Source: Mycobacteriales bacterium (GTDB lineage: Bacteria; Actinomycetota; Actinomycetes; Mycobacteriales; SCTD01). From it: a DNA stretch of 34,233 bases. The stretch's first letter is position 1; every line of letters starts with the position of its first letter. Of this stretch, positions 1 through 34,233 are shown in pieces. The notes beneath the pieces were generated by a model. It was not told the origin of the DNA. It was given only the letters and a program-made list of their open reading frames with translations, and ran no database searches. The position numbers were made by a program, and so were the translations under genes. The stretch is taken from assembly GCA_046596735.1 (NCBI GenBank), contig JBKJLP010000269.1, positions 1 through 34,233 of the forward strand. Direction: 5' to 3'.

Positions 1-1
1 G

Positions 2-562
2 TTGCGGGCGGTCAGCGACGTCGTGCTGGTCGGCGCCGGCACCGCACGCGCGGAGGACTACGGCCCGATCCCGCTGCCCGCCGAGCTCCGCCAGCGGCGG
101 GTGGCGGAAGGCCGGACCGAACTCCCCGCGCTCGCCGTCGTCACGCGCAATACCGACCACCTGGAGCCTGGCTCGCGGTTGTTCAGCGACCCGAGCCGAC
201 CCACCTTGGTCCTCGCCGAACAGGGCCTCGGTGGCGGCTATCCCGAGCACGTCGAGGTCGCCACGGTTGAGCCCGGCAATCCGGCTGCACTGCTGACGGC
301 CTTGCGCGAGCGAGGGCTGGCGCGCGTCCTGTGCGAGGGGGGACCGCAGCTGTTCGCCACCCTCATGAGCGCCGGGCTCATCCACGAGCTGTGCCTCACG
401 GTGGCGCCGCAGCTGGTCGGGTCTGGACCACGGCTGCTGGACGTCCCACCGCTCGCGGGCATGGAGTTGGTGTCCCTGGCCGAGGAAGACGGCGTCCTCC
501 TGACGCGGTGGACGTTTCTGCCTCCGCCCGCGCTGCCGGACGGATGCTCTACCGGGACCTAA
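2..562 (+). CDS. RibD C-terminal domain / DHFR-like pyrimidine reductase family protein; the 5' end lies outside the window
   Basis: The ORF is open to the window edge. The motifs VVLVGAGTARAEDY, LCEGGPQLFATL and ELCLTVAPQLVG are typical of RibD_C-type reductases. Third codon positions are strongly G/C. Confidence 0.7.
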   Translation: MRAVSDVVLVGAGTARAEDYGPIPLPAELRQRRVAEGRTELPALAVVTRNTDHLEPGSRLFSDPSRPTLVLAEQGLGGGYPEHVEVATVEPGNPAALLTALRERGLARVLCEGGPQLFATLMSAGLIHELCLTVAPQLVGSGPRLLDVPPLAGMELVSLAEEDGVLLTRWTFLPPPALPDGCSTGT

Positions 563-593
563 CCGAGCCACGCGGGCGCCAAGGTCGGAGCGA

Positions 594-1601
594 TTACCCG
601 CTTCGGCGGATCTCGAGAGAGACCACCGCCGTGCGCGTCTGCCCAGGGGCGAAGTGCACGACCGTCCCGGACGCTCGTGCAGCACCCAGCCCCGCCCCGG
701 GATAACTCGCCGCCGGCTCCACCGCGAGCACATAAGCCCTTTGGTACCAGGGAAATCCGACCGTCCCCGCCGCCTCGCACCAGAACCAGGCGTACGGAAA
801 GATCGCCAGGTCCCAGCGGACGGTTGCGGTGAGACCCAGACGCGGGTTGGTGATCGCGTACCAGGGCTCGGTGAAGTCCAGCAGATAGCCGAAGCGGTCT
901 AACCCGGCGTCGGAGCCCGGGACGCGTCCCAGGTCGACCTCGCTGCCGTCTTTGGTCTGCGCACGAGGCCACGGACTGCGCGCGCCGGGGGTGAGGTCAC
1001 CGTGTGGGGTGTCGTAGTCGCTGTCGGCCAGGAAGGTTTTCGCGCCGGTCTCGATCGTGCACTCGCGATCGAGGAACGGCGCGCCGAAGGCGGGGTGGTG
1101 ACTCCACATGGCTTCCTGTTCGGTCCCAGCCTCGTTGGTGAACGACTCGGTGACCGTGACGCGCCCGCCCAGAACGTCAATGCGTCGACGGAGCCGAAAG
1201 GGACTGCGGACCAAGCAGGTCGTGAGTTCAACAGCCACGCCGGCAGCTACGTCTACGTGCTGCCAGTCCCACGGCGCCAGGGTGGCTTCGCCGTGGAAAC
1301 CGAGCCGCGCACCTTGCTCGTCCGTCTCCGTACCGCCGTTAGGGAAAAGGGTCTGCCACCCACCGGGGTAGTTCTCCAAAAAGGCGGTCTGGCTGTCGGC
1401 TGCGGTGGGGACAGCTCCTTTGTGCCGCAGCCCCCAAGGTGTCTGCCAGAGAACGTCTGTGCCGTCCGCGCACCAGCGCACCGCGAGGATGTCGCCACCC
1501 TTGCCTGGCACCACCTCAACCTGGAGCAACTCGGTACTGAGACGCACCACGTCCCAGCCGCGGTGCGTCAACACCTCCACCGAGGACCGCTTGTCCGTCA
1601 C
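594..1601 (-). CDS. Aldose 1-epimerase / galactose mutarotase-like protein (DUF4432-like)
   Basis: The C-terminal 336 codons of the 459-aa ORF look like a mutarotase-fold protein (LQVEVVPGKGGDI, FHGEATLAPWDW, MWSHHPAFG). I chose the GTG at 1601 as the start; an AGGGA sequence lies about 10 nt upstream. The longer N-terminal extension is Arg/Ser-rich junk that overlaps a better small gene in another frame. Confidence 0.65.
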   Translation of the reverse strand: MTDKRSSVEVLTHRGWDVVRLSTELLQVEVVPGKGGDILAVRWCADGTDVLWQTPWGLRHKGAVPTAADSQTAFLENYPGGWQTLFPNGGTETDEQGARLGFHGEATLAPWDWQHVDVAAGVAVELTTCLVRSPFRLRRRIDVLGGRVTVTESFTNEAGTEQEAMWSHHPAFGAPFLDRECTIETGAKTFLADSDYDTPHGDLTPGARSPWPRAQTKDGSEVDLGRVPGSDAGLDRFGYLLDFTEPWYAITNPRLGLTATVRWDLAIFPYAWFWCEAAGTVGFPWYQRAYVLAVEPAASYPGAGLGAARASGTVVHFAPGQTRTAVVSLEIRRSG

Positions 1602-1624
1602 GGCGTCATCATCCCTGCGGTCAC

Positions 1625-1816
1625 TCAGCGACGAAACAGCGACACGAACCTGCCCCGTTGTTTCGCGACCACCGGGGTATCGGACGATGCGGACGTTCCG
1701 CTGGCACACGTGCACTGCTGCGCCTTCGGGACACCCTGCATGACCTGGGCGACGTGCGCCCCGCACCCCGACCAGGTGGTCTTGCCGCACTTTCGGCATT
1801 TCGCCTTGCTGCACAT
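1625..1816 (-). CDS. Small (63 aa) cysteine-rich protein, probably metal-binding; unknown function
   Basis: An internal ATG of the 102-aa ORF is preceded by a GAAGGGA Shine-Dalgarno sequence. The product is MCSKAKCRKCGKTTWSGCGAHVAQVMQGVPKAQQCTCAS..., with six Cys arranged C-x4-C-x2-C-x7-C-x16-C-x-C. Third codon positions are almost all G/C, unlike the overlapping frame. Confidence 0.55.
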   Translation of the reverse strand: MCSKAKCRKCGKTTWSGCGAHVAQVMQGVPKAQQCTCASGTSASSDTPVVAKQRGRFVSLFRR

Positions 1817-1969
1817 GCCAGTCCCTTCGTTGGTTACTCCTGCTTGGGGCGATCCGGTCACGCCAGGCTGAGGAACAGCTTTTCCCTCTGCGCGACGTCC
1901 AACTCTGCGGCGTCGCCCTCCTCGAGCAGACACTGCTTGAGACCACTCGCCACGATCGGCCGCGGACGC

Positions 1970-3106
1970 TCACAGCTCGCGCGGCACGTCCAGGAGGGCG
2001 CGTGTGAGCCCTCGCACGAAGCCACGCCCATAGCTCATCTTCTCCTCATAACCCTTGCCGAACGGCAGCGGAAGGTAGCCGTGGTACTCCGGAGCCAGGC
2101 CGGCGAGCAGCGCCCGATCATCACGCGCGCGCTCGATCTGGCGACCGAGCTCGTGGAACGCCTCCCCCGGCACGGACACGAGCCGGACTCCGCCCAGGGA
2201 CCACTCGAGGAGCTCGACCGGCACCGTGCGCAGGGCCACCCTGTTGAGCAGGGCGGGCAAGGTCAGGCCTGCCCGCAGGGGGACGACGCGGCGGGGCAGG
2301 AGGTGCGCGGTATCGGGGAGCTGCTCGCAGCCGGCCTCGAGCAGGGTGCTCACGCAGTCAGCCACCTCCGACCCGAGCACCTCGGCGGTCTCCCAGTTGC
2401 CGCCGACGTCAGGGTCGGTGTGCGGGTCGCGACGCGGGTTGACGTCGCCGAGCGCGCCTTGCAGCAGGACAGCCGGAGCGCCCGTCCGCTGCTCGAGGTG
2501 CGCGCGGTACGTGGAGACCCAGTCGCCGGACACCTCGCGGCAGGTGACACCCAAGGCGACCGGATGGATGCCGACGCCGCCGATGCTGCCGAGCCGACTG
2601 CCGTCCGGGCGCCGTACGTCGAGCACCGAGAAGGACGGGTCGTAGGGCAGGCCGCGCCTATTGAGGGAGAGCTCGGCGGGCAGGGGGGAACGCGCGTAGG
2701 CCAGGGTCGCTGGTGAGCAGCTGGCGACCGCACCACGTACGGCCGCGAGGCAGCCGTCGACGAGGCGGTCGAGGTAGTCCGGCGGCATGGGCCACAGCCG
2801 ACGGACCGCGGCCGTCGCTGCAGGGCCGGAATGCGTGTGGGTGCACGACGTCATCACGTGCTCCGGCGCGATCCCTAGCTCGCGGCCGACGGCCCGGCGG
2901 AGCGGACCGGCGACGTCTGCGCCCAGCATGAGCAGGTCGAGGACGAGCAGGCACAGGCTTGTCGAGCCGGACCGCACCAGCACCGCCTGGGCGAGCAGGT
3001 CGTGCCGCACGCCCGTGGCGGTTCCCTTGCGGTCGCCGAACCCCGCCAGGACGAACGGCAGGTCAGGGGTAATGACCCCCTCCCCGAAGCCCACCTGGAC
3101 CGGCAC
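1970..3106 (-). CDS. Neutral/alkaline ceramidase N-terminal-domain-like amidohydrolase; cytoplasmic (no signal peptide)
   Basis: GTG start with an AGGAGG sequence 7 nt upstream. The pattern GEGVITPD...GFGDR...GVRHDLLAQAVLV...LVLDL...SCTHTHSGPA matches the Zn-site region of the neutral ceramidase family. Confidence 0.65.
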   Translation of the reverse strand: MPVQVGFGEGVITPDLPFVLAGFGDRKGTATGVRHDLLAQAVLVRSGSTSLCLLVLDLLMLGADVAGPLRRAVGRELGIAPEHVMTSCTHTHSGPAATAAVRRLWPMPPDYLDRLVDGCLAAVRGAVASCSPATLAYARSPLPAELSLNRRGLPYDPSFSVLDVRRPDGSRLGSIGGVGIHPVALGVTCREVSGDWVSTYRAHLEQRTGAPAVLLQGALGDVNPRRDPHTDPDVGGNWETAEVLGSEVADCVSTLLEAGCEQLPDTAHLLPRRVVPLRAGLTLPALLNRVALRTVPVELLEWSLGGVRLVSVPGEAFHELGRQIERARDDRALLAGLAPEYHGYLPLPFGKGYEEKMSYGRGFVRGLTRALLDVPREL

Positions 3107-3160
3107 AGCGACCTCCTGCGATCACGAGCTGGGGACTGGCCCGTTGCCCTCGGTTCCACT

Positions 3161-3185
3161 AGTTTGTCATCGACCACTACTTATC
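3161..3185 (+). promoter_or_regulatory. Copy 1 of the shared bipartite motif (AGTTTG-tcatcgaccac-TACTTATC), upstream of the GH172 operon
   Basis: An AT-rich element in the 104-nt divergent intergenic region. It ends 25 nt before the GTG at 3211 and has the same spacing and orientation as the copies at 10117, 20755 and 20825. Confidence 0.5.
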
Positions 3186-3210
3186 TCTACAGGCTGGGAG
3201 GTGAGGCGAC

Positions 3211-4869
3211 GTGCCGTACGTCGGCGCTCACCTCGCCCGCCTTCGGCCGGGGGTGCAACGGCGCCGAGCGTCGACCTGGGACCGCAGCGGCGGCAACGAC
3301 GACTACCTGACCCTCGCAGCGGGTGCGACCTGCGTGCTGGCGCAGGACAACGGACCCGGCCAGATCACCCACCTGTGGTTCACCGTCGCCACCGCCGACC
3401 TGTGGTGGGGACGCAGCCTGGTGATCCGGGCCTACTGGGATGGCGAGCAGTCCCCGTCGGTCGAGGCACCGCTCGGCGACCTGCTGGGCGCCGGCAACTG
3501 CCTCACGTCGACCTACTCCTCGGCGATGTTCGCGGCCGCGCCGCGCGACGGGCTGTCACTCCACTCGTGGTTCCCGATGCCCTACGCGGACGGCTTCCGG
3601 CTCACCGTCACCAACGACGGCCCGCTGCCGGTGCCGGCGCTGTACGCCCACGTCGACTACGAGCGGTGGCCCGCGCCCGACCCGGAGTTGGGCCGGTTCC
3701 ACGCCTGGTGGAACCGGGAGCGCCGCACACCTCCCCCGCAGCCGGCCGGCGCCTCCGCACCCGGCGTCAACCTGACAGGCGCTGACAACTACCTGCTGCT
3801 GGGGGCCGAAGGCCGCGGGCACTACGTCGGGGCGGCGCTCTACGTCCACTCGGCCGACGGCGGCTGGTACGGCGAGGGAGACGACATGGTCTTCGTCGAC
3901 GACGACACGTGGCCCCCCTCACTGCACGGGACCGGCACCGAGGACTACTTCGGCACGGCTTGGTCGCCGGCGACGGCTTTCTCCCATCCCTACTACGGTC
4001 AGCCGATCGCGGACCGCGAGGACTGGGCCGGCTTCTCCAGCCTCTACCGGCTCCACGTGCCCGACCCAGTCCCCTTCGAGCGACGGCTACGAGCCACCCT
4101 CGAGCACGGGCACGCCAACGACCGTGCTGACGACTGGTCGTCCGTCGCCTACTGGTATCAGCGAGACCGCACGACCGCACTCCCCTCGCTCCCCCCCATG
4201 CCCGACCGCGAGCCGCCGTGGCCCCCGGACTGGCAGTCCAGGGTCCGCACCATCCATGCGCTCTACGGCGCGGAGTTGGTCGGACCAGAGCCCGACCCGC
4301 TCCGGCAGAGCCGCTTTCAGACCGGCGTGCGCTACCTCACCCGCGCAGCGCACGACCGAGATGGAGCGGCCGTCGACCGCGCACTGGAATGGCTCACCGG
4401 CCGCCCGCAGCAGCACAGCCCGCCGCGAGCCACCCCCGCGCCCGGCCCCCTCGCACCGCTTGTCCACAGCGACGACGACGCCCTCGCCGACTGGGTGGGC
4501 GGCCAGCCAGCAGACGCGCTGCTGGAGGCGGTGGCGAACGACTGGAGCGCGCGCTTCGACGCTGCCGCTGCGGGCGAAGCACGCCTGACGGTGGGGCTGC
4601 GCCTGCTCGCCGACCCTGACGGTCCGGGTCGGCAGCTCCTCGTCGCTGCCGGGCACTGCACCGTGCGAGCCGCCGGCGGTGGCCCCGAGCGGCTCACCGT
4701 GCTCGGTGCGCCACTCGCGCTGGTCCGCTGGTCGCTGGGCCGCCTCGACCCATGGGAGGCCCTACTGCGGGGCGACCTCGTCGTACGCGGCGATGGTGAC
4801 CTCGGACTGCGGCTGGTCGCGCTCTTCCCGCCGTACGCGCTCGACCCCGACCTGCGCGCAGGAAGCTGA
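3211..4869 (+). CDS. GH172 (DUF2961) family glycosidase fused to a C-terminal SCP2 / sterol-carrier-like domain
   Basis: GGGAGG Shine-Dalgarno sequence before the GTG start. DUF2961 hallmarks are present: GPGQITHLWF and GGWYGEGDDMVFVDDD...LHGTGTEDYFGTAWS. The last ~110 aa (LTVLGAPLALVRWSLGRLDPWEALLRGDLVVRGDGDLGLRLVALFP) follow the SCP2 pattern. There is no signal peptide. Confidence 0.7.
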   Translation: MPYVGAHLARLRPGVQRRRASTWDRSGGNDDYLTLAAGATCVLAQDNGPGQITHLWFTVATADLWWGRSLVIRAYWDGEQSPSVEAPLGDLLGAGNCLTSTYSSAMFAAAPRDGLSLHSWFPMPYADGFRLTVTNDGPLPVPALYAHVDYERWPAPDPELGRFHAWWNRERRTPPPQPAGASAPGVNLTGADNYLLLGAEGRGHYVGAALYVHSADGGWYGEGDDMVFVDDDTWPPSLHGTGTEDYFGTAWSPATAFSHPYYGQPIADREDWAGFSSLYRLHVPDPVPFERRLRATLEHGHANDRADDWSSVAYWYQRDRTTALPSLPPMPDREPPWPPDWQSRVRTIHALYGAELVGPEPDPLRQSRFQTGVRYLTRAAHDRDGAAVDRALEWLTGRPQQHSPPRATPAPGPLAPLVHSDDDALADWVGGQPADALLEAVANDWSARFDAAAAGEARLTVGLRLLADPDGPGRQLLVAAGHCTVRAAGGGPERLTVLGAPLALVRWSLGRLDPWEALLRGDLVVRGDGDLGLRLVALFPPYALDPDLRAGS

Positions 4870-4878
4870 GGAGTCACC

Positions 4879-6186
4879 ATGGCTGCACCCACCTGGCTCG
4901 CCGCGATCGAGGGCTTCTACGGCCCGCCCTTCACCCACGAGGAGCGGCTGGACCTCCTGCGCTGGCTGCCTTCGGCGGGGCTGACCGATTATGCCTACGG
5001 CCCCAAGGACGACCCGTTCCACCGCGACCACTGGCGCACGCCCTACCCGGCGGGGCACCTCGAGCAGTTCGCGCAGACGCTCGCCGTTGCCCGGGAGAGC
5101 GGCGTCGAGCTCACGCTGTCGATCTCACCGGGGCTGGACTGGGCCGGGGCGCCCGACCACGAAGCGCTGGTCGCCAAGCTCCGGCAGCTCTACGACCTAG
5201 GGGTCCGCTCGCTTGGCGTCTACTGGGACGATGTGGCCCCCGGTGGCGCTGACCTCGGCAGCTCGCACGGCGCGGGCGTCGCCGCGGCAGTGAGCGGGCT
5301 GCCCGACGACGTCCGCTGGCTGACCTGCGGCACGGACTACGCCACGACCTACGCGACCCCGTACCTCGCCGCCTTCGCCGCCGTCCTGCCGCCAGAGGTC
5401 GCGATCGCGTGGACCGGCCCGTCCATCACGAGCCCTGACGTTCCGGCGGACGTCGCCGCCCGCCTGGCCGAGGAGCTCGGTCACCCCTTGCTCCTCTGCG
5501 ACAACTGGCCGGTCAACGACCTAGGGATGTCCGCCGTGCTGCACCTGGGTCCGGCGCCGTATCGCGAGCCGGCACTGCGCCACGCGGTCGCCGGGGCAGG
5601 GTTCAACATGATGAGCCTGCCGCTCGCGAGCCGCCCCGGGCTGGAGCTGGCCGCCCGCCACTGGCGAGACCCCGTCGAGGATCGAGAGGCAGCGTGGAGC
5701 CGGGTCATCGCCAGCACGCCCGGTCTGCTACCGCTGGCGCGGGCCTGCCGTTCGTGGCTCACCGAGCCGGGACCCGACGCGGAGCTCGCGTCCTGGGTCG
5801 CACCGGGGCTCGCCGGCGACGACCGGCTCCTGCGGTTCCTCGAGGCCGGCTGCCGGCAGGACCTGCCGACCGCGTGGCAGGCAGAACTCGAGCCATGGCT
5901 GGCCTGCTGGGAGGCGGAGGCTCACCTCGCTGCCGGTGTGCTGCGGGTCCTGCGCGACCCAGCCGCCGTTGCCGATGCCCCAGACCTCGGGGTCGACTGG
6001 CCGCGCCTGCACCGGGCCGACCGGCAGGTCTTCGGGATCCGGTTCGCCGTCTACGGCGTGTCCTACCGGGTCGAGGACCGACTGCTCCCCCATCCGGACA
6101 GCGTCGTGCGCGGCGACAACCTCACCGACCTCGTGGTCACCGGGGCTTTGCGCGCCCTGCACGCGGGCGCTCAGGCGCACGGATGA
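4879..6186 (+). CDS. GH84 beta-N-acetylglucosaminidase (O-GlcNAcase/NagJ-like); cytoplasmic
   Basis: GAGGAG Shine-Dalgarno sequence. The sequence IEGFYGPPFTHEERLDLLRWL...YAYGPKDDPFHRDHWRTPYP and the catalytic Asp-Asp in GVYWDDV are GH84 signatures. Confidence 0.8.
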   Translation: MAAPTWLAAIEGFYGPPFTHEERLDLLRWLPSAGLTDYAYGPKDDPFHRDHWRTPYPAGHLEQFAQTLAVARESGVELTLSISPGLDWAGAPDHEALVAKLRQLYDLGVRSLGVYWDDVAPGGADLGSSHGAGVAAAVSGLPDDVRWLTCGTDYATTYATPYLAAFAAVLPPEVAIAWTGPSITSPDVPADVAARLAEELGHPLLLCDNWPVNDLGMSAVLHLGPAPYREPALRHAVAGAGFNMMSLPLASRPGLELAARHWRDPVEDREAAWSRVIASTPGLLPLARACRSWLTEPGPDAELASWVAPGLAGDDRLLRFLEAGCRQDLPTAWQAELEPWLACWEAEAHLAAGVLRVLRDPAAVADAPDLGVDWPRLHRADRQVFGIRFAVYGVSYRVEDRLLPHPDSVVRGDNLTDLVVTGALRALHAGAQAHG

Positions 6187-7382
6187 CGAGCATGTCCACT
6201 CCGCCCTACGGCGACGCCAGCCGTCCAGTTCTCCTCACGACGCACCTGATAGGAGACGTCAACCGGTCGCGGGTGCTGCAGGCACTCGTGGACAACGGCC
6301 CGCTGAGTCGCGCTGACCTCGCCCGGCTGGCCGGTGTCCCGCGCGCCACCATGGGGACCATCGTCCAGGCGCTGCTCGACGCCGGGTTGCTGGAGGAGGG
6401 CGACCATCACCGAGACGGGCGGGTCGGCAAGCCCTCCCGACCGCTCTGGTTCGGCCCGCGGGCCGGACTGTCGGTCGCCGTCGCCTTCGACGACACATCG
6501 GTCCGCGGGGCGCTGGTGAGCGCCCGCGGTGAGCGGCTGGACGACGTTAGGCTGCCGCTGGCCACTGCTGACGCCTCGTCGAAAGCCCTGCTCAAGACGC
6601 TTAAAGAGGTCGTTACTGCCGTCCTCCCGAAAGGGGAGGCAGTCATGGGCATTGGCATCGCCGTACCTGGCGTCTGCAACACACCGGCCGGGGAGGTCGT
6701 CGGCTCGGGGCAGCTGCCCGGTGCCGTAGGGACACAGATCACCCAGTCCTTGGCGAAGGCGTTCGCGGTCCCCGTGCTCGTCGACAACGACGCCCGGGCC
6801 CAGGCCCTCGGCGAGCGGTGGTTCGGCGACGGCCGTGGCACGGCGACCTTTGCCTCCCTCCAGACCGGCACGGGGCTCGGGGTGGGACTGGTGCTCGACG
6901 GGCGGCTGTTCCGGGGCGAGGACGGGCGCGTCGGCGAGCTCGGGCACACGCAGGTGGTGCCCGGCGGTGACCGCTGCCGTTGCGGGCTGCGCGGCTGCTG
7001 GGAAACGGTGGCCACCCTGCCGTGGCTGCGCGCCGAAGCCCGCGGTCGCCGGCTGCCCGACGCGAGCCACACCACCACCGCCAGTCTCACCGCGTCGGCG
7101 ACCCCCGCTGCCATGGGGCTGCTCGCGGACTACGCCACCAACCTCGGCGCGGGTCTGTCGTCGTTGGTCAACCTCCTCGGAGTCCGGCGGATCATCGCTC
7201 ACGGAGACATCCTCGGCGGCGGCGAGGCGATGCGACTGCGTGTGGAGGATGCGGTTCGCGAAGCCTCCCTCGGCTACCTGCGATCGGAGGTCACCCTCAC
7301 CTTCTCCGAACTCGCGGCAGACGCCACGGTCACCGGGGCGGCAGCGCTCGTGCTGTCGGAGACGTTCCGGCTCGCGGCATGA
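6183..7382 (+). CDS. ROK-family transcriptional regulator (NagC/Mlc/XylR type)
   Basis: The ATG overlaps the GH84 stop (ATGA). The N-terminal winged helix-turn-helix (wHTH) is NRSRVLQALVDNGPLSRADLARLAGVPRATMGTIVQALLDAGLL. The ROK sugar-binding core carries GELGH...CRCGLRGCWETV. The upstream part of the 562-aa ORF is a GC artefact. Confidence 0.8.
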   Translation: MTSMSTPPYGDASRPVLLTTHLIGDVNRSRVLQALVDNGPLSRADLARLAGVPRATMGTIVQALLDAGLLEEGDHHRDGRVGKPSRPLWFGPRAGLSVAVAFDDTSVRGALVSARGERLDDVRLPLATADASSKALLKTLKEVVTAVLPKGEAVMGIGIAVPGVCNTPAGEVVGSGQLPGAVGTQITQSLAKAFAVPVLVDNDARAQALGERWFGDGRGTATFASLQTGTGLGVGLVLDGRLFRGEDGRVGELGHTQVVPGGDRCRCGLRGCWETVATLPWLRAEARGRRLPDASHTTTASLTASATPAAMGLLADYATNLGAGLSSLVNLLGVRRIIAHGDILGGGEAMRLRVEDAVREASLGYLRSEVTLTFSELAADATVTGAAALVLSETFRLAA

Positions 7383-8191
7383 GGGCAGCTGTGGGCGATG
7401 TCGAGCTGGAGTACGACGTCCGAGGAGAAGGCCCCGAGGTGGTCTGGCTGCACGGGCTCTCCGGCTGCTTGGAGGAGTCCCGGCCGCTCGCCGAGGCGCT
7501 CGCGCGCACCCACCGCGTCCTCTGGTACTCCACCCGCGGACACGGTCGCTCGACGCCGGTGCACGAGCGGGCCCGCTACACCTATGACGTCATCGCCGAT
7601 GACCTGCAGCAGCTGATCGAACACGTGGGCTTCACCAAACCCGTGGTGGCAGGCGGCTCCCACGGAGCGAACACCGCGCTCCGGCACGCCCTGCGGCACC
7701 CGGGTTCGAGCCGTGCCCTGCTTCTCGTCGCCCCCGGCGCCAACGCGCTGCGCAAGCCTGATCCGCTCCGCTGGGCAATCGTGCGTGGGCACATGATGCT
7801 GGCCGCCGGTCGCGGGGAGCATGCGGTCGTCAAGGCGATCACCGGCTACGACCCCCGCGAGCCGAACCTGGACGACAAGGGCACCGCCGCGGTGGCTGCC
7901 GCCCGCACCCATGACCTTGCCTCGCTGCTGTCGGCGATGCGGCTCATCCCCTACCAGCAGGTCGTCTCCCCGGAAGCGCTTGCGCGCATCGTCGTACCTA
8001 CGACGGTCGCGGCCTGGCCGAAGGACCCACTGCTGCATCCGATCGCCGTGGCGCAGCGGATCGCCGAACTGCTCCCGAACGGGACCTTCGTGGAGATGTC
8101 ACGAGCGACCGACCTGGAGCCGGCGGCAGCGGCCGCCCTCATGGGCGGGTGGATCACCGACCTACTCCTGCGCAGCGCTGACACCGCGTAG
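7379..8191 (+). CDS. Alpha/beta-fold serine hydrolase
   Basis: The ATG overlaps the ROK stop (ATGA). It has VVWLHGLSG, RGHGRS and the nucleophile elbow GGSHGA. Confidence 0.7.
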   Translation: MRAAVGDVELEYDVRGEGPEVVWLHGLSGCLEESRPLAEALARTHRVLWYSTRGHGRSTPVHERARYTYDVIADDLQQLIEHVGFTKPVVAGGSHGANTALRHALRHPGSSRALLLVAPGANALRKPDPLRWAIVRGHMMLAAGRGEHAVVKAITGYDPREPNLDDKGTAAVAAARTHDLASLLSAMRLIPYQQVVSPEALARIVVPTTVAAWPKDPLLHPIAVAQRIAELLPNGTFVEMSRATDLEPAAAAALMGGWITDLLLRSADTA

Positions 8192-9022
8192 CTGGCAAAG
8201 CAGCCGAGCCAGGTGGGCCCGCGCGAACAGCGGAACAGCGTGCCCGAGGCCGGGCAGCACCTCGAGCACAGCACCGGGGATCCTGGCCGCGTAGTCCCGC
8301 GCGTGACTGAGGGGCACCACGTCGTCCTGGTCTCCGTGCAGCACCACGACGCCGCACGAGGCGCCGGCTGGCCAAGCGGCGCAGTCCCGCGCCCGCTGGA
8401 TCTGCCGCGCGTCGTTGCGGAGCCCCGTACCGCTCGTCCACGACGGCTGGTCCCGGTGGAAGCGGGCGAGAGCTGACTGCACATCAGGCTCGTCCAGCAA
8501 CGCCCGCTCGGCCTCGGTGAAGCTCGTGACTTCCGGCGGCGTGGGCGGCCAGCGACGTGCCCTGACGCGCGACAGTGCAGCGAGAGCCGGCCAGACCCCG
8601 GGGACCGCGGCCATCGCGCGCATCAGCGGTGGCAACGGCATGAGGTTCGGCTGCAGGGGGCAGCACAGCAACAGGCCCGCGCAGCGCTCCGGGTGAGCGA
8701 CAGCGAAGGCGTACGACGACGGTCCCCCACCGGAGATCCCCAGCACGACGGCATCCGTGATCCCGAGGGCGTTCAGCAACCCGGCGTACAGATCGGCGGA
8801 CTCGCGCGCCGTCCGGCCCGATGCCAAGGGGGTCCGGCCGTAGCCAGGGCGGGTCACCAGCAAGACGCGCGCCTTCCCGGCCAGGTCCTCCGCCACGGTC
8901 TGGGCCTGCCGCCAGTCGCCAGGCATCCCATGGACCACGAGCACAGCGGGACCGTCCCCCGTGTCGCACACCTCGATCGGACCGCGCTCCGTGAGCACGA
9001 CGTGAGCGGTCAGCGCTGCCAT
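8162..9022 (-). CDS. Alpha/beta-fold serine hydrolase
   Basis: I chose the ATG at 9022, which has a GGAGA sequence 8 nt upstream; this start overlaps the nagA 3' end by 13 nt. It has VLVVHGMPGD and the nucleophile elbow GISGGG. Its 3' end overlaps the convergent hydrolase gene by 30 nt. Confidence 0.7.
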   Translation of the reverse strand: MAALTAHVVLTERGPIEVCDTGDGPAVLVVHGMPGDWRQAQTVAEDLAGKARVLLVTRPGYGRTPLASGRTARESADLYAGLLNALGITDAVVLGISGGGPSSYAFAVAHPERCAGLLLCCPLQPNLMPLPPLMRAMAAVPGVWPALAALSRVRARRWPPTPPEVTSFTEAERALLDEPDVQSALARFHRDQPSWTSGTGLRNDARQIQRARDCAAWPAGASCGVVVLHGDQDDVVPLSHARDYAARIPGAVLEVLPGLGHAVPLFARAHLARLLCQLRGVSAAQE

Positions 9023-10107
9023 CGGACGTCTCCGCTGACGACAGTCGCGCACACCTCGAGGTCTCGGTTGAGCACGACGAGGTCGGCCGGGTCACCGACC
9101 TGCAGACTGTAGGTCGACCCGCCGACGAGCCGGCCCGGCGTCATCGAGGCCATCCTCAGGGCCGAGGCCAGCGGCACCCCCCAGGCGACGAGGTTGCGTA
9201 CGCCCTGGTCGAGGCCGGCCCGACTTCCCGCGAGGGTGCCGTCCGCCAGCCGCACCCCGGTCTCACCGGGCAGGTCCACGTCGACGGCATCGCTGACCAG
9301 GCAGACCCGGTCAGCGCCGACGGCCGCGATCAAGATTCGCGCGACGGCGGGATGGACGTGGGCGCCGTCGGCGATCAGCTCGACGGTCAGCCCCGGGAGG
9401 TCAAGTGCCGCTCCCACCAGCCCCGGAGCCCGGTGGTGCAGCCCGGACATGGCGTTGAAGCAGTGTGTGATGTGGCTGGCCCCCAGCCCGACAGCCCGCA
9501 CTGCCTGCTCGTACGTCGCCCCGCTGTGCCCCAGCGCGACGACCACACCAGCCTCGCGCGCGCGGGAGATGACCTCGTCGGCGCCCGCGAGCTCGGGGGC
9601 CAGGGTGAGTAGGACGGGTGGCCCGGCCACAAGCAGCTGCTCGAGCCCGTCGAGCGCGGGCGCCTGCAGCGCGTTGACCGGTTGGGCACCGGCATGGCCG
9701 GGAGCGAGCCAGGGCCCTTCCAGGTGCACCCCGAGCAACCGCGCCCCCGACGCCTCGCTCCGGGAGACCCTCGTGACGAGCGCCACCAGGTCGTCCATGG
9801 GGGTGGCGATCGTCGTCGCCAGGAAGCCGGTTACCCCTCGACGAAGCAGCGCCCGAGACAAGCCCTCGACATCGGGAGAGCCAGCCCCAACCAGTCCGCG
9901 GCCATCCAGGGCGTGCACGTGAAGGTCGACGAACCCCGGCGCGACCACCTCCCCGGAGAGCACGGTCGGCGCCGTTCCCAACGCGCCCGAGGCGCCCACC
10001 GCCACGACGCGACCGTCGTCGATGAGGACGTCCGCGGGCTGTAGCGCCGATCCGAGGAGGACCTGCGAGCCCCGGACCAGCAGTGCGGACACGCGCCATC
10101 TTGACAC
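9010..10107 (-). CDS. nagA: N-acetylglucosamine-6-phosphate deacetylase
   Basis: Motifs: PGFVDLHVHA, LGVHLEGPWL, ALGHSGATYEQ, THCFNAMSGLHHR, ELIADGAHVHP. The start is either the GTG at 10107 or the GTG at 10092; neither has a clear Shine-Dalgarno sequence. Confidence 0.85.
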   Translation of the reverse strand: MSRWRVSALLVRGSQVLLGSALQPADVLIDDGRVVAVGASGALGTAPTVLSGEVVAPGFVDLHVHALDGRGLVGAGSPDVEGLSRALLRRGVTGFLATTIATPMDDLVALVTRVSRSEASGARLLGVHLEGPWLAPGHAGAQPVNALQAPALDGLEQLLVAGPPVLLTLAPELAGADEVISRAREAGVVVALGHSGATYEQAVRAVGLGASHITHCFNAMSGLHHRAPGLVGAALDLPGLTVELIADGAHVHPAVARILIAAVGADRVCLVSDAVDVDLPGETGVRLADGTLAGSRAGLDQGVRNLVAWGVPLASALRMASMTPGRLVGGSTYSLQVGDPADLVVLNRDLEVCATVVSGDVRWQR

Positions 10108-10128
10108 CGGGTGCCGTATTTGTAAAGA
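10101..10128 (+). promoter_or_regulatory. Sigma70-like promoter for the ROK-like/SIS/ARH operon (TTGACA-N16-TAAAGA)
   Basis: TTGACA at 10101-10106 and TAAAGA(T) at 10123-10128 lie in a 47-62 nt divergent intergenic region. The -10 element sits inside shared-motif copy 2. Confidence 0.45.
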
Positions 10129-10141
10129 TCGACTACTTATC
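10117..10141 (+). promoter_or_regulatory. Copy 2 of the shared bipartite motif (TATTTG-taaagatcgac-TACTTATC)
   Basis: It ends 13 nt before the GTG at 10155, overlaps the putative -10 element, and has the same architecture as the other three copies. Confidence 0.5.
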
Positions 10142-10154
10142 CAGGGAGGTCGCC

Positions 10155-10883
10155 GTGGCCGCAGACGTCACCGCCTGCGTCGAGGTCGGCGCGAGCAGCG
10201 TCCAGACCGTGCTGCTCGGGCCCGGCCCTCACGTCGAGGTCTTTGCCGGAGCTCAGCGGCCTCCGGCAGGCACCCCTCTCCTGATCGCTGTCCCCGGCCT
10301 CATTCAGGGCACCAGAGTGGTCGCCGCCTCCAACGTCGGGTGGTACGACGTGGACCCGGCCGAGGCTCTCGGGCTGCCTGCCCCTGCGGATTTCGTCTGC
10401 AACGACGCCGAGGCCGCTGCTGTCGGCGAGTCGGCGCTCCTGCCGGGAGCACCCGACCTGGTGTTCGTCGGCCTCGGCACGGGAGTCGGCGGGGCCGTGG
10501 TGCGCGACGGCTCCGTCCGGGCCAACCTCTTCGCCCACCTCGGGGGTTACAGCGACCGCGTGTGCACCTGCACCCGCACCGGGTGCCTGGAGACGGTCGC
10601 GGGCGGCTGGGCCCTTGCCCCGCGCCTCAGCGACGCGGACCTCCCGGCCATCGCGCGAGCACTCGGCGACGCGGTGGAGCGCGAGCCCCTGGCCACGCCG
10701 CGGCTCGTCGTGCTCGCCGGCGGGATGAGCCGCGCCCACCCCGCGTTGCTCCCGCTGCTCCAGGCGGCGCTTCCCGGCCGTACGGTCGCACCCTCGTCGG
10801 CCCTACACGCCAAGTCCGCGGCCGCGTGGGGGCTGCGGCACCTCTGGCGGCTGGCGGCCACGGCTCCGGTGGCCGGCCGGTGA
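10155..10883 (+). CDS. ROK-family sugar-kinase-like protein without a wHTH; atypical phosphate-1 loop
   Basis: GGGAGG Shine-Dalgarno sequence 5 nt before the GTG. ROK core motifs are CNDAEAAAVGE, GLGTGVGGAVV and H...CTCTRTGCLETV. The usual DxGGT loop reads EVGASS. Confidence 0.6.
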   Translation: MAADVTACVEVGASSVQTVLLGPGPHVEVFAGAQRPPAGTPLLIAVPGLIQGTRVVAASNVGWYDVDPAEALGLPAPADFVCNDAEAAAVGESALLPGAPDLVFVGLGTGVGGAVVRDGSVRANLFAHLGGYSDRVCTCTRTGCLETVAGGWALAPRLSDADLPAIARALGDAVEREPLATPRLVVLAGGMSRAHPALLPLLQAALPGRTVAPSSALHAKSAAAWGLRHLWRLAATAPVAGR

Positions 10884-11824
10884 GCCAGCTCGCGCGCGAG
10901 ATCGGGCAGCAGGGCGCCGTCCTGCGGACCGTCCTCGCCCACGAGGCGGCGACTCTCGTCGCGGCCCGCAGCTGCTTAGCGCGCGCAGAACGCCGATTCC
11001 TCGTCGGCATCGGCTCCTCCCGGCACGTGGCGGCCTACGGCGCGGTGTGCGCGCAGTCCCTCGGCCCCGGCCCGGCCCTACTGCTGGACGCCCCCGGGTC
11101 GGGCGTCAGCGCACCTCCCTTCCGCGACGGTGACGTGCTCGTCGCTGTCTCGCAGTCAGGCAGCACCCCTGCGCTGCTGACCCTCGTGGCCCACGCCCGG
11201 GCACGCGGCTGCACGGTCATCGCGGTCATCAACGCTGAGGGGTCAGCGCTCGCGGGGCAGTCCGACGTCGCGCTGCACACAGGTGCGGGGGCCGAGCTGG
11301 TCGTGCCCGCCACCAAGTCAGTCACGGCGAGCATGCTCCTGCTGCGCGCGCTCATGGCGCCGGTGGACGCGGCTGCAGTCGCGCGCCTGGCGGACGCGGT
11401 CGACCATGCCACCCAGGCCAGCACGCGGACCACCACCCTGCCCGACGTCGTCGTCGCCGGCGGGTTTGCCGCCGAGGCCGTGTCCGACGAGGTAGCTCTC
11501 AAGCTCGCCGAGGTCGCGGCACACCTGGCCGTGGCTGAAACCCTTGTCGACTACCTACACGGGCCGGTCGCTGTCGCCGCGCCCGTGCTCGCGTTCCTCG
11601 ACGACGATGACCCCAACAACGCCCTCGTCGAGGGCCGACCTGACGTGCTCGTCGTCGGGACCGGCGTCCAGTGCGCCGTCTCCCTTCACAGCTGCGGGGA
11701 TGCCACCCTCGAACCGATCGTCAGGGTGGTCGCCGGACAGGCACTTGCCCTGCGCTGGGCGGAGCTGCACGGGCTCGATCCGGACGACGCGCGAGGTCTG
11801 CGCAAGGTGACGCTGACCGCGTGA
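10880..11824 (+). CDS. SIS-domain sugar-phosphate isomerase/deaminase (GlmS-isomerase/AgaS/NagB-II-like)
   Basis: The GTG overlaps the preceding stop (GTGA). It has LVGIGSSRHVA and VAVSQSGSTPALL; its size fits two SIS repeats. Confidence 0.7.
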   Translation: MSQLAREIGQQGAVLRTVLAHEAATLVAARSCLARAERRFLVGIGSSRHVAAYGAVCAQSLGPGPALLLDAPGSGVSAPPFRDGDVLVAVSQSGSTPALLTLVAHARARGCTVIAVINAEGSALAGQSDVALHTGAGAELVVPATKSVTASMLLLRALMAPVDAAAVARLADAVDHATQASTRTTTLPDVVVAGGFAAEAVSDEVALKLAEVAAHLAVAETLVDYLHGPVAVAAPVLAFLDDDDPNNALVEGRPDVLVVGTGVQCAVSLHSCGDATLEPIVRVVAGQALALRWAELHGLDPDDARGLRKVTLTA

Positions 11825-13143
11825 GGCGCTCGCTGCTGCCTGACCTGCAGACCTTGCGACTGCTGGTCGGAGCCTGCCTCGCTGACAAGCGCGAGCAGGG
11901 GCACGACGTCGAAGCTCTCGAAGCCCTGCTGGCTCGGACGCCCGACAGCTACGACGCGCTGGTGCATCTCGCCGAGCAGGTAGCTGATAGCCCACTGCGA
12001 GCGGACTGGCCCTACGACGAGCCGCACAGCCTCGAGGACATCGCTGCGCGCTGCGACCCCCCCTCTCCCCGTCCTGTTGCCGCCGACGTCACCAGTCGGG
12101 TCGAGACGGCCTTCCTGGCCCGCGTGGCCGGCTGCGTGCTAGGCAAGCCGTTCGAGTTCGACCCCACGCTGGCCGAGCTGCGCCAGGTGCTCGAACCCGC
12201 TGGGGAGTGGCCCCTGACCGACTACGTCACCGAGGCATCGAATGCCCGGTTGCGCGTCCCGCAGGGACAGTGGCCGGAGCTCGTGCGGGAGCGGATCACC
12301 CACGTCTGCGAGGACGACGACCTCAACTACACCGTGCTGGCCATGCTCCTGCTGGAGCAGCACGGAGACGCGTTCACCCCCGCCGATGTCCGGCGCCAGT
12401 GGCTCTACCAGCTACCCGTGCTTGCGACCTTCGGCCCGGAGCGCACCCAGTTGCTGTCTGTCGCTGCCGCCCACCTCGTCGGCACCGCTGGCGAGGACGA
12501 CACGTGGGCGGACCTGCTGAACCCCTACGACGAGCACTGTGGCGCCCTGATCCGCGCCGACGCCTATGGCTACGCCTGCCCCGGAGATCCCTGGCGGGCC
12601 GCCTCCCTGGCCCACCGCGACGCCTCGACCACACACCGGCGTACGGGCGTCTACGCGACCATGTTCGTCGCCGCAGCCATTGCCGCGGCCCTCGCGTCGT
12701 CCGAGCGACTGGAGCCATTCCGCACAGCGCTGCGCGTCGTCCCCGAGCGTTCGCGGTTCGCCGAGATCGTGCGGCAGTCGCTCTCCGAGGTCGAGGCCGC
12801 GACCGACTGGCTCGACGGATACCAGCGCATCCACGGGCGTTATGCGCAGTACAGCCACTGCCGGGTCTACCAAGAGATCGGGACGCTGTTCGTCACGGCT
12901 CGGTTCGCCGAGGACGTCGGGCACGGCATCGGGATGCAGGTCTGCCAGGGCAATGACACCGACTCGTTCGGCGCCACCGCCGGGTCCTACCTCGGCGCAC
13001 TGCTCGGCCCGACAGGGTTCGACCGCGACCACTGGCTGAGCCCCTTTCAGGACCGGATCCACCTGGCCCTGGCCACATGCCACGTGAGCTCGCTGTCGGA
13101 ACTGGCTGGCCGGATGGCGCAGCTGCCGCACCGCCTGCGCTGA
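11821..13143 (+). CDS. ADP-ribosylglycohydrolase (ARH/DraG) family protein with an ~100-aa N-terminal extension
   Basis: The GTG overlaps the SIS stop (GTGA). ARH metal-site motifs are conserved: LGKPFEF, EDDDLNYTVLAM and QGNDTDSFGATAGSYLGALLG. Confidence 0.75.
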   Translation: MRRSLLPDLQTLRLLVGACLADKREQGHDVEALEALLARTPDSYDALVHLAEQVADSPLRADWPYDEPHSLEDIAARCDPPSPRPVAADVTSRVETAFLARVAGCVLGKPFEFDPTLAELRQVLEPAGEWPLTDYVTEASNARLRVPQGQWPELVRERITHVCEDDDLNYTVLAMLLLEQHGDAFTPADVRRQWLYQLPVLATFGPERTQLLSVAAAHLVGTAGEDDTWADLLNPYDEHCGALIRADAYGYACPGDPWRAASLAHRDASTTHRRTGVYATMFVAAAIAAALASSERLEPFRTALRVVPERSRFAEIVRQSLSEVEAATDWLDGYQRIHGRYAQYSHCRVYQEIGTLFVTARFAEDVGHGIGMQVCQGNDTDSFGATAGSYLGALLGPTGFDRDHWLSPFQDRIHLALATCHVSSLSELAGRMAQLPHRLR

Positions 13144-13149
13144 CCCGCC

Positions 13150-14196
13150 TCATCCGAGCGAGAGCGTTACCAGCCACCCGAGCAGGTCCTTCTCCGGCAC
13201 ATTCGCGGTGACGGTAGCCACCAGGCCCTGCGGCCCGGCGAAGCGGACCTTCACCCCCGCCGCGACGGCCTGCACCCGGACGGTTCGACTGCCCACCCTC
13301 ACCGCCGTCCCGTCACTACCGACCGCCAGCCGACGGGTGAGCCCGCGCTCGACGCGGAGCAGCACCAGCCGATCGCCCTGCCCCCACGCCAGCACGCCAC
13401 CCTCGACCGCAACGCCGGCCCCGCCGGGGTCGGGCTGGATGACCGCCACGGTCCGGCCACGGGGCAGCCCCAGTGGCGCTGACGCCAACGGTATGCCGAG
13501 CGCGGACACCAGCGTCTGGTCCGCCACGTCCTTGACCGTCTCCAGCCCGGCCTGCTGCGGTGGTCCGCTCGGCGCCGGGCCCGGGAACAGGCCCGCGCCC
13601 ACGAGGCTGGGCCCGGATCCCGAGGACACCAAGGTCCGGCGACGCACCACGTCGCCGTCGATGGTCCACACCTCCTGCACGAGCAGCCCCGCCTCTGTCA
13701 CACAGCTGACGGCGCTGTCCGTCGCGGTAGCCGCCCGCACAGGGCCGGCGTCGAGCGGCTCGTACGTCCGCCACTGGGTGCACGACCGCGTCCCGACCGT
13801 CCGGGTCCCCTCGGCGGTCGCCTGCCCGTGCGCCGCTGCGACGTCCAGCGCCGTCGCCAGGTGCCAAGCCGGTCCGGCGAAGGTCGGCGGGATGTCCTGG
13901 ACGAGGGCGCTGGTGCCGTCCGGCTTGAGGAGGTACTGGCCGCGCTCGCTGTAGGCAACTCCCCCCAGCGATGCCCCGGTCGTGGACTGGGCTGCGTAGG
14001 TGATGCTCCGCGCACGCTGCGGCGAGGCGACATCGACGACCTCGGTGCTGACCCTGGCAGGCTCCTGAGCGAGGTCGTCGATCCGGTAGACCAGCCGGGT
14101 CGACCCGCCTCCGGGAGCGTCACCGGAGGCGCCGGCGCAGCCGGCCGCCGCGCACAAGACGACGGGGAGCAGGAAGGATGCGCGTGGCCGCTTCAC
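13150..14196 (-). CDS. Lipoprotein of unknown function; last gene of the transporter operon
   Basis: GTG start with an AAAGGA Shine-Dalgarno sequence. The signal peptide with lipobox is MKRPRASFLLPVVLCAAAGC. The start lies 22 nt after the binding-protein stop. Confidence 0.6.
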   Translation of the reverse strand: MKRPRASFLLPVVLCAAAGCAGASGDAPGGGSTRLVYRIDDLAQEPARVSTEVVDVASPQRARSITYAAQSTTGASLGGVAYSERGQYLLKPDGTSALVQDIPPTFAGPAWHLATALDVAAAHGQATAEGTRTVGTRSCTQWRTYEPLDAGPVRAATATDSAVSCVTEAGLLVQEVWTIDGDVVRRRTLVSSGSGPSLVGAGLFPGPAPSGPPQQAGLETVKDVADQTLVSALGIPLASAPLGLPRGRTVAVIQPDPGGAGVAVEGGVLAWGQGDRLVLLRVERGLTRRLAVGSDGTAVRVGSRTVRVQAVAAGVKVRFAGPQGLVATVTANVPEKDLLGWLVTLSLG

Positions 14197-14218
14197 CGTC
14201 CGATCCTTTCGCGTCCGG

Positions 14219-15859
14219 CTACGTCGGCTTGTAACCGGTCCAGTACTTCGTCAGGGCCACTGAGCCGGACATGCCCGGCCCGATGGTGACCCAGTACTTC
14301 GGGTATTGCGGGAACCGGTAGGTCTTGGCGTCCGCGTCCCAGGTCACCACCGTCAGGTGCTGCTGACCCTTGGTGACGAACGGCCCACGCGGTCCGGGGA
14401 AGCTGAAGAAGAACGGCACGTGGGCGTCGTAGAAGAACCTGCCCCGGATGGCATCGGCTCCGAGCAGCAGCGAGTCGGCGTTGAGTACGCCGGTCCGGGC
14501 GACTCCGAACCGCATGATCGCCGCTGAGGTGAGGATCTGCGCGCAGGACAGCTGCACCGCCACCGAGCCGTCCTGTCCGTCTCCGTTGTTGTACTTGTTG
14601 TAGATCCGCTTGCAGTTGCCCTCCGCACCGTGCCCGCTCCCGGCGGGGACCCGGGCCGACAGCCCGATCGCCTTGCCCCACTGCTGCTGGTCCATGAGAG
14701 AACCAGCCAGGTCGCTGTCCGCAAGCACCGTGTACGACGTAAACGTCCACTGGGGGAACCACTGCTGCTGGGTCATCGCCTGGGTGAAGAAGACCCACGC
14801 GATGGGGTTGGTTGAGGCGATGTAGACCTGATCACAGCCCTTCGCCTTCACCCGGGTGGCGACCGCTGAGGAGGTCTGCTGCGCCTGAGAGATATCCCCG
14901 CTGTAGGCCTGCTCGTCGGTGAAGGCGAGCCCGACCTTCCTCATCTCGGCGTTCATCGTCTTGGCGTAGGTCGGCCAGTCGCCGCTGGCGTCGCTCTGCG
15001 GGTGAACGAAGCAGGCCTTGTGCTTAGCGGTGTCGATGACGTTTTTGCCCATCGACGCCCACGCCCGAAAGCTCGGCTCCAGGGCCTCGTTGATCATCAG
15101 CCCGTTGGCGCCGATCTTCTTGAGCGACGCGGGGTCGTCCCGACCGCCGAAGACGGGCAGGTGACGCGCCATCAGATAGTCGGACTCCACGTGCAGGCCT
15201 GGGATGGCGAGGAAGTCCTTGTTGTCGTCGGCCATCTGCTTGGCCGCGGCGATCGCCTGCTGGTCGCAGGCACCGCCGCCACCGCCGCCGTCATCGACAG
15301 TGTCGAGGACGAAGGTGCGGCCCCCGATGCCGCCGGTCTCGTTGATGTAGCGGACGTAGGCGGCGTAGGACTTCGCCGGGTCTCCGGTCTGCGCGCTGCC
15401 GAATAGCGCAGAGACCTGGCCGGCCTGCCCGCAGCCAGAGACGTTGTAGCTCACGCCGACGCGGACCTCCTTGGCCGTGACCCCTTGCGTCTTGAGCCCG
15501 AACGACGGGAGCGTGGCGCCCGGCTTGAACGTCGTCACGGGACCCGGACGGGTCGAGTCACCCGGAACGGCCGCTGTGGCTCCGCCTGACGTGAACGGCT
15601 TCCCGGCCGAAGGGGCCTTTCCGCCCGACGCAGCCGCCTTCCCCACGGCGGCGGCGGCCGACGGTCGCGCGGCGGTGCCCCCCGCGATGGCACTGCCGGG
15701 GGCGCCCTGGCCCGTGGTCAATGCGGTCGCCGTTTGGTCGCGGTTGGCGTAGTTGACCTGCCCGACGGAGGCGATCGAGGTCACGAGCACGCTCACGGCG
15801 ACCACCGTGAGGACGCGTTGCCCCCTGTTCGAGGTCAGCGCTTCCACCAGTCTGCTCAT
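14219..15859 (-). CDS. Liv-type (Peripla_BP_6-like) ABC substrate-binding protein with an N-terminal TM anchor and a long Ala/Gly/Pro/Thr linker
   Basis: GGAGG Shine-Dalgarno sequence. The N-terminus [17 protein letters not shown] is followed by ~90 aa of low-complexity sequence. The LivJ-like core follows ([44 protein letters not shown]). Confidence 0.7.
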
Positions 15860-15878
15860 CGTGCGACCTCCGGGTACG

Positions 15879-17912
15879 TCACCGGTGCGACCCGGCGCCT
15901 TGCAAGAACACCGATCTGAGCAGATCGGTGCGGTTGAGCAACTCGCTCGTCGGTCCCGAGAAGCGCACTTCGCCCTTCTCCATGAAGTAGGCGCGGTCCG
16001 CCAGGGTTAAAGCGACGTTGACGGACTGTTCGACGAGGACGACGGACGTTCCTGCCGCGTTGATCTCGCGGAGTGCGACGAGGAGCTCCTGCACCACGGT
16101 GGGCGCCAGCCCGAGGGACAGCTCGTCGATGAGCAGCAGCTTCGGCCTGAGCAGGAAGGACTGGGCCAGGGTGAGCATCTGCCGCTCACCGCCGGACAGC
16201 ACCCCCGCCGGCTGTCGGAGGCGCTCGCGCAGCCGTGGGAACAGGTCGAGCGCCTCGGCTGTGCGCCGGCCGACGAGGTCGCGGTCTTTGCGGATGAGGA
16301 AGGCACCCATCGCGAGGTTCTCCTCGACGGTGAGCCGCGGGAAGACCCCCCGACCGCCCGGCACCTGCACGATGCCGCGGGCGACCGTGCGCTCGGGCGC
16401 CTCCCCCGTGATCGCCTCGCCCTCGAACCACACGTTGCCGCCATCCGGCTCGACGACGCCGGAGATGGCGTTGAGGATGGTCGACTTCCCCGCCCCGTTG
16501 GTGCCGAGCAGAGCGACGATCTCGCCCGCCCGGATCTCCAGATCCACCCCGAACAGGACCTGCACCCCGCTGTAGGACACGGTGACGTCCTGGGTCTGCA
16601 GTAGGACGTCAGGGCGCAGGCCACCCTCGTCGCCGCTCCCCGAACTGGCGAGCAGGCGCCGAGCCGGGTCGAGCCGGGCGACATCGGCATCGATGTAGCG
16701 GCAGGCGATGAAGAAGTAGCGGATCCCGATGATGAACAAGACCCCGAGGTAGACCATGGCGCCCCGCAGCGAAGCGCTTCCCAGAAGCACCCCCAGGAGG
16801 GCCAGCGGCACGCCGGCGAGAGCCACGACTCCTTGCAGCGCGAAGGCGGTGCTGCGGGTCTCCGGCGAGGCGATGGTGGCCGTCACGGCGAGCAGGGACG
16901 GGCTCAGGACAGCGAACAGCATGACGATGGCCCACAGCAGCGGGACCACGACCCAGAGCGTCGGAGCTCCTGCGGTGAGCACCATGAGAACGCCCGCCAG
17001 CCCACCGATCAGGCTCAGCGTGCGCAGCCCGATGCTGGGAGCCACGTTGAGCCGCCGCTGGATGTACGCCGTCCCGTAGATGACAGCGGGCAGGGTGAAC
17101 GCCGTCCCGATGCCCGTGATGTAGCCGCGACCGCTAGCCGTCACCCCGAAGTCGTCCTCCAGGTAGAACTGGAAGATCGTGCGGGCCGGGATGAGTCCTG
17201 CCGCCGCGAACGCCGTGCCGATCCACTGGTAGCGCAGGGAGCGGATCCGCCAGAGGTCACGGACCGTCTGCTGGAACGGAGGCGCTTGTGGGGTCTCCGC
17301 CGGCTCGTGCCGGCCGCGCTCGGGCTCGGCCAGGCGCATCGCGATCAGGATCATCACGAACGTCGGGACGGCGAGGACGAAGAACGGGACGCGGAAGCCG
17401 AAGCGCTGACCGAGCTCGCCCGCGGCGAACGCTCCCAGCGCTCCCCCGACGGTCTGGCCGATGCTGTAGACGCCGAAGGCCTTCATGCGGGTGGCTGGCG
17501 TGTAGGAGTCGGCCATGATGCTGCCGTGAACGGGGGTGTTCACGATCTCGCCCGACGTGGCGATCACCCGCGCGACGATGAGGAACCACAGCGCGGGGGC
17601 AAGACCAGTGAAGATCGAGAACACCGACCAGATGACGGCTCCACCGATGGCAATGGGGACGCGCTTCCAGCGGTCGGCGAGGTAGGCCAGCGGCATGCCC
17701 AGGATCGGTCCGACGACGAGCACGAGGATCGCGATCGAGCCGAGCGTTCCCTCGCCGACGTTGAAGTGCCGCGCGATGTCGGGGCTGAGGATGGTGAACG
17801 CCTGCGTGTCGATCTGATCGGCCATCGTGAGGCCGAAGAGCACGAACAGCGGGAACAGCGGCTCGCCGCCGAGGTAGGCGGAGAGCTTGGCGCGCAGGGC
17901 CGAGGGCCTCAT
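15879..17912 (-). CDS. Fusion protein: N-terminal MFS-type multi-TM domain (~430 aa) plus C-terminal LivF-like ABC ATPase (~235 aa)
   Basis: The ATG overlaps the permease stop (ATGA). The N-terminal half has about 12 hydrophobic spans with MFS-like loops ([10 protein letters not shown]). The C-terminal half has Walker [10 protein letters not shown], the signature LSGGERQ and Walker B LLLIDE. Confidence 0.8.
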
Positions 17913-19903
17913 GCTGTCGCCTCTGCCCTGGCGGCGAGGCCACTCGTCGCACCAGCCAGGTCGACCTCAGCGTTGACGCGCACAGCGATGTCGTCCCTGG
18001 GGTCGACGCCGGTCACCTTCGTGGCGAGCAGGTCGCGGCCAGCGAGGAGCGGGCGGATCAGGCCGCCGGGCAGGAACAGGAGCAGGACGAGGAGACCGAC
18101 GCCCGTGGAGAGAAGGCTGATCACGGCCGCTTGGTGCGGGAAGACCTGCGAGGCGAAGTACTGCACCGCGAAGATGTAGGTCCCCCCGATGAGCGCTCCG
18201 GACAACGAGCCGAGGCCCCCGATGACCGCGGCAGCCAGCAGCGCGAGCGAGTTGACCGGGGGGAAGCTCGCCGGGTCCCCGGAGCCGATGGCGTCGACGA
18301 ACAGGAAACCCGCCGCGCCAGCCATCATCCCGGTGATCGCGTAGGCGGTGAGCTTGGTCCGCACCACGGAGATCCCCATGGAAGCGGCTTGCACGGGGTT
18401 CTCCTTGACCGCCCGGATGGCGCGCCCGAGTTGCGAGGCGTCGATGAGGCGTGCGCTCCCGAGGACGACCGCGAGGAGCACGAAGGCACAGACGTACTGC
18501 ACGTTGGTCGTCATGTAGGTCGGTAGGCGCAGGTTCTGACCCGGCTTGATCCACGACTGCTGGAACAGCCAGGACGTGCACGTGACGGCGAACGCCAGCG
18601 TGACGACCGCCAGGTTGACCCCCTGCAGCCGGAGCGCGGGCAGTCCGACCAGAGCGGCGGCGATCCCGCCGACGACCACGGCGACCAGGAACGCCAGCCA
18701 GAAGGGAACTCCGAGCACGGCGTAGGCGCGCACTCCCACCAGACCCCCGAGGCCGGCCACGGCCCATTGGCCGAGGGAGAGCTGTCCGGCCCATCCGGTG
18801 AGGATGGTCGCGGAGACCACGGCAGTGCACAGCAGGACGGTGGCCGCCACGAAGTAGGTGTTGTGGTCAGACAGCAGCATCGGCAGGACCACGACCGCGC
18901 CCACACCCAGGCACTGTCCGAGGAAGCGCAGGTTCGACCAGCGCGGGTCGCTGGCGATGCGCGCCGCGAGCGGACGGATCGGCTCTCCGGTGTCCGGCGC
19001 GGACTCCGCGGCGCTCGAGGCCTGCCGCAGCAGGTCCTTGCGGGTCAGGAGCACGGCGACGACCGCGACGAACAGCACCAGGTCGGTGAGTCCGGACTGC
19101 CCTGTCCAGACGAAGATGCACTGATCGGCCACGCCGAGCGCCAAGCCCACTCCGAACGCCACGCCCACCGATGAGAGCCCGGCGATGGTGGCTGCCGCCA
19201 GACCTCGGAACAGCAGCGACAGCCCGACGGCGGGGTCAGAGGAGTAACCCACGACGGGGGCAAGCAGGATCGCCGCAACGGCCGAGAGCAGTGCCGCCAG
19301 CACCCACGCCAGCGTCGACACGCGGCGGACCGGGATGCCCAGCAGCCGCGCGCGCTGGGCGTTCTCGGCGGAGGCCCGCAGGGCGATGCCGTACGGCGAC
19401 CAGCGGAGGAAGACGAACAGCGACGCCGCGACGATCGGGCCGATGACGAGCACCAGCAGGTCACCGGTGTGGAACACGACCCGACCGAACGACACGGGCG
19501 CGACGTCGAACGGCAGCGGGAAGGTGGCAGCGCCCCCGAAGACGACGTCGTCGCCGCCCTGGGTCTTGGGCTTAGGGATGCCCGCCCGACCAGCCGTGAT
19601 GATCTGCGACACCCCGATCGTCGCGATCAGGACGATCAACCGAGGACTGGCGAAGAGCCGCCGGATGACGGTCAGCTCGATCAGCGCACCGACCGCCGCA
19701 GTCGCGAGCAGCGCGCAGGCCAGCGCCGCCACGTAGGGGAAGTGCGCGCGGTTGGTCAGGGAGAACATCATCGCGACGGCCAGGGCACCGAGCTCGCCCT
19801 GGGCCAGACTGATGGAGCGGTTGGACATGTAGATGAGGACGATGCCGGCCGCGAGCAGGCCGTTGGCGACGCCGAAGACGAGGCCCTGCAGGACGATGTC
19901 CAC
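17909..19903 (-). CDS. Fused LivH-LivM branched-chain-type ABC permease
   Basis: The GTG overlaps the livG-like stop (TAGTG). The N-terminal half is LivH-like (GLVFGVANGLLAAGIVLIY, LAQGELG). The C-terminal half is LivM-like (TILTGWAGQLSLGQWA). Confidence 0.8.
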   Translation of the reverse strand: MDIVLQGLVFGVANGLLAAGIVLIYMSNRSISLAQGELGALAVAMMFSLTNRAHFPYVAALACALLATAAVGALIELTVIRRLFASPRLIVLIATIGVSQIITAGRAGIPKPKTQGGDDVVFGGAATFPLPFDVAPVSFGRVVFHTGDLLVLVIGPIVAASLFVFLRWSPYGIALRASAENAQRARLLGIPVRRVSTLAWVLAALLSAVAAILLAPVVGYSSDPAVGLSLLFRGLAAATIAGLSSVGVAFGVGLALGVADQCIFVWTGQSGLTDLVLFVAVVAVLLTRKDLLRQASSAAESAPDTGEPIRPLAARIASDPRWSNLRFLGQCLGVGAVVVLPMLLSDHNTYFVAATVLLCTAVVSATILTGWAGQLSLGQWAVAGLGGLVGVRAYAVLGVPFWLAFLVAVVVGGIAAALVGLPALRLQGVNLAVVTLAFAVTCTSWLFQQSWIKPGQNLRLPTYMTTNVQYVCAFVLLAVVLGSARLIDASQLGRAIRAVKENPVQAASMGISVVRTKLTAYAITGMMAGAAGFLFVDAIGSGDPASFPPVNSLALLAAAVIGGLGSLSGALIGGTYIFAVQYFASQVFPHQAAVISLLSTGVGLLVLLLFLPGGLIRPLLAGRDLLATKVTGVDPRDDIAVRVNAEVDLAGATSGLAARAEATA

Positions 19904-20733
19904 TACGCCCCCACGACGGCTGCGCCGGAGCGGTTGATCGCCGCCAGGTCATCGCCCAGGTAGGAGGCGATGACCCGCGGATCCCGTACGACGTCGTCCG
20001 GAGGGCCGGACAGCACGACGGACCCTGTCTCCAGCGCGTAGAGGCGGTCGGAGATCCCCATCAGCAAGGGCATGTCGTGCTCGATCACGAGGACGGCGGC
20101 ACCGGTCTGCTCGCGGATCCGGACGATCAGCGGTCCCAGGGCCTCGGCCTCGCGCTGCGCGATGCCGGAGGAGGGCTCGTCGAAGAGAATGACCGACGGC
20201 CGCTGGATGAGCAGGCAGCCGAGGTCCACGACCCGTCGCGTGCCGGTGCTGAGCTCGCGGATGAACTTCCCGGCGTACGACGTCAGGCCCATCAGCTCGA
20301 TCATCTCGTCTGCGGCGGCGAGGGCGGCCTGCTCGGCCCGACGAGAGGCCGGGCTACCCGGCACCCTGGCCGTCCAGCCCAGGTCGTGCAGCGCGAGCTC
20401 CGACGCCGTGCGCAGGGTGTCGCGCACCGTCATGGACGGGTAGAGCCGGGCGTCCTGATAGCTGCGGCCGAGGCCGGCGGCGGCCCGCTCGTGCGGCGCC
20501 ATGCTGGTCAGGTCGGTGCTACCGAGGCTCACCTGACCACGGCAGGGCAGGTGCCCGGTGATGCAGTCGAACAGAGTGGTCTTGCCTGCCCCGTTGGGCC
20601 CGATGATCCCGACGATCTCGTGGGGCAGCACGTCGAGAGACACGCCCGCCAGAGCCCGGACACCGCCGAAGGAGACGGCGATGTCGCGCACGGCGAGGGC
20701 AGGCGCGACCGCGCTCCTCGCTCCATGGACCAT
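19903..20733 (-). CDS. LivG-like ABC ATPase
   Basis: GGAAGGG Shine-Dalgarno sequence. It has Walker A GPNGAGKTT, LSTGTRR, Walker B ILFDEP and an IASYLG C-terminal tail. Confidence 0.85.
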   Translation of the reverse strand: MVHGARSAVAPALAVRDIAVSFGGVRALAGVSLDVLPHEIVGIIGPNGAGKTTLFDCITGHLPCRGQVSLGSTDLTSMAPHERAAAGLGRSYQDARLYPSMTVRDTLRTASELALHDLGWTARVPGSPASRRAEQAALAAADEMIELMGLTSYAGKFIRELSTGTRRVVDLGCLLIQRPSVILFDEPSSGIAQREAEALGPLIVRIREQTGAAVLVIEHDMPLLMGISDRLYALETGSVVLSGPPDDVVRDPRVIASYLGDDLAAINRSGAAVVGA

Positions 20734-20754
20734 CGATGACCCTTCCGCGTTCGG

Positions 20755-20779
20755 AATAAGTAGTAAACGCCTGCAAATA
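20755..20779 (-). promoter_or_regulatory. Copy 3 of the shared bipartite motif (minus strand: TATTTG-caggcgtttac-TACTTATT), facing the ABC operon
   Basis: It ends 21 nt before the ATG at 20733. It forms a divergent pair with copy 4 in the same 128-nt AT-rich intergenic region. Confidence 0.5.
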
Positions 20780-20824
20780 GGTCGCCGTCAAGGGCCTTGC
20801 ACCCCTCTTGACAGCCTCCCGACT

Positions 20825-20849
20825 TATTTGCAAGAGTTGAATACATATC
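20825..20849 (+). promoter_or_regulatory. Copy 4 of the shared bipartite motif (TATTTG-caagagttgaa-TACATATC), facing the secreted-protein/oxidoreductase operon
   Basis: It ends 12 nt before the ATG at 20862. A TTGACA at 20808-20813 ends 17 nt before the end of TATTTG (16 nt in copy 2). Confidence 0.5.
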
Positions 20850-20861
20850 TGGAGGAGCAGC

Positions 20862-22537
20862 ATGCGCGGCACCCTGACAGCCTTGTCCCTCGCGTTGGCG
20901 ATCGCACTTGCCGGCGGCCTCGGTCTCGGCGCACCCGCGACAGCGCAAGACCGATTGCTCGCCGCGCCGCACTGCATCGGGCCGCTCGCCTGCGGTGCTG
21001 ACGCCGAGATGGCCGAGCTCCTCGAGCACAAGATGGCCGACCACCTCTGGTACGGGCTGTCGCTGCCCATCGACTACGGGACAGCGGATCGGATCCCCGG
21101 GGACGTGACGCGCATCGGCCCGGCCTGGGGCGACGCCGGCCTGTGGAGCGGTGCCTACCTGGGTGCGGAGTCCTACCGCTACGCCCTGGCGAAGGCCAAG
21201 GTGACCGGAGGCGAGCAGCCCGGCAGGTGGAAGAAGGAGCAGGCGGCAGCGAAGGCTCGCATCGACGACCTGCTCTCGCAGATCGACCTGCGCACCAACA
21301 TCGCACGTCCTGGCAGACCCGTTTCTCGCCCTCTGTCGGCTCGGGCACCCCGCCGACCGTCAGCTTTGGCGGTGGCCTGGTGGCCGGGCAGAAGGGGATG
21401 CTGATGTACTCCTGCGCCCCGGCGGACGCGCCGCCCGGCCGCAACATGGACCCGAGCCCCGACGTACGAGGACCCTGGACGTGGAAGGGCGTTGGGCGGC
21501 CGGCACGACTGGCTCAGCCCGACGACGACTACGTCTGCGAGGCGTCCACGACGCGCGACACCTACGCCGGCGTCTTCTTCGGCCTGCTGACGGCGTTCGA
21601 CCTCGTGGCACCTGACGACGCCGAGGTCCGCGACCTGATCCGCGACGACATCCTCGCCATGGCTGACTTTCTGCTCGCCTACGGCTGGAACTACGCCCAC
21701 CCGCATGGCGACGTCAACGTGCCACCGTTCGGCGACGTCTACGACAACAGCGTGACGCCCATCATGATCATCTCCCCGGTCTACCGCCTCGGGATCTCGC
21801 AAGCCGCGCTGCACGTCGCCAACGTCGCCGGGCCCAGCGACGAGGCGACCAAGTGGCAGGCCGTCTACACCGAGGAGCTGGCCACCCAGCTGCCGAGCGA
21901 TGTCATCGCCGAGGAGGTCAACGACCCCTCCCCCACCGCGGGCTACTTCGGGTGGAACCTCGCCCACCTGATGTTCTCGTCGCTCATCCGGCTCGCTGCC
22001 GGGGACCCCGTGGTCAGCGAGGTGGCCCGCCGCAACTTCAGCATCGTCGACCGGCAGACCTCCGACGACGACAACGCCTGGTTCGAGAGCGTGACCTACG
22101 CGATGGGCGGTGAGCCAGGTCGTCTCGACAAGGCGCTCACCCACCTTCGCGCTTGGCGTGATTACCGAGCCAACACCGACCTGGGTGGGGTCGTTGACGC
22201 CCGGGCTGCGTGCGGCAGCACCCGCGCTTGCGTCCCGGAGGACGAGTACGACGTCATCGTCGACACCCCGGCCGGGGAGCGCCGCACCACCGTCAAGGGC
22301 TCGTCCTCGACCTTGCGTGCCGTCGAGCCGGTGCCCGTCGCGGAGCGCGCGCCGCAGGACTTCCTGTGGCAGCGCTCGCCCTTCACCGACATCACCGGCT
22401 CCAGCGCCGTCACGCACGAGGAGCCCGGGATCGACTACCTGCTCCCTTACTGGATGCTCCGCTACAACACCGAGGTCGCTCCGCCGGCCCTCGACCCGCT
22501 GCCCGTCTACGCCGGCCCGCGCTACAGCGGCACCTGA
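20862..22537 (+). pseudogene. Secreted protein of unknown function (~558 aa if restored), interrupted by a -1 nt frameshift near 21303-21308
   Basis: GGAGGAG Shine-Dalgarno sequence. The signal peptide is MRGTLTALSLALAIALAGGLGLGAPATAQ. By hand count, G/C at third codon positions is about 90% in the 20862 frame up to ~21303, then falls to about 58%. The 21143 frame rises to about 90% from ~21305 onward. Confidence 0.55.
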
Positions 22538-22553
22538 CCGAAGGACCTACACC

Positions 22554-23603
22554 GTGCGCAGGATCGGACTCGTCGGCACCGGCCTCATGGGCGACCACCA
22601 CCTGTGGGCGCTCCAGCGCCTGCGCGCAACCGGGCTCGTGGACGCGGAGGTCGTGCTGGTCCACGACCTCGACACCGCCCGGGCCGAGGCCTTCGGCGCC
22701 GCGCACCAGGTCGGAGTCGCCGCCGGCCTGGACGACCTCATCGCCCAGGTCGACGTCGTCTGGATCACGACCTGGACCGCCGGGCACCTCGCCCCGGCGC
22801 GGGCGGCCGCTGCGGCGGGGAAGGCGGTCTTCGTCGAGAAGCCCCTGGCGCCGACCCTGGCGGAGTGCGAGGAGCTGGCTGACGTGCTGCGCCCCGTTCC
22901 GCACCAGGTCGGGCTGATCCTGCGGCACGCGCCGGCCTACCGACTGCTGCGCCAGCTGCTCGTCTCCGGCAACTACGGCCGGCCCATGGGCGTGATGTTC
23001 CGCGACGATCAGCGCTTCCCGCTGGACGGGCCATACGGCTCGACGTGGCGAGCTGACGTCGCGAGGGCCGGCGGCGGGACGCTCATCGAGCACTCCATCC
23101 ATGACGTCGACGTGCTCGCCTGGTTGCTGGGCAGCCCCGTGGTCGTGTCGGCCCACACAGCCAGCTTTGCCGGGACCCCCGAAATCGAAGACCTCGCCAT
23201 GCTCCGCCTCGACTTCGCCGAGGGTCACAGCGCCTCGCTGATGTCGGTCTGGCACCAGGTCGAGGAACGGACCGTTGCTCGCCGGCTGGAGGTGTTCTGC
23301 GAGCGCGGAGTCTTGTCCATGGACGGGGAGGTCGGCCCGGTGCGCGTCCAGACCTCCGCCGGGACCACTGAGCACGAGACGCCCTTCCCGGCCGAGCTCG
23401 CGGCCCTTGGCCTGCACGAGGTCCCCGAGCGCTGGCGCGACGCTGCCGGTGGTCTGGCACTGCAAGCCAAAGCTTTCCTCGACAGCCTCGACGCGGGCAA
23501 GCCCGGCTGGCCGTCCGTCGACGACGCCCTGATTGCCCACCGGCTCGTCGACGCGGCCTACCGCTCCGCAGCCGGCGGCGGCGCCTCGGTCCGCGTCACA
23601 TGA
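22554..23603 (+). CDS. Gfo/Idh/MocA-family NAD(P)-dependent oxidoreductase
   Basis: GAAGGA Shine-Dalgarno sequence before the GTG. The Rossmann start is IGLVGTGLMG, and EKPLA and the C-terminal alpha/beta domain are present. The upstream part of the 497-aa ORF is an artefact. Confidence 0.8.
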   Translation: MRRIGLVGTGLMGDHHLWALQRLRATGLVDAEVVLVHDLDTARAEAFGAAHQVGVAAGLDDLIAQVDVVWITTWTAGHLAPARAAAAAGKAVFVEKPLAPTLAECEELADVLRPVPHQVGLILRHAPAYRLLRQLLVSGNYGRPMGVMFRDDQRFPLDGPYGSTWRADVARAGGGTLIEHSIHDVDVLAWLLGSPVVVSAHTASFAGTPEIEDLAMLRLDFAEGHSASLMSVWHQVEERTVARRLEVFCERGVLSMDGEVGPVRVQTSAGTTEHETPFPAELAALGLHEVPERWRDAAGGLALQAKAFLDSLDAGKPGWPSVDDALIAHRLVDAAYRSAAGGGASVRVT

Positions 23604-24199
23604 CTGCGCTCGTCTTCGGCTGGATCGGGACGGTCCTGATCGTCTCCTTCAACCTCCCCCAGGTGTGGCGCACCTGCGTCCGGGGGCTCGCGTCCGGCGT
23701 GCCCTCATCGCGGGCCTGGGTCGCCATCGCGGTGGCCACGCTGTGGCTGGGATACGGCCTGGCCGGCGGCGGCGTGATCCAGGTGGTCCTCAACAGCGCC
23801 ACGATCGCCCTGAACGTGCTGCTGCTCGCCGGCCTGCGGGCCATCACAGAGCGGCGCGGACTGCTGCTGGTCGCCGTCGCGGCTGTGCTGACGTTCGTCC
23901 TGGTCGAGCAGGGTGGGATGGCCGCGGTCGGCCTCGTAGGGGCTGTCGTCGGCGCGGCGGTCTACGTGCCGCAGCTGCTCGCTCTGCGACGGTCCGGCCC
24001 CGTTGACGGCGTGTCTCGGCTCGCCTTGGTGCTCCAGCTGGCCAGCGGCCTGTGCTGGCTGCTGTACGGCGGACTACGCGGGGAGACCGTCGTGTGGGCG
24101 CCCAACGTCGTGGTGATCATCACGACGGCCTGGACGATCCTGTTGCTGCCCCGACAACCGACCCGACGCGATGCTGCCGAGGTCCCGGCCTATGCCTGA
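23600..24199 (+). CDS. 7-TM membrane protein with two PQ-loop / SemiSWEET-like repeats (SWEET-like 3+1+3 topology)
   Basis: The ATG overlaps the preceding stop (ATGA). Repeat 1 is SFNLPQVWR...LWLGYG...NSATIALN. Repeat 2 is VYVPQLLALRR...CWLLYG...APNVVVI. One extra hydrophobic helix lies between the repeats. Confidence 0.6.
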   Translation: MTALVFGWIGTVLIVSFNLPQVWRTCVRGLASGVPSSRAWVAIAVATLWLGYGLAGGGVIQVVLNSATIALNVLLLAGLRAITERRGLLLVAVAAVLTFVLVEQGGMAAVGLVGAVVGAAVYVPQLLALRRSGPVDGVSRLALVLQLASGLCWLLYGGLRGETVVWAPNVVVIITTAWTILLLPRQPTRRDAAEVPAYA

Positions 24200-25235
24200 G
24201 CCGACCCCAGTCCACGGTCAGGTCGGATGGGCGATCTGCGGCACTGGCGGCATCGCCGCCACCTTCGCTCAGGCCCTGCGCCGGGTCGACGGTGCGCGTC
24301 TCGTCGCCGTCAGCTCGCGCGCGCAGGATCGCGCAGACCAGTTCGCCCTAGCCCAAGGGGCCCAGCGTGCCTACGGCTCGCTCGACGCGTTGCTCGCAGA
24401 CCCGGCCGTGGACGTCGTCTACGTCGCATCCCCGCACTCCGAGCACTGCCGGGAGGCGCTGCAGGCGGTCGAGGCTGGCAAGCACGTCCTGGTGGAGAAG
24501 CCCTTCGGCTTGTCACTCACCCAGGTCGAGCCGGTGCTGGCTGCCGCCGAGGCCCGGGGGGTGTTCGTCATGGAAGCGCTCTGGTCGCGCTTCCTCCCGG
24601 CCTACGTGCGGCTTCGTGAGCTGGTGGCATCCGGCGCTATCGGTACGGTGCTTGCCGTGGAGGCTGGCTTCGGCTTCGCCGCGCCCTACCTGGCTACGCA
24701 TCGCATCTACGACCCTGCCCTCGGCGGTGGAGCTCTGCTGGACCTCGGCATCTATTGCCTCGACGTCGCCGTACAGCTGCTCGGGCCCCCCGCTCACCTC
24801 AGCGCCCAAGCGGTGCTCTGCCCGACCGGGGTCGACGTCAATACGTTGCTCGCTTTGCGATGGGAAGGGGGCGCTGTCGCCTCAGCGCACTGCTCGTTCA
24901 CGACCCCGCTGCCCGGCACCGCCCGCGTGGTCGGAACTGAGGGGTGGATCGAGCTGCCGCAGACCTTCCCCGACACGCTGGTGCTCCACCAGCAGCGCGG
25001 CACAGACGACGTGGAAGCCGCCGTCACCGTCCTCGACATCCCGGTTGGTGGTGACGGCCTGCGCTACCAGGTGGAAGAAGTCCACCGATGTCTCGCCGAC
25101 GGCCGCACCCAGAGCGAGACCATGTCCTGGCAGCACACCCGCGACCTGATGGCGACCCTGGACCGCGCGCGTGCGGCGTTCGGCTTGGTCTACCCGCACG
25201 AGCAGGCGCCGGACACTTTCGGTCCCGCGTCCTGA
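24192..25235 (+). CDS. Gfo/Idh/MocA-family oxidoreductase (dihydrodiol / sugar 1-dehydrogenase-like)
   Basis: I chose the ATG at 24192, which has a GAGG sequence upstream and overlaps the 3' end of the preceding gene. An alternative ATG lies at 24171. It has WAICGTGGIA, HVLVEKPF and GGALLDLGIY. Confidence 0.8.
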   Translation: MPEPTPVHGQVGWAICGTGGIAATFAQALRRVDGARLVAVSSRAQDRADQFALAQGAQRAYGSLDALLADPAVDVVYVASPHSEHCREALQAVEAGKHVLVEKPFGLSLTQVEPVLAAAEARGVFVMEALWSRFLPAYVRLRELVASGAIGTVLAVEAGFGFAAPYLATHRIYDPALGGGALLDLGIYCLDVAVQLLGPPAHLSAQAVLCPTGVDVNTLLALRWEGGAVASAHCSFTTPLPGTARVVGTEGWIELPQTFPDTLVLHQQRGTDDVEAAVTVLDIPVGGDGLRYQVEEVHRCLADGRTQSETMSWQHTRDLMATLDRARAAFGLVYPHEQAPDTFGPAS

Positions 25236-25597
25236 CCGCCCACCGCGACGCAGATCCCTCGCGCTTGCTCGCCTCCGGTGGACCTTCACGCAGGCAAGCA
25301 GGCCAACGCTGACCCGAGTTTGCCAACGAGCCGCCAAACGGCATCCCGCGCCACGACCCGGCCTTCGAACGCATCCGCAGTCGACGACACCCGGACGCCC
25401 ACCGCACCAGGAAGGCCCCGGCTCACTGCGAGGACACCGGTGATGAAAGTTCCGGGGCGAAGCAGCGCGATGACCAAGCCCTGTCTGTCTCGCTGTCGCT
25501 ACTCCCAAGCACCACTGCTGGGGTTCCAAGTCTTGCCCGTGACCAACCACACCGGGCTGTTGACGGGCTTGCCAACGAACCCCTTCGACAACGGCAA

Positions 25598-25630
25598 CAG
25601 GCCCTCCCCGCCAGAAGCGGGAGGGGCCTG
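25598..25630. terminator. GC-rich hairpin (14-bp stem, 5-nt loop) 20 nt beyond the tRNA 3' end
   Basis: caggccctccccgc-cagaa-gcgggaggggcctg has one mismatch and one wobble pair. No strong U-tract follows on either strand, so it is either an intrinsic-terminator-like or a processing structure. Confidence 0.4.
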
Positions 25631-25650
25631 TGACCTGCGGTTTCGCGTTG

Positions 25651-25724
25651 TAGCGGGGGCAGGATTTGAACCTGCGACCTCTGGGTTATGAGCCCAGCGA
25701 GCTACCGAGCTGCTCCACCCCGCG
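25651..25724 (-). tRNA. Initiator tRNA-Met (anticodon CAT)
   Basis: The reverse complement reads CGCGGGGTGGAGCAGCTCGGTAGCTCGCTGGGCTCATAACCCAGAGGTCGCAGGTTCAAATCCTGCCCCCGCTA. It folds as a cloverleaf with three G:C pairs closing the anticodon stem and an unpaired 1:72 position (C/U), both initiator hallmarks. The 3' CCA is not encoded; CAA follows. Confidence 0.85.
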
Positions 25725-25735
25725 TCGGTGAGACC

Positions 25736-25764
25736 ACTCTACGTGGCCTGCACCTGTGGGGCAA
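25736..25764 (-). promoter_or_regulatory. Putative promoter of the initiator tRNA (TTGCCC-N17-TAGAGT)
   Basis: On the minus strand, the -10 TAGAGT lies 11 nt upstream of the mature 5' end. The -35 TTGCCC lies 17 nt further upstream, in the 44-nt gap after the UPF0182 stop. Confidence 0.4.
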
Positions 25765-25768
25765 ACGG

Positions 25769-28687
25769 CTACTTGGCCGTGGGAGACGGCGACGGGGAGG
25801 CCGAAGCCCCCAGCAGCGAAGCGAGCTGAGCGAGTGCGGCCTGCAGGCGCTTCTGCGCCTCGCCGTACGCCGCGAAGTCGCCCCGCTTGAGCGCGTCCTG
25901 CCCGTCCTTGAACGCCTGGTCCGCAGCGGCAACCGCGGACTTCACATCGCCAGCACCGGTCTGCGGCGTATCCGTGGGGGTCGGCGTACCGGCTGGTGTG
26001 GGTGCAGCGCCAGCCCCGAACAGCTCGTCCAGCGCCTGCGCCAACGTGGGTGCAGAGGCCACCCGATCGCCGAACGCAGCCAGCACGAGCTGCAAGGTTG
26101 GGTAGCTGTTGTCGCTACGCGCCCGGACGTAGATCGGCTCGATGTAGAGCAGCCCACCGCCGACCGGCAAGGTGAGCAAGTTGCCCACCACAACGTCGGA
26201 GTTACCTCGCTCCAACGGCAACAGGTCGTCGCGGACGCGGGCGTCCGAGCCGAACTGGTTAGCCACCTGCTGCGGTCCGTTGACCGTCACGCTGTCCGGC
26301 AACTCGAGGATCCGGATCGTGCCGTAGTCACCCGGATCACTGGACACTGACGCGACGGCGGTGAGGTTCTGCCGACGCAGCGCCACGAAGGCACTGGTCA
26401 GCGAGAACGTCGCCTTGTCGGTGCCGGGGAACTGCTGCACGACGTAGTACGGCGGCTGGTCCGGTGCCCCTTGCCCGGCGTTGAACAACGAGCCCGCGCT
26501 GGGCGCTGCCGGGTTGGTGTCGGCCCCTGCAGTGACGCGCGACGCCGGGTCGCCCGGGATCTGCCAGTAGTCCTCGCCCTGGAAGAAGTCGGCGGCCGTG
26601 GTCAGGTGATAGCGGCCGAGCAGGTCGCGCTGAACCTTGAACAAGTCTTCCGGGTAGCGGAAGTGCTGCTCGAGCTCCAGGGGGATCTTGTCCTTGGGCG
26701 TGATGATCCCCTTGAACGCCTTGCTCCACGTCTTAAGGATCGGGTCCTCGTCATCCCACTGGTAAAGCGTCACGGCGCCGGTGAAGGCATCGACGGTGGC
26801 CTTGACCGAGTTGCGGATGTAGTTGACCGACTGGTCGGGCAGCCGCGTCGCGCCGTTGGTCTGGCTGTCGGCCGTGACAGCGCCGAGCGTTGTGCGTTGG
26901 GAGTACGGGTAGCCGGCCGAGGTGGTGTAACCGTCGAGGATCCAGACGATTTTTCCGTCGATCACAGCGGGGTATGGGTCGCCGTCGAGCTTAAGGAACG
27001 GCGCGACCTTCTGCACCCGTTCACGCGGCTCGCGGAGGTACATGATCCGCGATTCCTTGGTGAGGGCGCTGGAGAGCAAGAGGTTCTTCTCGCGGAACTT
27101 CAAGGCGTACGCGAGCTTGCGCACCACCCCGGACAGCTGGACCCCGCCGTCACCGCTATAGCTATACGTGGCTTCTGTGTCCGAATTGCCCACCGGGCCG
27201 TCGCTCTCGTCCGAGGCGGTTTTGACCACGGAGTAATCGACGGTGCCCTCACCGAAGTACACGCGCGGCTCCTTGACCGGCAACTCCTTGGGCGACTTCA
27301 CCGGCAAGTCACCAACGACGAAGTTCGGCTGCCCCTGCGGGTTCACCCGGTTGGCCGGAGCCAGCACGATTCCGTTGCCGTGCGTGTAAACCGTGCGTTC
27401 GTTGACCCAGTTGCGTTGCTGGTCCCGCAGTCCGGCGGTGTTGAGCTCGCGGACGGCGACGACATAGTCCTCGAGACCATCGCCGAGGTCGTAGCGGTCG
27501 ATGTCCAGGCTCTCGTTGAACCGGTAGTAGGAACGCAGGCCCTGGAACTGGCGGAACGTGTCGGACAGGACGTTGGGGTCGAGCAGCCGGATGTTAGGCA
27601 CGGTGCCCTTGTCGCCGCGCAACTGTGCTTGCGTCGCCGTCGCCAAACCGGCGTACGGCGTGGTTTTCACGTCGTCGATTTGGTAGGCCTTGCGGGTGGC
27701 TTCGATGTTGCGGTCAATGAACGTGGACTCGCGCTGCAACTCGTTGGGCTTCACCCGAATCGCCTGCGTGTAAGCCGGATAGATGCCGCCGATAACCACA
27801 GCCGAGATGACCAGCAGTGCCAGCGCGCCAGCGGGCAGCAGGAAGTTACGGACCACGATGTTGGCGAAGAACAGCAAGGCGCAGATGACCGCGATCCCGG
27901 CCAGAATCGTCTTGGCCGGCAGCACCGCGTTGACGTCCGTATAGGACGCCCCTTGCACGCGACCACGTTCGGAGAACGCCAGGCCGAAGCGGTCCAGGTA
28001 GTAACCGACCGCCTTCAGCAGGACCACGATGCCGACCAGTACCGACAGGTGGGCGCGGGCAGCCGAACTGACCTTCTCGCCTGGGGTCTGCAGCCGCACG
28101 CCACCGAACAGGTAGTGCGTGGCCGCCGCCGCCAGGAGCGACAGCACGACTGCGGTCAGCAAGAAGCCCAGGAGAAAGCGCTGGAAGGGGTAGGTCATCG
28201 CGAAGTAGCTGATGTCCTTACCGAACTGCGCGTCTTTCTCACCAAAGGACGTGCGGTTGGCGAACAGCGTCCACACCTGCCAGCGGCTCGCCGCCGACAG
28301 TCCCGCGAACAGCCCGAAGACCCCGCTGGCCAGCAGCACGAGCGGCACGAGGTACGGCTCGACGGCGACCCGGTAGCGCTCGAGATTTTGCTGCTCGAGC
28401 GACATCGGCCGAAACGGCGGTCGCGAACGGTAGGCGATGGTGAGGTTGATCCCGACGAACAGGGCCATCACCAGGCCGAACGCGAAGAACAGCAGCAGCT
28501 TGGTCTTCAGCACGGTCGTGAAGACCGTGCTGAAGCCGATCTGCCGATACCAGAGAAGGTCGGTGAACAGGGCGATGCCCACGCCGCCGATGATGAGGAT
28601 GGCGGCCACGACGGCGAGCGCCGGGGCGAGCAGACGGGGACGGGCAGGCAGCCCCGCCCCTGGGGTGCGGACAGCCACGCTTCCCAC
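25769..28687 (-). CDS. UPF0182-family large integral membrane protein
   Basis: 972 aa. The N-terminal multi-TM region has LLWYRQIGFSTVF and YFAMTYPFQRFLLGF, followed by a long extracytoplasmic region. The family is recognised from memory of actinobacterial UPF0182 proteins. Confidence 0.8.
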   Translation of the reverse strand: MGSVAVRTPGAGLPARPRLLAPALAVVAAILIIGGVGIALFTDLLWYRQIGFSTVFTTVLKTKLLLFFAFGLVMALFVGINLTIAYRSRPPFRPMSLEQQNLERYRVAVEPYLVPLVLLASGVFGLFAGLSAASRWQVWTLFANRTSFGEKDAQFGKDISYFAMTYPFQRFLLGFLLTAVVLSLLAAAATHYLFGGVRLQTPGEKVSSAARAHLSVLVGIVVLLKAVGYYLDRFGLAFSERGRVQGASYTDVNAVLPAKTILAGIAVICALLFFANIVVRNFLLPAGALALLVISAVVIGGIYPAYTQAIRVKPNELQRESTFIDRNIEATRKAYQIDDVKTTPYAGLATATQAQLRGDKGTVPNIRLLDPNVLSDTFRQFQGLRSYYRFNESLDIDRYDLGDGLEDYVVAVRELNTAGLRDQQRNWVNERTVYTHGNGIVLAPANRVNPQGQPNFVVGDLPVKSPKELPVKEPRVYFGEGTVDYSVVKTASDESDGPVGNSDTEATYSYSGDGGVQLSGVVRKLAYALKFREKNLLLSSALTKESRIMYLREPRERVQKVAPFLKLDGDPYPAVIDGKIVWILDGYTTSAGYPYSQRTTLGAVTADSQTNGATRLPDQSVNYIRNSVKATVDAFTGAVTLYQWDDEDPILKTWSKAFKGIITPKDKIPLELEQHFRYPEDLFKVQRDLLGRYHLTTAADFFQGEDYWQIPGDPASRVTAGADTNPAAPSAGSLFNAGQGAPDQPPYYVVQQFPGTDKATFSLTSAFVALRRQNLTAVASVSSDPGDYGTIRILELPDSVTVNGPQQVANQFGSDARVRDDLLPLERGNSDVVVGNLLTLPVGGGLLYIEPIYVRARSDNSYPTLQLVLAAFGDRVASAPTLAQALDELFGAGAAPTPAGTPTPTDTPQTGAGDVKSAVAAADQAFKDGQDALKRGDFAAYGEAQKRLQAALAQLASLLGASASPSPSPTAK

Positions 28688-28769
28688 TTCCAGTAGGTCG
28701 GACGCTTCAGATTCTTAGCGCTTCCTCTGTTCGACTCAACCACACAGCCCGGAGTTCCCGTCGGGCACG

Positions 28770-29339
28770 ATGGTGACCATGACGCAACCTGGGGAGGCCA
28801 GCCCGCGCAGCGCCGCGCTCTTCGCCGTGGTCGGTGAGGTCGAGGGCCACGTGGCCGAAGCGGGCTGGGACCAACCGCCGCAGTTGTTCGCCCTGGTCGA
28901 CACCGAGCAGCTACTGAAGGCGGAACCGCAGCTGGCTGAGTCGCTGGGGCTGGTCGCCGCTGTACCCGGGTCGCTCACGCCGGTCGCGCAAGAGGAGCTG
29001 GCCGACGAGCCGCTGGACGAGGCGCTCGCGCGCATCCAGTTCGGGACCGAGGTGCTCGGTGTCGTCCTCGTCCACGAGGTGCTGATTCTGCCGCCGGCGG
29101 CGGAAGCTGCCCTGGACGAGGCCGATCCGGTGGGCGGCGCGGCAGCCCACCCCGATCGGCGCGAGGTGCGGATGGTCGTCGCCGTCGTGCGAGACGGGAC
29201 CCGCGAATGCCTGCTGCGCGTGCGCGGAGCGGACGGTCAGTCCGACGACCTGCTCAGCGGGCCCGACCTCGCGCCGGCACTCGCGGACGCGTTGCTCGCG
29301 ACGCTCGACGAGGGGCCCTCGGCACCGGCTCGACGCTGA
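28770..29339 (+). CDS. Conserved actinobacterial protein (PPA1309-family-like); function unknown
   Basis: It is divergent from the UPF0182 gene as in other actinobacteria, acidic, and has high GC3. The family name is recalled from memory and was not verified. Confidence 0.55.
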   Translation: MVTMTQPGEASPRSAALFAVVGEVEGHVAEAGWDQPPQLFALVDTEQLLKAEPQLAESLGLVAAVPGSLTPVAQEELADEPLDEALARIQFGTEVLGVVLVHEVLILPPAAEAALDEADPVGGAAAHPDRREVRMVVAVVRDGTRECLLRVRGADGQSDDLLSGPDLAPALADALLATLDEGPSAPARR

Positions 29340-32019
29340 CCGGGAGGTCCAGCGCGAACTCCGAGCCCTTGCCCACTTCGGAGGTGAACGACAGCGGGAA
29401 GCCAGCTTCCTCGGCAAGCCGCCGCACGAAGGACAGGCCCAGTCCCAGCCCGCCGACGCGACGGGTGGCCGAGCCGTCCACCTGGGCGAACGACGTGAAC
29501 AGAGCCTCGTGGTCGTCGGCGGAGATACCCGGCCCCGCGTCGCGGACGGCGAGCCGGACGAAATCTCCCTCCCGCGTCGCCACCAAGGTCACCGCCGCTC
29601 CCCCGGCGCTGTACTTCAGAGCGTTGTCGATGAGCTCGTCGAGCGCCTTGCCGACCCAGGTCGGGTCCACCAGGACCGGCGGCAGACCGGCCGCCACGCG
29701 ACGGCGTAAATCCTTAGCCCGTCGGGGTTCCTTGGCTCGCCAGGCCACGAGCCGCGCATCAACGAGGTCCTTCACAGCCACCGGCCGGGGCGTGACCACG
29801 ACGCGGTCAGCCTCGATCGCGGCCACATCGACCAGCAGGTCGACGACGCGGTTCATCTTGATGCTCTCGTCGCGGATGACGGTGGCGAAAGACGGCACCT
29901 TCGCCGCGTAGCGGCCGGTCTTGTCCGTCAACATCTCGGCGTAGCCGTAGATCGAGGTCATCGGGGTGCGCAACTCGTGGCTGACGTTGGACAGGAACTC
30001 GGTCTTCATCCGCTCGATCTCGCGCTCGCGGGTGGTGTCGCGCAACACGAGCACAAGGCCTTCGAGCCCTGATTCGCCATCCAGGTCGGCGATCGCGACA
30101 CGCACGGGCACGGTGTCGTCGGAACCTCGATGGACCTCGCCGGCGGCATCGAGCAACCGGTCACCGGTGGTCAGCATGGGCGTCCCGGCCGCATCGCGGA
30201 GGTCGACAACCTCGATAAGCGGTCGACCGAGCGCTTCCTCCGGCGCGGTGAGGCCGACCAGTCGCAGCGCCGCGGGATTGATGCTGGTGACCAGCCCGTT
30301 GGCGTCGGTCGCCACCAGGCCGTCGGACATCGACGTGAGCACCGTCTGCAGCCGGGTGGCGGAGGACCTCAGGTCGCCGGTGAGCTGGGCCAGCGAGCCG
30401 GTCATCGCATCGAAGGTCCGCGACAGCGTTCCCACCTCGTCCACCGATCGCACGTCGGCGCTGGCGCTGAGGTCGCCAGCGGAAACCCGCTCAGCGGCGG
30501 CGGTGAGGCGGCGGACCGGGTCGACCGTACGACGCCCGACGAGTAGCGCCAGCGCACCGACCAACGCGGTCGCCAGCAGCGCGGTGGCCAGCAAATAGGT
30601 CAGCGCGCGGCGCTGCGCGGCTAGCGAGAGCGCGGCGTCGCGGGACAGCGCGATCACGCCTAGGGCCGTGCCGTCCGGGGCGCTCACGTAGGCAAACTGG
30701 ACCGTCGGCTCCGAGCCCTCGGCCGGCACGGTCAGCCCCTGTGAGGTGTCCGGTCCGAGCCCGTCGCGCACGTCGTTGCGGTCCGCAATCCGCTGCACCT
30801 GCGCACGTTCTCCCGCCGACAGGTTGCTGGCCACGACGCGCCCACCGATGAGGAACGACAGCCCGTAGACCCCGGCGGCGACATCGTTGGCGGCGTAGGC
30901 GTCATCGAGGCGTACGCCATAAATCACCGCGCTGGTCGGGGCGAGCGGTCGGTCGACCGCGATCGCGATGGCCGCCAGCCCGGGCGGGGATCCGACGAGT
31001 CGGACGATCGAGGTAACAACCGTGTTGATCCGCTCCGCCTGCGCGTCGGGCTGCGTGCTCCCCGCGAACACCGCACGTACGGACGCATCCCGTGTGAGGC
31101 CGAGCCGCTCCGAGGCGCGCAGCGGCGTCTGTCCGCCCAGCGACGCCGCCTGTCCGGCCCGGTTGACCTGTACGACGAAGTCGTCGGTTGTGTCGCCACT
31201 GGTAAACCGCTCACGGGCAGCCTGGCAGGCTCCGCGGGTGCACAACTCCGCCGCGATCGGAACGAAGGCCCGCGCAGCGTCGATCACGCGGTTGACCGCT
31301 GCGAGCCGGTCGGCCGCCGCCTCTCGGACGAGTTGCTGTGCCTGGTCGTCGTAGGACTGCACGACGACTGTCCCGACAACGCCGACGGCAGCGGCCGCCA
31401 TCGCCAGCACGCCGGCCAGGGTGGCCGCAACGACCTTGCCGAGCAGGCTGCGCCGGGCCAGCCGGATCAGGCCGGCCAGGACGAGCCCGGCACCGACGCC
31501 GCGCAGGGTGACGGTCAACGACCCCAGCGATCCACTCGAGCCGGCGCCGCCACTGACGGCGGCCGCCACGGCGTTGACCGCGAGCCCAGCAGCGATCAGC
31601 CGGGTGCCGAGGTCGCGGGTGGCCCGCCACCAGCCAGCCCCGGCGGCCAGTCCCAGGCCCACCGCGGCCAGGGTGGCCGGACCAGGTCGGGCCGCGAGCG
31701 GGACAACGACAGAGGGCAGCGCGACTGAGGGCGACACCGGCTTCACCGGCGCCGAACCCAGCCCGCCGCGCAGCAACCCCGCGGCGACCAGCAGCCCGCC
31801 CGCTGCCCGGACCAGGGCGATCGCATCGGAGCTCGACGTGCCGAAGGCGACGGCCGTGGCGATGTCGGCGCCGGCCAGCGCCAGCGCACCGAGGGCGACC
31901 AACAGAGCACCGCCGCCCCGTCGAGGCAGAACGAGCGCCGTGCCCGCCAGGGCCACCCACGCGGCGACGGCCAGAAGCTGGACTGTGCCCAGGAGCGCGA
32001 ACGGCACCCCAGGCTCCAT
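29254..32019 (-). CDS. Sensor histidine kinase: multi-TM N-terminus, ~250-aa extracytoplasmic domain, HAMP, PAS, HisKA, HATPase
   Basis: It has an H-box FLSNVSHELRTPMTSI, an N-box LIDNALKYS, and G-boxes RDAGPGI and GGLGLGLS. A HAMP-like segment follows the TM helix LLATALLATALVGALALLVG. No response regulator gene lies in the window. Confidence 0.85.
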   Translation of the reverse strand: MEPGVPFALLGTVQLLAVAAWVALAGTALVLPRRGGGALLVALGALALAGADIATAVAFGTSSSDAIALVRAAGGLLVAAGLLRGGLGSAPVKPVSPSVALPSVVVPLAARPGPATLAAVGLGLAAGAGWWRATRDLGTRLIAAGLAVNAVAAAVSGGAGSSGSLGSLTVTLRGVGAGLVLAGLIRLARRSLLGKVVAATLAGVLAMAAAAVGVVGTVVVQSYDDQAQQLVREAAADRLAAVNRVIDAARAFVPIAAELCTRGACQAARERFTSGDTTDDFVVQVNRAGQAASLGGQTPLRASERLGLTRDASVRAVFAGSTQPDAQAERINTVVTSIVRLVGSPPGLAAIAIAVDRPLAPTSAVIYGVRLDDAYAANDVAAGVYGLSFLIGGRVVASNLSAGERAQVQRIADRNDVRDGLGPDTSQGLTVPAEGSEPTVQFAYVSAPDGTALGVIALSRDAALSLAAQRRALTYLLATALLATALVGALALLVGRRTVDPVRRLTAAAERVSAGDLSASADVRSVDEVGTLSRTFDAMTGSLAQLTGDLRSSATRLQTVLTSMSDGLVATDANGLVTSINPAALRLVGLTAPEEALGRPLIEVVDLRDAAGTPMLTTGDRLLDAAGEVHRGSDDTVPVRVAIADLDGESGLEGLVLVLRDTTREREIERMKTEFLSNVSHELRTPMTSIYGYAEMLTDKTGRYAAKVPSFATVIRDESIKMNRVVDLLVDVAAIEADRVVVTPRPVAVKDLVDARLVAWRAKEPRRAKDLRRRVAAGLPPVLVDPTWVGKALDELIDNALKYSAGGAAVTLVATREGDFVRLAVRDAGPGISADDHEALFTSFAQVDGSATRRVGGLGLGLSFVRRLAEEAGFPLSFTSEVGKGSEFALDLPVSVEPVPRAPRRASRATRPRVPARGRAR

Positions 32020-32054
32020 GCCGGGAGTCTAGGAGTGCGCGGGCCTGTCGGCGG

Positions 32055-33095
32055 TCACGTGGGACACGGCGTGGTGGGCTTTCCGCTGGCCAGCCGCCCG
32101 AGCTGGCCCAGCGCGTCCTTGAGCGACGTGACCTGGATCAACGTCAGCCCCTTCGGCGGGTGGTCCACGGCAGCGGCGCAGTTGGCCTTCGGGACTAAGA
32201 AGGCGACGGCTCCCTTATCGCGGGCACCGATGAGCTTTTGCTGAATCCCACCGATCGGCCCGACGTTGCCGGCGTTGTCGATCGTGCCTGTACCCGCGAT
32301 GAACTTGCCTTGGGTGAGAGAGCCGGGGGTGAGCTTGTCGATGATGCCGAGCGAGAACATCAGCCCAGCACTGGGACCGCCGACGTCCTTGAGGGAGATA
32401 TCCACCTTGACCGGGTAATCGGTGCGCTCCGACGTCAGCACACCGATGACCGGCCGCACCGTGCCGTCCTTGTCGCGGGTGGACCCGGTGCGGATCGTGA
32501 CCCGCGCCGGCTTGCCGCCACGGACCACGCCGATGACGACGGTGGCGCCCGGCGCGCGGGCGCCGATCCGCGCGCGCAACGCGGCAGCGTCGCGGATCGC
32601 CGTCCCGTCGACCGACGTGAGGACGTCATCGGCCGTGAGCTTGCCGACCGACGGCGAGCCGGCCTGGACCTCTTGGACGAAGACCTTCGTGATGCCGGGG
32701 ATGCCGAGCTGGTTGAGCGCCGCCGTCGTCGCGCTGTCTTTGGACTCGGTCATCGCCGCGATGTCCTGCTTACGTACGTCGGCCTCGGAGGTGTCCGGCG
32801 GGTAGATCACGTCGCGCGGCACGACCGCGAGATCGCTCTGAAACCAACCGCGTACGGCCTGCAGCAGGGTCAGCCGGCTGATAACGCTGATGGTCGTCAG
32901 GTTGAGGTTGCCCGAGTCGGGATAGGTCGTGCGCCCGGTGATCGTGATGACCTCGCGACCCCCGGTCTCGCCGAGCGTGTTGAACGTCGGCCCCGGAGCC
33001 AGCGCGACATAGGGCACGGCGGACGCACCGGCGAAGCCCCCGAGCCCGAGCAGCAAAGTGCTGGCGAGCAGCAGGGTCAGGGTGCGCCGGGACAC
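32055..33095 (-). CDS. PDZ-domain protein with a Lon-protease (S16) C-terminal domain (YlbL/SdrC-like)
   Basis: It has an N-terminal TM/signal segment and a PDZ segment (VQAGSPSVGKLTADDVLTSVDG). The Lon-like catalytic region is GGPSAGLMFSLGIIDKL...GIQQKLIGARDKGA. Confidence 0.8.
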   Translation of the reverse strand: MSRRTLTLLLASTLLLGLGGFAGASAVPYVALAPGPTFNTLGETGGREVITITGRTTYPDSGNLNLTTISVISRLTLLQAVRGWFQSDLAVVPRDVIYPPDTSEADVRKQDIAAMTESKDSATTAALNQLGIPGITKVFVQEVQAGSPSVGKLTADDVLTSVDGTAIRDAAALRARIGARAPGATVVIGVVRGGKPARVTIRTGSTRDKDGTVRPVIGVLTSERTDYPVKVDISLKDVGGPSAGLMFSLGIIDKLTPGSLTQGKFIAGTGTIDNAGNVGPIGGIQQKLIGARDKGAVAFLVPKANCAAAVDHPPKGLTLIQVTSLKDALGQLGRLASGKPTTPCPT

Positions 33096-33142
33096 CGGGC
33101 GAGCCTACGTCCGTACGACGTGAGCCGCCGGTCCAGAACGCG

Positions 33143-33517
33143 TCAGGCGAAAAAGCCCAGGCTCTTGGCGCCACCGGTCGCGTGGCCGTTGGATGCGGCC
33201 TGTGCGACGACGAGGTGCCGCTCGCCGTGCGGCGGCTGCTCCGGCATCGCCATCACGGGCGCGAGCTCGGGCTCAGCCGCCAGCGGCTGTTCCTGCGGGA
33301 GCGGCTCCTCACTGTGCACGGGCGATTCGCCTTCGACCTCGACGCGGTAGTAGGCGCGGAAGGCCAGCGGGACCTCGCTCAGCGTGTGACAGCTGACCTG
33401 ACTCACGCCCTCGACGTTGCGCAGGTGCTCGACCAGGCGGACGGCCTCGTCGAGGTTGGGCAGACGGCGAAACGCCGGAGCTCCGTCCGGGCTGGGAAAG
33501 AACACGACGTGCTCCAT
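33143..33517 (-). CDS. Conserved hypothetical protein (124 aa)
   Basis: The ATG at 33517 has an AAGGAG sequence 7 nt upstream. A structured N-terminal half (MEHVVFFPSPDGAPAFRRLPNLDEAVRLVEHLRNVEG) is followed by a Pro/Glu-rich tail. Confidence 0.55.
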   Translation of the reverse strand: MEHVVFFPSPDGAPAFRRLPNLDEAVRLVEHLRNVEGVSQVSCHTLSEVPLAFRAYYRVEVEGESPVHSEEPLPQEQPLAAEPELAPVMAMPEQPPHGERHLVVAQAASNGHATGGAKSLGFFA

Positions 33518-33545
33518 GTGGGAGCTCCTTAGGGCTGCAACAAGC

Positions 33546-33567
33546 GGGGCCGCACCCTGCGGTCCCC
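33546..33567 (-). terminator. Weak hairpin between the small membrane ORF and the next gene
   Basis: ggggccgca-ccc-tgcggtcccc has one bulge. On the minus strand only a short cttgtt follows it. Confidence 0.25.
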
Positions 33568-33622
33568 TCACGCCCCAACGTTGTCGGCTCGCGAGCCCCC
33601 TCGTCTTGAGCGGTGGGTCAGA

Positions 33623-33823
33623 TCAGCGCCTGCGGTGGTCCTGGCTGGCGGCGCCCCGGGAACCCGGCATCGGCGCGGCGAGGGCGGCCCGGAACCGCTC
33701 GTGCTCGCGGACCGAGTCGGCGGCGGCGACCGGCCCCCGGGAGCGGTTGGTCCAGGTGGCCCAGGCCATCGCGACAAGCGTCATGACGGGCACCGGGAGC
33801 AACCAGATCAGCCAGGCAGGCAC
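33623..33823 (-). CDS. Possible small single-TM protein (66 aa) downstream of moaE
   Basis: This is the tail of the 169-aa ORF beyond the moaE stop. It has a GTG start and a hydrophobic segment PAWLIWLLPVPVMTLVAMAWATW. There is no clear Shine-Dalgarno sequence, and the start is uncertain. Confidence 0.3.
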   Translation of the reverse strand: MPAWLIWLLPVPVMTLVAMAWATWTNRSRGPVAAADSVREHERFRAALAAPMPGSRGAASQDHRRR

Positions 33824-33842
33824 GTGGCGACTGTAACGGCCC

Positions 33843-34232
33843 TCAGGGGGTTCCGACCCACTCCGGCTCGCCGGTGACGAACACCTGCCGCTTCCAGATC
33901 GGCACGGTCGCCTTGAGGTCATCGATGAGCCGCCGGGCCGCCTCGAACGCTTCGGCGCGATGGGCGGCCGAGGCCGCCACGACGACCGCGACGTCGCCGA
34001 CGGCGAGCAGTCCGGTCCGATGCACGGCAGCGAGCGCCCGAACCGGGAGCTCCGCGGCGACGGCCTGCGCAACCGCCTGGAGGGCTGCCAGGGCATCCGG
34101 GTGGGCGACGTACTCCAACGCCGTGACGGCACGACCCTCGTCGGAGTCGCGGACCACTCCGGTGAAGCTGACCACCCCGCCGGCCCCGGCGTCCTCGACC
34201 GACGCGACGACGGCAGCCACGTCGATCGGCGC
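33843..34232 (-). CDS. moaE: Molybdopterin synthase catalytic subunit; reading frame open to the window edge
   Basis: VVSFTGVVRD, LEYVAHPD, HRTGLLAVGDVAVVVAASAAHRAEAF and VPIWKRQ match the MoaE pattern. The frame continues upstream of the GTG at 34220 to the end of the window. Confidence 0.75.
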   Translation of the reverse strand, partial: APIDVAAVVASVEDAGAGGVVSFTGVVRDSDEGRAVTALEYVAHPDALAALQAVAQAVAAELPVRALAAVHRTGLLAVGDVAVVVAASAAHRAEAFEAARRLIDDLKATVPIWKRQVFVTGEPEWVGTP

Positions 34233-34233
34233 C

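Follow-up and report, generated by a model that had tools for sequence, protein, structure and literature searches.

A conserved actinobacterial regulon that may scavenge a complex glycoconjugate and dismantle it inside the cell

Introduction

For M. amalyticus, a model has been proposed in which substrate is released outside, imported, and cleaved in the cytoplasm (PMC10115798). The same paper reports exo-alpha-D-arabinofuranosidase activity for DgGH172c and shows Nocardia GH172 homologues acting on arabinogalactan. ARH enzymes have also been noted in ribose-releasing loci (bioRxiv 574913).

The locus described here lies in an uncultured soil actinobacterium, within a window of 34,233 nucleotides (the whole stretch of DNA that was analyzed), and comprises six operons over ~23 kb (positions 1970-25235). 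Several of its enzyme types and gene fusions lack prior characterization. An earlier note, made from the letters of this DNA alone, knew of no characterized pathway with this combination of genes, and our literature search likewise found no paper describing it.

Gene content and coregulation of the locus

Gene content, the cytoplasmic or exported location of the products, the shared operator, gene set conservation, and folds were obtained directly. Related loci are designated by L numbers. The features are as follows.

594..1601, minus strand: DUF4432 protein, mutarotase-like (DUF4432, 77.8 bits)
1970..3106, minus strand: CerLike, truncated zinc amidase of the neutral ceramidase fold, 378 aa, cytoplasmic (Ceramidase_alk N-terminal domain, 36.5 bits; cutoff, 32.1)
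3162..3184, plus strand: operator-like site O1 (motif search), between CerLike and GH172-SCP2; L006 has an identical site
3211..4869, plus strand: GH172 (double jelly-roll) glycosidase ending in an SCP2 lipid-binding domain, signal peptide absent (DUF2961, 260 bits)
4879..6186, plus strand: GH84 beta-N-acetylglucosaminidase, OGA-like, cytoplasmic (NAGidase, 210 bits)
6183..7382, plus strand: ROK-family transcriptional regulator (N-terminal MarR-type HTH, MarR_2/HTH_20, plus ROK)
7379..8191, plus strand: alpha/beta hydrolase 1, cytoplasmic (Abhydrolase_1, Hydrolase_4); conserved in L005, L006, and L014
8162..9022, minus strand: alpha/beta hydrolase 2, cytoplasmic (Abhydrolase_6/_1); conserved in L002, L005, L006, L013, L091, and L092
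9010..10107, minus strand: NagA, GlcNAc-6-phosphate deacetylase (equivalog TIGR00221, 237.1 bits; cutoff, 225.65)
10118..10140, plus strand: operator-like site O2 (motif search), between nagA and the ROK kinase operon
10155..10883, plus strand: ROK protein without HTH, 242 aa, sugar kinase candidate (subthreshold ROK_glcA_fam and NanK-type matches)
10880..11824, plus strand: SIS-domain protein (GlmS C-terminal/NagB-II type), GlcN-6-P deaminase candidate (SIS, 72.5 bits)
11821..13143, plus strand: ADP-ribosylglycohydrolase-family enzyme, ARH (ADP_ribosyl_GH, 119.6 bits)
13150..14196, minus strand: lipoprotein with lipobox-like N terminus, last gene of the ABC operon; weak membership
14219..15859, minus strand: membrane-anchored Liv-type (Peripla_BP_6) substrate-binding protein, 546 aa, with Ala/Gly/Ser-rich linker
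15879..17912, minus strand: MFS_1 domain fused to LivF-type ABC ATPase (MFS_1, 119.5 bits; ABC_tran, 97.5 bits)
17909..19903, minus strand: fused LivH+LivM permease (BPD_transp_2 in two stretches; LivH/UrtB and LivM/UrtC halves)
19903..20733, minus strand: LivG-type ABC ATPase (ABC_tran and BCA_ABC_TP_C; LivG model, 203 bits)
20756..20778, minus strand: operator-like site O3 (motif search), livG-proximal in the divergent region
20826..20848, plus strand: operator-like site O4 (motif search), 14 nt upstream of the Sec gene start
20862..22537, plus strand: Sec, secreted protein with signal peptide, ~558 aa, (alpha/alpha)6-toroid fold; first gene of the PQ-loop operon
22554..23603, plus strand: Gfo/Idh/MocA oxidoreductase 1 (best model IolG, far under cutoff); conserved in L005
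23600..24199, plus strand: PQ-loop/SWEET-like membrane protein (PQ-loop, 34.7 bits; MtN3_slv, 33.2 bits); conserved in L005
24171..25235, plus strand: Gfo/Idh/MocA oxidoreductase 2; conserved in L005 and L090

A 23-nt operator-like motif, ATTTG-N9-AMTACWTAT, was found four times by motif search, against 0.01 copies expected by chance, and all four copies are confined to three divergent promoter regions. The motif is AT-rich, and the surrounding region is 70% G+C. L005, whose proteins are broadly about 65 to 75% identical to those of the window, with a range of ~53 to 78%, has three matching sites at the corresponding promoters: 16024-16046 (counterpart of O2, which L006 also has), 4324-4346 (equivalent to O3), and 5699-5721 (directly upstream of the Sec orthologue, as is O4). 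A simple scan detected no sigma-70-type promoter. The regulator gene lies within the first operon, its refined ATGA start overlapping the GH84 stop. Its best NCBIfam models are NagC (135 bits) and Mlc (134 bits), both far under their cutoffs; by sequence it is a NagC/Mlc-like regulator, and it probably represses the regulon to which it belongs. Given the shared operator, its conservation in the diverged L005, and the cooccurrence of the genes in rearranged order elsewhere (see below), positions 1970-25235 constitute a genuine, conserved regulon, with a ROK-type protein as its probable regulator. This bears out two proposals of the earlier note, namely, that a shared motif links the modules and that the genes form one functional unit.

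DUF4432 was considered as a member of the module and rejected because no operator was found near it by motif search and because its conservation does not follow that of the module. Of the related loci, L006 alone has it, at 59% identity (against ~90% for the module genes), with unrelated genes over 5.7 kb lying between it and CerLike. It is probably outside the system. The mutarotase-like protein and ARH that had been placed beside the GlcNAc genes are both present, but the former probably does not belong to the module.

Conservation among related loci

The module genes cooccur, in shuffled order, in at least 10 distinct contigs of uncultured Actinomycetota, the carriers being labelled Mycobacteriales, Frankiales, or Actinomycetota MAGs. 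L006 is collinear with the window module, L005 has 18 of the 21 module proteins, arranged differently, and overlapping subsets occur in L002, L013, L014, L012/L086, and L089-L092. The most constant linkage across genomes is that of Sec with the Liv-type importer, joined by ARH in several loci. CerLike and GH172-SCP2 also occur as a pair alone beside the housekeeping genes prfB, ftsEX, and smpB (L004 and L087). About 70 loci with unfused GH172 contained no other module component, barring weak LivG-type ATPase matches (23 to 30%) and one Gfo match (31%). The gene neighbourhood comparison that the earlier note had proposed yields a gene set that persists despite rearrangement.

Hydrolases and GlcNAc enzymes

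Family matches were found for every hydrolase previously listed (GH84, GH172-SCP2, the ceramidase-like amidohydrolase, and the two Ser hydrolases) and for ARH, and the claim that the hydrolases lack signal peptides held as well. The maximum Kyte-Doolittle 12-residue mean at the N terminus, used as a test for export, was below 2.0 for all of them, none being hydrophobic, versus 2.4 to 2.7 for the three exported proteins with hydrophobic N termini (the binding protein, the lipoprotein, and Sec).

The CerLike gene is divergent from the GH172 operon. Its AF2 model (pLDDT 94.9) has the neutral ceramidase fold by Foldseek match to 2zws (E=5.8e-25, TMq 0.84). Residues H90, H92, H181, G220-D221-V222, E315, and Y344/Y353 are invariant among 44 homologues, and the resulting H-x-H, H, GDVxP, E, and Y match the pattern of the ceramidase zinc site. 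All 395 homologues of CerLike, and all fused homologues of GH172-SCP2, come from uncultured Actinomycetota. The GH172 domain retains the WYGEGDDM and GTGTEDYF motifs and matches 4kq7 (E=2e-79), DgGH172c (8ah3; E~1e-75 to 3e-75), and alphaFFase1 (7v1v; E=6e-67). The SCP2 tail of the window's protein is subthreshold (19 to 20 bits against 21.3); at the family level, 22 of 23 GH172 tails match PF02036, and the tail profile matches solved SCP2 structures (1c44, E=3e-6). As C-terminal elements set quaternary structure in GH172 enzymes (bioRxiv 10.64898/2026.08.13.744632), the tail could, by analogy, serve assembly instead of lipid binding.

Among solved structures, GH84 is closest to Thermobaculum terrenum OGA (5diy, E=2e-42). 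The YWDD of the window's enzyme aligns with that of NagJ, and the catalytic DD pair is kept. The two alpha/beta hydrolase genes overlap at their 3' ends. A structure search found no solved close relative of ARH, which recurs in L005, L013, L090, and L092; in L092, a single operon holds ARH, a PfkB kinase, and Sec.

The GlcNAc funnel of a ROK-like kinase, NagA, and a SIS-domain protein is present as first described, except that there are two ROK proteins, one of which is the HTH regulator. The HTH-less protein adjoins the regulator in L002 and L013 too. GlmS and NagB-II models match the SIS protein below their cutoffs. In L002, a classical NagB (Glucosamine_iso) adjoins NagA, and the stretch fetched yielded no SIS homologue.

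Transporters and the secreted protein

The MFS-LivF fusion, with LivF and UrtE as its best NCBIfam models, is conserved in L005, L008, L014, and L090-L092, and of the 150 best-matching library clusters (50% identity), well over 50 align with it along the full length. No Pfam match was found for the binding protein itself. It is 44% identical to the L086 binding protein by BLASTP, tblastn located homologues of 44 to 53% identity in L086/L012 and L089-L092, and Peripla_BP_6 is present in called genes of 514 to 532 aa at the corresponding loci of L086 and L089-L091. The lipoprotein gave no family match and recurs solely in the close relative L006. The Liv-type importer with its MFS fusion is as the earlier note described it, apart from the operon's binding protein and lipoprotein, which it missed. 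The known cargo of Liv/HAAT-family transporters is amino acids, urea, and amides rather than glycolipids, which counts against import of a glycoconjugate.

The Sec gene is interrupted in the window by a 1-nt deletion near position 21306. None of the 147 homologues has a Pfam domain or an informative name. The AF2 model of the orthologue P0121 (pLDDT 91.4) has an (alpha/alpha)6 fold, and its PDB matches to GH9, GH116, and GH146 toroids are weak and not significant (E>=0.012, TM ~0.3). Sec paralogues cluster with GH172 and Liv ABC genes; in L086, four of them flank GH172. The PQ-loop protein has two PQ motifs, seven hydrophobic segments (counted by eye), and a SemiSWEET_1 match under the cutoff. 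It is indeed flanked by two Gfo/Idh/MocA oxidoreductases, in an operon that also encodes the secreted protein, and it may be something other than a second importer. Three components were overlooked in the first reading of this DNA: the ROK regulator, Sec, and the binding protein.

Proposed function and alternatives

We give about an even chance to the reading that the regulon scavenges a complex glycoconjugate, which is dismantled inside the cell. We infer its enzymatic steps, the repression by the ROK protein, what the substrate is, and which way it is carried. Sec would process or release the substrate outside the cell, and the membrane-anchored binding protein would pass it to the ABC importer (LivG, fused LivHM, and LivF with its MFS domain). 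In the cytoplasm, the enzymes would strip off one kind of group each. GH172-SCP2 would take an alpha-D-furanoside off a hydrophobic aglycone, ARH would release a ribosyl-type furanoside, GH84 beta-GlcNAc, CerLike an N-acyl group, and the two alpha/beta hydrolases O-acyl groups. Released GlcNAc would be phosphorylated by the ROK kinase, deacetylated by NagA, and deaminated by the SIS protein to fructose-6-phosphate, and the two Gfo/Idh/MocA enzymes may oxidize another released sugar or cyclitol.

As the substrate, our best guess is a conjugate of amphiphilic character that bears an acyl or lipid part and contains GlcNAc and a D-furanoside, for example, fragments of actinobacterial envelope glycolipids or lipoglycans. 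The acyl or lipid part of the amino-sugar conjugate first suggested is backed by the ceramidase fold and the SCP2 tail; the substrate class is still a guess. Pfam and NCBIfam scans of open reading frames gave no chitinase, GH20, or CUT1-type sugar ABC permease, which makes it unlikely that the substrate is free GlcNAc or chitin, as the earlier note had argued.

A serious rival, which we rate as unlikely, is that the same regulon handles a small, polar, nitrogen-containing cargo, either amino acids or peptides that are ribosylated or glycosylated, or pseudo-oligosaccharides of an aminocyclitol/aminoglycoside-like kind. The HAAT importer would take it up, ARH, GH84, and GH172 would remove sugars, the amidase and esterases/peptidases would remove acyl or peptide parts, and the Gfo/Idh/MocA enzymes, joined in relatives by a DegT aminotransferase, would convert an amino-cyclitol or amino-sugar core. 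The transporter is unambiguously Liv/Urt-like, with Peripla_BP_6 homologues of its binding protein, and Sec, ABC, and ARH form the recurring core; the ARH-PfkB-Sec operon of L092 resembles ribose-releasing loci. Known substrates are GlcNAc-O-Ser/Thr for GH84 enzymes and ribosyl-Arg/Ser for ARH enzymes, and both alpha/beta hydrolases also match the S33 aminopeptidase model Hydrolase_4. In L086 and L090, a DegT-type aminotransferase neighbours either the binding protein or Gfo and CerLike, but the window has none. The SCP2 fusion and ceramidase fold also indicate a hydrophobic moiety, and small polar substrates leave the MFS domain on the ATPase and the secreted toroid protein unexplained.

It is rather improbable that the cell recycles its own envelope rather than foreign material, with CerLike and GH172-SCP2 trimming a lipid-linked D-arabinofuranosyl or related intermediate or turnover product of the wall and the importer recovering freed fragments together with peptidoglycan GlcNAc. 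The isolated pair near prfB, ftsEX, and smpB hints at such turnover, and the labels of the carriers, the arabinogalactan activity in Nocardia, and the M. amalyticus model all fit. However, these uncultured lineages may not make D-arabinan, the window has no muropeptide enzymes (NagZ, AmpD, or MurQ-type etherase above cutoff) or arabinan endo-enzymes (GH183), and repressor control and multiple secreted paralogues look more like nutrient acquisition. That there is no single system, and that GlcNAc catabolism, a branched-chain amino acid importer, inositol-type oxidoreductases, and assorted hydrolases are mere neighbours, seems very improbable to us. Every family is common individually, gene order is unconserved, and many related loci hold only subsets, but the motif's presence in all three divergent promoters and at the matching L005 promoters, the endurance of the gene set, and the near absence of other components from unfused GH172 loci speak against it.

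Returning to the scavenging of a complex glycoconjugate, points against it include the interrupted Sec gene, the nonsignificant toroid matches of Sec, the lack of a sigma-70-type promoter in the simple scan, the possible assembly role of the SCP2 tail, and the CerLike/GH172-SCP2 pair standing alone near housekeeping genes. In addition, a number of loci with Sec, the ABC system, and ARH lack GH84, NagA, and GH172 in the stretches fetched, GH84 and NagA often being missing. GlcNAc therefore need not be the central residue, and both it and the furanoside may be accessory.

Gene organization of the locus

The locus at 1970-25235 is most likely a regulated catabolic locus of unusual parts, including two protein families without known function. 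The window has a G+C content of ~70%, and a plain ORF list consisted mostly of spurious ORFs; genes were called by third-position G+C (GC3) and then checked against Pfam and NCBIfam, and gene starts were refined via overlapping stop and start codons. By GC3, the 5' parts of several long ORFs are non-coding, as are the first ~125 codons of the long ORF at 594-1973. The earlier note had proposed the import and intracellular dismantling of an acylated, GlcNAc-containing glycoconjugate, and every protein family it named was found in its place by Pfam and NCBIfam. Its list lacked the binding protein and the secreted protein, here called Sec, and is also corrected for the two ROK proteins, of which that at 6183-7382 is the regulator and that at 10155-10883 a kinase candidate. 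The locus comprises six transcription units.

Transcription units of the locus and features of its right flank
3106→1970, minus strand: operon (a), the ceramidase-like protein CerLike, 378 aa, with a weak N-terminal Ceramidase_alk match
3211→8191, plus strand: operon (b), GH172 with a C-terminal extension, GH84, HTH-ROK regulator, alpha/beta hydrolase
10107→8162, minus strand: operon (c), NagA, second alpha/beta hydrolase
10155→13143, plus strand: operon (d), ROK protein without HTH, SIS protein, ARH protein, with overlapping GTGA junctions throughout
20733→13150, minus strand: operon (e), LivG, fused LivH+LivM permease, MFS_1+LivF fusion, 546-aa membrane-anchored protein, lipoprotein
20862→25235, plus strand: operon (f), Sec, Gfo/Idh/MocA oxidoreductase, PQ-loop protein, second Gfo/Idh/MocA oxidoreductase
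25650-25724, minus strand: tRNA-Met, to the right of the module
25769-34220: right flank with UPF0182 (972 aa), a 189-aa protein without known function, HAMP-PAS histidine kinase, PDZ+Lon_C, MoaE

In operon (b), the last three starts overlap the preceding stop or sit 9 nt 3' of it. The stretch from 25650 to 34220 is an ordinary actinobacterial housekeeping neighborhood and marks the right edge of the module. Rfam detected no riboswitch in the window, its sole match being one tRNA. The two alpha/beta hydrolase genes are convergent, their 3' ends overlapping by 30 nt on opposite strands (8162-8191). Between DUF4432 and CerLike, a stretch of ~370 nt with lower G+C holds a small Cys-rich ORF (MCSKAKCRKCGKTTWSGCGAHV..., ~60 aa; 1637-1828, minus strand), which had no family match in Pfam or NCBIfam at relaxed thresholds.

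A shared promoter motif and its candidate regulator

The operons are tied together by a motif, ATTTG-N9-AMTACWTAT, that was spotted by reading the intergenic regions; a generic repeat finder returned only long repeats that were chance matches in coding DNA. With up to two mismatches permitted, four copies were found where 0.01 were expected: CerLike and GH172 are separated by one, nagA and the ROK-kinase operon by another, and livG and Sec by the remaining two. The link between the two uptake modules that the earlier note had drawn from this motif is borne out by these counts and by the related locus L005, from a Mycobacteriales metagenome-assembled genome with proteins 53-78% identical, where three matching sites lie at the corresponding promoters (livG/GH84, 5' of Sec, and ROK-kinase/nagA). 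The consensus over the seven sites, ATTTGYA...TACWTAT, is an imperfect dyad and looks like the operator of a dimeric HTH regulator. Simple scans of the three promoter regions found no sigma-70 consensus or terminators.

The ROK regulator encoded within operon (b) is the obvious candidate to bind this motif. It has both a winged HTH (MarR_2/HTH_20, residues 190-243 of the long ORF) and a ROK domain (residues 267-554). Orthology to NagC or Mlc was rejected, the scores of 135 and 134 bits falling far below the equivalog cut-offs of 650 and 530.

Conservation across related loci

Related loci were found on other uncultured actinomycetotal contigs (designated L002 to L092). A scan for GH172 with one genome per species gave nine loci encoding the fused protein and ~70 encoding an unfused one, and the other module genes accompany the fused loci only; at the unfused loci, there were only weak (23-30%) matches to generic LivG-type ATPases and one 31% Gfo match. 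L006, whose GH172 is 95% identical, is collinear from CerLike on, and L005 retains 18 of the 21 module proteins, rearranged in order and orientation. L002 and L013 share GH172-SCP2, a hydrolase, CerLike, the ROK regulator, and the ROK kinase, with GH84, NagB, and NagA in addition in L002 and ARH in L013. In L014 and L012/L086, GH172-SCP2 occurs together with Liv-type ABC genes and Sec. The divergent CerLike/GH172-SCP2 pair stands alone in four loci (L004, L009, L011, and L087), and in L004 and L087 it adjoins prfB-ftsEX-smpB.

When Sec was used as the query, Liv-type ABC genes were present in eight of nine distinct contexts, most of them with a Peripla_BP_6 binding protein homologous to the 546-aa protein of the window. 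The MFS-LivF fusion is intact in five of these contexts (L005, L014, and L090 to L092), and MFS and ATPase are called separately in L089. Frequent companions are ARH, ROK, GH84, a hydrolase, Gfo, or CerLike. In L086, GH172 is surrounded by four Sec paralogues; L092 has an operon of ARH, PfkB kinase, a 310-aa protein, and Sec, and L090 one of DegT aminotransferase, Gfo, and CerLike.

The mutarotase-like DUF4432 protein, counted as a module member in the earlier note, was excluded. Its L006 homologue is 59% identical, compared with ~90% for the remaining genes, and sits 5.7 kb off behind an EAL fragment, an M20 peptidase, MazF, a GH25 lysozyme, and others; the gene is absent from the other related loci.

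Predicted cytoplasmic enzymes

None of the hydrolases has a hydrophobic N terminus, in agreement with the proposal that they lack signal peptides; the binding protein, the lipoprotein, and Sec do have one.

The GH172 domain scores 260 bits against PF11175 (DUF2961; cut-off, 27), carries the precomputed GH172_1st/dom/2nd domains as well, and matches DgGH172c (8ah3) with an E value of 1e-75. Its WYGEGDDM and GTGTEDYF motifs align with those of 4kq7, 8ah3, and 7v1v, and the acidic motif residues E222, D224, E244, and D245 are invariant across 31 fused homologues. Known GH172 activities are exo-alpha-D-arabinofuranosidase (PMC10115798) and, equally, alpha-D-fructofuranosidase (PMC8605356). The fusion to SCP2 holds at the level of the family, in which 22 of 23 homologous tails match PF02036 (best, 1.6e-7) and the tail profile matches the solved SCP2 structures 1c44, 2c0l, and 1ikt (E = 3e-6 to 3e-5); the window's own tail, at 19.2-20.3 bits, lies just below the gathering threshold of 21.3. 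SCP2-tailed GH172 proteins make up a small clade confined to uncultured Actinomycetota, and no description of the fusion was found in the searchable literature.

CerLike (1970-3106, minus strand) has limited Pfam support, a 36.5-bit partial Ceramidase_alk match over its first 155 residues, and a phmmer search of the PDB gave an E value of 0.25. With 44 homologues as input, AlphaFold gave a model (pLDDT, 94.9) that matched neutral ceramidases from Pseudomonas aeruginosa (2zws; Foldseek E = 5.8e-25, TMq 0.84) and human (4wgk; E = 5e-24), with TM scores of 0.81-0.84 over both. Residues H90-T-H92, H181, G220-D-V-x-P224, E315, and Y344/Y353 are invariant in the family, for which 395 homologues were found, and we take the H-x-H, H, GDVxP, E, and Y positions to fit the ceramidase zinc-site pattern. 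Judged by this model, CerLike is a minimal cytoplasmic protein with a predicted ceramidase fold and a putative metallo-amidase. The ceramidase-like assignment thus stands for the fold of the catalytic domain and fails as orthology: the C-terminal domain is missing (378 aa compared with 630-670 aa), and the score against the NCBIfam ceramidase equivalog NF041649 is 17.8 bits against a cut-off of 1200, so CerLike is not an orthologue and its substrate may not be ceramide.

The GH84 protein scores 209.7 bits against PF07555, the NAGidase TIM barrel (cut-off, 25), and its YWDDV aligns with YWDDI of Clostridium perfringens NagJ, the two aspartates presumably being the catalytic pair. NagA (9010-10107) passes the TIGR00221 equivalog cut-off (237.1 bits versus 225.65). 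The SIS protein (10880-11824) reaches neither NagB_SO3506 (69.6 bits; cut-off, 430) nor GlmS (73.6 bits; cut-off, 418). A hint that it may act as the GlcN-6-P deaminase comes from L002, where a classical NagB adjoins NagA and the fetched stretch has no SIS homologue. Going by these family assignments, the ROK kinase and the SIS protein would supply the remaining steps from GlcNAc to fructose-6-phosphate. The ARH protein scores 119.6 bits against PF03747 (cut-off, 26.2); EDDD and NDTDS motifs were seen by eye in its translation, making a di-metal site putative, and a PDB sequence search found no solved relative.

Transporter and exported proteins

The Liv-type importer is complete, with two BPD_transp_2 halves, LivG- and LivF-type ATPases, and a binding protein with Peripla_BP_6 homologues. 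The binding protein itself (546 aa) had no Pfam or NCBIfam match at relaxed thresholds and no PDB sequence match; tblastn found homologues of 44-53% identity in L086/L012 and L089 to L092, and the genes called at these sites in L086 and L089 to L091 carry Peripla_BP_6. The importer misses all of the LivF/G/H/M and UrtB-E equivalog cut-offs, and its substrate is therefore not inferable from them. The lipoprotein (13150-14196) had no Pfam or NCBIfam match at relaxed thresholds.

Among the best 150 library clusters (50% identity), well over 50 match the MFS_1+LivF fusion (15879-17912, minus strand) end to end, in a single stretch over 677 aa, and the same exhaustive search returned a second class of MFS-LivF fusion of ~1000 aa. 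By these alignments, the fusion is a widespread architecture, not one peculiar to this locus; we found no description of it.

Sec (20862-22537, plus strand) had no Pfam or NCBIfam match at relaxed thresholds, and none of the 147 homologues found has a Pfam domain or an informative name. In the AlphaFold model of the intact orthologue P0121 (pLDDT, 91.4), an (alpha/alpha)6-type toroid is followed by a beta-rich part. Its best Foldseek matches in the PDB are the toroids of GH9, GH116, GH146, and GH100, none of them significant (E at least 0.012, TM ~0.3), and we accordingly assign Sec to no GH family. We treat Sec as a new secreted family with a predicted glycosidase-like fold. The reading frame in the window changes at 21296-21312, between ...DLRTNIAR and SWQT..., where an Arg codon is 1 nt short relative to P0121 (~21306); this deletion is either an assembly indel or a sign of a recent pseudogene.

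The PQ-loop protein (23600-24199, plus strand) matches PF04193 (34.7 bits versus 22) and PF03083 (33.2 versus 23.7) and does not reach the NCBIfam SemiSWEET_1 cut-off (64.6 bits versus 200). It has 199 aa, two PQ motifs (LPQVW and VPQLL), and seven hydrophobic segments by eye. Its predicted topology is fully SWEET-like, unlike the usual three-TM bacterial SemiSWEET.

Comparison with known systems

Amino-sugar regulons controlled by ROK repressors of the NagC/Mlc type include E. coli nag and the Streptomyces csnR-K chitosan-oligosaccharide cluster. As in these, an HTH-ROK regulator is encoded within the regulon, and the divergent promoters contain an AT-rich, partially dyad-symmetric operator of ~23 nt. 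The locus also resembles them in having NagA, a (here candidate) deaminase, and a ROK kinase distinct from the regulator, and in a logic of import followed by cytoplasmic exo-glycosidase action. Its importer differs, being a Liv/HAAT ABC transporter with an MFS-fused ATPase in place of a PTS or CUT1 sugar ABC system, and, unlike in chitin or chitosan use, GH172-SCP2, a ceramidase-fold amidase, ARH, and the Sec toroid are present.

Degradation of D-arabinan involves GH172 exo-alpha-D-arabinofuranosidases in Dysgonomonas gadei PUL42 and in the model for Mycosynbacter amalyticus (PMC10115798), as well as in Microbacterium arabinogalactanolyticum (PMC10509167). Shared with these systems are the GH172 domain, which retains the conserved motifs of its match DgGH172c, and the succession of extracellular enzyme, uptake, and cytoplasmic GH172; in addition, one of the weak, non-significant matches of the Sec toroid is 8ic6, a GH116 exo-beta-D-arabinofuranosidase structure. 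Unlike those systems, the locus has no GH183 endo-arabinanase, GH116, or GH142; its GH172 carries an SCP2 domain and has a ceramidase-fold amidase as partner, and GlcNAc and ARH enzymes are added. The locus shares neither transporter type nor enzyme sets with the ROK amino-sugar regulons or the D-arabinan model.

CerLike shares its catalytic-domain fold with the neutral ceramidases (2ZWS/2ZXC, 4WGK) but is cytoplasmic where they are secreted, at a sequence identity of 14-18%. For GH84, the best solved relative is the Thermobaculum terrenum OGA (5DIY; E = 2e-42), which is of similar size and likewise has its catalytic domain from the N terminus on and no signal peptide; the GH84 of the window, in contrast, belongs to a catabolic operon with NagA and a kinase in the locus, and no O-GlcNAc transferase was found in the window. 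E. coli yegTUV is a locus of ARH, sugar kinase, and transporter. Bacteroides ribose utilization systems have the same composition (bioRxiv 574913). As in these loci, the ARH-family enzyme is encoded here alongside an importer and a sugar kinase, and L092 has ARH-PfkB-Sec; the transporter type differs, and there are additional hydrolases. No paper on this gene combination was found in the searchable literature.

Proposed function and substrate

The locus combines an ABC importer and its binding protein with an exported enzyme, cytoplasmic hydrolases that feed a sugar funnel, and a repressor; it is thus laid out like, and most likely is, a substrate-utilization regulon. Each cytoplasmic enzyme would remove a different type of substituent: GH172 an alpha-D-furanoside and GH84 beta-GlcNAc, while ARH would cleave a ribosyl-type linkage, CerLike an N-acyl amide, and the two alpha/beta hydrolases esters. 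The released GlcNAc would pass through the ROK kinase, NagA, and the SIS protein to fructose-6-phosphate.

Because of the SCP2 fusion and the ceramidase fold, we rank first a substrate with a hydrophobic part, as the earlier note had suggested; counting the form in which the substrate is left unspecified, its chances are about even. A polar substrate, such as a glycosylated or ribosylated amino compound, would suit a transporter family that handles amino acids, urea, and amides, as well as the pairings of ARH with PfkB and of DegT with Gfo in relatives; we hold it to be rather unlikely. The module might instead turn over the furanoside-bearing lipids of the cell's own envelope, which the isolated CerLike/GH172-SCP2 pairs beside housekeeping genes and the affiliation with the Mycobacteriales favor, and this we consider improbable. 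That unrelated operons merely lie side by side is very hard to credit, as the shared operator and the conservation speak against it.

The hydrophobic-substrate reading can be put in a fuller form that is, taken whole, speculative and probably wrong in some part. Here, a dedicated pathway in uncultured soil and groundwater Actinomycetota would import intact amphiphilic glycolipid or lipoglycan fragments by an MFS-carrying HAAT ABC transporter and dismantle them in the cytoplasm. As parts of the same tentative whole, a new (alpha/alpha)6 glycoside-hydrolase-like family would act outside the cell, a lipid-guided GH172-SCP2 furanosidase and a minimal ceramidase-fold N-deacylase would act within it, and the substrate would be D-arabinofuranosyl or ribofuranosyl envelope lipids of neighboring actinobacteria, or a glycosyl-ceramide-like lipid. 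To our knowledge, HAAT-type ABC transporters are not known to carry lipids or glycans. Other substrates were considered and not adopted: mycothiol or GlcN-inositol, in which the alpha linkage is mismatched to GH84, and also GIPC sphingolipids of plants or fungi, hopanoid glycosides, tunicamycin-like nucleoside lipids, and Nod-factor-like lipochitooligosaccharides.

If the proposed model holds, uncultured Actinomycetota that abound in soil and groundwater would have in this locus a route for salvaging nutrients or envelope material. The locus would then provide first functional contexts for the Sec and CerLike families, the GH172-SCP2 and MFS-LivF fusions, and bacterial ARH enzymes beyond ADP-ribosylation signaling, and it would widen the substrate range of HAAT-type importers. 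It might also supply enzymes to analyze or degrade furanoside envelope glycolipids, including mycobacterial-type D-arabinan conjugates. The coherence of the locus is well supported and testable, and given the conserved operator and the compact layout of regulator plus targets, the hypothesis is directly testable by heterologous expression.

Additional genes in related loci

Several related loci encode large phosphoesterase and beta-propeller proteins that the window lacks. A Metallophos+PQQ_2 protein recurs in L014 (13757-16201), L086 (3262-5433), and L091 (11572-13469), and a PF04185 phosphoesterase and propeller protein lies beside the module in L013 (14767-18144); their recurrence is a hint that the substrate contains a phosphodiester. 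In L005, the ROK kinase gene is separated from the SIS gene by an additional one for a CehA/McbA-type metallohydrolase (13848-15227, minus strand; sub-threshold at 70 bits versus 80), and the locus has a second Sec paralogue of 586 aa (17982-19742). ARH-GH172 of L013 is directly preceded on its 5' side by genes for a TetR regulator and three FAD amine-oxidase-like proteins (739-8479). Toxin-antitoxin genes (BrnT/CopG, HigB/HTH_3, MazF) lie in or beside the module in L002 (15809-16383), L085 (11889-12476), and L006 (5243-5569).

Follow-up and report, generated by a model that had tools for sequence, protein, structure and literature searches.

What is the AT-rich bipartite 25-mer that recurs upstream of genes in one stretch of actinobacterial DNA, and which protein, if any, reads it? 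The stretch analysed here, a 34,233-nt contig of a Mycobacteriales bacterium (the window), carries four copies of this element, which a sequence-only reading had reported with exact sequences and coordinates:

3161-3185, (+): site 1, AGTTTGTCATCGACCACTACTTATC
10117-10141, (+): site 2, TATTTGTAAAGATCGACTACTTATC
20755-20779, (-): site 3, TATTTGCAGGCGTTTACTACTTATT
20825-20849, (+): site 4, TATTTGCAAGAGTTGAATACATATC

Searched as TATTTG-N11-TACTTATC with up to three mismatches, the element has four matches in the 34-kb window, which are the four sites, against 0.04 expected from dinucleotide shuffles. The octamer TACTTATC, which had been expected to be rare in DNA this rich in G+C, occurs twice in the window, both times within the sites (0.01 expected), and no further site of at least 10 bits was found in the window with either of two position weight matrices (PWMs). 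Site 1, with the left arm AGTTTG, is the weakest copy; the right arm reads TACT instead of TACA in three of the four, and the full TGYA-N9-TRCA core is present among the window copies in site 4 only.

Divergent units around the four sites

The four sites are spread over three intergenic regions. The element had been described as preceding four transcription units, and this holds for the units downstream; since all three regions are divergent, however, up to six units could be controlled, not four. The candidate units, assigned by Pfam and, for unit d, also by NCBIfam, are:

594-3106, (-): unit a; ceramidase-like gene (1970-3106) and DUF4432 gene (594-1973)
3211-8191, (+): unit b; GH172/DUF2961 (3211-4869), GH84 beta-N-acetylglucosaminidase (4879-6186), ROK regulator (6183-7382) and alpha/beta hydrolase (about 7397-8191)
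8162-10092, (-): unit c; nagA, GlcNAc-6-P deacetylase (9010-10092), and alpha/beta hydrolase (8162-9052)
10155-13143, (+): unit d; short ROK-like gene (10155-10883), SIS-domain GlmS-C/NagB-II-like gene (10880-11824) and ADP-ribosylglycohydrolase-family (ARH) gene (about 11800-13143)
13150-20733, (-): unit e; LivG-like ATPase (19903-20733), fused LivH/M-type permease (17909-19903), MFS-ABC ATPase fusion (15879-17912), divergent Peripla_BP_6-like binding protein (14219-15859) and a gene of unknown function (13150-14196)
20862-25235, (+): unit f; secreted protein (20862-22537), GFO/IDH/MocA oxidoreductase (longest ORF from 22110, end 23603), PQ-loop/SemiSWEET-like protein (23600-24199) and second GFO/IDH/MocA oxidoreductase (24171-25235)

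Relative to the gene that follows, all four copies are oriented alike, lie directly 5' of Shine-Dalgarno sequences and end 12-25 nt before the start codon; the gaps reported earlier, 25, 13, 21 and 12 nt for sites 1-4, are correct. Site 1 separates unit a from unit b, whose coding regions overlap or abut, which suggests a single operon. It is conserved at 1475-1499 of the near-twin locus L001 and may also control unit a: the ceramidase-like gene starts 54 nt away, at 3106, and recurs beside a ROK gene in six related loci (L020, L022, L023, L035, L054, L093). Site 2 is centred in the 62-nt region between nagA and the short-ROK/SIS/ARH operon, which starts with GTG at 10155; the start of nagA is probably the GTG at 10092, 24 nt from the site. 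The nagA product passes the equivalog cut-off of TIGR00221 (237 bits against 225.65), the gene pair of unit c is kept beside the site in eight lineages, and the gene order of unit d is kept in L001-L012. Site 3 precedes the ABC-transporter operon (unit e), of which the binding-protein-like member has an orthologue with PF13458 in L093, and site 4 precedes the secreted-protein/oxidoreductase operon (unit f). In the latter, the secreted-protein gene is split by a 1-nt frameshift near 21303, and the first oxidoreductase gene probably has its true start inside the ORF, after 22537; the Pfam match of this ORF starts at residue 151.

Symmetry of the element

The element had been taken not to be a palindrome, which is wrong: it is an imperfect dyad, wATwTGTAw-N7-wTACAwATw, that is, a 25-bp inverted repeat with a 21-bp core, in which positions 2, 3, 6, 7 and 8 pair with 24, 23, 20, 19 and 18. 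In the window copies themselves the symmetry is weak, with 5 of 12 pairs complementary in each copy (20 in sum, against 13.4 expected, P about 0.03). It is much clearer at orthologous loci, where sites found with an asymmetric PWM have 5-8 of the 12 pairs complementary. G6 and C20 are present in all 29 sites, T5 and T18 in 28 and A8 in 27; the sites in L013-L092 were chosen with a symmetrised PWM, and the apparent symmetry there is inflated. ROK regulators bind palindromes of 21-23 bp (PMC3553997, PMC4288165, PMC9599254).

Conservation across related loci

The motif accompanies the same gene families, namely nagA with the divergent short ROK gene, the Liv-type ABC operon, the secreted protein, GH84 and the ROK regulator itself, through about 15 rearranged loci from Frankiales/Mycobacteriales-like MAGs and soil metagenomes, as found by the PWM scan of orthologous loci that the sequence-only reading had proposed. 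In the spacer between nagA and the short ROK gene, an orthologous site is present in L002, L003, L006 (weak), L010, L011, L012/L093 and L094, and an alignment of eight lineages shows no conserved block in this spacer besides TTGACA and the motif. The secreted-protein gene has a site in L002, L003, L010, L011, L013 and L094, where it adjoins ROK/hydrolase genes and not the ABC operon. Sites also occur in the divergent spacer between the ABC/SBP operon and the ROK gene (L018, L024, L026, L034, L093, L094), and 5' of GH84 (L023, L039, L094). In many homologues of the ROK regulator (39-55% identity) the best-scoring site lies no more than about 300 nt 5' of the ROK gene. The distance from site to start codon ranges across relatives from about 0 to more than 200 nt. 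That every copy is directed at its gene, as had been stated, is true of the four window copies but fails in relatives where the AAGTA-type half-site is distal and not proximal (L002 1888, L003 136, L011 1706).

With a PWM trained on the window and L002-L012, independent loci whose ROK homologue is at least 38% identical (334 kb) gave 12 matches of at least 20 bits. High-GC loci whose ROK protein is at most 37% identical (91 kb) gave none, nor did 20 local-block shuffles that keep the local 100-nt composition. The motif was found only in loci with a ROK regulator homologue of at least 38% identity; L013-L092 were selected via the ROK gene, so that the co-occurrence there is partly by design, and the unbiased, ARH-anchored set comprises about 7 informative loci. 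No site was found in the sequenced DNA of some close ROK homologues (e.g. L016, L017, L025, L028-L032, L058), many contigs being short.

These results bear on the possibility that the four boxes are alike by chance, as AT-rich promoter regions of a 70% G+C genome without a shared function. Intergenic regions of high-G+C genomes are indeed locally AT-rich, and for such regions whole-window shuffles overestimate significance. The shuffles that keep local composition, however, gave no match of this strength, the register of the 25-mer is kept at orthologous positions in lineages whose proteins share 40-65% identity, while the intergenic bases around it are not kept, and an independent PWM from another genus recovers sites. 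Chance likeness is thus already contradicted, and its probability is practically negligible.

Promoters and transcripts

If the element is functional, it may act as a promoter, as part of a transcript or as a protein-binding site. The sequence-only reading had noted a TTGACA whose last base precedes the end of TATTTG by 16-17 nt at two of the sites, and this is right for sites 2 and 4:

10101-10106, (+): TTGACA, likely the -35 box of the short-ROK operon promoter, 10 nt 5' of site 2
20808-20813, (+): TTGACA, likely a -35 box as read from the sequence, 11 nt 5' of site 4, in the same geometry as at site 2

At the position next to site 2, TTGACA is intact in seven of eight aligned lineages and is CTGTCA in the remaining one (L002). 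Given a 17-nt spacer, the -10 box of the short-ROK promoter would be AAAGAT (10124-10129), preceded by TG and inside the operator. A strict scan found no complete sigma-70 promoter in any of the three intergenic regions, and the putative overlap of operator and promoter draws on partial promoter matches. A GTG or ATG without a Shine-Dalgarno sequence follows the half-site TACATT at 6-7 nt in six related lineages, and there the half-site reads as the TANNNT -10 box of a predicted leaderless mRNA; the ROK ORF begins directly after the site in L018, L021 and L022.

The sequence-only reading had offered, as its second possibility, a dedicated promoter class in which TATTTG and TACTTATC would be read by an alternative sigma factor. 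The fixed 11-nt spacing, the uniform orientation of the window copies 12-25 nt before starts and the coincidence of one half-site with a TANNNT -10 box in relatives would fit such a class. A gap of 11 nt is, however, too short for -35/-10 recognition by sigma factors of the sigma-70 family. The element is, moreover, dyad-symmetric in relatives, its orientation to the gene flips between them (the three sites named above) and the window, one copy is shared by divergent genes where the spacer is 60-130 nt long, and the distance to the start codon varies. A separate, conserved sigma-70-type -35 box adjoins the element, and the cluster lacks a sigma factor gene. This proposal therefore finds no support, and we consider it very unlikely.

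Alternatively, the element could act in RNA, as a hairpin or a protein-binding leader in the 5'-UTR that controls translation or stability. The location of the sites directly before Shine-Dalgarno sequences and close to the starts is compatible with this, and the inverted repeat could in principle make a hairpin, but the four regions fold no better than shuffled sequences (z = 0.8, 1.4, -0.3 and 0.2), with the arms unpaired in the MFE structures. Genes on both strands share one and the same copy, and the conserved positions are fixed bases, with no covarying pairs and no compensatory pattern. In the six lineages in which the site is 5' of a leaderless start, it cannot be in the mRNA. An RNA-level role is hence extremely improbable.

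The ROK regulator and its predicted operators

The third kind of reading, a protein-binding site, directs attention to the one DNA-binding protein detected in the cluster:

6183-7382, (+): ROK-family regulator with an N-terminal winged HTH and a ROK sugar-binding domain, the proposed binding protein

Its Pfam matches are ROK (7e-46) and MarR_2/HTH_20, its PDB relatives include 1z05, Lmo0178 and Mlc, and 740 homologues were found. The best NCBIfam matches, NagC (137 against a cut-off of 650) and Mlc (136 against 530), are far below the equivalog level.

Actinobacterial GlcNAc genes are often under DasR, and the sites might belong to another dimeric factor encoded outside the cluster, such as a GntR/HutC DasR-like or LacI-type amino-sugar regulator, with the ROK gene merely co-regulated. 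The heptamer GACCACT, present in the spacers of site 1 and of the L024 site, resembles half of the Streptomyces DasR 'dre' element. This dre-like heptamer is, however, confined to one site lineage and lies in the non-conserved spacer; the window cluster has no DNA-binding gene besides that of the ROK regulator, and none recurs at related loci; the motif goes with the ROK homologue and is often directly 5' of its gene; and the GT-N11-AC register equals that of the validated ROK regulator NagR. A factor from outside the cluster is for these reasons unlikely.

It is therefore probable that the ROK regulator encoded at 6183-7382 uses the four boxes as operators, through which it would repress up to six units over about 25 kb. 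The sequence-only reading, which had proposed such operators and the linking of about 25 kb into one regulon, is supported in both respects: the motif precedes the same families in many rearranged loci, often standing 5' of the ROK gene, it is absent where only distant ROK paralogues are present (high-GC loci), and its GT-N11-AC register is that of NagR operators. Physical binding, repression rather than activation, the promoter positions and the identity of the effector are what we infer from sequence.

A ROK dimer would bind each operator with one winged-helix domain per half-site. The operators would lie on the core promoters or just 3' of them, over the -10 region and the transcription start, so that the bound protein would obstruct RNA polymerase and thereby repress up to six divergent units, including its own operon, in which the ROK gene is the third gene behind site 1 (predicted autoregulation). 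A pathway-derived amino sugar or amino-sugar phosphate may bind the ROK domain and release the repressor. The predicted regulon would combine a GlcNAc-type catabolic core (GH84 N-acetylglucosaminidase, ROK-like kinase, NagA and the NagB-II/GlmS-like SIS protein) with the Liv-type ABC transporter, the regulator itself and accessory enzymes (GH172, ARH-family and ceramidase-like proteins, hydrolases and oxidoreductases). These gene functions, with nagA at the equivalog level and a NagB-II/GlmS-C-like SIS protein, fit a regulon of the NagC/NagR type. The locus would then represent a well-known kind of switch, here for amino-sugar (GlcNAc-type) use in uncultured soil actinobacteria.

Comparison with known ROK systems

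The ROK regulons of Thermotogae (ChiR, XylR, TreR etc.; Kazanov et al. 2013, PMC3553997), likewise discovered by comparative genomics, are local sugar-catabolic regulons with an autoregulated ROK protein, 23-bp palindromic motifs and ABC transporters and hydrolases as targets; they differ in phylum, motif sequences and target pathways, and the likeness does not imply orthology. NagC and Mlc of E. coli, both ROK repressors, have a wHTH and a linker, and their operators are quasi-palindromes of about 23 bp with the best-conserved bases 5-6 bp from the centre on both sides (PMC4288165). They too control uptake and catabolism of amino sugars or glucose, the effector of NagC being GlcNAc-6-P (PMC9599254). 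Their operators, however, have TT-N9-AA at +/-5,6, whereas the element described here has TA-N9-TA within TGTA-N9-TACA.

The likeness to Bifidobacterium NagR lies in operator register, ROK family and regulon content. NagR is an autoregulated ROK wHTH protein whose operators, predicted earlier (PMC4746261), were validated by EMSA and knockout (Arzamasov et al. 2022, PMC9599254). Its regulon core consists of nagK (a ROK kinase), nagB and nagA, together with glycan hydrolases and ABC transporters. The host here is, however, an uncultured high-G+C Frankiales/Mycobacteriales-like actinobacterium, the predicted regulon has GH172, ARH-family, ceramidase-like, DUF4432 and GFO oxidoreductase genes and a Liv-type ABC system with an MFS-ATPase fusion, and the sites are 0-25 nt from start codons, in contrast to about 65-250 nt for NagR. 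The NagR operators are AT-rich 21-bp palindromes with invariant GT at positions 4-5 and AC at 17-18 (PMC9599254), the same register as G6 T7 ... A19 C20 of the window motif, in which the conserved stretch is two bases longer on each side (25 bp). Scanned with a PWM built from 56 published NagR sites, the window (about 34,000 positions) has its three best matches at sites 2, 4 and 1, in exact register, with scores of 17.0, 13.8 and 8.6 (best scores in shuffled sequence: mean 5.9, maximum 13.6); site 3 falls outside the top ten. Single published sites, e.g. TATGTaAtTATTATTAACAAt or aaTGTAAGGaAACTTGACAAA, nearly match the window motif, and NagR 'motif I' resembles the window right arms (TACT) while 'motif II' resembles the left arms (TGTA/TGCA).

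The boxes and the genes that they precede

All four 25-nt AT-rich boxes of the sequence-only reading are exact in the sequence, at 3161-3185 (+), 10117-10141 (+), 20755-20779 (-) and 20825-20849 (+), and the distances from box to start codon and the two TTGACA boxes reported with them are likewise correct. The window has a G+C content of 70.4%, and over its whole length a search for TATTTG-N11-TACTTATC that allowed as many as three mismatches matched sites 1-4 only, against 0.04 matches expected from dinucleotide shuffles. The octamer TACTTATC, which the sequence-only reading expected to be rare, is found in the window solely within sites 1 and 2, and position weight matrix (PWM) scans of the entire window returned no weaker copies of the motif. 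The exact core TGYA-N9-TRCA matches site 4 alone in the window because the right arms of the other three sites read TACT. All window sites are intergenic and lie 0-25 nt from start codons. Since the three site-bearing regions are all divergent, the sites may control as many as six units, so that the earlier proposal stands as to the sites but not as to its count of four transcription units. The gene units were called with Pfam and NCBIfam.

Boxes and gene units of the cluster
Before site 1 (-): DUF4432 and ceramidase-like gene
3161-3185 (+): site 1
After site 1 (+): GH172/DUF2961, GH84 beta-N-acetylglucosaminidase, ROK regulator (6183-7382), alpha/beta hydrolase
Between the site 1 operon and site 2 (-): alpha/beta hydrolase and nagA
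10117-10141 (+): site 2
After site 2 (+): 242-aa ROK-like protein, SIS protein (GlmS-C/NagB-II-like), ADP-ribosylglycohydrolase-family (ARH) protein
Before sites 3 and 4 (-): unknown protein, divergent periplasmic binding protein, MFS-ABC ATPase fusion, fused LivH/M-type permease, LivG-like ATPase
20755-20779 (-): site 3
20825-20849 (+): site 4
After sites 3 and 4 (+): secreted protein, GFO/IDH/MocA oxidoreductase, PQ-loop protein, second oxidoreductase

Searches of Pfam (E<=5), NCBIfam and PDB sequences gave no match for the products of 13150-14196, 14219-15859 and 20862-22537. The 546-aa protein encoded at 14219-15859 (-) probably serves the ABC system as its highly divergent substrate-binding protein, because its 41%-identical orthologue in L093, one of the related loci retrieved from metagenome-assembled genomes (MAGs) and soil metagenomes, carries a precomputed PF13458 Peripla_BP_6 match (8256-9869). 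The longest nagA ORF (9010-10107, -) begins with GTG at 10107 and overlaps the TTGACA box. GTG 10092 is probably the true nagA start because relatives align with the product only from residues 4-9 onward, and the divergent spacer would then be 62 nt long.

Symmetry and conservation of the element

The element had been described as not palindromic, but position pairing and the consensus of 29 sites, wATwTGTAw-N7-wTACAwATw, reveal an imperfect dyad. In the window copies, positions 2, 3, 6, 7 and 8 are complementary to positions 24, 23, 20, 19 and 18, and the symmetry of these copies is weak (5 of 12 pairs per copy, summed P ~0.03). When a PWM of the four copies was scanned over orthologous loci, the motif was present there in clearly more symmetric copies; those picked out by this asymmetric matrix in the ARH-anchored loci, which were taken from 12 MAGs, include TATTTGTAAATGTCTCATACATATC in L010 and TATTTGTAAACCTTTGCTGCAAATC in L012. 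Orthologous copies have 5-10 complementary pairs of 12, the unbiased measure being that of L002-L012 alone (5-8 of 12), as sites from L013 on were chosen by a symmetrised PWM. Among the 29 sites the bases are invariant at G6/C20 (29/29) and close to constant at T5/T18 (28/29) and A8 (27/29). The element is an AT-rich quasi-palindrome of ~21-25 bp, as is expected of an operator of a ROK regulator.

Across the loci compared, conservation of the motif tracks genes rather than positions. The spacer between the divergent nagA and short ROK genes carries a site in the window, in its near-twin L001, and in L002, L003, L010, L011, L012/L093 and L094, and a weaker form of it in L006. In an alignment of this spacer from eight lineages, conservation is confined to TTGACA and the motif and does not extend to the 10 nt that separate them; TTGACA is intact in seven of the eight (CTGTCA in L002). 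The secreted-protein gene, which follows site 4 in the window, also has a site in L002, L003, L010, L011, L013 and L094, where it adjoins ROK/hydrolase genes. Among the ROK-anchored loci, sites occupy the spacer between the ABC/SBP operon and the ROK gene in L018, L024, L026, L034, L093 and L094. Further sites are located upstream of GH84 (L023, L039, L094), upstream of the short ROK gene (L033, L035, L064) and immediately before the regulator gene (L021, L022). In L094, whose regulator is 65% identical to that of the window, the four-site architecture is repeated within 10 kb.

A recurrent gene set is seen over window positions 594-25235 and in L001-L064, L093 and L094, its order being reshuffled in nearly every lineage. 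It comprises GH172, GH84, nagA, short ROK, SIS, the ARH-family protein, the ceramidase-like protein, two alpha/beta hydrolases, a secreted 560-aa protein, GFO oxidoreductases and a Liv-type ABC system, and it occurs in soil metagenomes as well as in Frankiales/Mycobacteriales-like MAGs. At 92% protein identity, the MAG 'uncultured Actinomycetota bacterium MFD02581.bin.1.174' is the closest genome. In the portion of the literature on GH172 considered here, characterised members are D-arabinofuranosidases or alpha-fructofuranosidases.

The ROK regulator as the predicted binding protein

The gene at 6183-7382 encodes a 399-aa protein with a Pfam ROK domain and an N-terminal winged helix-turn-helix (MarR_2/HTH_20), which is the sole DNA-binding protein detected in the cluster by Pfam and NCBIfam. 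The gene belongs to the operon that follows site 1, and sites are found directly upstream of its homologues in L018, L021, L022, L024, L026, L034, L093 and L094, i.e., the predicted regulon includes a regulator of the wHTH and ROK-domain type with a site of its own in front. A symmetric PWM trained on the window and L002-L012 was tested on the independent ROK-anchored loci. It gave 12 matches of at least 20 bits in 334 kb of loci with a ROK homologue at least 38% identical, all of them adjoining cluster genes or the ROK gene, and none either in 91 kb of high-G+C loci whose ROK paralogues are all distant (at most 37%) or in 20 shuffles that keep the local 100-nt composition. The motif tracks regulator homologues at least 38% identical, and the proposal that the boxes are operators of the locus-encoded ROK regulator is upheld as a prediction of binding. 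That a different transcription factor, unlinked to the cluster, binds the motif is improbable in our view, no positive support for it having been found. A PWM of the four window sites alone discriminated poorly on the ROK-anchored loci: it overfits the spacer, and it returns false matches in AT-rich loci.

The ROK operators of Thermotogae are 23-bp palindromes, and their regulators are likewise autoregulated (PMC3553997). NagC and Mlc recognize ~23-bp palindromes with invariant TT/AA at +/-5,6 (TT-N9-AA) (PMC4288165), whereas positions 7-8 and 18-19 of the window motif are T/C-A and T-A. As a NagC or Mlc equivalog the regulator was rejected in NCBIfam (136.9 bits against a cut-off of 650 for NagC, 135.8 against 530 for Mlc). 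For NagR of Bifidobacterium (Blon_0880 / Bbr_1249), a ROK regulator validated by EMSA and knockout transcriptome with GlcNAc and its phosphates as effectors (PMC9599254), the operator is a palindrome of 21 bp in which GT (positions 4-5) and AC (17-18) are invariant (PMC9599254, Text S1, Table S3). The window motif has G6-T7 and A19-C20 in this same GT-N11-AC register, with G-T/C ... A-C in all four sites. When a NagR PWM was built from 56 published 'motif II' operators alone, sites 2, 4 and 1 were the three best positions of the window, exactly at 3-23 of the 25-mer, with scores of 17.0, 13.8 and 8.6 (shuffles: best mean 5.9, maximum 13.6), and the low score of site 3 is due to C7 and to a spacer rich in G+C. 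The right arms of the window sites (TACT) are akin to 'motif I' and the left arms (TGTA/TGCA) to 'motif II'. The core of the NagR regulon consists of a GlcNAc kinase (ROK), NagA and GlcN-6-P deaminase. In the window nagA scores 237 bits with TIGR00221, above the equivalog cut-off of 225.65, the SIS protein has NagB-II/GlmS-C matches below cut-off only, and the truncated 242-aa short ROK-like protein (10155-10883, +) stays under every kinase cut-off of NCBIfam. The latter aligns to no more than the central part of the ROK profile (positions 61-191 of 294), and its length is the same in all relatives.

The NagR-derived ranking of sites 2, 4 and 1, the absence of matches of at least 20 bits from shuffles of local composition, and the TTGACA and motif as sole conserved blocks of the eight-lineage spacer contradict the view that the boxes resemble one another by chance. 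The spacer of site 1 (3170-3178) has CGACCACT, with the heptamer GACCACT, and L024 has GGACCACT at 4218-4242; both are similar to one half of the 'dre' element bound by DasR in Streptomyces. A DasR reading of site 1 was dropped, as the match is limited to a single site lineage and the neighbourhood has no GntR gene; the likeness is probably a coincidence.

Proposed operators, promoters and mechanism

Both the short-ROK promoter and site 4 have a conserved TTGACA 10-11 nt upstream of the motif. If the spacer is 17-18 nt long, the -10 hexamer (AAAGAT, AAATGT, AAACGT or similar) and the TG preceding it would fall within the left half of the operator. In six lineages the GTG/ATG of the secreted-protein gene lacks a Shine-Dalgarno sequence and follows the half-site TACATT at 6-7 nt, and this is the layout of the TANNNT -10 box of a predicted leaderless mRNA. 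In L018, L021 and L022 the ROK ORF starts immediately 3' of the site, and the spacer has a TATAGT/TATACT hexamer. Strict scans of the three intergenic regions returned neither a complete sigma-70 promoter consensus nor a terminator, and thus the promoter positions rest on partial matches. The layouts of sites and promoters point to repression by promoter occlusion, in which the bound regulator would cover the promoter. By analogy with NagC and NagR, the effector would be an amino sugar or an amino-sugar phosphate.

The alternative of the sequence-only reading, that the boxes belong to a dedicated promoter class, was examined as a class served by an alternative sigma factor and is contradicted by several properties of the element: it is dyad-symmetric, its orientation is reversed in some lineages, start codons lie anywhere from ~0 to >200 nt away, its blocks are 11 nt apart, and a separate -35 box (TTGACA) is present. 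An element acting as RNA is contradicted by folding z-scores of 0.8, 1.4, -0.3 and 0.2, by the leaderless cases and by the fact that sites are used on either strand.

Significance of the predicted regulon

We predict that the boxes are part of a system of a ROK repressor and its palindromic operator over a sugar-catabolic regulon of uncultured Actinomycetota. Such a repressor on a palindromic operator is a textbook mechanism and involves no new principle, and the literature searched contained no description of this regulon or cluster in non-bifidobacterial actinobacteria. The value of the finding lies in annotation, in the extended NagR-type code and in an unusual gene content pointing to an uncharacterised amino-sugar/glycoconjugate pathway: the motif makes 25 kb of mostly unannotated genes one testable regulon with a named regulator, and its PWM can be used to find further regulon members in MAGs. 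The likeness to NagR suggests that an operator code so far described in Bifidobacteriaceae alone reaches distant high-G+C Actinomycetota, which, if true, would aid regulon prediction in unculturable organisms.

We put forward only tentatively, as somewhat less than an even chance, the joint proposal that GT-N11-AC is common to the ROK regulators of Bifidobacterium and of uncultured Frankiales/Mycobacteriales-like actinobacteria from soil and defines an undescribed, widespread and heavily shuffled catabolic regulon. This regulon would combine a GlcNAc core (GH84, NagA, NagB-II-like SIS, short ROK) with enzymes without an assigned amino-sugar role, its non-core members being GH172, the ADP-ribosylglycohydrolase-family protein, the ceramidase-like amidase, DUF4432, three proteins without a Pfam family, and the Liv-type ABC importer with a second ATPase fused to an MFS domain. 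If true, it would mean a new pathway for a GlcNAc-containing glycoconjugate, possibly derived from the cell wall, and operators that also serve as -10 boxes of leaderless genes.

Further observations on the locus

The secreted-protein gene at 20862-22537 is broken up by an indel near 21303 into ORFs that overlap (20862-21404 and 21143-22537): in ATCG-CACG it lacks a C that is present in the near-twin L001 (ATCGCCACG). In relatives the gene encodes a single secreted protein of ~561 aa with a signal peptide (in L010 from 1807), and the split is either a sequencing/assembly error or a recent pseudogene. At 15879-17912 (-), the Liv-type ABC operon encodes a 677-aa protein in which an MFS_1 transporter domain at the N terminus (residues 26-361) is fused to an ABC ATPase at the C terminus (455-597), an unusual architecture that is kept at 46-64% identity in L018, L024, L035, L093 and L094. 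Beyond the cluster, 25769-34233 holds apparently unrelated genes without a motif copy:

25769-28687 (-): UPF0182
29254-32019 (-): HAMP-PAS histidine kinase, no adjacent response regulator detected
32055-33095 (-): PDZ/Lon-C protein

Operators are paired in several divergent regions (window 20755-20849, L033 2203/2343, L035 6804/6887, L051 1408/1428). The spacing is 70 bp centre to centre in the window, ~83 bp in L035 and ~140 bp in L033, and the pair of L051 overlaps with a 20-bp offset; in L050 and L052 only one box per pair reaches at least 14 bits. Cooperative binding and looping are known for NagC, and by analogy either is possible at the paired operators.
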